DNA of 48,552 nucleotides from a virus (lineage: Duplodnaviria > Caudoviricetes), in the IMG/VR virus record IMGVR_UViG_3300037502_002351, positions 1-48,552 of that record. One strand, 5' to 3'. A program made the translations under genes and the position numbers. The notes under the pieces are model-generated. The model searched no databases. It saw nothing but the letters and a program-made list of their open reading frames with translations, and was not told the origin of the DNA. Below, piece after piece: positions 1-48,552 of this stretch; the stretch's first letter is position 1, and each line of letters opens with the position of its first letter.

Positions 1-146
1 GCGGTTATTTTGACCTTCGGCTGTTAGATGGCACAAAAGTGCATGCTTCAGCAAGCTGGAAAAAGCTAAAAAGAGTTGAGTATGCTAGTACATTACTAAT
101 TGAAAGGAGGAAGGGCGATTCCTCCCCGACTTTCGCTCTCGCTTAG
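1..146 (+). CDS. iscB: C-terminal fragment of IscB-like (IS200/IS605 superfamily) RNA-guided nuclease, truncated by window start
   Basis: Frame from nt 3 reads GYFDLRLLDGTKVHASASWKKLKRVEYASTLLIERRKGDSSPTFALA*, which resembles Firmicutes IscB C-termini; overlaps a terminal hairpin. Confidence 0.75.
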   Translation, partial: GYFDLRLLDGTKVHASASWKKLKRVEYASTLLIERRKGDSSPTFALA

Positions 147-178
147 AAGTCGGGGTCTCCTCGCCTAAAACTGATGAA
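113..178 (+). mobile_element. IS200/IS605-type right-end hairpin
   Basis: CCCCGACTT (124-132) pairs with AAGTCGGGG (147-155); outer GGCGA/TCGCC stem; ends ...GATGAA. Confidence 0.65.
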
Positions 179-313
179 TTGATGGGTGTTTTGGAATTGT
201 CGGATACATATGCAAGAGAAGTATATGATGTGTTGATTGATGTAAATTTAATGACAAGGGATTTTGATATGGTAAAGATGTTAGTTGAAGAGAAGAAAAA
301 GCATATGAAATAA
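179..313 (+). CDS. Short ORF or C-terminal remnant with IDEAL-like motif
   Basis: LMGVLELSDTYAREVYDVLIDVNLMTRDFDMVKMLVEEKKKHMK*; no clear RBS, possibly the 3' part of a gene interrupted by the IscB element. Confidence 0.4.
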   Translation: MMGVLELSDTYAREVYDVLIDVNLMTRDFDMVKMLVEEKKKHMK

Positions 314-323
314 GGTGCACATA

Positions 324-512
324 ATGTTAGGACTGATTCGTGAATACGTTTGTTCAAAATATGGTGTGGTTGAGACATATACAAGATACAAACGGGGTAA
401 TTATTACTGGTTGTGTCCAAATTGTGATGATTATGTGAGTATGCAGTATGTAAAGGTTGTTGAATTAGATAAGGAAGATGTCAAAGAGACTATGTATAAT
501 TCTATGGAATAA
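324..512 (+). CDS. Small hypothetical protein with CxxC (possible zinc ribbon)
   Basis: AAGGTG RBS before ATG 324; CPNC motif. Confidence 0.6.
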   Translation: MLGLIREYVCSKYGVVETYTRYKRGNYYWLCPNCDDYVSMQYVKVVELDKEDVKETMYNSME

Positions 513-523
513 GAGGTGATAAT

Positions 524-1312
524 TTGATTGAATTAAATAGAGTGTATTGTATGGATAATTTAGAATTAATGAGGAAAATTGATGATGAAAGTATAGATTT
601 AATTTACTGTGATATTCTTTATAACACAGGAAAAAAGTTCAAAGATTTTAACGATAATCTAGGTTCACCTCAAGAAGCGATAGAGTGGTATAAACCAAGA
701 TTTAGAGAGATGAAAAGAATATTAAAAAATACAGGAAGTATTTATGTTCATTGTGATTGGCATTTAGTACATTATATAAAAGTGTTAATGGATAAAATAT
801 TTGGAATAAGTAATTTTAGAAATGAGATTATTTGGCGTTATAAAAGATGGACAGCTTCTTCAAATAACAAATTTCAATCAATGCATGATAATATTTTGTT
901 TTATACTAAAGGAGATAATAAAATTACGCATCAATATGAACCTTTAGAAAAACCACGAATGTATCAAAATAGGAAAGATAAAAATGGTGATGTTGTAAGA
1001 AATGAAGATGGGACAGTTAAATATTTTCCTCAAACAGCACGGCAAATTGATGATGTTTGGGAAATACCATTTTTAAATCCAAAAGCGAAAGAACGAGTGG
1101 GTTATGATACTCAAAAACCTAAAACATTATTAGAGAGAATAATAAAAGCGAGTAGTAATGAAGGAGATGTTGTAGCAGATTTCTTTTGTGGAAGTGGAAC
1201 TACATTAGTTGTTGCTAAAGAGTTAGGAAGACAATATATAGGTTGTGATATTAATCCAAGAGCTATTGAGATTACTGAAAAGAGGCTTGAAGAAATAAAT
1301 ATAATAAAATAG
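524..1312 (+). CDS. DNA methyltransferase, N4-C/N6-A beta class
   Basis: Motif IV variant DILY, TQKP, motif I DFFCGSGTT. Confidence 0.9.
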   Translation: MIELNRVYCMDNLELMRKIDDESIDLIYCDILYNTGKKFKDFNDNLGSPQEAIEWYKPRFREMKRILKNTGSIYVHCDWHLVHYIKVLMDKIFGISNFRNEIIWRYKRWTASSNNKFQSMHDNILFYTKGDNKITHQYEPLEKPRMYQNRKDKNGDVVRNEDGTVKYFPQTARQIDDVWEIPFLNPKAKERVGYDTQKPKTLLERIIKASSNEGDVVADFFCGSGTTLVVAKELGRQYIGCDINPRAIEITEKRLEEINIIK

Positions 1313-1321
1313 TGGTTTTAT
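1304..1321. repeat. ATAAAA-N6-TTTTAT palindromic site
   Basis: ATAAAA-TAGTGG-TTTTAT, overlapping the MTase stop codon. Confidence 0.65.
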
Positions 1322-1351
1322 GTAGAAATATAATAATATAGGAGTGATGAA

Positions 1352-1909
1352 ATGTCAGCTACAAATCGTGGAACAAAGCGAATCGAATATGATTTTTATC
1401 CGACACCAGTTGAAGTAATACATAACTTTTTAGATCATTATCAATTAAAAGATGGGACAATATTGGAATGTGCAGCAGGAAACGGCAATTTTATTAAAGT
1501 CATTCGTGATAAATGTTATAAAAACACAATTGTAGCAAATGAAATCAGACAAGAAGAGCATCAAAATTTAATTAATAGTGGTGCAGACTTTGTTTATCAT
1601 AATGATTTTCTTACTGAAAAATTGCCTAATCATGATGTTAAAACGATTATAACTAATCCACCTTTTTCAAAAGCAAAAGAGTTTATTTTGCGTTGCAAGG
1701 AATTGTATCCTGATGCTGAAATCATTATGTTATTAAGAACATCATTTCTTGAAAGCAAAGCTAGGTATAAATTTTGGCAACAATATCCTGTAAATAAATT
1801 ATACATACTTTCAAGTAGACCTAAATTCGTTAACAACAAAACTGACGCAACATCTTATGCTTTCTTTGTATGGGACAATACTGATAAACAAGAGATTAAA
1901 GTAATTTAA
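1352..1909 (+). CDS. Small phage DNA amino-methyltransferase (NPPF type)
   Basis: DFYPTP, ECAAGNG (motif I), ITNPPF (motif IV). Confidence 0.85.
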   Translation: MSATNRGTKRIEYDFYPTPVEVIHNFLDHYQLKDGTILECAAGNGNFIKVIRDKCYKNTIVANEIRQEEHQNLINSGADFVYHNDFLTEKLPNHDVKTIITNPPFSKAKEFILRCKELYPDAEIIMLLRTSFLESKARYKFWQQYPVNKLYILSSRPKFVNNKTDATSYAFFVWDNTDKQEIKVI

Positions 1910-1955
1910 AATCTGTTTAAAAATCATATTTTATAGGTTTGTGAGGTGAAAAACA

Positions 1956-2159
1956 ATGACTAATCTAAACCAACTCCATGCATACATAGAAAATATGCGC
2001 GATCAGATTGATAATAAAGTAGACGTAATTTATGAATATTTATATCATTTACAATATAAAATTGAAGAATGCGAAGAAATCGACGATGAAACATGGAGAG
2101 ATTGTGAGCAACTTGTTAATAACATTTATTTTACATTAGCAAAATTAAAAGAACTATAA
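1956..2159 (+). CDS. Hypothetical protein
   Basis: GAGGTG RBS, 67 aa ORF. Confidence 0.7.
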   Translation: MTNLNQLHAYIENMRDQIDNKVDVIYEYLYHLQYKIEECEEIDDETWRDCEQLVNNIYFTLAKLKEL

Positions 2160-2176
2160 AAATATCAAAAAATATA

Positions 2177-2205
2177 TTGACTTAAATATAATATATAAAT
2201 ATAAT
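2177..2205 (+). promoter_or_regulatory. SigA-type promoter
   Basis: TTGACT-17 nt-TATAAT with AT-rich upstream region. Confidence 0.75.
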
Positions 2206-2240
2206 TGAATTACAAGGTTTATAAAGAGAGGCGAAAAATT

Positions 2241-2363
2241 GTGACTAACTTTCTTTTTGGATTAGTCGTTGGTGGGATGATTGGGATAGTAATGATAGGA
2301 ATTATTATAGGTGGTAGCATTAATGAGAAAATTCTAAAAGGTGAAGATTATTATAATGAATAA
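2241..2363 (+). CDS. Small single-pass membrane protein (40 aa)
   Basis: GAGAGG RBS, GTG start; hydrophobic Gly-rich FLFGLVVGGMIGIVMIGIIIGG. Confidence 0.6.
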   Translation: MTNFLFGLVVGGMIGIVMIGIIIGGSINEKILKGEDYYNE

Positions 2364-2424
2364 TTAGACATTTTAAAGAGGAAACAATTGATTCAAATGC
2401 GTTTGAGTATGTGAAATTTAGAGG

Positions 2425-2442
2425 ATAAAATAGTCTTTTTAT
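2425..2442. repeat. ATAAAA-N6-TTTTAT palindromic site
   Basis: ATAAAA-TAGTCT-TTTTAT directly before the RBS of 2456..2629. Confidence 0.65.
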
Positions 2443-2455
2443 CGGAGGTGAAGGA

Positions 2456-2629
2456 ATGAAAATAAGCGAATTAATTGAGCAATTAGACGCAATAAAATCT
2501 ATGTATGGTGATATAAAGATTGCTGTCTCATTAGGTCAGGAATTTGGTATGTTGAGATCAGTTAACGTTGCAGAGTTAAACAAAAGTGGCACAGCAGAGA
2601 AGGTTGTTGATTTGAGTAATTTAGAATGA
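2456..2629 (+). CDS. Hypothetical protein (57 aa)
   Basis: GGAGGTG RBS; MKISELIEQL..., a common small phage ORF start; below ORF-track cutoff. Confidence 0.65.
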   Translation: MKISELIEQLDAIKSMYGDIKIAVSLGQEFGMLRSVNVAELNKSGTAEKVVDLSNLE

Positions 2630-2663
2630 AATTCGATTTTTAAATAGAAAGAGGGGATAAAAT

Positions 2664-2828
2664 ATGTGGGAATGGAAAGAAAAGTGGATAGGTAAACATA
2701 TATGTTTATATTTATCAGGCAAAACATCATTAAATAAGAAAATACCTCATTTTGGATTCCATTTCGAATTAACTACTGCTAGATTTGAATTGTTTGTTGG
2801 TTTCTTTGGAATATTGATCGAATGGTAA
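2664..2828 (+). CDS. Hypothetical protein (54 aa)
   Basis: GAGGGG RBS; MWEWKEKWIG...ILIEW*. Confidence 0.6.
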   Translation: MWEWKEKWIGKHICLYLSGKTSLNKKIPHFGFHFELTTARFELFVGFFGILIEW

Positions 2829-2888
2829 TTTTTTAATAAATGTTTTATTTCATCCAAATTTATAAACTAATAGAATAGAGGTGAATTA

Positions 2889-3662
2889 ATGGAAGATTTA
2901 TTAGGAAGTCTTGAATTAAATCGTATTTATCAGATGGATTGTTTAGAAGGGATGAAATTGATTCCTGATAAAAGTGTTGATTTAGTTGCAACTGATCCGC
3001 CTTATGGAATAGAATATAAATCTAATTGGTGTAATAAGTTTAATGAAATAAAAAATGATAACAGTACAGATTGGGTCTTTCCTTTTTTTAATGAAATAAA
3101 CAGAATTACAAAAGATGATTCACATTTATATTGCTTTACAAGTATACAACATATGGATGAATTTTTATCAGCAATCAAAAAATATTGGAAAATAAAAAAT
3201 ATAATAACTATTCCGCGAACAATGAAAGGTGGCTTAGGAGATTTATATTCTTCGTTTTCTCCTCAAAATGAATTTATAATATTCGCAACCAAAGGTAAAC
3301 GAAAATTCGAAAAAACAAAAATATTGAAGCCAAGCGAAATTTATTTAAAAGATAAAAGAAAAAGTCCAAAAGAATGGATTTATCGTCTTCCCGATCATTG
3401 GGATTTTGTTAAAGCTAGTAAGCATAATCTCAAAAGAATGCATCCCACACAAAAAACAGTAGATGTAATGAAGATAATTATTCAATTATCATCTAAAGAA
3501 GGAGAGGTAGTGCTAGATCCATTTATTGGTTCAGGAACTACAGCAGTTGCAGCAACTTTAACGAATAGAAAATGGATTGGCTTTGAAATTGAGACAGAAT
3601 ATGTTGAAATTGCAAATAAAAGATTAGAACAAATTGAGTTACATAATGATTTAGTGGATTAA
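2889..3662 (+). CDS. DNA methyltransferase, N4-C/N6-A beta class
   Basis: TDPPY, HPTQK, DPFIGSGTT. Confidence 0.92.
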   Translation: MEDLLGSLELNRIYQMDCLEGMKLIPDKSVDLVATDPPYGIEYKSNWCNKFNEIKNDNSTDWVFPFFNEINRITKDDSHLYCFTSIQHMDEFLSAIKKYWKIKNIITIPRTMKGGLGDLYSSFSPQNEFIIFATKGKRKFEKTKILKPSEIYLKDKRKSPKEWIYRLPDHWDFVKASKHNLKRMHPTQKTVDVMKIIIQLSSKEGEVVLDPFIGSGTTAVAATLTNRKWIGFEIETEYVEIANKRLEQIELHNDLVD

Positions 3663-3719
3663 CTGTATTAAGACGTGTTTTGATTCTAATAGAAATTTAA
3701 ATAAATTATAAAAATATAC

Positions 3720-3748
3720 TAGACAAACAAAAGAAAATGTTGTATATT
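3720..3748 (+). promoter_or_regulatory. Putative SigA-type promoter
   Basis: TAGACA-17 nt-TATATT. Confidence 0.5.
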
Positions 3749-3845
3749 AAACTTGTAAGTAATTAAAGGTGGTGAGATCAATGTAATATCTAAAATAATC
3801 CCATTTAAATAAAATATAATAAAAATAAATATAGGAGGATATTTA

Positions 3846-4076
3846 ATGAAACGATTCAAACGATCAACTCAACCATTTAAACAAACTGTATTCTCTAATC
3901 AAGCTGAAAATCGACCAGTGCTAGAAAAAGAGTGGTATGGAGTAGTTGAATTACCTAATGGGAAGAGTCGATTATATACATATACAACAAAACAGCGCAG
4001 TGAAGCAGTGGCATATTTTGAAGAAGAGGCACGTTTAAACAAAGGTGCGCTAACTATAGTTAGTGTATTTAAATAA
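3846..4076 (+). CDS. Hypothetical protein
   Basis: AGGAGG RBS. Confidence 0.75.
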   Translation: MKRFKRSTQPFKQTVFSNQAENRPVLEKEWYGVVELPNGKSRLYTYTTKQRSEAVAYFEEEARLNKGALTIVSVFK

Positions 4077-4095
4077 AATATAATAGAAAGGAAGA

Positions 4096-4353
4096 TTGAA
4101 TGATATGTACTTTGCACATAAGGACTTTCTATTTTCCGTAGTCGGTAAATACGAAGGGGGTTATGTCGCTGAAAAAGAAGATGGATATACATTTAAAATT
4201 CCAAAGAATGCTCTTAAAAAATATTATAGACCAGTGAAAAAATTAAATAAAGAAGAAATGGCAAAAGCGTATCAAGAAATGGGATCAATTAATTTAGAAG
4301 AAGCTAATGCAAGCGTACATACATATGAGGATGGAATGGAGTTTTATAAGTAA
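4096..4353 (+). CDS. Hypothetical protein
   Basis: AAGGAAG RBS, TTG start; C-terminal MAKAYQEMGSINLEEA motif. Confidence 0.65.
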   Translation: MNDMYFAHKDFLFSVVGKYEGGYVAEKEDGYTFKIPKNALKKYYRPVKKLNKEEMAKAYQEMGSINLEEANASVHTYEDGMEFYK

Positions 4354-4379
4354 AATACATAAGAAGGAGAAGTGAGCAT

Positions 4380-7300
4380 ATGAGTATTAAATTTGTTACA
4401 GATGAATTTGTAAAACAAACAGTAGAAAGTAATCCAAAGCCATTAAATGAGTTAGGAGAATTTGTTTATTATCGTACTTATTCACGTTGGTTGGACAACA
4501 AAAAACGAAGAGAATATTGGCATGAAACTTGCCAACGCGCTGTTAATTACAATATGAATCTAGCATATGAACACTTGATTAATATGGGATATAAGCCAAA
4601 TATTAATGAAATGAAAAAAGAAGCCGAGCAAATTTTTAAAAATATGTATGAAACAAAGCAATTCTGCTCAGGAAGAACATTATGGGTCGGTGGAGCAAAT
4701 GAAAAGATTAATCGTGATTTTGTACTCGGTAACTTTAACTGCTCATTCTTAAATATTCAATCATGGGATGATTTAGGTGACTTGTTCTACTTGCTCCTTG
4801 TCGGTAAAATGTAAATTTGTGCCGACACTAAACCTTGTGAACCCTATTGCTCAGGGGTGTGGTGGTAATTCCACTGCTAACGGGGAAAGCTACGGTATAA
4901 ATGCTATGCTGATCCCGTGCCAAGCCTTATCTTAATGATAAGGAAGGTGTAGAGACTATCCCGTAAGGGAGTAGGGTGGAAGATGAGCTACCACTCGAAG
5001 CGCAAGGCATCTCGTATGAGATGAAGAGATAGTCCAGTCCCTATGGAAACATAGGTGTAACTGACAGGTGTAGGATTTAAATGCACAAAAGAAATGGCAG
5101 CCAAACTCCCTAAAATTCGTACAAACGTGACTCTTCTACATTCTGAATACAAACCAGTACCAAAAAAACAAAGACTTGAGCGTACAAAAGTTTCAAGATT
5201 TGATAATGGCTATGTGAAGATTTATGTTGGGGATTCAAAAGAGGGATGGGTTGAAGCATTAAAAGAATTCTTGAACATCTTAACTAAACCTGAATATGAA
5301 AATGTACATACAATTAAAATTAGTTACAATAGTGTAAGACCAAAAGGTGAACGTTTAAAAACTTTCGGTGGAACAGCATCAGGTCACGAACCATTAAAAG
5401 AAATGTTTGAAGGTTTTGATAAGGTTTTAAAAAATCAAATCGATCCACACTTAAAACCTATTGAGGTTGATGAAAAAGGATATGGTCAAGTAAGACCAAT
5501 TCATATTCTTGATATGGGTAACTTAATTGGAGCAAATGTTGTTGTTGGAGGCGTAAATTAAAATATTTTATAACGGAAGGAGCGTCTTTATGACTGCTAC
5601 GGAAAGCTATTTTAGCGAGTACACCGTTCGAGGAAAAACGTACCGATACTATGCTTTTGATAAAATCGAAAATGCAGACGATGCTTACTTTATAGGTTTT
5701 ATGAGTGCAGACGGTTCTTATTTACACAACAAAAAAGGAGACACAAATTATCCGAGAATGGGTTTAACTTCAACATCGAGATATGTTGTATATAAATTCC
5801 ATGAAAGATATTGTCCGGACGCCGTTGTTAGCGAAAGAGGTTTGAGAAGTTCCGAAAAAATTAAAGCGAATAATCCGATAACTGAAATAACATTTCCAAG
5901 AAAGTTGTCGCCTACTTTTAAAAAATTCGGGATTTTAGACTATAAACCGAAACGAAAATTACGAGGAATACCAAAGCATTTAATGAGTGCGTGTGTTTTA
6001 GGAATAACAGATGCAGACGGATGCTTCGTTATACGCCATAGAAAAGATTGTAGAACACCACGACTCAACGTTCACATAGTGTCCGGTGCAATAAATGTTT
6101 TAGAACAAATACAAAGATTCATAGACGAAGAACTAGGGATAAGTTCGTCTTTGTATCAACGAAAAGCCTCGGACTGTTTTGAATTAAGGATAAATAATTC
6201 GAACAACGCAGTCAAGTTCGGGAATTGGATTTATAGCAATTTACCGTCTGTTTACGATTTTAAAAAGAAGCGTATTTTTGATGATTATTACAATCGGTAC
6301 GTTTTACAAAGTTTTGCGCCTATCGGGTGAATTGCTGGAAGCCTAAGTCCGAAAGGATATGGTAATCAGCAGCCAAGCCACGGAACGCCGTAAAAGTACG
6401 TGGAAGGTTCAGAGACTAGGCGGTGAGTAGGCGAAACAATAATCCGCCCTCGAGCGCCCGACGCGATTAAATCGCGAAGATATAGTCCGATACCTAGTGG
6501 AAACGCTAGGAAACGTTTGGAGACGAACAGCAGAAATTTTCTTATTTGATGCAGATGATTATGAATCAATGTTTGCTAAGTACGGATTAAATGGCTTGTG
6601 GGGAGAAGAAGCATTTGAACGCCATCAAGAGATTAAACAAAAAATGATTGATTTAGGAATTGAGATCCCGACATGGTTTGACGAATTAGCCATTAAATAT
6701 TATGATGTTCATTACGAAGAAAATGGAGAACAAAAAATCGAAACATTTACCGATATTGAAAAAGCAAAAACATTTGCAAAAGAAAAAGGCGTAGAAAATT
6801 ATTATCCATTCCCTTATAATTTAGGGCGACCTTATCATCATCGTAGAATGAGTAATAATTCAATTGCGTTTACTAAAAAGCCAACAAGAAAATTTTTAAA
6901 TTTCGTCTTTACAATGTTGAAAGGTGAAGGAGAGCCGGGATTTGTTAATCTCGAAGAAGCTGCAAGACGTGTATTAAAAGCAATTAACATTGAGAATCCA
7001 GATAAAGAATTGTTAGAATATACAATGGCGCTCATTGGGCTGAACCCTTGCGTTGAAATCATTCTTTATACATATAACGTGTGTAACCTTACAACAGTCA
7101 ATGTAAAAGCATTTGTTGAAAAACTAGCTGATGACCAATATTGGTTAAATGTTAAAAAGTTACTTGAGGCGCAACGTCTTTCAGCAAGAATTGGATTACG
7201 AATGACATTAGCAAAACTCGAGCTTCCGCATTGGGATAAAACACAAAAGCGCGATAGATTACTAGGAACATCTTTAACTGGCTGGAAAGATGCAATGGCA

Positions 7301-8026
7301 ATGATTGACTATACTTTTGAAGAAGAACAACAATTAAAAGAATTATTACATAAAGTAGCTCGTGAGGAAGCTGATAAGTATGCTAAAGAATTACGTGTGA
7401 ATGCACCATTGCTTGTAACTGCTGTTAAACCAGAAGGAACATTAAGTCAAGTGGCAGGTGGAGTATCAAGTGGACTGCATTGGTCACATTCACCTTATTA
7501 CATTAGACGAATTCGTATTAATTCATCAGATCCACTTGCTCAAGTTGCTTTAAAGTTAGGGTGGACGGTTAATCCTGAAGTAGGGACTCAAGGTAAAACA
7601 TATGAAGAAAAAATGAAAAATGCTAGAACGTGGGTAATTGATTTTCCTATTGAATCAGGGTCGAAAGAGACTAAAAATGATGTTTCAGCAAAAAGACAGC
7701 TTGAGACATATTTTAGTTTTCAAAAACATTATACGGAACATAATTCATCTAATACAATCACAGTAAGACCTGAAGAATGGGGTGAAGTAGAAGAAATTAT
7801 TTTTAATAATTGGGATAATTTTGTTGGAGTGTCGTTCTTGCAATTAGATGGTGGTTCATATCAATTAGCTCCATATGAAGCAATTACAAAAGAAAAATAT
7901 GAAGAATTACGAAGCAAGATGAAACCGTTTGATGTTAAGTTGTTACATGAAATTGAACAATATGAAACAGAAGCAGATTTAGAAAACATGGATGGATGTG
8001 AAGGTGGCATTTGTCCTGTTCGATAA
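4380..8026 (+). CDS. nrdJ: Class II (adenosylcobalamin-dependent) ribonucleotide reductase; spliced join(4380..4805,5064..5554,6520..8026), 807 aa
   Basis: Splicing restores LLLVG|TGVGFK and NVVVGGV|RRTAE; [22 protein letters not shown] and C-terminal CEGGICPVR motifs present. Confidence 0.92.
4806..5063 (+). ncRNA. Group I intron 1 of nrdJ (258 nt, no ORF)
   Basis: P1: exon TGTCGGT pairs with GCCGACA (4821-4827), U.G at the splice site; core GTAGAGACTA / AAGAGATAGTCC; terminal G at 5063; removal restores frame. Confidence 0.9.
5555..6519 (+). mobile_element. Group I intron 2 of nrdJ (965 nt) carrying a homing endonuclease
   Basis: Exon AGGCGT pairs with GCGCCT (6316-6321); core AATTGCTGGAA, AATCAGCAG, TTCAGAGACTA, AAGATATAGTCC; terminal G at 6519; GT+G gives Val in frame. 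Confidence 0.9.
5590..6330 (+). CDS. Intron-encoded LAGLIDADG homing endonuclease
   Basis: Two motifs, [11 protein letters not shown] and [10 protein letters not shown]. Confidence 0.88.
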   Translation: MTATESYFSEYTVRGKTYRYYAFDKIENADDAYFIGFMSADGSYLHNKKGDTNYPRMGLTSTSRYVVYKFHERYCPDAVVSERGLRSSEKIKANNPITEITFPRKLSPTFKKFGILDYKPKRKLRGIPKHLMSACVLGITDADGCFVIRHRKDCRTPRLNVHIVSGAINVLEQIQRFIDEELGISSSLYQRKASDCFELRINNSNNAVKFGNWIYSNLPSVYDFKKKRIFDDYYNRYVLQSFAPIG

Positions 8027-8057
8027 TTATAAAAATATAATAAGAGGTGAATAAACA

Positions 8058-8306
8058 ATGAAATTAGTAAAAATCTATTCTCAAGGATGCAAACCGTGCA
8101 TGATGCTAACTAATTACTTAATTTCACTTGGAGTAGCATTTGAAGAAGTTGAAATTAATGATGAAATTATTGAAAAATATGATATCACTGGAGTTCCAGT
8201 ACTAATTCTATTAGATGATAATGATAATGTTGTAGATAAAGTAATTGGCTTTAATCCAAGTGATACTGAAAAGATTGAAAAATTATTATCAAAATTTAAT
8301 TCTTAA
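8058..8306 (+). CDS. Thioredoxin/NrdH-like redoxin
   Basis: CKPC, GVP and IGFNP motifs; follows the RNR gene. Confidence 0.85.
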   Translation: MKLVKIYSQGCKPCMMLTNYLISLGVAFEEVEINDEIIEKYDITGVPVLILLDDNDNVVDKVIGFNPSDTEKIEKLLSKFNS

Positions 8307-8312
8307 TAAAAA

Positions 8313-8353
8313 TTAATCGAAGAGAGATTGAAGAATAATCTCTCTTCGATTAA
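8313..8353 (+). terminator. Stem-loop / likely terminator
   Basis: TTAATCGAAGAGAGATT ... AATCTCTCTTCGATTAA inverted repeat. Confidence 0.6.
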
Positions 8354-8389
8354 ATAAAAAAATACAAGAACAAAAGGAGATGTATACAT

Positions 8390-9103
8390 ATGGCAAAACA
8401 ACAAATGTTCAAAGAAAATGATTTTGTGTGGGTAAAATCATTAAAAACAAAAGGGCGAATTAAAACAGTAAATCGCGACATGGGAAAAACATATTTAGTT
8501 GAAATTATTGTTGATTTCAACAAAGAGACAGGTGAGCGTACAACAAAATTAGAGAAAGTGAAAGTCGAAGATTTAACTTTGTATCGTGAACGTAAACAAA
8601 AACTTAAAAATCGTAAAAAAGATGTGTTATATTTTGCAAAAGTTAAAGAAGATGCAATTATTCCATCAAAAGATTATGAAAATGCTGGATATGATATTTA
8701 TGCAAACTTTGAAGAGAATGAAATTTTCATTTTTCCGAATGAAGTAAAACTCATTCCTACAGGTATTGCGAGTGCAATGTCGCCAAAATATGTTTTAATT
8801 GTCAAAGAACGTGGCTCAACAGGTACAAAATGTATGTCTGTTCGTTCAGGTGTAATTGATGCGTCATATCGAGGTGAGATTTTTATCCCAATCAATAATA
8901 CAGGCAATAAAACAATCGTTATAACTAAAACGCCAGAGACGCATTATGGAAATGATGTTATTGTATATCCTTATACAAAAGCTATTGCACAACTATTATT
9001 ATTGCCTATTCCAAATGTCGATGTAAAAGAAATCATTTTTGAACAACTTCAAAAAATTCCATCAAAACGTGGCGCAGGGGCATTAGGTTCTAGTGGTAAG
9101 TAA
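8390..9103 (+). CDS. dut: Trimeric-type dUTPase with N-terminal extension
   Basis: AGYDI, ERGS, GVIDASYRGEI, IAQL, RGAGALGSSG. Confidence 0.9.
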   Translation: MAKQQMFKENDFVWVKSLKTKGRIKTVNRDMGKTYLVEIIVDFNKETGERTTKLEKVKVEDLTLYRERKQKLKNRKKDVLYFAKVKEDAIIPSKDYENAGYDIYANFEENEIFIFPNEVKLIPTGIASAMSPKYVLIVKERGSTGTKCMSVRSGVIDASYRGEIFIPINNTGNKTIVITKTPETHYGNDVIVYPYTKAIAQLLLLPIPNVDVKEIIFEQLQKIPSKRGAGALGSSGK

Positions 9104-9107
9104 TTAA

Positions 9108-9134
9108 ATAGGACAGTCTTTATGACTGTCCTAA
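9108..9134 (+). terminator. Stem-loop after dut
   Basis: TAGGACAGTC ... GACTGTCCTA. Confidence 0.55.
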
Positions 9135-9156
9135 AACTAAAAAATGAGGTGTAAAC

Positions 9157-9351
9157 ATGTACTCAATAAAAATATATACATATGGAAATGTTATTGAGAT
9201 TAATCAAGCAACTGAAGAAATATGTAACCGATTGATTGAATGGTTTAAGGGTATTGGATGGGATGGCGTTCAGTTTAACCATCAAAACAAAATCTACTCT
9301 ATAAATCGACAATATGTATCATCTATTATTATTGAAAAAGGAGATGATTAA
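9157..9351 (+). CDS. Hypothetical protein
   Basis: GAGGTG RBS. Confidence 0.7.
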   Translation: MYSIKIYTYGNVIEINQATEEICNRLIEWFKGIGWDGVQFNHQNKIYSINRQYVSSIIIEKGDD

Positions 9352-9612
9352 ATGAATATCCCTAAATTCCCTGATGACTTTTATAGTTTTCATGACGGTG
9401 TTGACATTTCTAATGAAGAAATCAACGAATGGATTCAAAAATGTATTAGTGACTTAGAAACGAATGGCGGCTACTGTTCTTCAATTAGTTCAGGCAACAC
9501 AACAGTTTCAATTAATAAATTTTATTATGATGAATATAGTGACGAATATTATTATGACATTCGAGTTAGCAAAGGATATTATCAAGCAGATACATATAAT
9601 GAAGAACGATAA
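9352..9612 (+). CDS. Hypothetical protein
   Basis: AAGGAG RBS; acidic. Confidence 0.7.
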   Translation: MNIPKFPDDFYSFHDGVDISNEEINEWIQKCISDLETNGGYCSSISSGNTTVSINKFYYDEYSDEYYYDIRVSKGYYQADTYNEER

Positions 9613-9626
9613 AAGCATGATTTTAT
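9609..9626. repeat. ATAAAA-N6-TTTTAT palindromic site
   Basis: ATAAAA-GCATGA-TTTTAT containing the TAA stop of 9352..9612. Confidence 0.65.
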
Positions 9627-9659
9627 TTAAATAAATTATTATAGAGAAAGGGTGTAAAA

Positions 9660-9953
9660 ATGAGTGTCAAAGGATTTTTTGAAGATTGGGATGGAGAAGA
9701 AGTTTTGAGCGATGTAAGAAATTTTAAAGATGAAAAAGACTTTTTGGAACAAGCTACAAAGTATGTAGAGAAAACAAGGGGTTATCACGTACCATTAATC
9801 AACGTTGTTAAAACCGTTATAATTTTTAATGATGAGGAATGGAGATACAAGGATGATATGGATCTATGGAATGAAGTAGAAGAAGAAAAATTTATTGGTG
9901 AGGAATTAGTGGTTTATAAAGCTGAGTTGGATTATGAAAGTATAGAAGATTAA
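9660..9953 (+). CDS. Hypothetical acidic protein
   Basis: AAGGGTG RBS. Confidence 0.7.
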   Translation: MSVKGFFEDWDGEEVLSDVRNFKDEKDFLEQATKYVEKTRGYHVPLINVVKTVIIFNDEEWRYKDDMDLWNEVEEEKFIGEELVVYKAELDYESIED

Positions 9954-9966
9954 ATCAAAGAATTAT

Positions 9967-10179
9967 TTGATAGAAAGGGTGATTTCAAAAATGAAAAGCA
10001 AGACAATTTATGATAACGGTAACTCAAGATTAACGGTTAAATATGATGGTGTAATTGTTACTCTTAAACAAGAGTTAGACGGTGTTTCTGATGTAGAAAT
10101 CTATTTGTTTCAAGATGAATTAGAGGATATTTTAGAGTTTGTTAAAGAAAATAATTCATTGGGGGAAGACATCAAATAG
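9967..10179 (+). CDS. Hypothetical protein (true start probably ATG 9991)
   Basis: AAGGGTG RBS precedes ATG 9991. Confidence 0.65.
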   Translation: MIERVISKMKSKTIYDNGNSRLTVKYDGVIVTLKQELDGVSDVEIYLFQDELEDILEFVKENNSLGEDIK

Positions 10180-10187
10180 GAGGCAGC

Positions 10188-10364
10188 ATGAACATGGAGG
10201 TGAAACTAACAGATAACGGAGAATATCTTATTCTTAAACTTGAACCAATTGAAGCAATATCCTTATATAGAGCATTAAATAATACTGATGATACATATTT
10301 AAAGCACTATGACATAGATTTTTTAAAACAAATTATAAAAGAATTGAAATATTTTGTTGACTGA
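10188..10364 (+). CDS. Hypothetical protein (58 aa)
   Basis: AGGAGG RBS; open frame to TGA 10364; followed by hairpin at 10388-10413. Confidence 0.6.
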   Translation: MNMEVKLTDNGEYLILKLEPIEAISLYRALNNTDDTYLKHYDIDFLKQIIKELKYFVD

Positions 10365-10435
10365 ATGAATTAAATAAATTATAATAAAGTCGAGAGCGAT
10401 AAGTTCTCGACTAAAATTTTGTGTGAGGTGATTAT

Positions 10436-12427
10436 ATGACATACGGCAACGAAAGTATCAGAAGTTTATCAGATAAAGAGGCGGTGAGATTAAGACCAGC
10501 AAATATTTTAGGATCAGATGACATTAATGGATGTTTCCATTGTTTGATTGAGATTGCTGATAACGCAATAGACGAAGCAAAAGGTGGATATGGCGATAAG
10601 ATCATTATTACAAAACATAAAGACAACTATTACAGTGTTGAAGATTTTGGTCGTGGAGTGCCGATGGATTGGAATAGCATAGAAAACAAATACAACTATG
10701 AATTAATCTTCCAAACATTATACGCTGGTGGTAAATATACAAAAAATGATGATGACGCTTATGCATTTGCAAAAGGTTTAAATGGTTTAGGAGCTTCAGC
10801 AACAGCATTTTCAAGTAAACATATGCTAGTTCGTTCTTATCGTGATGGTTACAAATATGAAATTGAAATTGTAGAAGGGGAAGTCGTTGGTGGATTAAAG
10901 AAAGAAAAATATAATTATGATTCAACAGGGACATTTGTTAAATGGTTGCCGGATTTATCCGTATTCACAGAGACAGATATTCCTTTTGAATGGATTAAAA
11001 AATATGCAGAAGAACAGGCGATTGTAAATAAAGGTATTACAGTTGAAGTTTGTAATGAAGAAACAAATGAAAAGCACACATATTATTATGAAAACGGAAT
11101 TGTTGATTATATTCATAAACTCAATCAAGGTAAAAACTTTACTGATGTTGTGTATTGGGAAACAGAAGCAATTGGACGAGATCGCGAAGATAAAAAAGAT
11201 TATCGCTCAAAATATCAAATTGCTTTTTGTTTCAATAATGAAGTTAATGTAATGGAATCTTATCACAATAGTTCATTTTTAAAGCATGGGGGAAGCCCAC
11301 ATGAAGCAATAAAAAATGGATTTACATATGCAATTGATCAGTTAATTAAGAAAAAAGGTGAATATAAAAAAGGCGAAAAGAAAATTGCGTTTGATGATAT
11401 AAAGGATAGTCTGATTATAATTACGAACACGTACAGTACGGAAACAAGTTATGAGAATCAGACGAAATTTGCAATCACAAATAAATTTATTCGTGAATTT
11501 ATGACTGAATATATAAAACAACAACTTGAGATTTATTTCATTGAAAATCCAATGGAAGCAGATAAGATTGTAAAGCAGGTGTTAGTCAATAAACGTAGTC
11601 GTGAAAAAGCTGAACAAGCAAGATTGGATATTAAAAAGAAATTACAGATCAACACAGGAAATAGTTTGCGAAATAAAATCGAAGACTTAAAAGATTGTGA
11701 TATGAAAACTACAACACTAGATGAAAGAGAGCTTTGGGTGTGCGAAGGGCTAAGTGCGGCTTCAACAATTACAGATGCCCGTGATAATAGAACAATGGGA
11801 ATATATGCATTAAGAGGACGATTTATTTCGTCATTAAAGAACAGTATAGAGGATGTTTTAAATAATAAACCAGCAATGGGATTAATTCAAGCGTTGGGTT
11901 GTGGAATTGAAATTCCAAAAAACGAATTAAAGAAATTTAAGAATATTGAAACATTTGATTTAAATAATTTACGTTATGGAAAAATTATTATTGCATGTGA
12001 CAGCGATGCTTTTGGACATGGAATTACACTTTCATTAATCACATTTTTTTACAAATTCATGCCAACACTTCTTAAACAAAATAGAATTTATATTTCTATA
12101 TCACCAAGATATGAAATTAAATGTGCTGATGAAACATTGTTTGCTTATAATGAAAAACAAAAAGAAGAGATTGTTTCTAAATTAGAAAGAAAACATAAAA
12201 AATTTACAGTTGGAATCGTAAAGGGGCTGGGAGAATTAGATAAAGAGGTTTATTGGGATTATGTTATGAATCCTGAAACAAGGATCTTAAAGCAATTAAT
12301 TTATGATGAGCAGTATGAAAATCAAATTAACTACTATTTTAATACATTGATGGGTGAAGATATTGATGAGCGCAAGAAATATGTTAAACAAAATATAATA
12401 AATTTAGATTTAACATTTATTGATTAA
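10436..12427 (+). CDS. Type IIA DNA topoisomerase subunit B (GyrB/ParE-like)
   Basis: GHKL motifs EIADNAIDE, DFGRGVP, GLNGLG; TOPRIM motifs EGLSA, LRG, DSDAFG; KGLGE. Confidence 0.92.
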   Translation: MTYGNESIRSLSDKEAVRLRPANILGSDDINGCFHCLIEIADNAIDEAKGGYGDKIIITKHKDNYYSVEDFGRGVPMDWNSIENKYNYELIFQTLYAGGKYTKNDDDAYAFAKGLNGLGASATAFSSKHMLVRSYRDGYKYEIEIVEGEVVGGLKKEKYNYDSTGTFVKWLPDLSVFTETDIPFEWIKKYAEEQAIVNKGITVEVCNEETNEKHTYYYENGIVDYIHKLNQGKNFTDVVYWETEAIGRDREDKKDYRSKYQIAFCFNNEVNVMESYHNSSFLKHGGSPHEAIKNGFTYAIDQLIKKKGEYKKGEKKIAFDDIKDSLIIITNTYSTETSYENQTKFAITNKFIREFMTEYIKQQLEIYFIENPMEADKIVKQVLVNKRSREKAEQARLDIKKKLQINTGNSLRNKIEDLKDCDMKTTTLDERELWVCEGLSAASTITDARDNRTMGIYALRGRFISSLKNSIEDVLNNKPAMGLIQALGCGIEIPKNELKKFKNIETFDLNNLRYGKIIIACDSDAFGHGITLSLITFFYKFMPTLLKQNRIYISISPRYEIKCADETLFAYNEKQKEEIVSKLERKHKKFTVGIVKGLGELDKEVYWDYVMNPETRILKQLIYDEQYENQINYYFNTLMGEDIDERKKYVKQNIINLDLTFID

Positions 12428-12440
12428 GGAGGTTTTAATA

Positions 12441-13172
12441 TTGCCCAAATATACATTTAACAAAGAGTATTTTGATGTAATCAATACCAAAGATAAAGCA
12501 TATTGGTTAGGATTTATTTGGTGTGATGGTTATGTTTGTAAAAGAATTAGAAATAATGAAAGAATTGAATATAATTTAAAATTGTCGCTATCTGAGCAAG
12601 ATGGAAGTCATTTAGAAAAATTTAAATTAGCATTGTCATCTACCCATCCTATAAAAAAGTATAAAGTTAAGTCATTTAATAATGAAATTTGTGAATATAG
12701 GTTTTTCTTATCAAACAATTATTTACCAAAGAAGCTATATGAGAAATATGGTCTTATTCCTCATAGACATAATATTGAAAATTTAATAAATAAAATTCCT
12801 GAAACACTTGTGAGTCATTTTATTAGAGGAGTTTTTGATGCGGAAGGAAGTATAAATTATTCTATTAATTATGACGGTAATAAATTAGGTTGGAGAAAAT
12901 ATGATTTAACAATAACTACATATCACGATTTATTAATATACATAGATGATAAATTAATAAAACAAAAAATATTTGAAAATAAACATAAACTTTATCATAG
13001 ACATAAAAATAGAGATTTACATTGTAGATCTTTAAAAATTTGTGGAAATCGTCAAATATTAAATATGCTTCATTTTATTTACAAAGATAGTAACGATAAT
13101 ATTAGATTAGAAAGAAAATATCAAAGATATTTAGATATGTTGAACTATATGCAAAATAAAAATTTAAAATAA
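12441..13172 (+). CDS. Free-standing LAGLIDADG homing endonuclease
   Basis: AYWLGFIWCDG and FIRGVFDAEGS; AAGGAGG RBS before TTG 12441. Confidence 0.85.
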   Translation: MPKYTFNKEYFDVINTKDKAYWLGFIWCDGYVCKRIRNNERIEYNLKLSLSEQDGSHLEKFKLALSSTHPIKKYKVKSFNNEICEYRFFLSNNYLPKKLYEKYGLIPHRHNIENLINKIPETLVSHFIRGVFDAEGSINYSINYDGNKLGWRKYDLTITTYHDLLIYIDDKLIKQKIFENKHKLYHRHKNRDLHCRSLKICGNRQILNMLHFIYKDSNDNIRLERKYQRYLDMLNYMQNKNLK

Positions 13173-13194
13173 ATATATAAATGGAGTGGTTCAT

Positions 13195-15348
13195 ATGAGT
13201 GAAATTAAAATAAATATTCACGAAGCCTTGCAAGAAGAATTTTTACCATATGCAGGAGAGAGTTTAATTAACTTCTTGCCAAGCGTAGATGGCTTACTTC
13301 CCGTACACCGCAAAATATTAATTTCTATGTTGCGTAATGGTAGAACATCAAATAGACCATATACAAAAACAATCAAAGTAATGGGTGAAATTGTAACTTA
13401 TTATGTATTTGGTGATAGTCCTTTATATAGCTCAATGGTAAATGCAGCAAACAATTCAATGAATTTGCCTTTGATCGATGGAAAAGGATCATGGGGAGAT
13501 AAATTTCGTTCCGATGGTGTAGCAGCTAGTCAAAGATATACTGAATGTAGATTAACCAAATATGCAGAAGATATGCTGCAAGGATTAAATAAAGGCGTTG
13601 TCCCGATGAAGCCTAACTTTGATAATACAACAGATGAGATGATTGTTGCGCCATCATTACCGCCAAATATTTTATTAAATACATCACAATCAATCTCAAT
13701 TTCAGAGGCATCTAAAATTCCAGCACATAATGTAATAGACACTTGTGATTCAATTATTCATTACATAAACACAAGAAACATTGATGAAGCAATTAAAATT
13801 ATTAAATGTCCAGATTTATCAAGTGGCGGTCAAATTATTTATGATGAAAAAGTGTTTAAAGAAATTTATAAAACAGGAAAGGGTTCATTTACTCTTATTG
13901 GAAAGTATTGTTACAATGAAAAAGAAAATAAAGTTGAAATTTACGAAGTGCCTTATGAAACCACAATTAACGCAATTGAAGATAGATTAAGAAGTGCTTA
14001 TGAAAGTGGAAAATTTAAAGAGATTACAGATATTCGCAATGCAACAGGTAAACAAGGTATTCAATTAGATATTTATTTAAAACGTGGAACAGATATAGAA
14101 AAATTCATCGCTAAATTACGTAAATATACACCATTTGAATCTAAAATGTCATGTAACTTTACTGTGCTTGATTTAGACTGGAAAACGCCAAAGTTGATGT
14201 CTCTTGAAGATATTTATAAACGCTGGTTAAAACACAGACACAATTGTATCACTGCCGAATTACGATATGATATTGATAAAAAATCGAAAAAACTGCATGA
14301 ACTAAAAGGATTGCAAAAGGTTTTGCTTGATATTGATAAAACAATTCAAATCATCAAAAATACCACAAAAGAAGAAGATGTCATCACTAATCTAATGAAT
14401 CATTTTCAAATTGATGAAAAACAAGCTCAATATATTGCAGAAATTAAATTACGTAATCTTAACAAAGAATACATTATTAAACGAACAAATGAAATTGAAG
14501 TGTTGGAAAAAGAAATCAATGATTTAAATTATAAACTCAACAATCCAAAAGAAATCAAGAAAATGATCATCGACCAACTTGAATATGTTAAGAAAACATA
14601 CGGTCAACCACGTAAAACAGATATTATTTATGCAGATGAGATTGAATCCATCGACACTAAAGAATTAGAAATTGAAAACTATAATGTACGTTTATTCGTT
14701 ACAAAACAAGGGTATCTAAAGAAAATTCCATCTGTATCATTACGTGGGGCTTCAAATGTTAAACTAAAAGATGATGACAAGATTGTATATGAATTTGATG
14801 CAACTAATAAATCAGACATACTCATTTTCACTGATAAGCAAAACTGCTACAAGCTTAAAGCGTATGAAATTGATGACCATAAACCATCGGTGTTAGGTGA
14901 GTATTTGCCTTCAACATTAGGATTGAAAGATGAGAATATTGTTTATGTTACTGCGACAGAAGATTATGAAGGATATTTGATTATTGGATTTGATAATGGT
15001 AAAGTGACGAAGATTGATCTCAAAGCATATGAGACTAAAACAAACCGTAGTATGTTAAAAAATGCATATACTGACCAAGAAAAACCGATTTATTTTGATA
15101 CGATTAAAAATGACATTGATTTAGTTGTTGTTTCAACAATCAATAAAGTATTGGTATTTAATACAAGTATGATTAATGCTAAATCAAGTAAAACAACAAT
15201 TGGTGTACAAGTGATGAAATCTAAAAACGATAGTAAAGTAAAATTGATTAAACGATTAGATGATGTCCAATTGCAAGATGTTGATTATTACCGTACGTCA
15301 AGCGCAGCAGTAGGGAAGTATTTAAGAAAAGGAGATATTATTGAATAA
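13195..15348 (+). CDS. Type IIA DNA topoisomerase subunit A (GyrA/ParC-like)
   Basis: DGLLPVHRKIL, catalytic AASQRYTE, C-terminal beta-pinwheel-like repeats. Confidence 0.92.
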   Translation: MSEIKINIHEALQEEFLPYAGESLINFLPSVDGLLPVHRKILISMLRNGRTSNRPYTKTIKVMGEIVTYYVFGDSPLYSSMVNAANNSMNLPLIDGKGSWGDKFRSDGVAASQRYTECRLTKYAEDMLQGLNKGVVPMKPNFDNTTDEMIVAPSLPPNILLNTSQSISISEASKIPAHNVIDTCDSIIHYINTRNIDEAIKIIKCPDLSSGGQIIYDEKVFKEIYKTGKGSFTLIGKYCYNEKENKVEIYEVPYETTINAIEDRLRSAYESGKFKEITDIRNATGKQGIQLDIYLKRGTDIEKFIAKLRKYTPFESKMSCNFTVLDLDWKTPKLMSLEDIYKRWLKHRHNCITAELRYDIDKKSKKLHELKGLQKVLLDIDKTIQIIKNTTKEEDVITNLMNHFQIDEKQAQYIAEIKLRNLNKEYIIKRTNEIEVLEKEINDLNYKLNNPKEIKKMIIDQLEYVKKTYGQPRKTDIIYADEIESIDTKELEIENYNVRLFVTKQGYLKKIPSVSLRGASNVKLKDDDKIVYEFDATNKSDILIFTDKQNCYKLKAYEIDDHKPSVLGEYLPSTLGLKDENIVYVTATEDYEGYLIIGFDNGKVTKIDLKAYETKTNRSMLKNAYTDQEKPIYFDTIKNDIDLVVVSTINKVLVFNTSMINAKSSKTTIGVQVMKSKNDSKVKLIKRLDDVQLQDVDYYRTSSAAVGKYLRKGDIIE

Positions 15349-15371
15349 ATTATAAAAGGAGAGATGTTGGT

Positions 15372-16184
15372 ATGAGTTATGCGGATCAAGTATTTAAACA
15401 AAATTTACGTGAAATTCTTCTACAAGAATGGGAAGTGGACAATCGAGCAAAATGGAAAGATGGCTCACCTGTTATGACAAAACGTATTTTACAAGTTGTA
15501 AATAAATATGATTTATCTAAAGAATTCCCTATTTTAACACTTAGACCAATCAATTTTAAAGCAGCGATTGACGAAATTTTGTGGATTTATCAAAGGCAAT
15601 CAAACAATATTAAAGACTTAAACAGTAAGATATGGAATTCTTGGGCTGATGAACAAGGATTTATCGGAAAAGCGTATGCTTATCAAATTAGAAAACCTAT
15701 GCTAGATTATCCTTCACAAGTACATTATGCATTAGAAACAATTAAAACTAACCCTACTTCTCGAAGAATCATGATGAACATGTTTGATGTGGAAGATATG
15801 CCTGAAAAGAATTTGATTGAATGTGCTTATGCTACTCATTTTAGTGTTAAAGATGGTAAATTACACATGACATTAATTCAAAGATCAAACGATTTTCTAG
15901 TTGCTAATAATTGGAACTTAATTGGTTATTCGGTGTTAATGCACCTTATTGCAAGACATTGTGGTTTAGATGTTGGCATTTTAACTCATTTCATTCAAGA
16001 TTGTCATATCTACAACAAACACCAAAAACAAGCGTATGAATTATTGTCAAGAGAGGGGTACGAACCACCTAAATTAGTTATTAATCCAGATAAAAAGAAC
16101 TTTTTTGACTTTACTGTAGATGATTTTGAATTGATTAATTATAAACATCATCCACAAGTTGAAAGATTTGAGGTGGCAGTGTAA
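15372..16184 (+). CDS. thyA: Thymidylate synthase
   Basis: EILWI, PTSRR, QRSND, HIY motifs. Confidence 0.92.
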   Translation: MSYADQVFKQNLREILLQEWEVDNRAKWKDGSPVMTKRILQVVNKYDLSKEFPILTLRPINFKAAIDEILWIYQRQSNNIKDLNSKIWNSWADEQGFIGKAYAYQIRKPMLDYPSQVHYALETIKTNPTSRRIMMNMFDVEDMPEKNLIECAYATHFSVKDGKLHMTLIQRSNDFLVANNWNLIGYSVLMHLIARHCGLDVGILTHFIQDCHIYNKHQKQAYELLSREGYEPPKLVINPDKKNFFDFTVDDFELINYKHHPQVERFEVAV

Positions 16185-16691
16185 ATGATTTCATTAGTCG
16201 CAGCAATTTCACGTACTAATCAACTTGGATATCAAAATAAATTACTCTGCTATTTGCCCAATGATCTAAGATTTTTCAAACAAATCACCACATCAGGTAA
16301 ACATAATATCGTTGTCATGGGGCGTAAAACATTTGAATCCATAGGCAAGCCTTTACCTAATCGTATTAACATCGTATTAACTAAAAATAAAAAAATTAAA
16401 CATAAAGGGGTATTTATATATCATTCTGTTGAAGAAGTATTAAATCAATATAAAAACTATGGTGAATGTAAGCCTAATTTATGGGTAATTGGCGGTGAAA
16501 TGATTTATCGTCAATTTATCCCTTACGCAGACCGACTACATATCACACTAATTGACCATGTATTTGAAAAAGCTGACGCACATTTTCCACAAATCACAAA
16601 TGAATGGAAATTAATTTCTGAGCAACACAATCCAACAGATGAAAACAATCCATACGATCACTACTTTAGAATTTATGAAAAAGTTAAATAA
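16185..16691 (+). CDS. dfrA: Dihydrofolate reductase
   Basis: VMGRKTFESIGKPLPNRINIVLT, IGG, AD.HFP motifs. Confidence 0.93.
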   Translation: MISLVAAISRTNQLGYQNKLLCYLPNDLRFFKQITTSGKHNIVVMGRKTFESIGKPLPNRINIVLTKNKKIKHKGVFIYHSVEEVLNQYKNYGECKPNLWVIGGEMIYRQFIPYADRLHITLIDHVFEKADAHFPQITNEWKLISEQHNPTDENNPYDHYFRIYEKVK

Positions 16692-16706
16692 ATTATAAAA
16701 ATGCTA

Positions 16707-16764
16707 TTGACTTAAATAAAATATAATAATACAATAAAGGTACAAGGTTAAAATACCTTGTACC
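16707..16764 (+). promoter_or_regulatory. SigA-type promoter with downstream inverted repeat
   Basis: TTGACT-17 nt-TACAAT; GGTACAAGGT-N6-ACCTTGTACC at 16739-16764. Confidence 0.7.
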
Positions 16765-16791
16765 AAATTACAAACAAGGAGGATAGTTCAA

Positions 16792-17331
16792 ATGGATGTA
16801 AACAAACTCAGACTTACAAATCATGCTTATCAAAGAATCAAAGAAAGATTTAATTTAAATTGTGATAAAGAAGGAGCGTTAAACTATTGTAAAGGTAGAT
16901 TAAAAAACGCAGAAAGAATCGGTATTATTGTTTCTAAGGAAGGCGAAGAAGCTGTTCTTTATGCTATTGGAAGAGAAGCATATTATTTGTCGTTAGATGA
17001 GACAACAATTAAAACTGTTACAAAAAATATTAAAATAACATACGAGCCGATTAAAGAAAAAATAAAAGAAATGCATATGAAAGAATTGCGTAAGCTAGAA
17101 CGCAAAGAAAAAAGTAAACACAAATATTTAGAATTATTAATGTTAGAAGCTAATATTGAATTATCGCAGTTAAAATACAGACTACATAAAACCAGATCAC
17201 AAGCAGTAAAGATGGCTTGTCAAGCCAGAATTAATGCATTAGAAATGACTTTGCAGGAATTGCAAGATGAAATTAACAATATTAAAAAAGAGAAAACTAG
17301 AATTGCAAAATCAATGGTTGCAGTTGTGTAA
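16792..17331 (+). CDS. Hypothetical protein (LTNHAYQR N-terminus, coiled-coil C-terminus)
   Basis: AAGGAGG RBS. Confidence 0.75.
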   Translation: MDVNKLRLTNHAYQRIKERFNLNCDKEGALNYCKGRLKNAERIGIIVSKEGEEAVLYAIGREAYYLSLDETTIKTVTKNIKITYEPIKEKIKEMHMKELRKLERKEKSKHKYLELLMLEANIELSQLKYRLHKTRSQAVKMACQARINALEMTLQELQDEINNIKKEKTRIAKSMVAVV

Positions 17332-17344
17332 GGAGGTGACGAAG

Positions 17345-17527
17345 ATGAAACAATATCTTGGTGATCATAATTATCGTACTGCATCATTTGCATTTAAAGA
17401 TGAGGAAAGTTATTATGATTATAAAGTGGGTAATGTAGTGTTTCCAAGCGATTATACATACGAAAAAATGCATGGCGAAGTGATTGTTTGGAATCTTAAA
17501 GATAAATATAATGAGGTGAATAAATAA
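17345..17527 (+). CDS. Hypothetical protein
   Basis: AAGGAGGTG RBS before ATG 17345. Confidence 0.65.
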   Translation: MKQYLGDHNYRTASFAFKDEESYYDYKVGNVVFPSDYTYEKMHGEVIVWNLKDKYNEVNK

Positions 17528-17617
17528 AAAAGACAATTCCTTTCCTCACTTAAAGGTGGGCTTCTTTGCATCATCGTTCATGAAGTTGTTGAATATAAAA
17601 ATTAAGGAGGTGATACT

Positions 17618-17806
17618 ATGTCAAAAATCATTCGCAACATGATTAAATGCAAGCATTGTGGCGACATCATTGAATCTGTACATAGACATGATTTTAAATG
17701 GTGTAAATGTAAAACTGTATATGTTGATGGAGGTAAAGATTATTTAAAACGTGGATTTAAGCATGAAGATGATTATGAGGATTTATCAATAGTTGAGCAT
17801 GATTAA
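17618..17806 (+). CDS. Small zinc-binding phage protein
   Basis: CKHC...H...CKC...VDGG.DYL motif. Confidence 0.75.
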   Translation: MSKIIRNMIKCKHCGDIIESVHRHDFKWCKCKTVYVDGGKDYLKRGFKHEDDYEDLSIVEHD

Positions 17807-17854
17807 AAGTGATTCTGAATCAAATCTACACTTTATAGAAAGGTTGGATTCGTT

Positions 17855-18196
17855 ATGAAAGAGTTTCATATAAGTGATGTACTAACTATTACTACTGGAA
17901 AGTTAGTTTCCATAAGACATATGGAAGGTGTTTACGACATTTTGAACTACATGACAAATGATAATTTATTTACACATCAATTACCAAGAGCAATGGATGA
18001 ATGTAAACCATATTTACTTAAACAATTTCCATTCTTAAATAACATAAATAAAGATGAAATCACAGAGAACAACTGGAAAGATTGGTTAAATGATAAAATT
18101 GAACAATTTGGTGAATATCTAAAAGTTGAACAATTGCCAAACGGTATTCATAAATATAAAAATCCTATTGTAGAAGCTATTAAAATGATGCAATAA
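17855..18196 (+). CDS. Hypothetical phage protein
   Basis: AAAGG RBS; flanked by palindromic sites at 17819 and 18193. Confidence 0.75.
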   Translation: MKEFHISDVLTITTGKLVSIRHMEGVYDILNYMTNDNLFTHQLPRAMDECKPYLLKQFPFLNNINKDEITENNWKDWLNDKIEQFGEYLKVEQLPNGIHKYKNPIVEAIKMMQ

Positions 18197-18228
18197 AAGG
18201 TCAATTATATTCAAATGGGGTGAATCTC

Positions 18229-18381
18229 ATGTACATACCTGACTATTCACAAATCCATTACAATGAAGTCATTTTATGGCTCGAACAACAATGGAATAGA
18301 AAATTATCAGATCATGAAAAGAATGTATTAATTCAAGGTTATCGGTTTGGAAGATTGAAAGAGATGGAGAATAATAAATGA
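18229..18381 (+). CDS. Hypothetical protein (50 aa)
   Basis: GGGGTG RBS; open frame. Confidence 0.55.
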   Translation: MYIPDYSQIHYNEVILWLEQQWNRKLSDHEKNVLIQGYRFGRLKEMENNK

Positions 18382-18394
18382 AAAGGATTGACAC

Positions 18395-18631
18395 ATGATG
18401 ATCGAACGCTGCTTTAAATGTGGTAAAAAAATTGAGATTGATAGAAAAGTTGAAGCTCATGAAGATTGGGTTAAAAGTTTAAAAAGTCATGAAACAGTTT
18501 TCTGTACAGAATGTGGTGATGAATTTATTAAAACAATAAAACTAATAAAAGAAGGTAAAATACAAAAAAGATACTCTAGAGAGTTTTTAAGTGAAATGCG
18601 AAATGCACTAAAACAAAACAACGATAAATAA
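18395..18631 (+). CDS. Zinc-ribbon protein
   Basis: CFKC ... CTEC. Confidence 0.65.
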   Translation: MMIERCFKCGKKIEIDRKVEAHEDWVKSLKSHETVFCTECGDEFIKTIKLIKEGKIQKRYSREFLSEMRNALKQNNDK

Positions 18632-18716
18632 AATATAATAACAAAAAATAATGGAGATAGCCGGCTATATAATTGCGTTGCAGCACCTCTTGATGAAAGG
18701 GGATGGTTTATAAATA

Positions 18717-19799
18717 ATGAGAAGACTAACATATGAAGAGGTAAAACATTTTGTAGAAGTCAAAAGCGGTAGTGGCTGTAAGTTGTTAAGTGAGGAATAT
18801 TTTAATAGTGATAGCAAAATGATATTTAGATGTAGATGTAATAATATTTTTGAAACAACATTTGATAAATTTAAATCTAGAAATAAAAGACAATGTAATA
18901 AATGTGCAAGAAAAAAGATATCAAAATCTCAAAAACTAAAATATGAAGAAGTCAAAAATTTTATAGAGGTAGAAAGTGAAAGTGGTTGTAAGCTTATTAG
19001 TAAAACATACAGCAATGCCAATGAAAAACTACTTATTCAATGTGCATGTGGAAATTTATTTAAAACTAAGTTTAACCATTTTAAAAGTAGTAATCAAAGA
19101 CAATGTAATAATTGCGGAAAAGAAAAAGTCGCCCAGAGTAAAAGACTAGATATTTTTTATATAAAAAAATTTATCGAAGAAGAATCTAATAGTGGATGTA
19201 AATTAATTACCAAAGAATATAAAAACTCTTCAACAAAACTAAAAATAGAGTGTGCGTGCGGAAATACTTTTACAACGCTATTTAGTGTTTTTAGAGATTA
19301 TAATAGGAGATGTTGTGACATCTGTGCAAAGAAAAATAAAAAATCTCAAGGAGAATTTAAAATTGAAAATTATCTTATAAAAAAAGATGTTTCGTATGAA
19401 AGCGAATATCGTTTTGATGATTGCAGAAACAAAAGACCATTACCTTTCGATTTTGCGATATTTAATAAAAAAGATGAAATTATTTGCTTAGTTGAATTTG
19501 ATGGTAAACAACATTCACATATTACATGGAATTTTGCTAAAACATTAGAAGATGCTCAAATAAATTTATACAGAACAAAATATAACGATAAAATAAAAAA
19601 TAACTATTGTAAGAAAAACAATATTCCTCTAATTAGAATTCCTTTTAATTATTACACAAAGCTAGAATATATACTTGAACACGTATTAGGTTATTTCAAG
19701 CTAATCGACAAACAAGATATAGATGAACAATTAGTACATAAATTCCTTGTCAATCATCCAGATTGGTCACATGAAAAATACATAAATTCAGCATTATAA
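18717..19799 (+). CDS. Putative free-standing endonuclease: three zinc-ribbon repeats plus PD-(D/E)XK/Vsr-like nuclease domain
   Basis: Three copies of SGCKL(L/I)..Y....CxC...CxxC; C-terminal S.GE, LPFDFAI, VEFDGKQH, LIRIP. Confidence 0.75.
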   Translation: MRRLTYEEVKHFVEVKSGSGCKLLSEEYFNSDSKMIFRCRCNNIFETTFDKFKSRNKRQCNKCARKKISKSQKLKYEEVKNFIEVESESGCKLISKTYSNANEKLLIQCACGNLFKTKFNHFKSSNQRQCNNCGKEKVAQSKRLDIFYIKKFIEEESNSGCKLITKEYKNSSTKLKIECACGNTFTTLFSVFRDYNRRCCDICAKKNKKSQGEFKIENYLIKKDVSYESEYRFDDCRNKRPLPFDFAIFNKKDEIICLVEFDGKQHSHITWNFAKTLEDAQINLYRTKYNDKIKNNYCKKNNIPLIRIPFNYYTKLEYILEHVLGYFKLIDKQDIDEQLVHKFLVNHPDWSHEKYINSAL

Positions 19800-19829
19800 A
19801 GATAATTATAAAAATATTACTGAAAGGGG

Positions 19830-20030
19830 GTGAGAAGAATGATTAAGAAAAGATATGATAATCCAGAAATTCAAAAATGGTATGAAAAATATATAAAAAT
19901 GTTAATGAAAGATAAAGAAGAATATAAAGGTTTAAGTGAAGAAGAAGTTGATGAAATGGTAAAAGAATTAAAATTTATCAGCAGAAGTGAAGCTGAACAA
20001 AAACAAATAATTCCAAAGGAGATGAACTGA
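19830..20030 (+). CDS. Hypothetical protein
   Basis: ORF with AAGGGG RBS. Confidence 0.6.
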   Translation: MRRMIKKRYDNPEIQKWYEKYIKMLMKDKEEYKGLSEEEVDEMVKELKFISRSEAEQKQIIPKEMN

Positions 20031-20033
20031 TTA

Positions 20034-20252
20034 ATGATTGACAAATTACCGTCAATCACATTACAAGTAAAACTAGAACATGATGAAGAATTAGAAGCAA
20101 AATTAACTCAATTTCGTGAAGTATTACACCAGCTACCAAAAGAAATCAATATGAAAATCTTCTTGGGTGAAAGTGATAAAGGGAGCGATCTTAAAATTAA
20201 TATTGGACATTTTCTTGTTGATGAAGTTAAGGAGCATTTTGGATTGGAATAA
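20034..20252 (+). CDS. Hypothetical protein
   Basis: AAGGAG RBS. Confidence 0.65.
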   Translation: MIDKLPSITLQVKLEHDEELEAKLTQFREVLHQLPKEINMKIFLGESDKGSDLKINIGHFLVDEVKEHFGLE

Positions 20253-20267
20253 ATAAAATTATAAAAA

Positions 20268-20939
20268 GTGAAGGAGAATGATAATATGTTTAATAAACAA
20301 TTAAACAAAATTAATTATGAATTAGAAAAAATTTCACAAAAACAAAAAGAAGTTAATGTTTTCTCAAAAGAATATCAAGAGTTATTAAGTAAAGAAATTG
20401 AATTATTAAAACAAAAAAAAGGATTACTTGAACAATTAGGCGATGGATATTACGGTACAATTGAAGGAATTAAGATATACGAAAATGTATGCAACCAAAA
20501 CATTAAAAAGAAGAATAATAGTATAGATATTAAAAAACTTGAACAAATTGAAATTAATGTTGAAAGAAACATTTTCAAATGGCTTGACTTATTGTCAGAG
20601 TTACCTTTTTATGAAGTAAGAAAATTACACTTAGGTGAGACTAATGCTTTTAACATTAACGGTAAAGAATTTACAATACCGACAAATACATACGGAATAG
20701 CGATTGAATTGAGTGAAGAAATTAATGTTGATGAAATTTCCACAAAAATTACAGATAGTATTAGAAAATTTTTTATAAAACAAATCGACACCTTGCTAAA
20801 AAATCATCCATTAAAGGGTAAAATTCAAGATTTTCATAAATCAATTAAAATTGTTTTCGATGGAGGTGTAATAATTATAAAAAATGAGAATGGACAATTT
20901 AAAGTATGCTTCAGATGTGGTGTAGGTTTAGTATTGTAA
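20268..20939 (+). CDS. Hypothetical protein (start probably ATG 20286)
   Basis: Long ORF with AAGGAG RBS; hairpin at about 20954-20986 downstream. Confidence 0.7.
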   Translation: MKENDNMFNKQLNKINYELEKISQKQKEVNVFSKEYQELLSKEIELLKQKKGLLEQLGDGYYGTIEGIKIYENVCNQNIKKKNNSIDIKKLEQIEINVERNIFKWLDLLSELPFYEVRKLHLGETNAFNINGKEFTIPTNTYGIAIELSEEINVDEISTKITDSIRKFFIKQIDTLLKNHPLKGKIQDFHKSIKIVFDGGVIIIKNENGQFKVCFRCGVGLVL

Positions 20940-21021
20940 TTTCCACAATAAAATAAGGAGTATGGTTTTCTTTTCCTTACTCCTTATAAACAAATTATAA
21001 AAATATAAAGGTTATGATAAA

Positions 21022-21144
21022 TTGTATCTTTGGGCTTTTGATTTATCTATGGACAATACAGGAATAGCGATATTTGATAATGATGGTAAATTATTATTTT
21101 TACTTGAAGGTGAGTCTCCATGTGTAAATATTTATATGGTTTAG
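21022..21144 (+). pseudogene. N-terminal fragment of a second RuvC-like resolvase
   Basis: LYLWAFDLSMDNTGIAIFD parallels YLYGLDIAWRTGVVIYD of the following gene. Confidence 0.55.
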
Positions 21145-21632
21145 ATATTGCATGGCGAACAGGCGTTGTAATTTATGATTTAACAGAAAATAAATTTGTT
21201 TACATCGGAAATATTGATGCAAATGATATAAAACTTAAAAAACATGAAAAACAGAACAATATATTAGAACACGGTAAAAAATTGAGATTTATTCAAGAGA
21301 ATTTTAAAAAATTAATTGATACATATCCGCCAACTATTGTTGCTATAGAAAGATATTTCGGAAGATTTAATAATGCAACAATAGCTATAGCCAAAATACA
21401 TGGAGTAATTAATGAAATATTAGCAGATATACCTCAAATATATTACCCACCTAAAACAGTTAAAGAAGCAATTATTCGTGGTGATGCTACAAAGAAATTT
21501 GTACGAAAAGCAATTGAAAGCCATTACCCTGATGTGAAATTTGAGAACGAAGATGAATCAGATGCATTTGCTGTGGGTCTGTGCTGGTTGATTAAAAATA
21601 AAAAAATAAGGTGGGACAAACGAAATGGATAA
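21120..21632 (+). CDS. ruvC: RuvC-like Holliday junction resolvase
   Basis: GLD...TG, VAIE, G.ATK, DESDA. Confidence 0.85.
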   Translation: MCKYLYGLDIAWRTGVVIYDLTENKFVYIGNIDANDIKLKKHEKQNNILEHGKKLRFIQENFKKLIDTYPPTIVAIERYFGRFNNATIAIAKIHGVINEILADIPQIYYPPKTVKEAIIRGDATKKFVRKAIESHYPDVKFENEDESDAFAVGLCWLIKNKKIRWDKRNG

Positions 21633-21804
21633 AGAAAAAGAATTAAATATTAACTATGATAAAAGTTATTTGTATAAAAAATGGAAGGTTAATATAAAAT
21701 ATAATAATACATATTCCTATCAAGAATACTTACAAGAAGTAATAGAAACTACATTGGCGCAAAAAATTGATCGATATAAAGACAAAATAGTAAACAATAT
21801 ATAA
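21625..21804 (+). CDS. Small protein (59 aa), candidate recombination directionality factor
   Basis: AAGGTGG upstream; open frame directly before the serine recombinase. Function inferred from position only. Confidence 0.45.
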   Translation: MDKEKELNINYDKSYLYKKWKVNIKYNNTYSYQEYLQEVIETTLAQKIDRYKDKIVNNI

Positions 21805-21805
21805 A

Positions 21806-21861
21806 TTGCATTATCGTATTTAAAGAGTTACAATAGATATAGCAAACTAGCTATATCTATT
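21806..21861 (+). promoter_or_regulatory. SigA-type promoter of the recombinase with overlapping 12-bp inverted repeat
   Basis: TTGCAT-17 nt-TACAAT; AATAGATATAGC-N6-GCTATATCTATT at 21832-21861. Confidence 0.6.
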
Positions 21862-21882
21862 TTTTTATAGGAGGTAACACAT

Positions 21883-23538
21883 ATGATAAAGTGGATTGCT
21901 GGAATATACGCACGTGTAAGTACAGAACATGAAAATCAAAAAACAAGCACAGATAACCAAATTTCACTTATGGAAGAATGGGCAAAATCACAAAAAGATG
22001 TAGAAATTTACGATGTTTACATTGATGAGGGGATTACGGGCACAAAGATTGAAAAGCGTTTATCTTTTCAGCGTATGTTAAAAGATGCAAAAACAGGAAA
22101 AATAAATTTAATTATTGTCAAATCAATCACACGCTTTGCACGTAACCAGTTGGACTCAATCAGATTGGCAAAAGAGTTAAAAGAGCAGGGGGTTAGAATA
22201 TACTTTTATCAAGAGCAAATTGATACATTTAACGATGTTAAAATGTTAGGGTTGTTTGCTTGGTTGGCAGAAAATGAATCACGTGCAACATCAGAGAGAA
22301 GAAAATTGGGTGGAAGAGAGGCACAAAAAAAAGGAAGATTTGTTACTAACCGTCCTCCATTAGGATATAAAAGTGTTAATGGAAAATTAGTGATTGATGA
22401 AGAAGAAGCAAAGATTGTTAAACGAATATTTGATTTATATTTAAAAGGATATGGTTTTGCTAAAATTGCAGATACGCTTAATGAAGAAGGATATCGAACG
22501 AGACGAGGATATCCGTTTCGAAAAGATAAAATTAAATACATTTTAAAAAACGAAGTATATATAGGGACATTTATAGGCAACAAATACACAAAAGTAGATT
22601 TACTTTCATCAAAAATAGTAGAGAAACCAAAGGAAGAGTGGATTATCATTGAAAACAACCACGAGGCAATCATTGATAAAGATACTTTTGACAAAGTGCA
22701 AAAATTAATGGAAGATAAAAGTTTTAATGTAGGCAAGAGATCTGTTGCTCTGTTTGCTGGCGTTATCAAATGTGGTAAATGCGGTCACAGCTATAATCGC
22801 GTAACAAACGAGAAAAAAACAGGTAAGGTTTATCATTATTATGCTTGTGTAGGAAGAAGGCAAAAAGGGAAATCTTTTTGTGATGCAAAAAATGTAAAAG
22901 AGGATGACATTATTGAAATTATTAACAATGAATTGAAAAGTTTAAAAATCAATCAAAATGTATTAGAAGATATGAAAGAAAAAACAATGCGCCTAATTGA
23001 TGAGAAAATGAAAAGTATAGATGAAGAATTAGTTTACATTGACACTCGTATCAAAGAAATAGAAGAAGATAGAAAAAATTTAGCAAAGAAAAATATTAGA
23101 GGAATTATTGATGACGATTTGTTTCAAGAAATGGACGCAGAATTGAAAACGGAATTAAAAAAGTTAAATGCTAAAAAGAATAAAAATAAAATTGTAGATA
23201 ATAAAAAAATTTACGAAAGAATATACGATGAATTTATGAATACTATTGCAAATTTCACAGACGTAAGAAATTTAAGTAATGTAGAGGTGCGTAAGCTAAT
23301 AGATAATATTGAAATTAAAGATGATGAGATAAACATTGAAATAAAAATCAACAAAACTGATTTTGATATTAATGAAAGTTTAAGTATTGACCCATTGTTT
23401 ACAAATAGCATTGATATAGCAACAGATAAAGAGAAAATAGGTTTGTCATTTGTCCCTATTGTTTCAACGATAGATACAAATGACAAACCAAATAAGAACA
23501 TAAAACACAAGATTAGACTTAAATTATCGTACGCATAA
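21883..23538 (+). CDS. Large serine recombinase (integrase)
   Basis: YARVST, SITRFARN, recombinase domain, zinc ribbon CGKCG...C...C, coiled coil. Confidence 0.93.
   Translation: MIKWIAGIYARVSTEHENQKTSTDNQISLMEEWAKSQKDVEIYDVYIDEGITGTKIEKRLSFQRMLKDAKTGKINLIIVKSITRFARNQLDSIRLAKELKEQGVRIYFYQEQIDTFNDVKMLGLFAWLAENESRATSERRKLGGREAQKKGRFVTNRPPLGYKSVNGKLVIDEEEAKIVKRIFDLYLKGYGFAKIADTLNEEGYRTRRGYPFRKDKIKYILKNEVYIGTFIGNKYTKVDLLSSKIVEKPKEEWIIIENNHEAIIDKDTFDKVQKLMEDKSFNVGKRSVALFAGVIKCGKCGHSYNRVTNEKKTGKVYHYYACVGRRQKGKSFCDAKNVKEDDIIEIINNELKSLKINQNVLEDMKEKTMRLIDEKMKSIDEELVYIDTRIKEIEEDRKNLAKKNIRGIIDDDLFQEMDAELKTELKKLNAKKNKNKIVDNKKIYERIYDEFMNTIANFTDVRNLSNVEVRKLIDNIEIKDDEINIEIKINKTDFDINESLSIDPLFTNSIDIATDKEKIGLSFVPIVSTIDTNDKPNKNIKHKIRLKLSYA
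23440..23489. other. Candidate attP site (50-bp imperfect inverted repeat, central TC)
   Basis: GGTTTGTCATTTGT-CCCTATTGTT-TC-AACGATAGAT-ACAAATGACAAACC. Confidence 0.6.
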
Positions 23539-23647
23539 TCATTTTATGTATGGGAGCATTAACATATAACCATATTATTTAATATTTATTATTGTTTTCA
23601 ATAAAATCCTTACTCTAGGTCAACAAAATAAGTTTTCACCCTCTCTT

Positions 23648-23680
23648 AAAAAGTAGAGATATTGCTATTCTCTACTTTTT
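23648..23680. terminator. Bidirectional terminator between the convergent arms
   Basis: AAAAAGTAGAGA ... TCTCTACTTTTT. Confidence 0.65.
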
Positions 23681-24478
23681 TAAGTATTTGTTAAATTTAC
23701 GATCATTTAAAATTGTAGCCAAAAATGCAACTTCTCCGACGGTAATTGTTTTATTCGCAGCTTTTTCAACCCAAGTACTATCGTTTAATAATCCTTCCTC
23801 ATGTGCTTTTTTATAAACTTCTTCTAACTGCTTCATGTTATAATTGTTTACAAAATCAGACATTTTCATTTTCATGACCTCCTGTAAATTTTGTTTTTGT
23901 GTAGTTTGCGTATTATTTTGAGATGGCTTTGAATTTAATCTATCAGCCACTAATTTTTTAAATTTTACCCACTCGTTAGGACGATCAACAAACCACTTGT
24001 GACAATCTTTCCATCCAACAATTTCTTTATGTAACCACAAATCATTTACGGTTAATTTATATTTCTTTAGCAAATCGACAACTAATTGCACAAGAGTGTT
24101 ATATGTAGCATTAGTCATTTTTCCATTCCAATCAATGTGACAACATTCGATTCCAATGGTGCAGTTATTTGGGTATGTGCTTAACCTAGCTAACGCTTCT
24201 TTTGTGTATGTTGTTGAACCGACATGATACGCCATTTCATTTTCTGGGATACAACGAATTACGTCTCCGTTAAGACCAATAATATAATGCGCTGAACCAT
24301 AGCCTGTTTTACCAAATTTACGATTTTCAAAAAAATTACGATTGGCTTCAGATGACGAATTAGGATTGGCTACCCAATGCACAACAACACCACGAACGCC
24401 AATTAATCTGTTTTGTGGACGACTATATTTATTAGGAGTTAATAATTTTTCAATAATTTTATAGCTCATTATGGTCAC
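23672..24478 (-). CDS. Endolysin, N-acetylmuramoyl-L-alanine amidase (Amidase_2)
   Basis: VVVHW, SAHYII, AYHVG, IGIE, H...K.C. Confidence 0.9.
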   Translation of the reverse strand: MTIMSYKIIEKLLTPNKYSRPQNRLIGVRGVVVHWVANPNSSSEANRNFFENRKFGKTGYGSAHYIIGLNGDVIRCIPENEMAYHVGSTTYTKEALARLSTYPNNCTIGIECCHIDWNGKMTNATYNTLVQLVVDLLKKYKLTVNDLWLHKEIVGWKDCHKWFVDRPNEWVKFKKLVADRLNSKPSQNNTQTTQKQNLQEVMKMKMSDFVNNYNMKQLEEVYKKAHEEGLLNDSTWVEKAANKTITVGEVAFLATILNDRKFNKYLKK

Positions 24479-24483
24479 TCCTA

Positions 24484-24720
24484 TTATAGTTTATTATTAT
24501 CTTTTAAGAATTGTTTGCGTTCACGAGCTTTACGAGTAATATCATTATCTTTCCACCAAGCCCAAAGAGAAGCTGCAATAGTAAATACAATCGTCAATCC
24601 ATTTTCAACTTGTTCATCTGTGAACGGCAATGGAGAGAAACCAGCCAATACTAAAGATTGGTTAATCAAAGCTACAAATAAAACAATAGTACGAATAATC
24701 ATTATTTTGTCAAGTTTCAT
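24484..24720 (-). CDS. SPP1-family holin
   Basis: IRTIVLFVALINQ.L...G.SPLP ... WAWWKDN.IT. Confidence 0.9.
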   Translation of the reverse strand: MKLDKIMIIRTIVLFVALINQSLVLAGFSPLPFTDEQVENGLTIVFTIAASLWAWWKDNDITRKARERKQFLKDNNKL

Positions 24721-24733
24721 TTAAATCATCTCC

Positions 24734-24982
24734 TTAATTAAAAATTTTTCCTAAAACAAAAAGGACTAGAGGAACTAATACTGTTAAAATTGTTCCTGTT
24801 GTCCATTTAAGTGTTGATGATAATTTATTAATATCACCTTCGTTATCTTCTGCTTTAACCATTGCTTTTTCTGCTAATCGAAACGCACTATCTGCCGTTT
24901 CACGAATGGAACGAACATCATCAATTTTTGCTTCTAATCTCCCCATTCTTTCATATAAATCACGTAAAATTTCTTCATTCAT
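24734..24982 (-). CDS. XhlA-like lysis accessory membrane protein
   Basis: Coiled coil followed by W and C-terminal TM helix; AAGGTGG RBS before ATG 24982. Confidence 0.7.
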   Translation of the reverse strand: MNEEILRDLYERMGRLEAKIDDVRSIRETADSAFRLAEKAMVKAEDNEGDINKLSSTLKWTTGTILTVLVPLVLFVLGKIFN

Positions 24983-25080
24983 TTTGATCCACCTTTCATT
25001 AAAATTAAAAGGTGGCGATTTGATAATCCCCACCTTTTAAAATCATTGATTTTCAAGGGTTTTTGTTTATTATATTTTAG

Positions 25081-25098
25081 ATAAAAGCGTCATTTTAT
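25081..25098. repeat. ATAAAA-N6-TTTTAT palindromic site (extended type)
   Basis: ATAAAA-GCGTCA-TTTTAT, with TCAAG-containing accessory motif 28 nt upstream. Confidence 0.65.
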
Positions 25099-25114
25099 AC
25101 AGTCAGATTCCAGA

Positions 25115-26185
25115 TTACGCGATGTACGCCGAGCGGAAGCTGAGGCCATGAAACGAGTACGAACGAGCGCCGTTCAGGCGCAGCGCGAAGACCCCAGCAG
25201 AAGCCCCATGGCCCCAGTCACCGCCACGAAACGGAAGGCGCTCACCGTAGTTGCGCACCCAGATACCGTCTCCACCATGGTTTGCATCGATAGGAGCAAT
25301 AGCGAGATACTTCAATAAATCTGGGACTGTGAAACCGGATTTAGCTCCCAACGTTTCAAAGGTCGTATGGCTATGCCCGTAGTGAGCGTCTGAACTTGGA
25401 TCAGTTGTATACATCGGATTTGTTCTTTCCGCTCCCAAAATAGGGTCGCCACCAACATCAGCTGAAGTAGTGTTTGCATTTCCCGGGGTCGTGTTATCAA
25501 TATACACGCCTGTGTCAACCCATTGATCGACTAGGCGATATCCTTCTGGTGTATTGAAGTTGTTGTCCTGATGAACATAAATCTTTCCATCTATGAGTTT
25601 CAATCCGTCAACCCATTCCCATACGTTCCCGTTGAGGTCGAAAATACCTTCATTCGTTCCATCGTGCGACCAGCTGGCAGGACCTGATCCAGTAGCAACA
25701 CGAGCATCCTGTCCACCTGATTGAAATGTCACTTTTCCGCGCTCATGCGTTGCCGCATGATCTCTTCCGTAGTTGTTATTTCCTCTAGGCATAAACCCGT
25801 TCTTTTTGCACCACAAAGCAATCGCAGCCCATTCGGCGTTTGTCATCAAGTGCCAGCCTGAACCTTTTGCTGCGCAAAATTGTTTCACTTGCTCGTATGT
25901 CACAGATGTCCTCGGATCTTGAAAAGGTAGAGAATATGCACGTCCATCGTGCACGATATTTTGATATTTGGAAATCCAAATTTCGCTTTTTACTACACCG
26001 TTTACAATGAATGCTGGATGAGGCGTGTTTGGTGCGCCCGTAATAACATCCGACAGATTGAATTTAGGAATGCAAACCATGATAGACGGATTTCCTTTGT
26101 CATCATACATGACCGTGTTTTTTCCGCCTGTTGCCATTTCAACCGATTGGCGCAATGAATCTTTTACCGATACAACAAATGCCAT
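25115..26185 (-). CDS. FGE-sulfatase/C-type-lectin-fold tail adhesin, DGR target-like
   Basis: GWHLMTNAEW, DLNGNVWEW, C-terminal RGGDW...AGVFAL.L...RS.S....SFR. Confidence 0.8.
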   Translation of the reverse strand: MAFVVSVKDSLRQSVEMATGGKNTVMYDDKGNPSIMVCIPKFNLSDVITGAPNTPHPAFIVNGVVKSEIWISKYQNIVHDGRAYSLPFQDPRTSVTYEQVKQFCAAKGSGWHLMTNAEWAAIALWCKKNGFMPRGNNNYGRDHAATHERGKVTFQSGGQDARVATGSGPASWSHDGTNEGIFDLNGNVWEWVDGLKLIDGKIYVHQDNNFNTPEGYRLVDQWVDTGVYIDNTTPGNANTTSADVGGDPILGAERTNPMYTTDPSSDAHYGHSHTTFETLGAKSGFTVPDLLKYLAIAPIDANHGGDGIWVRNYGERLPFRGGDWGHGASAGVFALRLNGARSYSFHGLSFRSAYIA

Positions 26186-26502
26186 TACAACTCAACTCCT
26201 TCTGGTAATGCCCATAGGCGGATTTCGACTTTCGACACATCTAAAGACATCGGAACAATGCTCGTTTCACTGTTATCGTTTTCCACAAGCTGATATTCTC
26301 GTGATGGAATAATGATTGTAGCTACATACCAAGCCCCCACACCTTCTTGCGCAGTATATGTCGTATCAAGACATACGTCAATCACACGTTGCACATCACC
26401 CTGTCTCTCTTGCAGATCGATCGACAATATACCAATATTTAGTGTCGTCCCCTCAAGTGTAAACTTTGCCTTCCGTCCACTGTTTAAATGAGTGATAATC
26501 AT
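26185..26502 (-). CDS. Tail-fibre-associated hypothetical protein
   Basis: GGAGG RBS; coupled to the adhesin gene. Confidence 0.7.
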   Translation of the reverse strand: MIITHLNSGRKAKFTLEGTTLNIGILSIDLQERQGDVQRVIDVCLDTTYTAQEGVGAWYVATIIIPSREYQLVENDNSETSIVPMSLDVSKVEIRLWALPEGVEL

Positions 26503-26514
26503 TCACATCTCCTC

Positions 26515-27564
26515 CTATGCCACTAGTGGATTGAGTAGCGTCCATATAAATGTGACACTGCTCGCACTACCTGTCATTTTCACTTTAAAACCATTCTGTG
26601 TTTTGTCATATACAATCAACTGCCCATAATCACCGTTCGATGAAATAACGTCAATAACCACCGCATAGTTCGGCGCGTTGATTTGTGCATATCCTGTTAA
26701 TGTCACTTGTATAAACGGCTCATTATCTCGAAAATACCCGTTTGAATTCACACCTGTTATTGTTGCGACTCCTTGCTGAAAACGTAATTTTTTGTACTTG
26801 TCAATTTCTAAAAAGATTGAACGATCGTTTTGAAATAGAACGTCATCAGCGGTTGATAAAATTCCAATTTTATTTTGCACGTCGGTGATTGCGTTGGCGT
26901 TATATTGTTGCGTCCATACCCATTGTGTACCATTCCAACGATAGATTTTGCTATCGTCAATAGTCTGTACGGTGTCACCTAACTGCGGATTCGGATATGT
27001 CTTTGCAATATCTGCGTAGGTGTTTACCGCTGTGAGCCAGCGTGTTTTGTTTTCATCCCCGACTTGTTTTGCATAGTCACCTTGCGCTTTGGCGTAATTG
27101 CCTTGTGTTTGAGCGTATTGCGCTTGTGTCGTTGCATTATTTGCTGCGTCATTTGCAGTATCTCTAGCAACATCGGTTTCATCAATTAATGTTTGTAAAG
27201 TTTCTACAATTTCTCCATTGTTCTCTCTAGTCCAAATTCTTGAAGCAGGAAAAGCAATCAAACCGACACCTTGATAATCAAATATAAATTCTTTACCTTC
27301 GTTAGAAGAATTGAAGTATACAATTCCAAGTGAATAATCAACTCTATATTCATTAGCCTTAGGTGTCAAACTGGTTGTTTCATAAAGAAATTTTCCATTA
27401 CTATCTTTAACAGTAACCTTAATAAATAAATCTGGCACTTCTTTTAATATTACTCGGCTATTTACTACTTTTAATGATTCACTGATGGGAACATAAGGAT
27501 CATCTTGTGTTCCTTTTCGTTTATAAACATATATTTTTTCAACTTTAGGAAAGAAGAAACTCAT
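26515..27564 (-). CDS. Putative tail fibre/baseplate protein
   Basis: A(Q/K).QG.Y repeats, YRWNGTQW, C-terminal H-type-lectin-like strands (TQNGFKV). Confidence 0.7.
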   Translation of the reverse strand: MSFFFPKVEKIYVYKRKGTQDDPYVPISESLKVVNSRVILKEVPDLFIKVTVKDSNGKFLYETTSLTPKANEYRVDYSLGIVYFNSSNEGKEFIFDYQGVGLIAFPASRIWTRENNGEIVETLQTLIDETDVARDTANDAANNATTQAQYAQTQGNYAKAQGDYAKQVGDENKTRWLTAVNTYADIAKTYPNPQLGDTVQTIDDSKIYRWNGTQWVWTQQYNANAITDVQNKIGILSTADDVLFQNDRSIFLEIDKYKKLRFQQGVATITGVNSNGYFRDNEPFIQVTLTGYAQINAPNYAVVIDVISSNGDYGQLIVYDKTQNGFKVKMTGSASSVTFIWTLLNPLVA

Positions 27565-27621
27565 ATATTAACCTCCTTTTAATTAGGAATAAAAATAAAG
27601 AGAGTTATTTAAAACTCTCTA

Positions 27622-27906
27622 TTAATAAGCACCTATCCAATTGTAAGAAATATTTGGTTCAACAATTACAAAACTATAAATTGGAGCATCATGCAAATCA
27701 ATATTAAAGCCTTGATTTGCACGCAAGAATATTGGGCTACCTCCATTAATTTTTACAGTGCAATTTTGTTCATTGTAAAAAGAGAACTTGTAAAGTTTGT
27801 ATTTTGTTGACCAGTGGCTAGGTGGCGATGGGATGATTTCTTGGTTAGCAGTTGACACTTGAACTGACAGACTACCAATATAGCCACTTCCTATAATATA
27901 AGACAT
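27622..27906 (-). CDS. Hypothetical virion-module protein
   Basis: AAGGAGGTG RBS. Confidence 0.7.
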   Translation of the reverse strand: MSYIIGSGYIGSLSVQVSTANQEIIPSPPSHWSTKYKLYKFSFYNEQNCTVKINGGSPIFLRANQGFNIDLHDAPIYSFVIVEPNISYNWIGAY

Positions 27907-28017
27907 TAATTCATCACCTCCTTATTTAAAATTGTTAAATAAAAAAAGAGTAGGGTGATGAATTCACACTCTTCAAAAACCCTTATATATCAAGCATTTT
28001 TAAACCTTCATTTTACT

Positions 28018-28035
28018 ATAAAATGCATATTTTAT
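28018..28035. repeat. ATAAAA-N6-TTTTAT palindromic site (extended type)
   Basis: ATAAAA-TGCATA-TTTTAT, with TCAAG-containing accessory motif 28 nt upstream. Confidence 0.65.
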
Positions 28036-28119
28036 TATTATACGACGTACACGGAATGAGAACAGGCATCTTAATTAGGTATCCACTATTACACCTGTTT
28101 TAATTCCTCTCGAAATGTA

Positions 28120-28308
28120 TTACTCCTTCACTGGCACAACTGCCTTGATTGACCGCCCATCAATAATCACGTCCCCAATCACAACGACATAATCCGACGT
28201 ATCGTGATTTTGAGCCGCTTTGATTTGTTCATACACCGCTTTAGCACTAAATTTTTCCACTTCCGTAATGTGTTCTTCTCCACTGTGTTCAACGATTTTA
28301 ATTTTCAT
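28120..28308 (-). CDS. Hypothetical protein
   Basis: AAAGGGA RBS. Confidence 0.7.
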   Translation of the reverse strand: MKIKIVEHSGEEHITEVEKFSAKAVYEQIKAAQNHDTSDYVVVIGDVIIDGRSIKAVVPVKE

Positions 28309-28349
28309 GAGCCATTCCCTTTTCTATTGTGATATAGAAAAAGCCCCGA

Positions 28350-28517
28350 CTATTCTTTGTCAGAGCTTTCTTGTTTCAATTGTTCGAGTTCCTGTTTGAG
28401 CTGCGCAAGTTCTTGTTGGTACTGCGTCACAAGTGCCGCATAGATCGCACGTTCACGGGAGAGATTTGCGATCTGCGTGGTTAATTCATTTACAACTAAA
28501 TCGACATTAGCGTTCAT
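28350..28517 (-). CDS. Coiled-coil hypothetical protein (55 aa)
   Basis: GGAGGTG RBS; MNANVDLVVNELTTQIANLS... Confidence 0.65.
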   Translation of the reverse strand: MNANVDLVVNELTTQIANLSRERAIYAALVTQYQQELAQLKQELEQLKQESSDKE

Positions 28518-28518
28518 C

Positions 28519-28662
28519 CTATTTCACCTCCTGTGGTGTCGCTAAAATCTCATCGGCTTCTTGCTGTGTGATAAATCCTTTCTGCGCGTAGCTTCTTACT
28601 TGCTGCTCCGTTACCTTTCTAAATACCCACATATTGAGAATGAATTGATACATATCATTCAT
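28519..28662 (-). CDS. XkdX-like small tail protein (47 aa)
   Basis: AAGGAGG RBS; ...KGFITQQEADEI motif. Confidence 0.7.
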   Translation of the reverse strand: MNDMYQFILNMWVFRKVTEQQVRSYAQKGFITQQEADEILATPQEVK

Positions 28663-28680
28663 TCCTCCTTCACTCCTTTA

Positions 28681-29007
28681 TTACAGATAATCCATAAGAG
28701 CGATAATCACAGATTCAGCTGATTCTAATCGCTGTTTCATTTCTGCATTTTCCTGCTTTAACAAGTCTAATTCACTCGGTTGCGGTTGATGTAGTCTTTT
28801 CAGTTCTTCAATTTCTTCGGGTGTAAGCCCTTCTACCCACTTGTTTCCGTCCCACCTTGGTTTATAAAGCCCCTCTGGCACAGGAGTTGCGATCAAGTAT
28901 GGAGGTAATGGATTATCTTCATCAAAATCTTCATCATTAACAATTACGGGCTCGACAAAAAATCCGTCACTATCAATCTTTGATACTTGCTTAATCATTG
29001 TCACCAC
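28681..29007 (-). CDS. Tail fibre assembly-like protein (XkdW-like position)
   Basis: GLYKPRWDGNKWVEG, coiled-coil C-terminus. Confidence 0.65.
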   Translation of the reverse strand: MVTMIKQVSKIDSDGFFVEPVIVNDEDFDEDNPLPPYLIATPVPEGLYKPRWDGNKWVEGLTPEEIEELKRLHQPQPSELDLLKQENAEMKQRLESAESVIIALMDYL

Positions 29008-29011
29008 CTCA

Positions 29012-32000
29012 TTACGTATTGAATATTATTCCGTCTAAACTTACCCAGCGGTTTGAAGCTGTTCCATAGTCCATTATTACTACATCTCCCGATGGTTCAA
29101 TATTCACACGACCAATACCATCCAATGTTAGTACAGGAAAGATTTTTCGATATGAAGGGCGATATCCTGATGGTAATACAAACGCAGCTGTACCCATTGT
29201 TCCATTTTTAATTAGACCTTTGAGACGAATGAATCCAAGTGCATCTTTATAGTAGCCTGCTGTTTCGTATTTGGAACCGAAGTCAGTCCAACCATTTAGA
29301 AATGTCGGGGAAAGCCACCCACGGTCAGGGGTTTTAATAACGTAAGAATCTAGTACATAAGAGTCACCGTACATCGTTACAGAATCCGTCTTTACAGAAT
29401 TAGCCGACAATTGACCGTTGACTTCCAAAGAATGCGTATCTAAAAAAACATAATCGAAACTAGTACGAGAGTCATTTAACTCTCTATAGATTTCTAAAAT
29501 ATTTCCTGTTGCTAGGGTATGGTCGCCTTCAATGACTGCATAGTTGACACCGCTGTCATCCATCATACGAAGTCGTATCTTATGCCTTTGCGATAACTCG
29601 GAGTCTATGGTTAGGTTGCTCGTTTTGAGACTTCCTGAAAATGTACCTGTGGCAGATTCTAATGTAACAGCTCTTAATGTTCCTGCTGTAACCGTTCCTA
29701 AATCTGCTGAAATGGCTGACAATGAAGATACATTTAATTTATCTGCTGTAATAGAAGAAGCTGTAATTTTCGAACCATCTAAGCTTGCAATTTTCGCATT
29801 ATCCACCGCTAAATCATCAATCTTAGCATTAGTAATTGCGGCATTTTCAATCATAGCTGTTGTAATCTTTGCTGTACTTGCATCTAATTGTTCAATTTTA
29901 ATTTTATCAATATATCCACCATTAATTTTTAGTTTGTCTGTAGTTAATACACTTTGACCATTTACTTTCAGTTCACTTGCATCCATTTCTCCTTTGAGAA
30001 CAAGACGAGAATTATTGACATCATAATAGAATTTGTCTATCCAGTTTAATCCTTCTTTAACCTGAAATTTAAAACCATCTGTTGCGTTAAAAATAGCTTT
30101 AACCTTATCGTCACTTCTTGTAACTAAAAGTCCATTAGCTGTATCTATTCTTATTCCATTTGTGTAATCTTTATTTAACTCAACTAAACTATTTTTAAAT
30201 GAAGGGTCTAACTGTTCAGGAGGTAAGCCACCAACAATGTTAATTGATCCACCGTCAATCGTCATACCATATTGATCAAATGTATATTTACCTGAAACAT
30301 TTTCAATATATAAACGTTCTGTAATTGTAATTTTCCCGACAAGATGCTCTGCATAAACACCAGTCGCATCTAACGCTAATTTAAACGTATTACCACCATC
30401 ATTAGTAAATCCAATTACTCCATTTGTCATTCTCACAAATTTATTTGGATCATCTGAACTTATTACTGTGATTCCGCGTCTATCAATTGTTACTGTATTA
30501 TTTACTCCAGCATTAATTCCATTGGTAGCAGGATTCCATTTTCCTTCTAATATTTCATCTATGCTTGTTTTTACATTGTTAACTTGATCCCATTTATATT
30601 TGCTCATATCAATAGTTGACTTTACAGAAATTGAATCGTAAAGTATTTTTGATAATTTCTCCTCATCTTTTTCAATATCAACTGTATTTGCAATTGTTAC
30701 ACTAATGGAGTTATCATCATGATTAATATTCATTTCAATAATTTGAGATTCTACATCAATTCCAAATTTCTCATAATGGATATAAAACTTATCTCCAATT
30801 TGAACTTTATCCCAATCATTTTTTGATTCGATTAACTTGAATAAATTAACGATATCAATATCAATAATTGTTTTTGGCTTCTTTAAATCTTCAAATACTT
30901 TTTTAGCATCATTATACAATTCAACATCATCGTAATAATTTTGATCTTCCCATGTTTCCTCGATAATATAATCATTTAATTCAATAATTTGATCAGGAGT
31001 GAAATGATTTTCAATTGATAAACTGTTTTTTAACTGTTCGATTTGCGTATCAATATTGTTAATTTGATTTTCTAAACTATCAATTTCAGCTTCTTTTGTA
31101 GCTATTTGATTTAACTTTTCTTGCTCTTGTTGCAATTCAACACTTGCATCCATTCCACTTGTTTGTTTTACATCAATAGTATCTTGAATTTGTTTTAATT
31201 CCATTTCTAATGCCGATAACTCGTTTTCTTTTGTTTTTCTCTGTGACTCCAAACTTTCTTTTTGTGTTAGTAATGATTGGAATTCTCCTTCTTTTGTAGC
31301 AACAAATTCTTGATAATCTAATAAAGCATGACACAATCCATCACTCATATATTCACTTGAACTAATTGTGTTTTTATTTTCATCTCGCTGAAAACCTTGC
31401 ATAAAATAAGAAAAATCCTCTATATAATCCGTACCTAGAGGATTTACTCGATGAATAGATAAACCATCTTTACCATATACACGTAATCGTGTTATCATTT
31501 CATCTGAACGTTCTTCTTTACTAAGCGATTTTAAATATTTTCCATATGAAATTCGAAATCCCTTATTAACTCCTATATTTTCTTGCTTCAATAAACTAAT
31601 AGTTTTGTTTTCTGTATTCCATTGAATAATAGCTCCAAACGTTCTTGCTACCTCAAAAACAGCATCTAATATAGTAGTATTATTAAAGTCAAATGAACGA
31701 TATTTTGTTAAAAATTCCGAATCAATATAATCAATCCCCCAAGTTGTTCCACTCAACAAATCCTCTAATACTTGCTGTGCATTGAGAGATTCTTTCCTGA
31801 ATTTTCCATCTATATATACACCAATCCAAGTTCGTATTTTTTTATCCTTTAGCTGATACCCCAAACTATATAATTTAACATTTAAAAATACTTTCCCATT
31901 TTCATTAAATGAATTGTTTAAGTTGGAAATAATAAACCATTCTTTTTGATCTTTAAATGACGCTCTTACTAAATATCGAGATTTTAATTTATCCACGTTT

Positions 32001-32200
32001 GGATTACGTGCAAGAATAAAATTTTTCTCAATTTCGTAAGGAATAGTAAAAGAAAGTTCATTAATTTGCCCAAGTTTTATATTTTGCTCAATATTAAAGG
32101 CTTCAGGTAAACGACCAATAATATTACGATTTGGTTTAGCAATTTCCAACTGTAATTTAGGTAAGTTGTTTGGGTGTATATATTCAATCAACATAAACAC
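29012..32200 (-). CDS. Tail spike / Tal (prophage tail endopeptidase-type) with fibre C-terminus
   Basis: ITRLRVYGKDGL, SITADKL repeats, C-terminal NGW...AFVLPSGYRP...SLDGI; follows Dit. Confidence 0.82.
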   Translation of the reverse strand: MFMLIEYIHPNNLPKLQLEIAKPNRNIIGRLPEAFNIEQNIKLGQINELSFTIPYEIEKNFILARNPNVDKLKSRYLVRASFKDQKEWFIISNLNNSFNENGKVFLNVKLYSLGYQLKDKKIRTWIGVYIDGKFRKESLNAQQVLEDLLSGTTWGIDYIDSEFLTKYRSFDFNNTTILDAVFEVARTFGAIIQWNTENKTISLLKQENIGVNKGFRISYGKYLKSLSKEERSDEMITRLRVYGKDGLSIHRVNPLGTDYIEDFSYFMQGFQRDENKNTISSSEYMSDGLCHALLDYQEFVATKEGEFQSLLTQKESLESQRKTKENELSALEMELKQIQDTIDVKQTSGMDASVELQQEQEKLNQIATKEAEIDSLENQINNIDTQIEQLKNSLSIENHFTPDQIIELNDYIIEETWEDQNYYDDVELYNDAKKVFEDLKKPKTIIDIDIVNLFKLIESKNDWDKVQIGDKFYIHYEKFGIDVESQIIEMNINHDDNSISVTIANTVDIEKDEEKLSKILYDSISVKSTIDMSKYKWDQVNNVKTSIDEILEGKWNPATNGINAGVNNTVTIDRRGITVISSDDPNKFVRMTNGVIGFTNDGGNTFKLALDATGVYAEHLVGKITITERLYIENVSGKYTFDQYGMTIDGGSINIVGGLPPEQLDPSFKNSLVELNKDYTNGIRIDTANGLLVTRSDDKVKAIFNATDGFKFQVKEGLNWIDKFYYDVNNSRLVLKGEMDASELKVNGQSVLTTDKLKINGGYIDKIKIEQLDASTAKITTAMIENAAITNAKIDDLAVDNAKIASLDGSKITASSITADKLNVSSLSAISADLGTVTAGTLRAVTLESATGTFSGSLKTSNLTIDSELSQRHKIRLRMMDDSGVNYAVIEGDHTLATGNILEIYRELNDSRTSFDYVFLDTHSLEVNGQLSANSVKTDSVTMYGDSYVLDSYVIKTPDRGWLSPTFLNGWTDFGSKYETAGYYKDALGFIRLKGLIKNGTMGTAAFVLPSGYRPSYRKIFPVLTLDGIGRVNIEPSGDVVIMDYGTASNRWVSLDGIIFNT

Positions 32201-32205
32201 CTCCT

Positions 32206-32982
32206 TTACATTAAACGTTTAAATCTATATCTAAATTGCAACTTGCAATTACCATTCACTTTCAAATAATTGTAACCAACTACAAAAGAAAGGAATTGAT
32301 TATTAAAATTATTGTATCTGTATGTATTAGGTAAGTTTGTTTCGATACTTTCATTTTCACAATCCACAGTAATTTCTTCACCGTCTAACAAACCAGTAAA
32401 TTTAAATTCTTTACCACCATCTGATAAATTTATGATTGAAACATCACCATCACCGATTTTTTGTATAAATACATCTGGTTTACATTCAAGATCACCATTA
32501 TTTACAAATGTTAAACTACTCCCCATAGTATTATTAGAAAAATCATATACTTGGGTTGTATAAACAGGACTATACGAATAAGGACTATTGCAACGAAAAG
32601 TTAAATTTACATATCCCTGTTTACATCCGTTATGAATTAGTTGTGCGTCATCAACAACAACACAATAATAAATTCGATCTAGATCATTAGAGAAAGATAA
32701 AGGTTGATAATAAGGTTGCTTTAACCATCTACATATTTCACGAATTTTTTGATTATCCCATGTATCTTTAAAAGCGAATGTAACTTGGAATTGTAAAGGT
32801 TCATAATCAAAACCAAAGAAATAGGGAATATCTCTACCTTGTATTTTTTCTTCAATAATTTGTCTTCTTGGTAAAAAAGACTCTTCATAAAGACCATTAT
32901 TCACGCTAACGTTCAACAAACCAAACTCTTCAGATGTTCTTCCAGCATAGATAAAATGAAGTGAATCTCTAATAGTAGACAT
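32206..32982 (-). CDS. Distal tail protein (Dit)
   Basis: Position after the tape measure; LTFRCNSPY, N.GD...P motifs. Confidence 0.8.
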   Translation of the reverse strand: MSTIRDSLHFIYAGRTSEEFGLLNVSVNNGLYEESFLPRRQIIEEKIQGRDIPYFFGFDYEPLQFQVTFAFKDTWDNQKIREICRWLKQPYYQPLSFSNDLDRIYYCVVVDDAQLIHNGCKQGYVNLTFRCNSPYSYSPVYTTQVYDFSNNTMGSSLTFVNNGDLECKPDVFIQKIGDGDVSIINLSDGGKEFKFTGLLDGEEITVDCENESIETNLPNTYRYNNFNNQFLSFVVGYNYLKVNGNCKLQFRYRFKRLM

Positions 32983-33018
32983 ATATCATTTAGTCACCAC
33001 CTTTTAAAAAGTAAAAAG

Positions 33019-33045
33019 GGTAGTGACTGTGATATAGTCACTACC
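33019..33045 (-). terminator. Stem-loop after tape measure gene
   Basis: GGTAGTGACT ... AGTCACTACC followed by a T-run on the - strand. Confidence 0.6.
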
Positions 33046-36000
33046 TTAATATTTGCCCCATTTTTTCAAATTATTTATAATCGTTGTAGATAAGTTGTCT
33101 GCTTCTTGCTTTGAGCCAGTTAATTTATCAATATGAATTGTTAAATAATAATTTGCTACATTGCCACTAGAAGTTGCAAGGGCAGGGGAGAGGGCTTGAA
33201 TATTGCCAATAAAGTTAGGTATTTTTAATGGCGGAATCATTAATTCCCCTTTTAATGCTTTAACAATTTGTTCATTAGGTTTTAAATCCATTAATTTTCT
33301 AAAAGTACGTGTTAGTAAGTTGTCATTTTGTCCAACAATTCCACCTTCGTGATATGCTTTCAAATCTTTTAATTGATTGTAGCTACCATCAGGGAATCCC
33401 CAAAATGCCCGTAAAGCATCATTTTCCTTTTTCAGTTTTTCTTTAGCTTCTTTTGAATTAGTTGATTCATACAGTTGCTTATTTTTCAAATACTCTTGCC
33501 AAGCAATTTTTCGTAATTCATCTTTATTAGTAAATTGAATTCCTAATAATTCTTCATATGACCCATCAATAAATCCATATTTTTGTCGTAATGTTGTGTT
33601 TTCTGCTGCTAATTGCTGTTTCTCTTGAGGAGTTTTTGCTAAATTATATTTTCTCTTATTTTCTAAATATTTTTGCCAAGCTAATAACATTTCCGTATCT
33701 TGCATATTTTGCAAATCTTGCATATTTTGCAACTTTCCTATATTCATTGTAATATCATTCATTAAGTTAGTTAATTCTGCCCAACTTTCTCCCATTTCTC
33801 TTGTAACTTCTTCATTTTTTGCTTTCATTTCATCATAAAAACCTTGTAATATACGCTTAATTTCCTCTACATTCCCATTAATAATATCTTTTCTTATATC
33901 TGCATATCTTTGCTCATCATTTATTAAATTATCGTAATGAAACTCTGTTTCACGTCTAATTTTTTCTAACCGTTCTTTTTCAATTTCATACTTTTCATCT
34001 TCTGCTTCTTTTTTCTCTTCAATTTCTTTTCGGTATGTTTCAAGGGCTTCTTCTAAATTCTCTTTTCTTAATTCTCTTTCTCTTCTCAATTTTAGTTCTT
34101 CGATTTGCTCTGTTAATGTTGCTAATTCTTTTTCCAGTTCAAGTTTTTTTGCTTTTGCTTCAGATGAATTATCAAGAGATAATATAGAGATTCTTTTTTG
34201 TAATTCTAACTGTTCTTTTTGTAATTTCCCTAACTCTTTATTGTAATTTTCTTCTTCAGCCTGTTTGTCAATTAATCCTATTTTTTTATTTATAGTTTCT
34301 TCAAATCGACTCAAATCATCATTATACATTTTCATTTTCTCTTGATGTGCTTTTTTCAAAGCATCCATCTCTTTATCAATGGCTTCTAAAGCAAAATCTT
34401 TTTGTTTTCGATATGATTTTTTGGTTATATCGATTACTTGATCTGCTAACTGTTCACGCACTTGTCTTTCTTTTCTAGCTAATTCTTCTTGTGCAACTAT
34501 AACGTCCCAATAAGCTAATGATAAATCTTCTAATACTTCCCTTAATTCTTTTTGTTTCTCGACCGATAAAGATGTTGTACTCATTAACTTCCTGATTGTT
34601 TCTTGTTCATCAAGAAGCAATTTAGCTTTATCTTGCAATAATTGTTTTTGCAATTGTAATTCTCTATTCCACTCTTCTGAACCTTCTTCATATAACGACA
34701 TAATTTTTGTAGAGCGATCAAGTTTATAATTTAAATCATCAATTTGATCAGAATATTCTCGTATTTTACTATTAATTTTTTCAAACAATAAGTCCTGAAT
34801 ACGCAATTTATTTTCTATACGCTCAAATTCCTTTTCTCTTGCAAGAGCCAATAACTCTTCACGTTTTTGTTGTGAGATATTTTTATTATTTTGTGCTTGA
34901 TAACGTAAAAACCAAATCTCATCATTTAATTTTTTGTCAAGTAAGGTAAGCTGATACGCTTGTTCATTTATCGCTGAACGATAAGCTTCAGATGATTTGT
35001 CGAGACTTTGCGCTTTAAGTCCATATTCCTTTACTTTATTTTGAATATAATTAATTGAATACTCATATTCTGCAATAAAAGAGTCAACTAATTGTTCGTA
35101 TAGTTTTGTGATTTCACTAGATATTCTTTCTGATTGTTGTTTTAGTTTATTAACTTCAATTTTCGCTTCATCAATTGCTTGTTGGACTTCAGCGTTTTGT
35201 CGAGAAGAAACCGATGTATTGGCAGTACCTGTTTTTAATTGCTGATTATAATATTGGATTACTTTCTTTACATAATTTTGTGTTTCTTTAAATGGAGGAA
35301 TGCCACCATATTTCTTTACATTGCCGGGACCCGCATTGTATGCAGCAAGTGCTAATTCAATGTTCCCACCAAAGCGTTGTAATTGTTGTGCTAGATATTT
35401 AACTCCACCCATAATGTTTTGATATGGATCATATGGATTGGTCACACCTAATTCTTTAGCTGTTCCCGGCATTAATTGCATTAAACCCATTGCACCTGCA
35501 CGAGACTTAGCGCGAGGATTGAAGTTTGACTCTTGCTTAATGACAGCTGCAATTAAGAATGGATCTATACCGTATGTTTGGGCAGCTTTATTGATAATGT
35601 CTGCGTATTGTCCTGTGTAAACAGATTTAGATGTTGATTTTTGTGTTACAATGCCTGTTGGTTGAATTTTGCCTGATTTAATTTGGTTTTGTAAATCTTT
35701 TGCTTGATCTTCGTATATTTTCTTTTGTTGTTTCAATAATTCAATTTCTTGTTTTAATGCTTTTTGATATTCTTTAGAATGTTGAGGGAATTTAGATTTG
35801 ATTGCATTAATTCTTTCTAATTCAGTATTAACCTTTTCTAGTGCGTGTTTGTATTTATCTGCAATGTAGATGGAGTGTTCGGTGACTTGATTTGATTTCT
35901 CTTGTTTTCTTGCTGCAACCTCAGATGAAGTACCTACTTGATTTAATCCACTAGAAGCTATATTCATTAATTCATCTATTTTTTTTAATTCTGTAGATAA

Positions 36001-39000
36001 ATCGCCTAATGCAGCAAGCTGATTCGCCAATGCTATTCCTGCTTGATAATTTCCTGAACCAAAAGCTTTAGACATTTGAGAAGAAATTACTGCTCTCTTT
36101 TTTTCTGCGTCAGCTACAGTTTGAATAGCTAAAACTTCACTTTTATACATTCCCAATTTTTCAAGAGTTGCTCTTTTAGTTGCTAATAATTCTTCTCGAA
36201 CTATTTTTAATTTATCAGTATATGCAGATATAGTTGCCGATCTCATAGTTTTTACTGCTTCTATATTAACTTTTATTTGTCCATTTTCAATCGAAATTGC
36301 ATTAGCTAATTCATGATTTTTTTGAATTAATTCCATTGCTTCTGCGGCAGTCAATTGTTTGCCGTTTGCCACATCTTCAAGCAGTTTGTTTAAAACTGTC
36401 ATTTTATCAGAAGCTTCTTTATATGCTTTGTTTAAGTAATCAAAAATATTTGTAACCTGTTCACCGTTATCATAAACATCAGACATGGAATCCGCCATAG
36501 CATCCATTCCATCTGCTCCAGCGTATGTTGCATTAGCTAATTGTTCACTTTTCCTTTTTACTTTTTCAAAAGTAATCTCTAATGAGTTTGCTTGATTATT
36601 TGCTGAACTCATTTGGCTAACATACTCAATTAATGATTCCCTTGCTTTATTAAACGTTTGTGCATTTCCTCTTTCATATGCTTTTTGCATTTTATCAGTC
36701 AACGAAGCAATTTTAATAGAAAATGATTCTAACTCTTTAGGATTTAGTTTTGTAAGGTCAAGTGAAGATATAAAATCTCGTACACTTTTTCTGATTTCTG
36801 GATTAATTTCTAATTTGTTATACGCTTCCGCAACTTTTAAAACTTCATCATTAATTTTCATCGAAGTAGTTGCAAGTTCATTTTCTAATCTACGGAGATC
36901 TTGTTTCATTTTATTTATATATAATGGATCTGCACCTATCTTTTCTAATTCTTTAATTTGCTTTCGTCTGCGCTCTATTTGTTTTTCTAGTCCAAAAAAT
37001 CCATCTATTTTATCGATATTCTCTTCAAAGTTTTTTAAAGCATTTAATTTTATTTCTTCTTGTTTTAATTTAATTAACTCTTTTGTTGCTTCAATTTCCT
37101 TATCTATTGCATTTGCTGATTTTAAATGATATTGTCCCGTAGCGTCAATATGTGAAATAAGATTTGGGAAAATTTCCCCTAATTGTTGTTGAATTTTCAG
37201 ATACTCTTTTTCTTTCTCATTATCCCAATTACCACTTTCTTTTTCTGCTGAAAGTGCTTTATAAGAAGCGATTAATTCTTCAGTTCGCTCTTTATTAGTT
37301 GTTAATGCTTCAATATTTTTTTGTTGAGATTGTTCAAATTCTTCTTGTTTTTGTTTTGCATCTGAATAAAGTTTGATTAATTTTTCAATTGCAAAACCAA
37401 TTACAACAAAAACTGAACCAACAAGTGTAGAAGCAGCAAGACCTCTAAGAGCGGCAGTTGCCCCAGCGGTTACAATTCCTAGTCTACTCATTCCAGCAGT
37501 TAAACCTGCCGCAGCTAACTGTGCCCGTGTCATTCCTTCTGTTCCAAAAATTAGCGAAGTTGTAAATGTTCTAAATCTAGTGCTAAGTAATACAACTGTA
37601 GTGCCTAAAGTTCCAAATACACCTGATAATATACCTATCTTATCAATCATAAAAGAAGATGCGGTTGCAACGTCATTCAAAGTTTCAACCACAGCAATAA
37701 AGCCATCGGTTAACACTGCTGAAGAAGCACTTAAAACTACTTTGTTCCAAGCTGTATCAAGTCTATTCAATCTCGCTTCAAGAGAATCGGAATATTTAAT
37801 TTGCTCACGCATCGCACTACCTTGAGAATTTAAGGCAGTTTCTGAAGCTTCAACTGCTAGATTCCAGTTGTTCATTACATGATTGTTACTCTTCCAATTT
37901 GGAAGGGCTAGGTCATTTCTGCCTAGCTCTCATGCTTTCACATGAGATCGGACTGTACCATGTGCATTAAGCACCGCCTATTACAGTCTCTGAAGCTCCT
38001 CCATAGCAAAAATGCAGTAGGAGTTTGCCTGCTGATTGCCCAATCCTTTGACTTTTCAAGCCATCACGCTTGCTGTTTCCAGCTACGTTGTGGCGTCAAA
38101 GGCTCTAAGGGGTTTCCAGCAATTTAAGGCGTTTTACTTGCGCTAATCCTTAACGCAAGAAATCTGGAGAGCTGGTAACGACCTGCTAATGTACAATATG
38201 TTACCCTATCGGCTTTTTATCCGATAGCTCTTATGGTTTCCCATAAGTTCAGCATACATTTTCACCCTCGACTTTACACGTTAGGGTGGTGGAGACTCTT
38301 GGGGAGATTTTTGCTCTCTTAACGCTCACTCCCTATGCGTTACAAGGACTTGTGATGCAAGCCCTCTCGGTATTACCATATCCAAAAAGGACTTAGGTTT
38401 TACCGATTTTCCCCACTTATAATCTAATATGTTTCCATATTAGACGGCTACTTTTGTAACCCCAATATTTTGACGTTGTTCATCTGATAAGGTCGTCCAT
38501 TTACCAGCCAAATCTTCAAGTATATCACTTACAGGTCTAATGTTACCCGACATATCTCTAATTGAGATATTTACAGAATTTAAAATTGATTCTGCTTCAG
38601 ACATGGTAGTGATTCGGCTAATTATAGTTTTTAACAATCTTGTTACCCATGAGGCTTTTTATCCTCATGTTCTTACACTTTACCATCGTGTAAGTTCGGC
38701 ATACATTTTCTTCCTACTAGGAAGTCGGACACTCGTGGGGATATTGTTAGGTGGCTTTTAAGCACTCCCTTGACCCTCAATCCCTATGCTCTACGGTTCT
38801 GGGTGGTATGCCCAGTTACCTCGGTATTATCCCATATTATTGGAGGACTTTACCGATTTTGCCCGATTTTCACTAACATATTACTATGTTAGGCGGCAAA
38901 TATTTTACCGTTTCCTATAATTGAGCCGGATTCACGCGTTGTGCTTCCGATAGCAGCTATGTAACCAATTAAATCCGACAATTCAACACCAAACGTTTTT

Positions 39001-40746
39001 GCTGTCGATGCACTCTTGCGTAACCCATCAGATAGATCACGTGTGCTTATTGCAAAGTTATTCGTTCCTACCCCTGCTTTCGCAGTATTTGAAAGGGACT
39101 AGACTATACCATCATCTCAATAGAGATGCCTCTTGGTAGTCGTTGAGAGCTTCCCATATCTCATAAGAGACTTAGGGCTATCTCTGCTGATTACCCAATC
39201 CTTTACATTTTCAGATGTCAAACATCGTTTCCAATGTTGACTACTAGTAAAGGCTCTAAGGGCTTCCCAGCATATTCGAGGTTTTCTTATATCATCACTG
39301 ATATAAGGGACTTGTAAACAAATCCACTTCATTCAATTGATCAGCTATTTTTATAGAATCTTCTGCTGTAATATTAAAGTTCAACATTGCTGATGTTAAT
39401 GTGTCAACAGCAGCAGTTGCATCTAAATCTGATATATTTTGCAATACTTGGGCAGTTTTTGTAATGTCTACTAATTGGTTTTCTTCAAAACCCATCCGTC
39501 CAAAATCACCCATAATCTTTAGGACATCAGTTAGCTTCGAAGATAATTGATCAGAAATATTGACTGCTTCGTTTAATAATTCAGTTAATTTAAAATCAGG
39601 AATATCCATAACCCGATTAATATCAACCAATAAAGTGTCAATTTCCACTAGTCTGGAAATCATATCTTCCATCGCTCGAATTGGTGCATAAAAAGCAGTG
39701 GCACTAATCATCCAAATGGGAAATTTTACCATTGCAGTAGACATCATTTCAGCAAATGACATACCTGCCTGTTGAGCTGCTCCTGCTGCACTTTTTGCGT
39801 TTTGTGCTATTTGTTTAAATTGCATTTCTGTTTTTTGTAATTGCTGATTTAAATTTGCTGTTCTTGGTGTTAAATTATTTACACTGTCAATATACTGCTG
39901 TAAAGCACGATTATCTACAAACCCACCATGAGTAGTCTTTATTCTTTGTGCATTTAATAAAGCTTGCTGTCTTGCTAATTCAAGTTTATGTTCATTTTCT
40001 CTTATTCTATTTAGATTTTGTAAATGTTGCTCAAGTCTTTGTATTTGCTGAATATTTTTTGAATTATCAATTGCTTTATTTAATTTTGCTAAATTTTCAG
40101 CAGATATTTTACCTTCATTACTTAACTGTGTTAATTCTTGTTTTAATTTTCTTTTTGAATTAATTAGGTTTTCAGTTGCTTTTCTTTGTTGCTCTAAATT
40201 TGTTACAACTTTTTCGTTATTGAGATTTCCTTGTCCATCATATTTATATGTGATATCTGTAAAATTGTCTTTAAACTGCTCTGTCTTATTTTTTATTTTT
40301 CCCTGTCCGTCTTTATTTACAATTATTTTTTGCAATTTGTCTTGATTCAAAATTGCTTTTTCTAATGCTTTATTTTGTTGTTCTAATGCATTTGTTTCTT
40401 GTTGAATTGCTTGTTTTCTTTTGTCAATTATTTTAGTTGTCTTTTCAATAATTTCTCCACTTTGCAAGTATTTTCGATTAATTTTTTCAATAGTGCCATC
40501 TGTGTTTTTTACAACTTGTTCTTCTTCTTTATATGTTTTATTTAAACCTTGTATTATTTGTTTATGATTATCCATTGCCTTAGAGAAATCATTTATTGTT
40601 TTAATAGCTTTTTCGTCAATATGTATTTTCAACTCTAATTGATCAATTTTATTTTGTAGTTGTTTAAGTTGGTTATTCAGTTCATTAATTGATTTTTGAC
40701 TATCATCAAAAACAGCTTTAACCAATATCTTCAAGTCATTGTTCAA
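33046..40746 (-). CDS. Tape measure protein with SLT lytic transglycosylase domain; spliced complement join(40746..39322,39062..38907,38634..38459,38193..38153,37877..33046), 2209 aa
   Basis: Exons of 1425+156+176+41+4832 = 6630 nt read in frame: NEVD|NNFA, IIGNG|LKTI, NIGV|[14 protein letters not shown]|MNNW; SLT motifs QESNFNP, GLMQLMP, AYNAG. Confidence 0.92.
37878..38152 (-). ncRNA. Group I intron D of tape measure gene (275 nt)
   Basis: P1 CTTGCGT/GCGCAAG; core AATTGCTGGAA, AATCAGCAG, TTCAGAGACT, GGTACAGTCC; terminal G. Confidence 0.9.
38194..38458 (-). ncRNA. Group I intron C of tape measure gene (265 nt)
   Basis: P1 GGT|TAC-AAAA-GTAGCC; core AAATCGGT, AATACCGA, GCATA/TATGC P7; terminal G. 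Confidence 0.88.
38635..38906 (-). ncRNA. Group I intron B of tape measure gene (272 nt)
   Basis: P1 CGGT/GCCG; core AAATCGGT, AATACCGA, GTAGAGCATA, AAATGTATGCC; terminal G. Confidence 0.88.
39063..39321 (-). ncRNA. Group I intron A of tape measure gene (259 nt)
   Basis: P1 GGAT/GTCC; core ATGCTGGGAA, AATCAGCAG, TCAACGACTA, GGTATAGTCT; terminal G. Confidence 0.9.
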
Positions 40747-40818
40747 ATGATAACACTCCTTTCTTCAAGATAATAAAAAAAGAAGTGCCAATTATATTTG
40801 ACACTTCTTTTAGGCGGA

Positions 40819-41520
40819 TTAAGTATTTAACTTTTCATTTCTTTTTAAAATAACGCTTATCGTTTTATGCCACTTATTTATGTCAGAGTATATTTTATGA
40901 TATATTTCACTGTCTTTAGGGATGGCAGTATTAGAATTTAAAAAGTTAATTTCATAAGTTGGATTTATTAAATCATCAATAGTTAAAGAAAGAGTTAATT
41001 TTAATGCACTTTGTCTTGATTTTTTCGTTCCACTTAATCCGCCAATTACTGCACCGACTCCTCCTGCTAAGATATTCCCGACTATTGCGCCGCCAATAGC
41101 AGAACCTTTAGATGTTTTTGTGACAGTTTCATCATTTTCAATAATTGCTGATTCAATAATATCCTTAAAATCAATTAAGTGAAAATTAAAATCATCTTGG
41201 GTGTTTTTTCTATTTAAAACTGCGATTTTATTCATTGTCTTATTGATGGCTATGCCTGATAAATAATCATCACTTAAATAAGAATCATCTGCTATAAAAT
41301 TATTTTTAATTAATGCTTTGTCAAGAGATTTTTCAATATTGGTTTGGTATTGTTCTGAATGTTTAATATTTGTGTATATTAGTAAACCTAAAAAAGCAAA
41401 CATTAAAAGAAAAAACCAAGGAGTAAAAACAAAAACAAGAAGAAACGATATAAGATAACATGAGAAAAGAATAAAGATTCTTAAACGCCTATTCATACCA
41501 ATTAATTTATCAATTATCAT
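40819..41520 (-). CDS. Moron-like membrane protein
   Basis: Two N-terminal TM helices, Gly-rich GGAIVG...GGVGAVIGG; own TG-TATGAT upstream and terminator at 40776-40812; AGAGGTG RBS before ATG 41520. Confidence 0.75.
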   Translation of the reverse strand: MIIDKLIGMNRRLRIFILFSCYLISFLLVFVFTPWFFLLMFAFLGLLIYTNIKHSEQYQTNIEKSLDKALIKNNFIADDSYLSDDYLSGIAINKTMNKIAVLNRKNTQDDFNFHLIDFKDIIESAIIENDETVTKTSKGSAIGGAIVGNILAGGVGAVIGGLSGTKKSRQSALKLTLSLTIDDLINPTYEINFLNSNTAIPKDSEIYHKIYSDINKWHKTISVILKRNEKLNT

Positions 41521-41693
41521 AATCCCACCTCTTTTGTAAGCTTTTACATTATCATACCACATACACTAAAAGAAGGGTAGGGGAGGAGATATTTGCGCAT
41601 AATATCTCCCTTTTTAATTAGTAACTAATAGTGGATGTATACACTATTAAGTTGCAACCTAAATTGTATATACATTATATATTGAAAAACACT

Positions 41694-42862
41694 TTATATC
41701 GTTAACTTTTGATCGATTTCTTTAATTTTTAATATCAAATTATTATACATTTCTTTTTGTTTTACTCTCCAGAAAAAGTCAAAATGTAAACAAATAAGTG
41801 GTATGTTATTCTTTTTGCAAATTTCAATCTTTTTATTTTTGTTTTTGTTATAAAATTCGTTGCCCTCTATACCAAAAATCTCTACAAAATATTTTCTATT
41901 ATTGCATTCAATGACAAAATCAAAAGTATATTTCTTATCAATATTTTTAATCCATGTAGAGTATTTTACGTCTTTTTCATATGGATTCTTATACTTTTCC
42001 AACATTTGAGCAAATAAATGTTCCATTCTAGAAAAGCATTTTGTTCCACTTTTTGTATAATATACTTTATGCTTATTTGACTCCATTCCTGCTTCGTTCA
42101 AGGCATTAACAAAGCTTCCGAATTTAAGAAGATACGTACTTGGGGAAGCTAAGTGGGGATAGTTATTTAAATCAAGTTGATTTGGAGTCCTGCCTAACTC
42201 ATTTTTAAGCCATATTAAATCTTTTATTAATTCCTCTTTTGTTTTACCCCTTCCAACTTCAGTCGGAATTAACCCACAATATTTTTGTAAATCATGTATA
42301 CTCCCAAAATAAGCTATATAAGTACTCGCAGAATTGCAATATCCTTTTTTACTATAAAAATCTAAATCCCTACTTGTTGGTGTTCGATTTAGCATTTTAG
42401 CCAATTCTTTATATTTATTAGCTAATTCTAATTTAAATTTTTCTTTATTAAAAGTATTGACATCATAACCAATCAATCGATAAGCTTCTGTTAAACTACC
42501 AAATCTTTTATGATAAACTGAGTCAGTAGGTAAATTTTTATTTGCAGTAATTTCTTTAGCTGTCAACAGTCTATTTTCTTTTTAATCATTTTTTCTGTTT
42601 CTTGTTTCAATAAATCTAATAATACATTATCTGGTAATTGCTCTCGATTGAAGTATCTTAGCCTTTCTTTTGGTATTTCAATACCTGCTTTTAATATTGC
42701 GTTTTGAAAACTGCCAAATCTATCAACATAAGTTCTACCACTAGGTAAGCCATTTTTTGAATTGAAGTCTCTATAAGTAGGAAATTTAATTTTACTATAA
42801 TTCTTTAATATTTCTAATAATTCTTCATCAGTATATTTTTCATTAAAATGTCTTTTATTCAA
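41694..42862 (-). CDS. Free-standing endonuclease with homing-endonuclease-associated repeats and PD-(D/E)XK domain, split into two ORFs (42862..42563, 42566..41694) by a -1 frameshift
   Basis: Repeated P...Y..RFGS...A units in both ORFs; C-terminal S.ME...YTFDF...YFVEIFG. Confidence 0.7.
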
Positions 42863-42870
42863 TTTAAAAC

Positions 42871-42967
42871 TACCTCCGCATAGTTTATTTCTCCGAAATA
42901 AAAAATGAGGAAGGGTGTTCGGAGTTACACCTTTTCGATAAAGTTGATCAGACTTTATCTATCCTCT
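42871..42967 (-). ncRNA. Candidate structured cis-regulatory RNA leader
   Basis: Three-way junction with loop CTCCGAA complementary to downstream TTCGGAG and to the RBS. Confidence 0.5.
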
Positions 42968-43037
42968 AGTTTTATTATATATTATTTACTATTCTTTGTG
43001 AATATTCATAATATACTTTCTTAGCTAAGAAAATACT

Positions 43038-44045
43038 TTATTTAATCTCAAATATCTGATTTTTCTCGTCTTCAAAATCACGGAGATCATATATCTGAGT
43101 TGTACTAACATTTTCATGATGAGCCACAAATTTAGAAACAAGATTAATGTCAACGCCACTTTCAAGAAGATATGTAATGCATGAGTTTTTAAAAATATGT
43201 ACATTTATTCTTCTACCAAGAATAGGTGATAACACCTCTGAACAAAAATAATCTGCCCATGTTACTGATAAAGGTTTAATTTCGCCTTTATATTTTGTAG
43301 TAAAAACATATTCACTTTCGTATCCACGAGAATCAATCCATTTTTTCCAATATTCTAACACATCTAATGGGATCATGTATTGAAGAGGTTTACCGTCAGT
43401 CGATTTTCCTTTTCCTCTTACAACGTGAGATAAGACATAATTTTGTCCTTCAGGAATAGGGTAGTCAAGAATTTCTGTACGAAATTGAATGATTTCAGCG
43501 CGTCTAGCACCAACTCTAAAAGCAGTTGCTAACCAAGCCATTCCAAGCCAGTTTTCATCAGATTCTAATACTTTCATCATTTCTTGATATTCTTCATATG
43601 TGACTTTTACTTTATCATACACTCTATTTTTAGGAATAGGAGGAAGACCTCGAGTAAAATTACGAAACTGCTTATAATTATCATCTTCATCAGCAACTAC
43701 ATTTTCAATATAGTTACATAAACTAGAAACACATGCTTTTTTAAAATTCAAAGCACTAGAAGATAACTTCCTTACATCACGCAAATAGCTAATATACCGC
43801 AAAAAATCACGTTTCGTTACTTTGTACAGAGGTTTATTATTCATTGAGTCATACATAAACCACCCAAATTGTCTCAAACCTGATTTATATTGTTTTTTAG
43901 TTTGCGGACTGTGATTTTGTACAGTTAAATATTCATCGACTAACATACGATAATCCTCATTAACCTTTTCCCACATCTCATCAGTTACTTCGGGTAATTT
44001 TGGGGCACGTTCACGAATCATATTCTTTTCAATGTTTTTACTCAC
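43038..44045 (-). CDS. Tyrosine recombinase in the tail module
   Basis: SAM-like N-terminus; GARRAE, GKG, HIFKN, AHHE, TTQIY. Confidence 0.85.
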   Translation of the reverse strand: MSKNIEKNMIRERAPKLPEVTDEMWEKVNEDYRMLVDEYLTVQNHSPQTKKQYKSGLRQFGWFMYDSMNNKPLYKVTKRDFLRYISYLRDVRKLSSSALNFKKACVSSLCNYIENVVADEDDNYKQFRNFTRGLPPIPKNRVYDKVKVTYEEYQEMMKVLESDENWLGMAWLATAFRVGARRAEIIQFRTEILDYPIPEGQNYVLSHVVRGKGKSTDGKPLQYMIPLDVLEYWKKWIDSRGYESEYVFTTKYKGEIKPLSVTWADYFCSEVLSPILGRRINVHIFKNSCITYLLESGVDINLVSKFVAHHENVSTTQIYDLRDFEDEKNQIFEIK

Positions 44046-44077
44046 ATTATCACCACCTTTATAATTATCTTTATATT

Positions 44078-44500
44078 TTACTCAACATCAAAACCAGCAT
44101 CTTTTAAATCCTTTTTCATAGCTTCTTTTAAAGTATTAGAATTACGCAGTTCTTCACGCGCGTTTGTGATGAAAGGTCTTGGTTTTTCATAAGCATAACC
44201 GTATCCTGAATAATCGTACCCAATACCAGTCTCGATCACTTCAGGAATATACTTTTCACCATCTGTTCTTGTGTTGAATACAGCAATCCCATCATCCGTA
44301 TTCTCAACGTCCCAAGATTCTCTCAATAATCCTGTGCGTTCATATTGCTTAGGCTCATAAACAGCATATACATCTTTATCAACATGCTTCTTACCAGTTT
44401 CAACAACTGTATTTTTCACATATTTACCATTTTGCAAAGCTTTTTTAGCTTGCTCATTTATATATTTTTCAAGCTCTTTTAAATTCTTAAAATTCGGCAT
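44078..44500 (-). CDS. Putative tail completion protein (HK97 gp10-like)
   Basis: Y.RTG.L..S and PRPF motifs. Confidence 0.65.
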   Translation of the reverse strand: MPNFKNLKELEKYINEQAKKALQNGKYVKNTVVETGKKHVDKDVYAVYEPKQYERTGLLRESWDVENTDDGIAVFNTRTDGEKYIPEVIETGIGYDYSGYGYAYEKPRPFITNAREELRNSNTLKEAMKKDLKDAGFDVE

Positions 44501-44503
44501 AAT

Positions 44504-45031
44504 CTATTCCACGCTTTCTTTAGCGTTATCTTCAAACTTACTTAAAATTTGCATACGGAAAATGTCCAATTTTTCTAATTTGCGTTGTAAATCTTTCTCT
44601 AATTTCTCAAAGAAAATCGCACGACTATTGATATCCGTTACAGCATCCATCACTTTATGTAATTCTTGAGGTAAGAACACTTCGTTAATAATCTTCGCAT
44701 AATAACCAGTATCAATAAGCCATTCCATTTCTTGCAATTGTTTTTCAAATTCATCAGAAATACTATCTTTGAGGTGAGTGAAATATTTAATACAGAGGAA
44801 GTTAATATAGTGAAGAATGAATGTGTCATTAATTTCAGCGTTAATCTTATTTGCATAGTTCATTTTTTCAGCCAATTCTTGCAATAATTCCTCAATTACT
44901 GATACCTTAAAGAAAGGATGAAACTTTAACTCTTTTCCATCATCAAATGTATAAGTTTCAACTGTATCAAGTTCTTTATGTTTCTTTTTAACATCTGTCA
45001 TTTTCAACAGATTAGATTTTTTACGAGCCAT
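44504..45031 (-). CDS. Putative tail assembly chaperone
   Basis: Position after major tail protein; helical composition. Confidence 0.55.
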   Translation of the reverse strand: MARKKSNLLKMTDVKKKHKELDTVETYTFDDGKELKFHPFFKVSVIEELLQELAEKMNYANKINAEINDTFILHYINFLCIKYFTHLKDSISDEFEKQLQEMEWLIDTGYYAKIINEVFLPQELHKVMDAVTDINSRAIFFEKLEKDLQRKLEKLDIFRMQILSKFEDNAKESVE

Positions 45032-45130
45032 TAATTTGACCTCCTTTTATTCATAGAGAATAGGGGAGGGTAGGGAGAACCCACCCTCTAAATAAAATTG
45101 ACATTTTAATTATTTTTATATTTTTATTAA

Positions 45131-45862
45131 TTAAAGACGAGCAACCTCAACAATACGTCCAATTTGATTCGTAGAAGAATCAGCCATAGCATTAAATGTT
45201 AATTCAGGTGTTAAAGCAGAACCATTTTCAAATGACATATCAAAAGAACCAGATGGGATAACATTATCAAATTGGAAGTAAATATCTTTTACAACTTTAT
45301 TAGTTTCAGCATCATATTCAATAGTACGATATTCAACTTCATAGTTTTCAGAGAACTTAGAAGCGTCAAGAGTAACAACATCTCCTGTTACTGATTTTTT
45401 GTAAATAACATCAACCTTTTCATTTGCGACAGCATGACCAGTAGGAATAGTTACTTTATTTCCTGTAATTGTCGCTTGTTCAGATTCACCATTTTTATTA
45501 ATAACTGTGGCAGTTGTGTCAGCAGGTGTTCCTGTTAATGTAACTTCAAGTGTACCTGCATTATCAACAACAGTTAAACCTTTCTCAACTTCATTAACCT
45601 CAACAGAGCCATTTGTTACAGAAACGCCTTGAGTCATTGCCAACCATTCTAAGTCAAATGTAGCATTGCGTACAGTAAGTGTTACTTCTTTTGAATGTCT
45701 TACAGTATATAGAGGTTTATTTCCAATTCCACCTCTGATAATCTCTTCCGAAATAGATTGAGCAATAGAAGCTAGTTGAGCTTCCGCTGTAAATACAGCG
45801 TGACCATCTGACTTTCTACGAAATACAACATCACAAGTGTCTGCAATATAAGTTTTTCCCAT
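45131..45862 (-). CDS. Major tail (tube) protein
   Basis: IRGGIGN, beta-rich composition, position in the module, strong RBS and terminator. Confidence 0.7.
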   Translation of the reverse strand: MGKTYIADTCDVVFRRKSDGHAVFTAEAQLASIAQSISEEIIRGGIGNKPLYTVRHSKEVTLTVRNATFDLEWLAMTQGVSVTNGSVEVNEVEKGLTVVDNAGTLEVTLTGTPADTTATVINKNGESEQATITGNKVTIPTGHAVANEKVDVIYKKSVTGDVVTLDASKFSENYEVEYRTIEYDAETNKVVKDIYFQFDNVIPSGSFDMSFENGSALTPELTFNAMADSSTNQIGRIVEVARL

Positions 45863-45907
45863 TGATTATTACCTCCTGAAAAATTTTTATAAATAAAAAA
45901 TGATGGC

Positions 45908-46633
45908 TTATTTGCCATCACCGAATAAACTATTTGCTTTATTTTCTAATTCATCGCGAGTAATAAAGTGTTTCTCTTCTTCAAATAGATTAATATGTTT
46001 ACACCAGCTTTCAATTTTATTTTTTTCAGTAGAAACAGTAGCAAATAAAGTGCTAGTGTCGTATCCTTTAATTTGAGCAATACGATGAAATGTCATATAT
46101 AGTTGATATATTGTCATCTCATTAATGTCTCGATAGCTTAACCCATTGTAACCGACAACACTTGAAACGATGTCGGCGAATGTTAACGGTTCATTATCTT
46201 GCTGTTTTACACGTCTACTTTTTTCAATAAATTTTTGAATTTCTGGATTAGGATTAATTATTTCCTCTTTAACACAATTCATATCCATAATTAACTTTCT
46301 ATAATAATCAAAATTTTGATTATTAATTTTATATAAAACTTCTTCGTCACCAAACACCTTGAGCAATACACGATAATATGCCATTTGAATTTCAGGTATA
46401 CCTGTAACAATTTCGAATAAACTTAATTTTTCTAACTCTTTAATAAACTCATCTAACTCATGATTTTTATTTAATTCATGATATTTATAAATGATATGTA
46501 ACTTGTTAAGTGACATAATTTGCAAATCCGCAAAATAATCAGGATACTCTTTTACTTTGATAAATTCACATTGACCAATTTCTGTTTCAATTGGAAGTCC
46601 TAAAATGTAGAAGTCTTTAATGTCTTTCATCAT
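45908..46633 (-). CDS. Hypothetical structural-module protein
   Basis: Long coupled ORF; INEMTIYQL motif. Confidence 0.7.
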   Translation of the reverse strand: MMKDIKDFYILGLPIETEIGQCEFIKVKEYPDYFADLQIMSLNKLHIIYKYHELNKNHELDEFIKELEKLSLFEIVTGIPEIQMAYYRVLLKVFGDEEVLYKINNQNFDYYRKLIMDMNCVKEEIINPNPEIQKFIEKSRRVKQQDNEPLTFADIVSSVVGYNGLSYRDINEMTIYQLYMTFHRIAQIKGYDTSTLFATVSTEKNKIESWCKHINLFEEEKHFITRDELENKANSLFGDGK

Positions 46634-47100
46634 TTAGCACTTCCAAATTCATATGATAATTGATATCCTATATAGCCATCTTTTCCAACACGAATAGGAA
46701 CTCCGCCACGAAATGCGATTTTCCCCATACCTGTAATTCGCTCATCATGCAACAATGAATTTACATGATCACAAATCCAAGCCAAACGAAAATCTGCCTC
46801 ATCCATTTTAATAGGGACTAAAATATCAATATTTACAACTTGTTTTGCAACATTGTAATTGTAAGTATTATACCGATTGTTAGGATAAATCAACACTCTG
46901 CCTTTATTTCTTTCCACAGTCAAATCATCAACAACAATACTGCGCTTTATTAAATCATTTTTGATATTTTGATCTGTAATATCAGGCTTATCAAGTGGAT
47001 CGTCATAATAACTTGTAGAAGGATAGTAGAGGAGTTTTAGTAAGGGTTGATTATTATAGAAAACCGTATATAATTCAATAAGATTTTCTCTCATTCTCAT
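46630..47100 (-). CDS. Putative tail terminator / neck protein
   Basis: Size and position. Confidence 0.55.
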   Translation of the reverse strand: MRMRENLIELYTVFYNNQPLLKLLYYPSTSYYDDPLDKPDITDQNIKNDLIKRSIVVDDLTVERNKGRVLIYPNNRYNTYNYNVAKQVVNIDILVPIKMDEADFRLAWICDHVNSLLHDERITGMGKIAFRGGVPIRVGKDGYIGYQLSYEFGSAK

Positions 47101-47102
47101 CC

Positions 47103-47420
47103 TTACTCAACTCCTTTTATAATTTTATCAACAAGATTTAAACATTCTAATACTTTTCTGCGTACATCTTCATGCACAATATCTTCAAAAAAGATGTCAT
47201 CATAAATACTGTGCATGGTGATTAACAACGAAAGAAATTTCATTTCTTGTTTTAGTGGTTCATAAAATAATGATAATCCATATAATTTATTTATAATTTT
47301 CTTTGTATGAATATCCACAAATTCATTTCCTTCTTCAACAAGGGGAAGGATTTTATAAATATCATTTTTTAAATAATTTAGATATTCATATGCAGTTAAT
47401 TGTTTCTCCATTTCAATCAC
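47103..47420 (-). CDS. Hypothetical structural-module protein
   Basis: Coupled ORF; IYKILPL.E. Confidence 0.65.
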   Translation of the reverse strand: MIEMEKQLTAYEYLNYLKNDIYKILPLVEEGNEFVDIHTKKIINKLYGLSLFYEPLKQEMKFLSLLITMHSIYDDIFFEDIVHEDVRRKVLECLNLVDKIIKGVE

Positions 47421-47425
47421 TCACT

Positions 47426-48094
47426 TTATAACTTCTCAGCCAATACAATTAGCACTCCTTTATCTTTGATGGTTTGAGAACGATCAATACCGTAAATTCG
47501 ATACTTTGTGTTGAATATCTCAAATTCTTTACCAACTGTAATATATTCGTTTGTTTGGTTTTGAATTTTTAATGCAATTCGTGTATCGACTATATTAATT
47601 TGTTCATTGTTTCCATCATATAATTCTCGAACAGATTGTACGATACATGGAATTGTAACAGTTGAACCGGGAATTTCTTCGTATTGTTCTTCTCCCCATG
47701 GTGTTGTACCAATTAAAACTAGAGTAGGGGGAGTTTGAAAAATCATTTCACCATTACATAATTCAATTTTTATAACATCAGAAAGTTGATTTTCAAATTT
47801 ATCTGTAATAATCCATTTTTCATTATTAAAATCAACTAAACAACCTATATCAAAATGAAAATCAGGATATAAAATTAAACGTTTTTCTTTATATTCTTTA
47901 CCTTCAGTAACACGAACCATTACATCGTGAACTGTGTTAGAAAAGTCTGTGATTTGCACTGTACGACAATCAGGATATTCTTTAAAATACTTGCCGATAA
48001 ATCGTTTGGAAACATCCATCATACTTTGAGTCTCTGAACCACCTGTATTCGCCACTTTACGCTTATAAAACTCTAAATAATCCATAATAAACAC
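47426..48094 (-). CDS. Putative head closure protein
   Basis: Beta-rich, IPC motif, position. Confidence 0.55.
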   Translation of the reverse strand: MFIMDYLEFYKRKVANTGGSETQSMMDVSKRFIGKYFKEYPDCRTVQITDFSNTVHDVMVRVTEGKEYKEKRLILYPDFHFDIGCLVDFNNEKWIITDKFENQLSDVIKIELCNGEMIFQTPPTLVLIGTTPWGEEQYEEIPGSTVTIPCIVQSVRELYDGNNEQINIVDTRIALKIQNQTNEYITVGKEFEIFNTKYRIYGIDRSQTIKDKGVLIVLAEKL

Positions 48095-48517
48095 CTACGT
48101 CATAAAGTAATACATTTTAGATAAATCATTATCTTCCTTCTCATATACTTCCTTTAAATCTAATAAACGTTGCAGGTGGTTTGCAGAAGAGAAGATTTTA
48201 TAATCCTTTGAACCTAAAGATTGACGAATATTTTCTTCACGTAAAATCATCGGTGTGAGCCATTCTAACACCATTTTTGTAGCTAAAATTTCTTGTTCTA
48301 ATTCAGTCAACTCAATTGAAAACTGTTTATTAACATCGTCACGTTGAGATAAGTCTTTTACACAATAGTGAAACTTAGGAATAGCACCTTGAAGATATTT
48401 TAATAAAATTTCATCGAACAATTGAGGGTCACTGTTAGCTGTTTCTTTTAGCTCATAATCATTAATTTTACTTAGAAAACGGCTATAAATCTTATCATAT
48501 GTGGTCATAAGAACCAC
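48095..48517 (-). CDS. Putative head-tail adaptor
   Basis: Helical 140 aa ORF; position upstream of neck genes. Confidence 0.55.
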   Translation of the reverse strand: MVLMTTYDKIYSRFLSKINDYELKETANSDPQLFDEILLKYLQGAIPKFHYCVKDLSQRDDVNKQFSIELTELEQEILATKMVLEWLTPMILREENIRQSLGSKDYKIFSSANHLQRLLDLKEVYEKEDNDLSKMYYFMT

Positions 48518-48552
48518 CTACTTTACACAATGTTTTGGTCAATTTCTTCAAA

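What the first reader, a model, noticed from the sequence alone, without database searches (positions are those of the whole stretch)
1304..28035. 18-bp palindrome ATAAAA-N6-TTTTAT delimits single-gene units: candidate integron-like cassette system
Seen: perfect copies at 1304, 2425, 9609, 25081 and 28018. Near-perfect copies at 1917 (TTAAAA-ATCATA-TTTTAT), 2626 (ATGAAA-TTCGAT-TTTTAA), 2836 (ATAAAT-GTTTTA-TTTCAT), 17819 (ATCAAA-TCTACA-CTTTAT), 18193 (ATAAAA-GGTCAA-TTATAT) and 45092; weaker ones at 3667 and 9949. Arms are conserved while the 6-nt spacer varies. Copies sit on or just after stop codons and before the next RBS, bracketing 1352-1909, 2456-2629, 2664-2828, 2889-3662, 9660-9953 and 17855-18196. 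Rough chance expectation of perfect copies at 70% AT is about 0.2 per window, ignoring A-tract bias. Established: inverted arms around a 6-8 bp spacer is the layout of tyrosine recombinase core sites. Inference: accessory genes are promoterless cassettes gained and lost at these sites, possibly by the recombinase at 43038-44045. A repressor or nucleoid-protein binding site is the alternative.
Basis: partly seen in the sequence, partly recalled or inferred. Interest (0 to 1): 0.82.

Follow-up and report, generated by a model that had tools for sequence, protein, structure and literature searches.

The report
Address-coded gene-swap joints in phages
A 28-base palindrome sits between the small genes of this SPbeta-like bacteriophage, and related phages keep the same copies, with the same six middle bases, in the same order while the genes between them differ, so the copies likely act as addressed joints where phages swap genes, probably through a phage recombinase that has not yet been identified.

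Summary
The motif is real: 6 perfect copies against 0.14 expected, and none at other spacer lengths. The window is part of an SPbeta-like phage. The full site is about 28 bp (11-bp arm TYTRRATAAAA, 6-bp spacer, inverted arm) and is family-wide, SPbeta included. The spacer behaves as an address. Eight of 11 intergenic window sites carry the same spacer as Geobacillus virus E3, in the same order (0.37 expected), yet 4 of 5 intervals compared hold unrelated genes. In 13 B. subtilis relatives, homology breaks pile up at the site core and spacer order is nearly fixed. A 360-bp site-to-site module is 100% identical in the otherwise unrelated phage FADO. This fits replacement of modules between phages at matching sites. 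It does not fit integron-type excision and shuffling: no gene is flanked by two identical spacers. The enzyme is not shown. The window's YomM-like tyrosine recombinase keeps its catalytic residues but tracks the motif imperfectly, and laboratory hybrids show ordinary homologous crossovers. Ten literature searches found no description.

The parts
1299..1326 (.). 28-bp site, spacer TAGTGG; overlaps the stop codon of methyltransferase 524-1312
   Evidence: same spacer in E3 with both flanks homologous; a relative's contig lacks 512-1339 but keeps this spacer and a right arm
1912..1939 (.). 28-bp site, spacer ATCATA
   Evidence: no counterpart in E3
2420..2447 (.). 28-bp site, spacer TAGTCT
   Evidence: same spacer in E3, right flank unrelated
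2456..2629 (+). 57-aa gene filling the TAGTCT-TTCGAT interval
   Evidence: E3 holds an unrelated 83-aa ORF in the same interval
2621..2648 (.). 28-bp site, spacer TTCGAT
   Evidence: same spacer in E3, both flanks unrelated
2664..2828 (+). 54-aa gene filling the TTCGAT-GTTTTA interval
   Evidence: E3 holds an unrelated 58-aa ORF there
2831..2858 (.). 28-bp site, spacer GTTTTA
   Evidence: same spacer in E3, both flanks unrelated
   Evidence: one relative's contig rejoins the window at 3679, the first base of the right arm
9604..9631 (.). 28-bp site, spacer GCATGA
   Evidence: same spacer in E3, both flanks unrelated; one relative has an unrelated left flank joined here with a different spacer
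9660..9953 (+). 97-aa gene filling the GCATGA-GAATTA interval
   Evidence: E3 holds an unrelated 54-aa ORF there
9949..9976 (.). weak 28-bp site, spacer GAATTA (score 8.0)
   Evidence: E3 has GAGTTA at the matching rank
17814..17841 (.). 28-bp site, spacer TCTACA
   Evidence: same spacer in E3; a 95%-identical block with E3 ends at 17843
17855..18196 (+). 113-aa DUF7736 gene filling the TCTACA-GGTCAA interval
   Evidence: E3 holds an unrelated 101-aa ORF there
18188..18215 (.). 28-bp site, spacer GGTCAA
   Evidence: same spacer in E3 and in L293; a relative's contig has a joint at 18195-18200
25076..25103 (.). 28-bp site, spacer GCGTCA, between the holin and tail-tip genes
   Evidence: blocks shared with E3 and L293 end at 25098; L293 has GTCACA (E3's spacer) and GCGTCA 69 bp apart
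   Evidence: same spacer in L293
28013..28040 (.). 28-bp site, spacer TGCATA
   Evidence: no counterpart in E3
36385..36412 (.). 28-bp site inside the tape-measure gene, spacer CTGTCA
   Evidence: score 18.7; a block shared with E3 ends at 36393
41209..41236 (.). 28-bp site inside ORF 40819-41562, spacer CTGCGA
   Evidence: score 19.2
45087..45114 (.). 28-bp site, spacer TTGACA, preceded on the + strand by a GC-rich hairpin
   Evidence: same spacer in E3; a shared block starts at 45091; hairpin z -3.1
43038..44045 (-). YomM-like tyrosine recombinase, candidate enzyme (R181, K212, H283-x-x-K286, H310, Y319)
   Evidence: 64% to SPbeta YomM, 70% to E3; residues; nearest solved structures are Xer recombinases
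21883..23538 (+). large serine recombinase; by its position and family the likely prophage integrase, so not needed to explain the sites

Best explanation
The palindromes are 28-bp sites (11-bp arm, 6-bp spacer, inverted arm) at which the genomes of related phages switch between unrelated genes, and they likely work as spacer-addressed crossover points, probably cut by a phage tyrosine recombinase that would need matching spacers. Shown: each site has its own spacer; relatives keep the same spacers in the same order; the DNA between two sites is often replaced wholesale, with joints inside the TAAAA-N6-TTTTA core; and within a locus the spacer is as conserved as the arms although it is free between loci. 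Inferred: when two phage genomes meet in one cell (superinfecting phage and prophage, or co-infection), a recombinase dimer bound to the arms exchanges strands across the spacer. Identical spacers would favour exchange between matching sites of the two genomes, two crossovers would swap the module between them, and different spacers within a genome would prevent self-deletion. The candidate enzyme is the YomM ortholog 43038-44045, or the YopP ortholog, which lies outside this window.
For: Window against E3: 8 of 11 intergenic spacers identical and collinear (null mean 0.37, maximum 4 in 20,000), and 4 of the 5 intervals compared hold unrelated genes. Thirteen B. subtilis phages, 483 sites: the spacer is identical in 197 of 250 pairs with the same right and unrelated left flank, in 156 of 191 mirror pairs, and in 134 of 20,000 unrelated pairs; the outer arm on the swapped side falls toward the level of random site pairs. 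These pairs are not independent; they come from 52 of 93 site loci. 139 of 759 homology ends lie within 25 bp of a site centre (1.44% of the genome). In SPbeta, 31 of 33 boundaries with a site against 51 of 91 without carry a breakpoint (p 3e-5). Spacer columns vary in 9 of 276 cases against 244 of 2,760 for flanks (p 6e-4), like the inner arms. 17 of 55 intervals have wholly unrelated fillings. A 357-364-bp module is 100% identical between FADO and 4 of 13 Spbetaviruses and ends inside two sites, although FADO shares at most 1.6 kb with any of them. The 11+6+11 layout is that of dif, where the 6-bp centre is the exchange region (PMC5357621, passages). YomM keeps the catalytic set, with Lys for the second Arg.
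Against: No activity was tested. Laboratory phi3T-SPbeta hybrids switch parent in 1.4-18 kb identical tracts (uninformative) or in 31-87 bp tracts without a site. Their authors ascribe 15 of 16 junctions to homologous recombination (10.1101/2020.05.06.055103, passages). When a neighbour changes, the site is lost in 98 of 348 and 93 of 286 pairs and has another spacer in 21 and 27, so matching is not absolute. About half of right-side swaps still share the outer right arm (estimated). Lactococcus phage 949 has YomM and YopP homologs but no clear motif; two complete records with 71-73% YomM have only 5 TAAAA-N6-TTTTA copies. FADO carries the shared spacers in a non-syntenic order, so it may have received them without matching sites. 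Three window copies lie inside coding sequence. The absence of duplicate spacers is only weakly significant (product of probabilities 0.02-0.11 over 8 lineages). A four-gamete test was inconclusive.
Confidence: 0.55

Rival explanations
1. The sites are 'boundary sequences'. A dimeric protein binds the arms, and the 16 identical bases (TAAAA + spacer + TTTTA) shared by matching sites are used by a phage annealase (Sak4-like YorG) or by host homologous recombination, with no site-specific cleavage.
For: It explains the same address pattern. Short-tract recombination is pervasive: 15% of SNP pairs 40-120 bp apart fail the four-gamete test genome-wide. YorG homologs occur in most of the group. Short boundary sequences are a proposed route to mosaicism (PMC3029335, passages). 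No tyrosine recombinase tracks the motif cleanly.
Against: Homologous recombination needs no palindrome, no fixed 6-bp spacer and no 11-bp arms. 16 bp is short for it (recalled). Many site losses keep the left arm and break at the arm-spacer border (examples read by eye), where a tyrosine recombinase would cut.
Confidence: 0.25
2. The sites only dock a dimeric DNA-binding protein (regulatory or structural). Breakpoints cluster there because random replacements that remove a site are selected against.
For: The motif is double-strand in character: the spacer is not self-complementary and 9 of 10 site regions fold no better than shuffles. Some copies lie in coding sequence. The MrpR/SroF family is present in 8 of 8 clearly motif-positive genomes and absent from 949, SEP9, Enterococcus phage 9183 and G024. 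56% of boundaries without a site also break.
Against: A docking site gives no reason for a spacer that is free between loci to be as conserved as the arms within a locus, or to stay identical when both flanks are unrelated (4 such sites between the window and E3). Incoming flanks bring their own outer arm. MrpR/SroF binds other sequences, as a monomer, and its 10 ChAP-seq peaks give SPBRE (PMC10516654 and 10.1101/2025.11.27.690993, passages).
Confidence: 0.12
3. Integron-like cassettes: single genes excise as circles and reinsert at any site.
For: Single genes lie between sites. Goe11 has a 171-bp unit between TGTTGA and CGTTGA, and SPbetaL1 has adjacent TTGGAG and TTGAAG.
Against: No identical spacer pair in 21 sequences. 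Order is fixed. Adjacent spacers are no more alike than distant ones (mean distance 4.15 against 4.24). No attC-like fold. IntI model 29.5 bits against a cut-off of 265.
Confidence: 0.04
4. The sites serve mainly to resolve sister-genome multimers during replication, and module swapping is a by-product.
For: dif-like layout; nearest structures are Xer proteins; sites are spread along the whole genome.
Against: A mutated spacer still matches its own sister copy, so this predicts no conservation of spacers between phages, contrary. One site would be enough.
Confidence: 0.04

Closest known systems
pdif sites and dif modules of Acinetobacter plasmids (XerC/XerD; PMC9455709, PMC9771954, passages)
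   Same: Many Xer-type core sites in one replicon, each pair flanking accessory genes; identical modules turn up in different backbones.
   Different: Here the arms are one symmetric sequence (TYTRRATAAAA), not XerC and XerD boxes; the replicon is a phage; and the sites keep a fixed order with locus-specific spacers.
dif, difSL/XerS and difH/XerH core sites (PMC5357621, passages)
   Same: 11-bp arms around a 6-bp centre; XerS and XerH arms also end in AAAA next to the centre.
   Different: Those are single chromosomal sites for dimer resolution; here there are 30-50 per genome, each with another spacer.
Recombinase-mediated cassette exchange with heterospecific lox/FRT spacers (engineered; recalled, search listing only)
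   Same: Different spacers stop self-recombination and direct the swap of the segment between two matching sites.
   Different: Artificial, two sites; this would be a natural, genome-wide version, with the enzyme unproven.
Boundary or linker sequences of lambdoid phages (as cited in PMC3029335, passages)
   Same: Short conserved sequences at gene boundaries that are proposed to guide mosaic exchange.
   Different: Not described there as palindromic recombinase-type sites or as carrying a position code.
Integrons (attC cassettes, IntI)
   Same: Single accessory genes between recombination sites.
   Different: No IntI, no attC fold, no reordering, no same-spacer flanks.
SPBRE / SroF box of SPbeta-like phages (PMC10516654; 10.1101/2025.11.27.690993; passages)
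   Same: Repeated intergenic element of the same phage family, bound by a protein with a tyrosine-recombinase fold; some boxes lie next to these sites.
   Different: Another sequence, about 10 bound places, monomeric catalytically dead repressor; the nearest SPBRE-like match is 28 bp from a site.
Putative attP after gp50 of Tyroviruses (PMC9703825, passages and Supplementary Table 10 rows)
   Same: An 11-6-11 inverted repeat beside the YomM-type gene.
   Different: One copy with an unrelated sequence; no motif-scoring site follows that gene in Izhevsk or FADO.

Membership tests
Integron | IntI-family integrase | tested here: not met
   TIGR02249 29.5 bits, cut-off 265, only residues 278-319
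Integron | attC sites folding into single-strand hairpins (feature recalled) | tested here: not met
   9 of 10 site regions have z between -1.8 and +1.3; the tenth is a hairpin beside the site; spacer not self-complementary
Integron | cassettes excise and change order | tested here: not met
   8 discordant of 27,151 spacer pairs; no same-spacer flanks
Integron | attI and Pc next to the integrase | not tested
   no motif site within 900 bp after the window's recombinase; promoters were not scanned
pdif / dif modules | 11+6+11 core flanking accessory genes | tested here: met
pdif / dif modules | asymmetric XerC and XerD boxes used by host Xer | tested here: not met
   the arms are one symmetric consensus; the comparison with dif box letters is recalled
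pdif / dif modules | identical modules in unrelated backbones | tested here: met
   100%-identical site-to-site module in FADO and 4 Spbetaviruses
Tyrosine recombinase core site | crossovers confined to the core, with spacer identity between partners | tested here: inconclusive
   joints map to the 16-bp core and spacers match in about 80% of pairs where both genomes have a site, but about 30% of neighbour changes lose the site; the core cannot be resolved more finely because the inner arms are invariant
Tyrosine recombinase core site | binding and cleavage by a cognate recombinase | not testable with these tools
   needs biochemistry
Active tyrosine recombinase (43038-44045) | R-K-H-R-H/W-Y catalytic set | tested here: inconclusive
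   R181, K212, H283, H310, Y319 present; Lys286 replaces the second Arg, as in SPbeta, E3, Perkons and the staphylococcal orthologs
MrpR/SroF operator (SPBRE) | sequence match to the published box | tested here: not met
SPbeta-like phage | YomM, YomG-type tail genes, serine integrase, SPbeta gene order | tested here: met
   the window is a 48.5-kb fragment

The most novel reading that the evidence does not exclude
SPbeta-like and Tyrovirus-like phages of Bacillota carry a natural, genome-wide cassette-exchange system: 30-50 recombinase sites whose 6-bp spacers form a shared address code, so that phages meeting in one host, even unrelated ones, swap single genes at fixed slots through a dedicated phage tyrosine recombinase such as YomM.
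Probability: 0.45. Interest if true: 0.92.

Novelty: new variant of a known kind. Interest (0 to 1): 0.78.

Why it matters
Mosaic junctions in phage genomes are mostly put down to illegitimate recombination followed by selection, because boundary sequences cannot be found at most junctions (PMC3029335, passages). Here a defined, position-coded joint accounts for a large share of junctions in a model phage family, including the prophage of B. subtilis 168, so the question can be tested directly. It would give a function to a conserved phage tyrosine recombinase of unknown role, show how accessory genes (methyltransferases, small unknown genes) move between phages with almost no shared DNA, and could supply a recombinase with dozens of natural orthogonal sites.

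Tried and rejected
(1) Close relatives through GyrB: genome contigs returned 80 loci at 44-50% identity, of no use as relatives. As a control they show 41 TAAAA-N6-TTTTA against 16-25 at other spacers; about a third of the 41 are one conserved stretch just after gyrB, read as coding, so I do not count this as host enrichment. (2) Laboratory hybrids as fresh crossovers: uninformative or site-free; the phi3T/phi3Ts replacement does not start at a site either. The preprint's Supplementary Table 1 (16 junctions) could bear on this and was not seen. (3) Four-gamete test for extra crossovers at sites: only 3-8 usable sites per reference, p 0.11-0.45. (4) Selection against duplicate spacers: not significant per genome. 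(5) Adjacent spacers arising by duplication: not supported. (6) Deep sharing of addresses between the window and SPbeta: only 2 exact matches, within the null; the look-alike run TAGTCT-TTCGAT-GTTTTA is not claimed. (7) Enzyme by co-occurrence: YomM and YopP are also in Lactococcus phage 949; MrpR/SroF tracks best but has another target. I gave 35 of 48 motif loci to the YomM search; 33 records were searched and 14 had a close ortholog, including 9 of the 12 near-complete records with 9 or more perfect copies. G032, scored as lacking YomM, has a divergent intact recombinase at the same position. (8) The Tyrovirus attP is another sequence. (9) RNA hairpin, terminator or Rfam family: rejected. 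(10) A closer view of relatives' contigs over 1000-4000 was not obtained, so joints at the five leftmost sites rest on the cut tables: 3 of 15 joints shown (17 not shown) and 1 of 24 loose ends shown (208 not shown) touch a site or the weak 3667 copy. (11) No structure or complex prediction was run; it would not decide DNA specificity.
Full report
Observation. ATAAAA-N6-TTTTAT occurs 6 times exactly in the window (1304, 2425, 9609, 25081, 26856, 28018) against 0.14 expected, and 12 times with up to one mismatch against 3.64. Spacers of 4, 5, 7 and 8 nt give no exact copy.

What the window is. It is a 48.5-kb fragment of an SPbeta-like phage. Methyltransferases, a class II ribonucleotide reductase, gyrase, thyA, dfr and RuvC lie on +, followed by a serine recombinase; lysis and tail genes lie on -. 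ORF 43038-44045 is the ortholog of SPbeta YomM (64%) and of the Geobacillus virus E3 protein (70%).

The full site. SPbeta itself has 13 exact and 25 one-mismatch copies, against 0 and 4-7 at other spacers. A column profile of 363 distinct copies from 16 sequences extends each arm to 11 bp, TYTRRATAAAA, giving 11+6+11. That is the layout of dif, whose 6-bp centre is where strands are exchanged (PMC5357621, passages). The spacer is not self-complementary and 9 of 10 site regions fold no better than shuffles, so this is a double-strand site. TAAAA-N6-TTTTA is also enriched in Perkons, a Staphylococcus SPbeta-like phage, phi127, Izhevsk and FADO, weakly in Enterococcus phage 9183, and not clearly in Lactococcus phage 949 or SEP9. 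In SPbeta, 33 of 35 sites are at gene boundaries.

Breakpoints in B. subtilis relatives. I compared 13 complete Spbetavirus genomes (483 sites at matrix score 12 or more). Among site pairs with the same right flank and an unrelated left flank, the spacer is identical in 197 of 250; for the mirror case, 156 of 191; among unrelated pairs, 134 of 20,000. On the swapped side the outer arm falls toward the identity of random site pairs, so incoming DNA usually brings its own arm; the fall is only partial on the right side. The pairs are not independent: 52 of 93 site loci show a swap and 27 show both kinds. That count needs a site in both genomes. Without that condition, a changed neighbour keeps site and spacer in 198 of 348 and 157 of 286 pairs, keeps a site with one mismatch in 31 and 9, has another spacer in 21 and 27, and has no site in 98 and 93. 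Of 759 clustered homology ends, 139 lie within 25 bp of a site centre (1.44% of the genome), with starts peaking at -14 to -8 and stops at +8 to +14. In SPbeta, 31 of 33 boundaries with a site and 51 of 91 without (gaps under 20 bp left out) carry a breakpoint (p 3e-5).

The spacer is an address. The spacer lists of the 13 genomes are collinear: 8 of 27,151 shared pairs are out of order. In 46 groups of orthologous sites, spacer columns vary in 9 of 276 cases, inner arms in 14 of 552 and flanks in 244 of 2,760 (p 6e-4), although spacers are nearly free between loci. Of 55 intervals seen in three or more genomes, 17 have wholly unrelated fillings; GTTTTA-GGATGA has five, of 270-369 bp. No genome repeats a spacer, but chance alone allows that with probability 0.02-0.11 over 8 lineages.

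The window itself. Eight of its 11 intergenic sites have the same spacer in E3, in the same order (null mean 0.37, maximum 4 in 20,000). In 4 of the 5 intervals compared, the genes are unrelated (2456-2629, 2664-2828, 9660-9953, 17855-18196; alignment scores within shuffle range), while methyltransferase 1352-1909 is shared. Shared blocks end at 17843, 25098 and 36393 and start at 45091, all at or within 2 bp of a site; most other block ends in that list are not at sites. L293 carries GGTCAA, TTCCAA and both GTCACA and GCGTCA, which explains the one syntenic site where the window and E3 differ as a deletion between two neighbouring sites. In contigs of closer relatives, 3 of 15 joints shown and 1 of 24 loose ends shown touch a site or the weak 3667 copy, one with a different spacer; both tables were cut.

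Transfer without flanking homology. FADO shares at most 1.6 kb with any of the 13 Spbetaviruses, yet a 357-364-bp segment is 100% identical in four of them. It starts 5-10 bp left of the TTCTAA centre and ends 5-7 bp right of the TGTTGA centre; 7 of 15 distinct block ends lie within 25 bp of a FADO site. FADO shares 5-6 spacers with B. subtilis phages and none with Izhevsk (best of two orientations, 45 pairs tested). Its shared spacers are not in Spbetavirus order, so whether FADO had matching sites beforehand is open.

Enzyme. YomM is the only non-replication SPbeta ORF with a hit in all 7 motif-positive genomes first compared. The window's copy keeps R181, K212, H283, H310 and Y319, with Lys286 for the second Arg; its nearest solved structures are Xer proteins, and it is not an IntI. 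The link is imperfect. Phage 949 has YomM and YopP homologs without the motif, and two complete records with close YomM have few exact copies. The MrpR/SroF family tracks the motif best, but it is a catalytically dead, monomeric repressor of other sequences (PMC10516654, passages; 10.1101/2025.11.27.690993, passages). Laboratory hybrids give no support: they switch in long identical tracts or in short tracts without a site (10.1101/2020.05.06.055103, passages, supplements not seen). A four-gamete test was inconclusive.

Mechanism. Shown: fixed, spacer-coded joints at which modules are replaced. Inferred: a tyrosine recombinase exchanging strands across matching spacers between two phage genomes (0.55). 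Short-homology recombination at protein-bound boundary sequences is the main rival (0.25); a pure docking site (0.12) does not explain the conserved spacers; integron-type cassettes (0.04) fail three defining tests.

Known systems and novelty. It works like Acinetobacter dif modules (PMC9455709 and PMC9771954, passages) and like engineered cassette exchange with heterospecific spacers (recalled), and it gives a concrete form to boundary sequences (PMC3029335, passages). It is not a member of those families on the tests run. Ten searches of the held library found no description. The library lacks most subscription papers; Lazarevic et al. 1999 and the Brady et al. papers were not seen, and of 10.1101/2021.11.22.469490 I saw passages and section 21 but not its Table 2 image. 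The SPbeta record marks two copies only as stem-loops (2622-2651 and 116406-116431). The Tyrovirus attP is another sequence (PMC9703825, passages and Supplementary Table 10 rows). Earlier notes of this scan saw the motif on other genomes. One reached the same reading, which I saw only after and do not count as independent support.

Noticed in passing
window 4796-5056 and 6251-6510; 5590-6330: Two group I introns split the class II ribonucleotide reductase gene, with a LAGLIDADG ORF in the second; relatives' contigs lack the first intron.
   Followed up: partly
window 33046-40746: The tape-measure gene is in three pieces (39295-40746, 38440-38637, 33046-37875) separated by two non-coding inserts of about 560 and 650 bp that look intron-like by eye; no Rfam match at gathering score. 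E3 has 33046-38637 as one ORF.
   Followed up: partly
window 12420-13172: A free-standing LAGLIDADG endonuclease between gyrB and gyrA, absent at this place in E3.
   Followed up: no
window 41694-42862: Two HNH-repeat ORFs between the YomM-like gene and 40819-41562; no motif site follows the recombinase here, whereas one does in SPbeta, E3 and several relatives.
   Followed up: partly
window 524-1312, 1352-1909, 2889-3662: Three DNA methyltransferases within 3.2 kb; 524-1312 is missing in one relative and 2889-3662 precedes 1352-1909 in another.
   Followed up: partly
B. subtilis phages, site near SPbeta 99492 and near 2623: The spacer is inverted between alleles: TGATAA against TTATCA, and TTCCCA against TGGGTA with one change.
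   Followed up: no
one search list of pairs without a site: Many alleles that lack a site keep an intact left arm and diverge exactly at the arm-spacer border; these may be half-site scars or the state before a site arose.
   Followed up: partly
   Followed up: no
FADO (L282-L290): A strong palindrome CGTTG-N-CAACG, 13 copies against about 0 expected; possibly an operator.
   Followed up: no
phi3T-type genomes, right of the TCGGTC and GATCAA sites: An A-tract resembling the published SroF box abuts the right arm; an SPBRE-like box lies 28 bp from the SPbeta site before aimR.
   Followed up: partly
L294, L295, L304, L305: Phages with 71-73% YomM have few exact copies, and the site after the recombinase has a TTTCA right arm, which suggests a clade-specific arm variant.
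   Followed up: no
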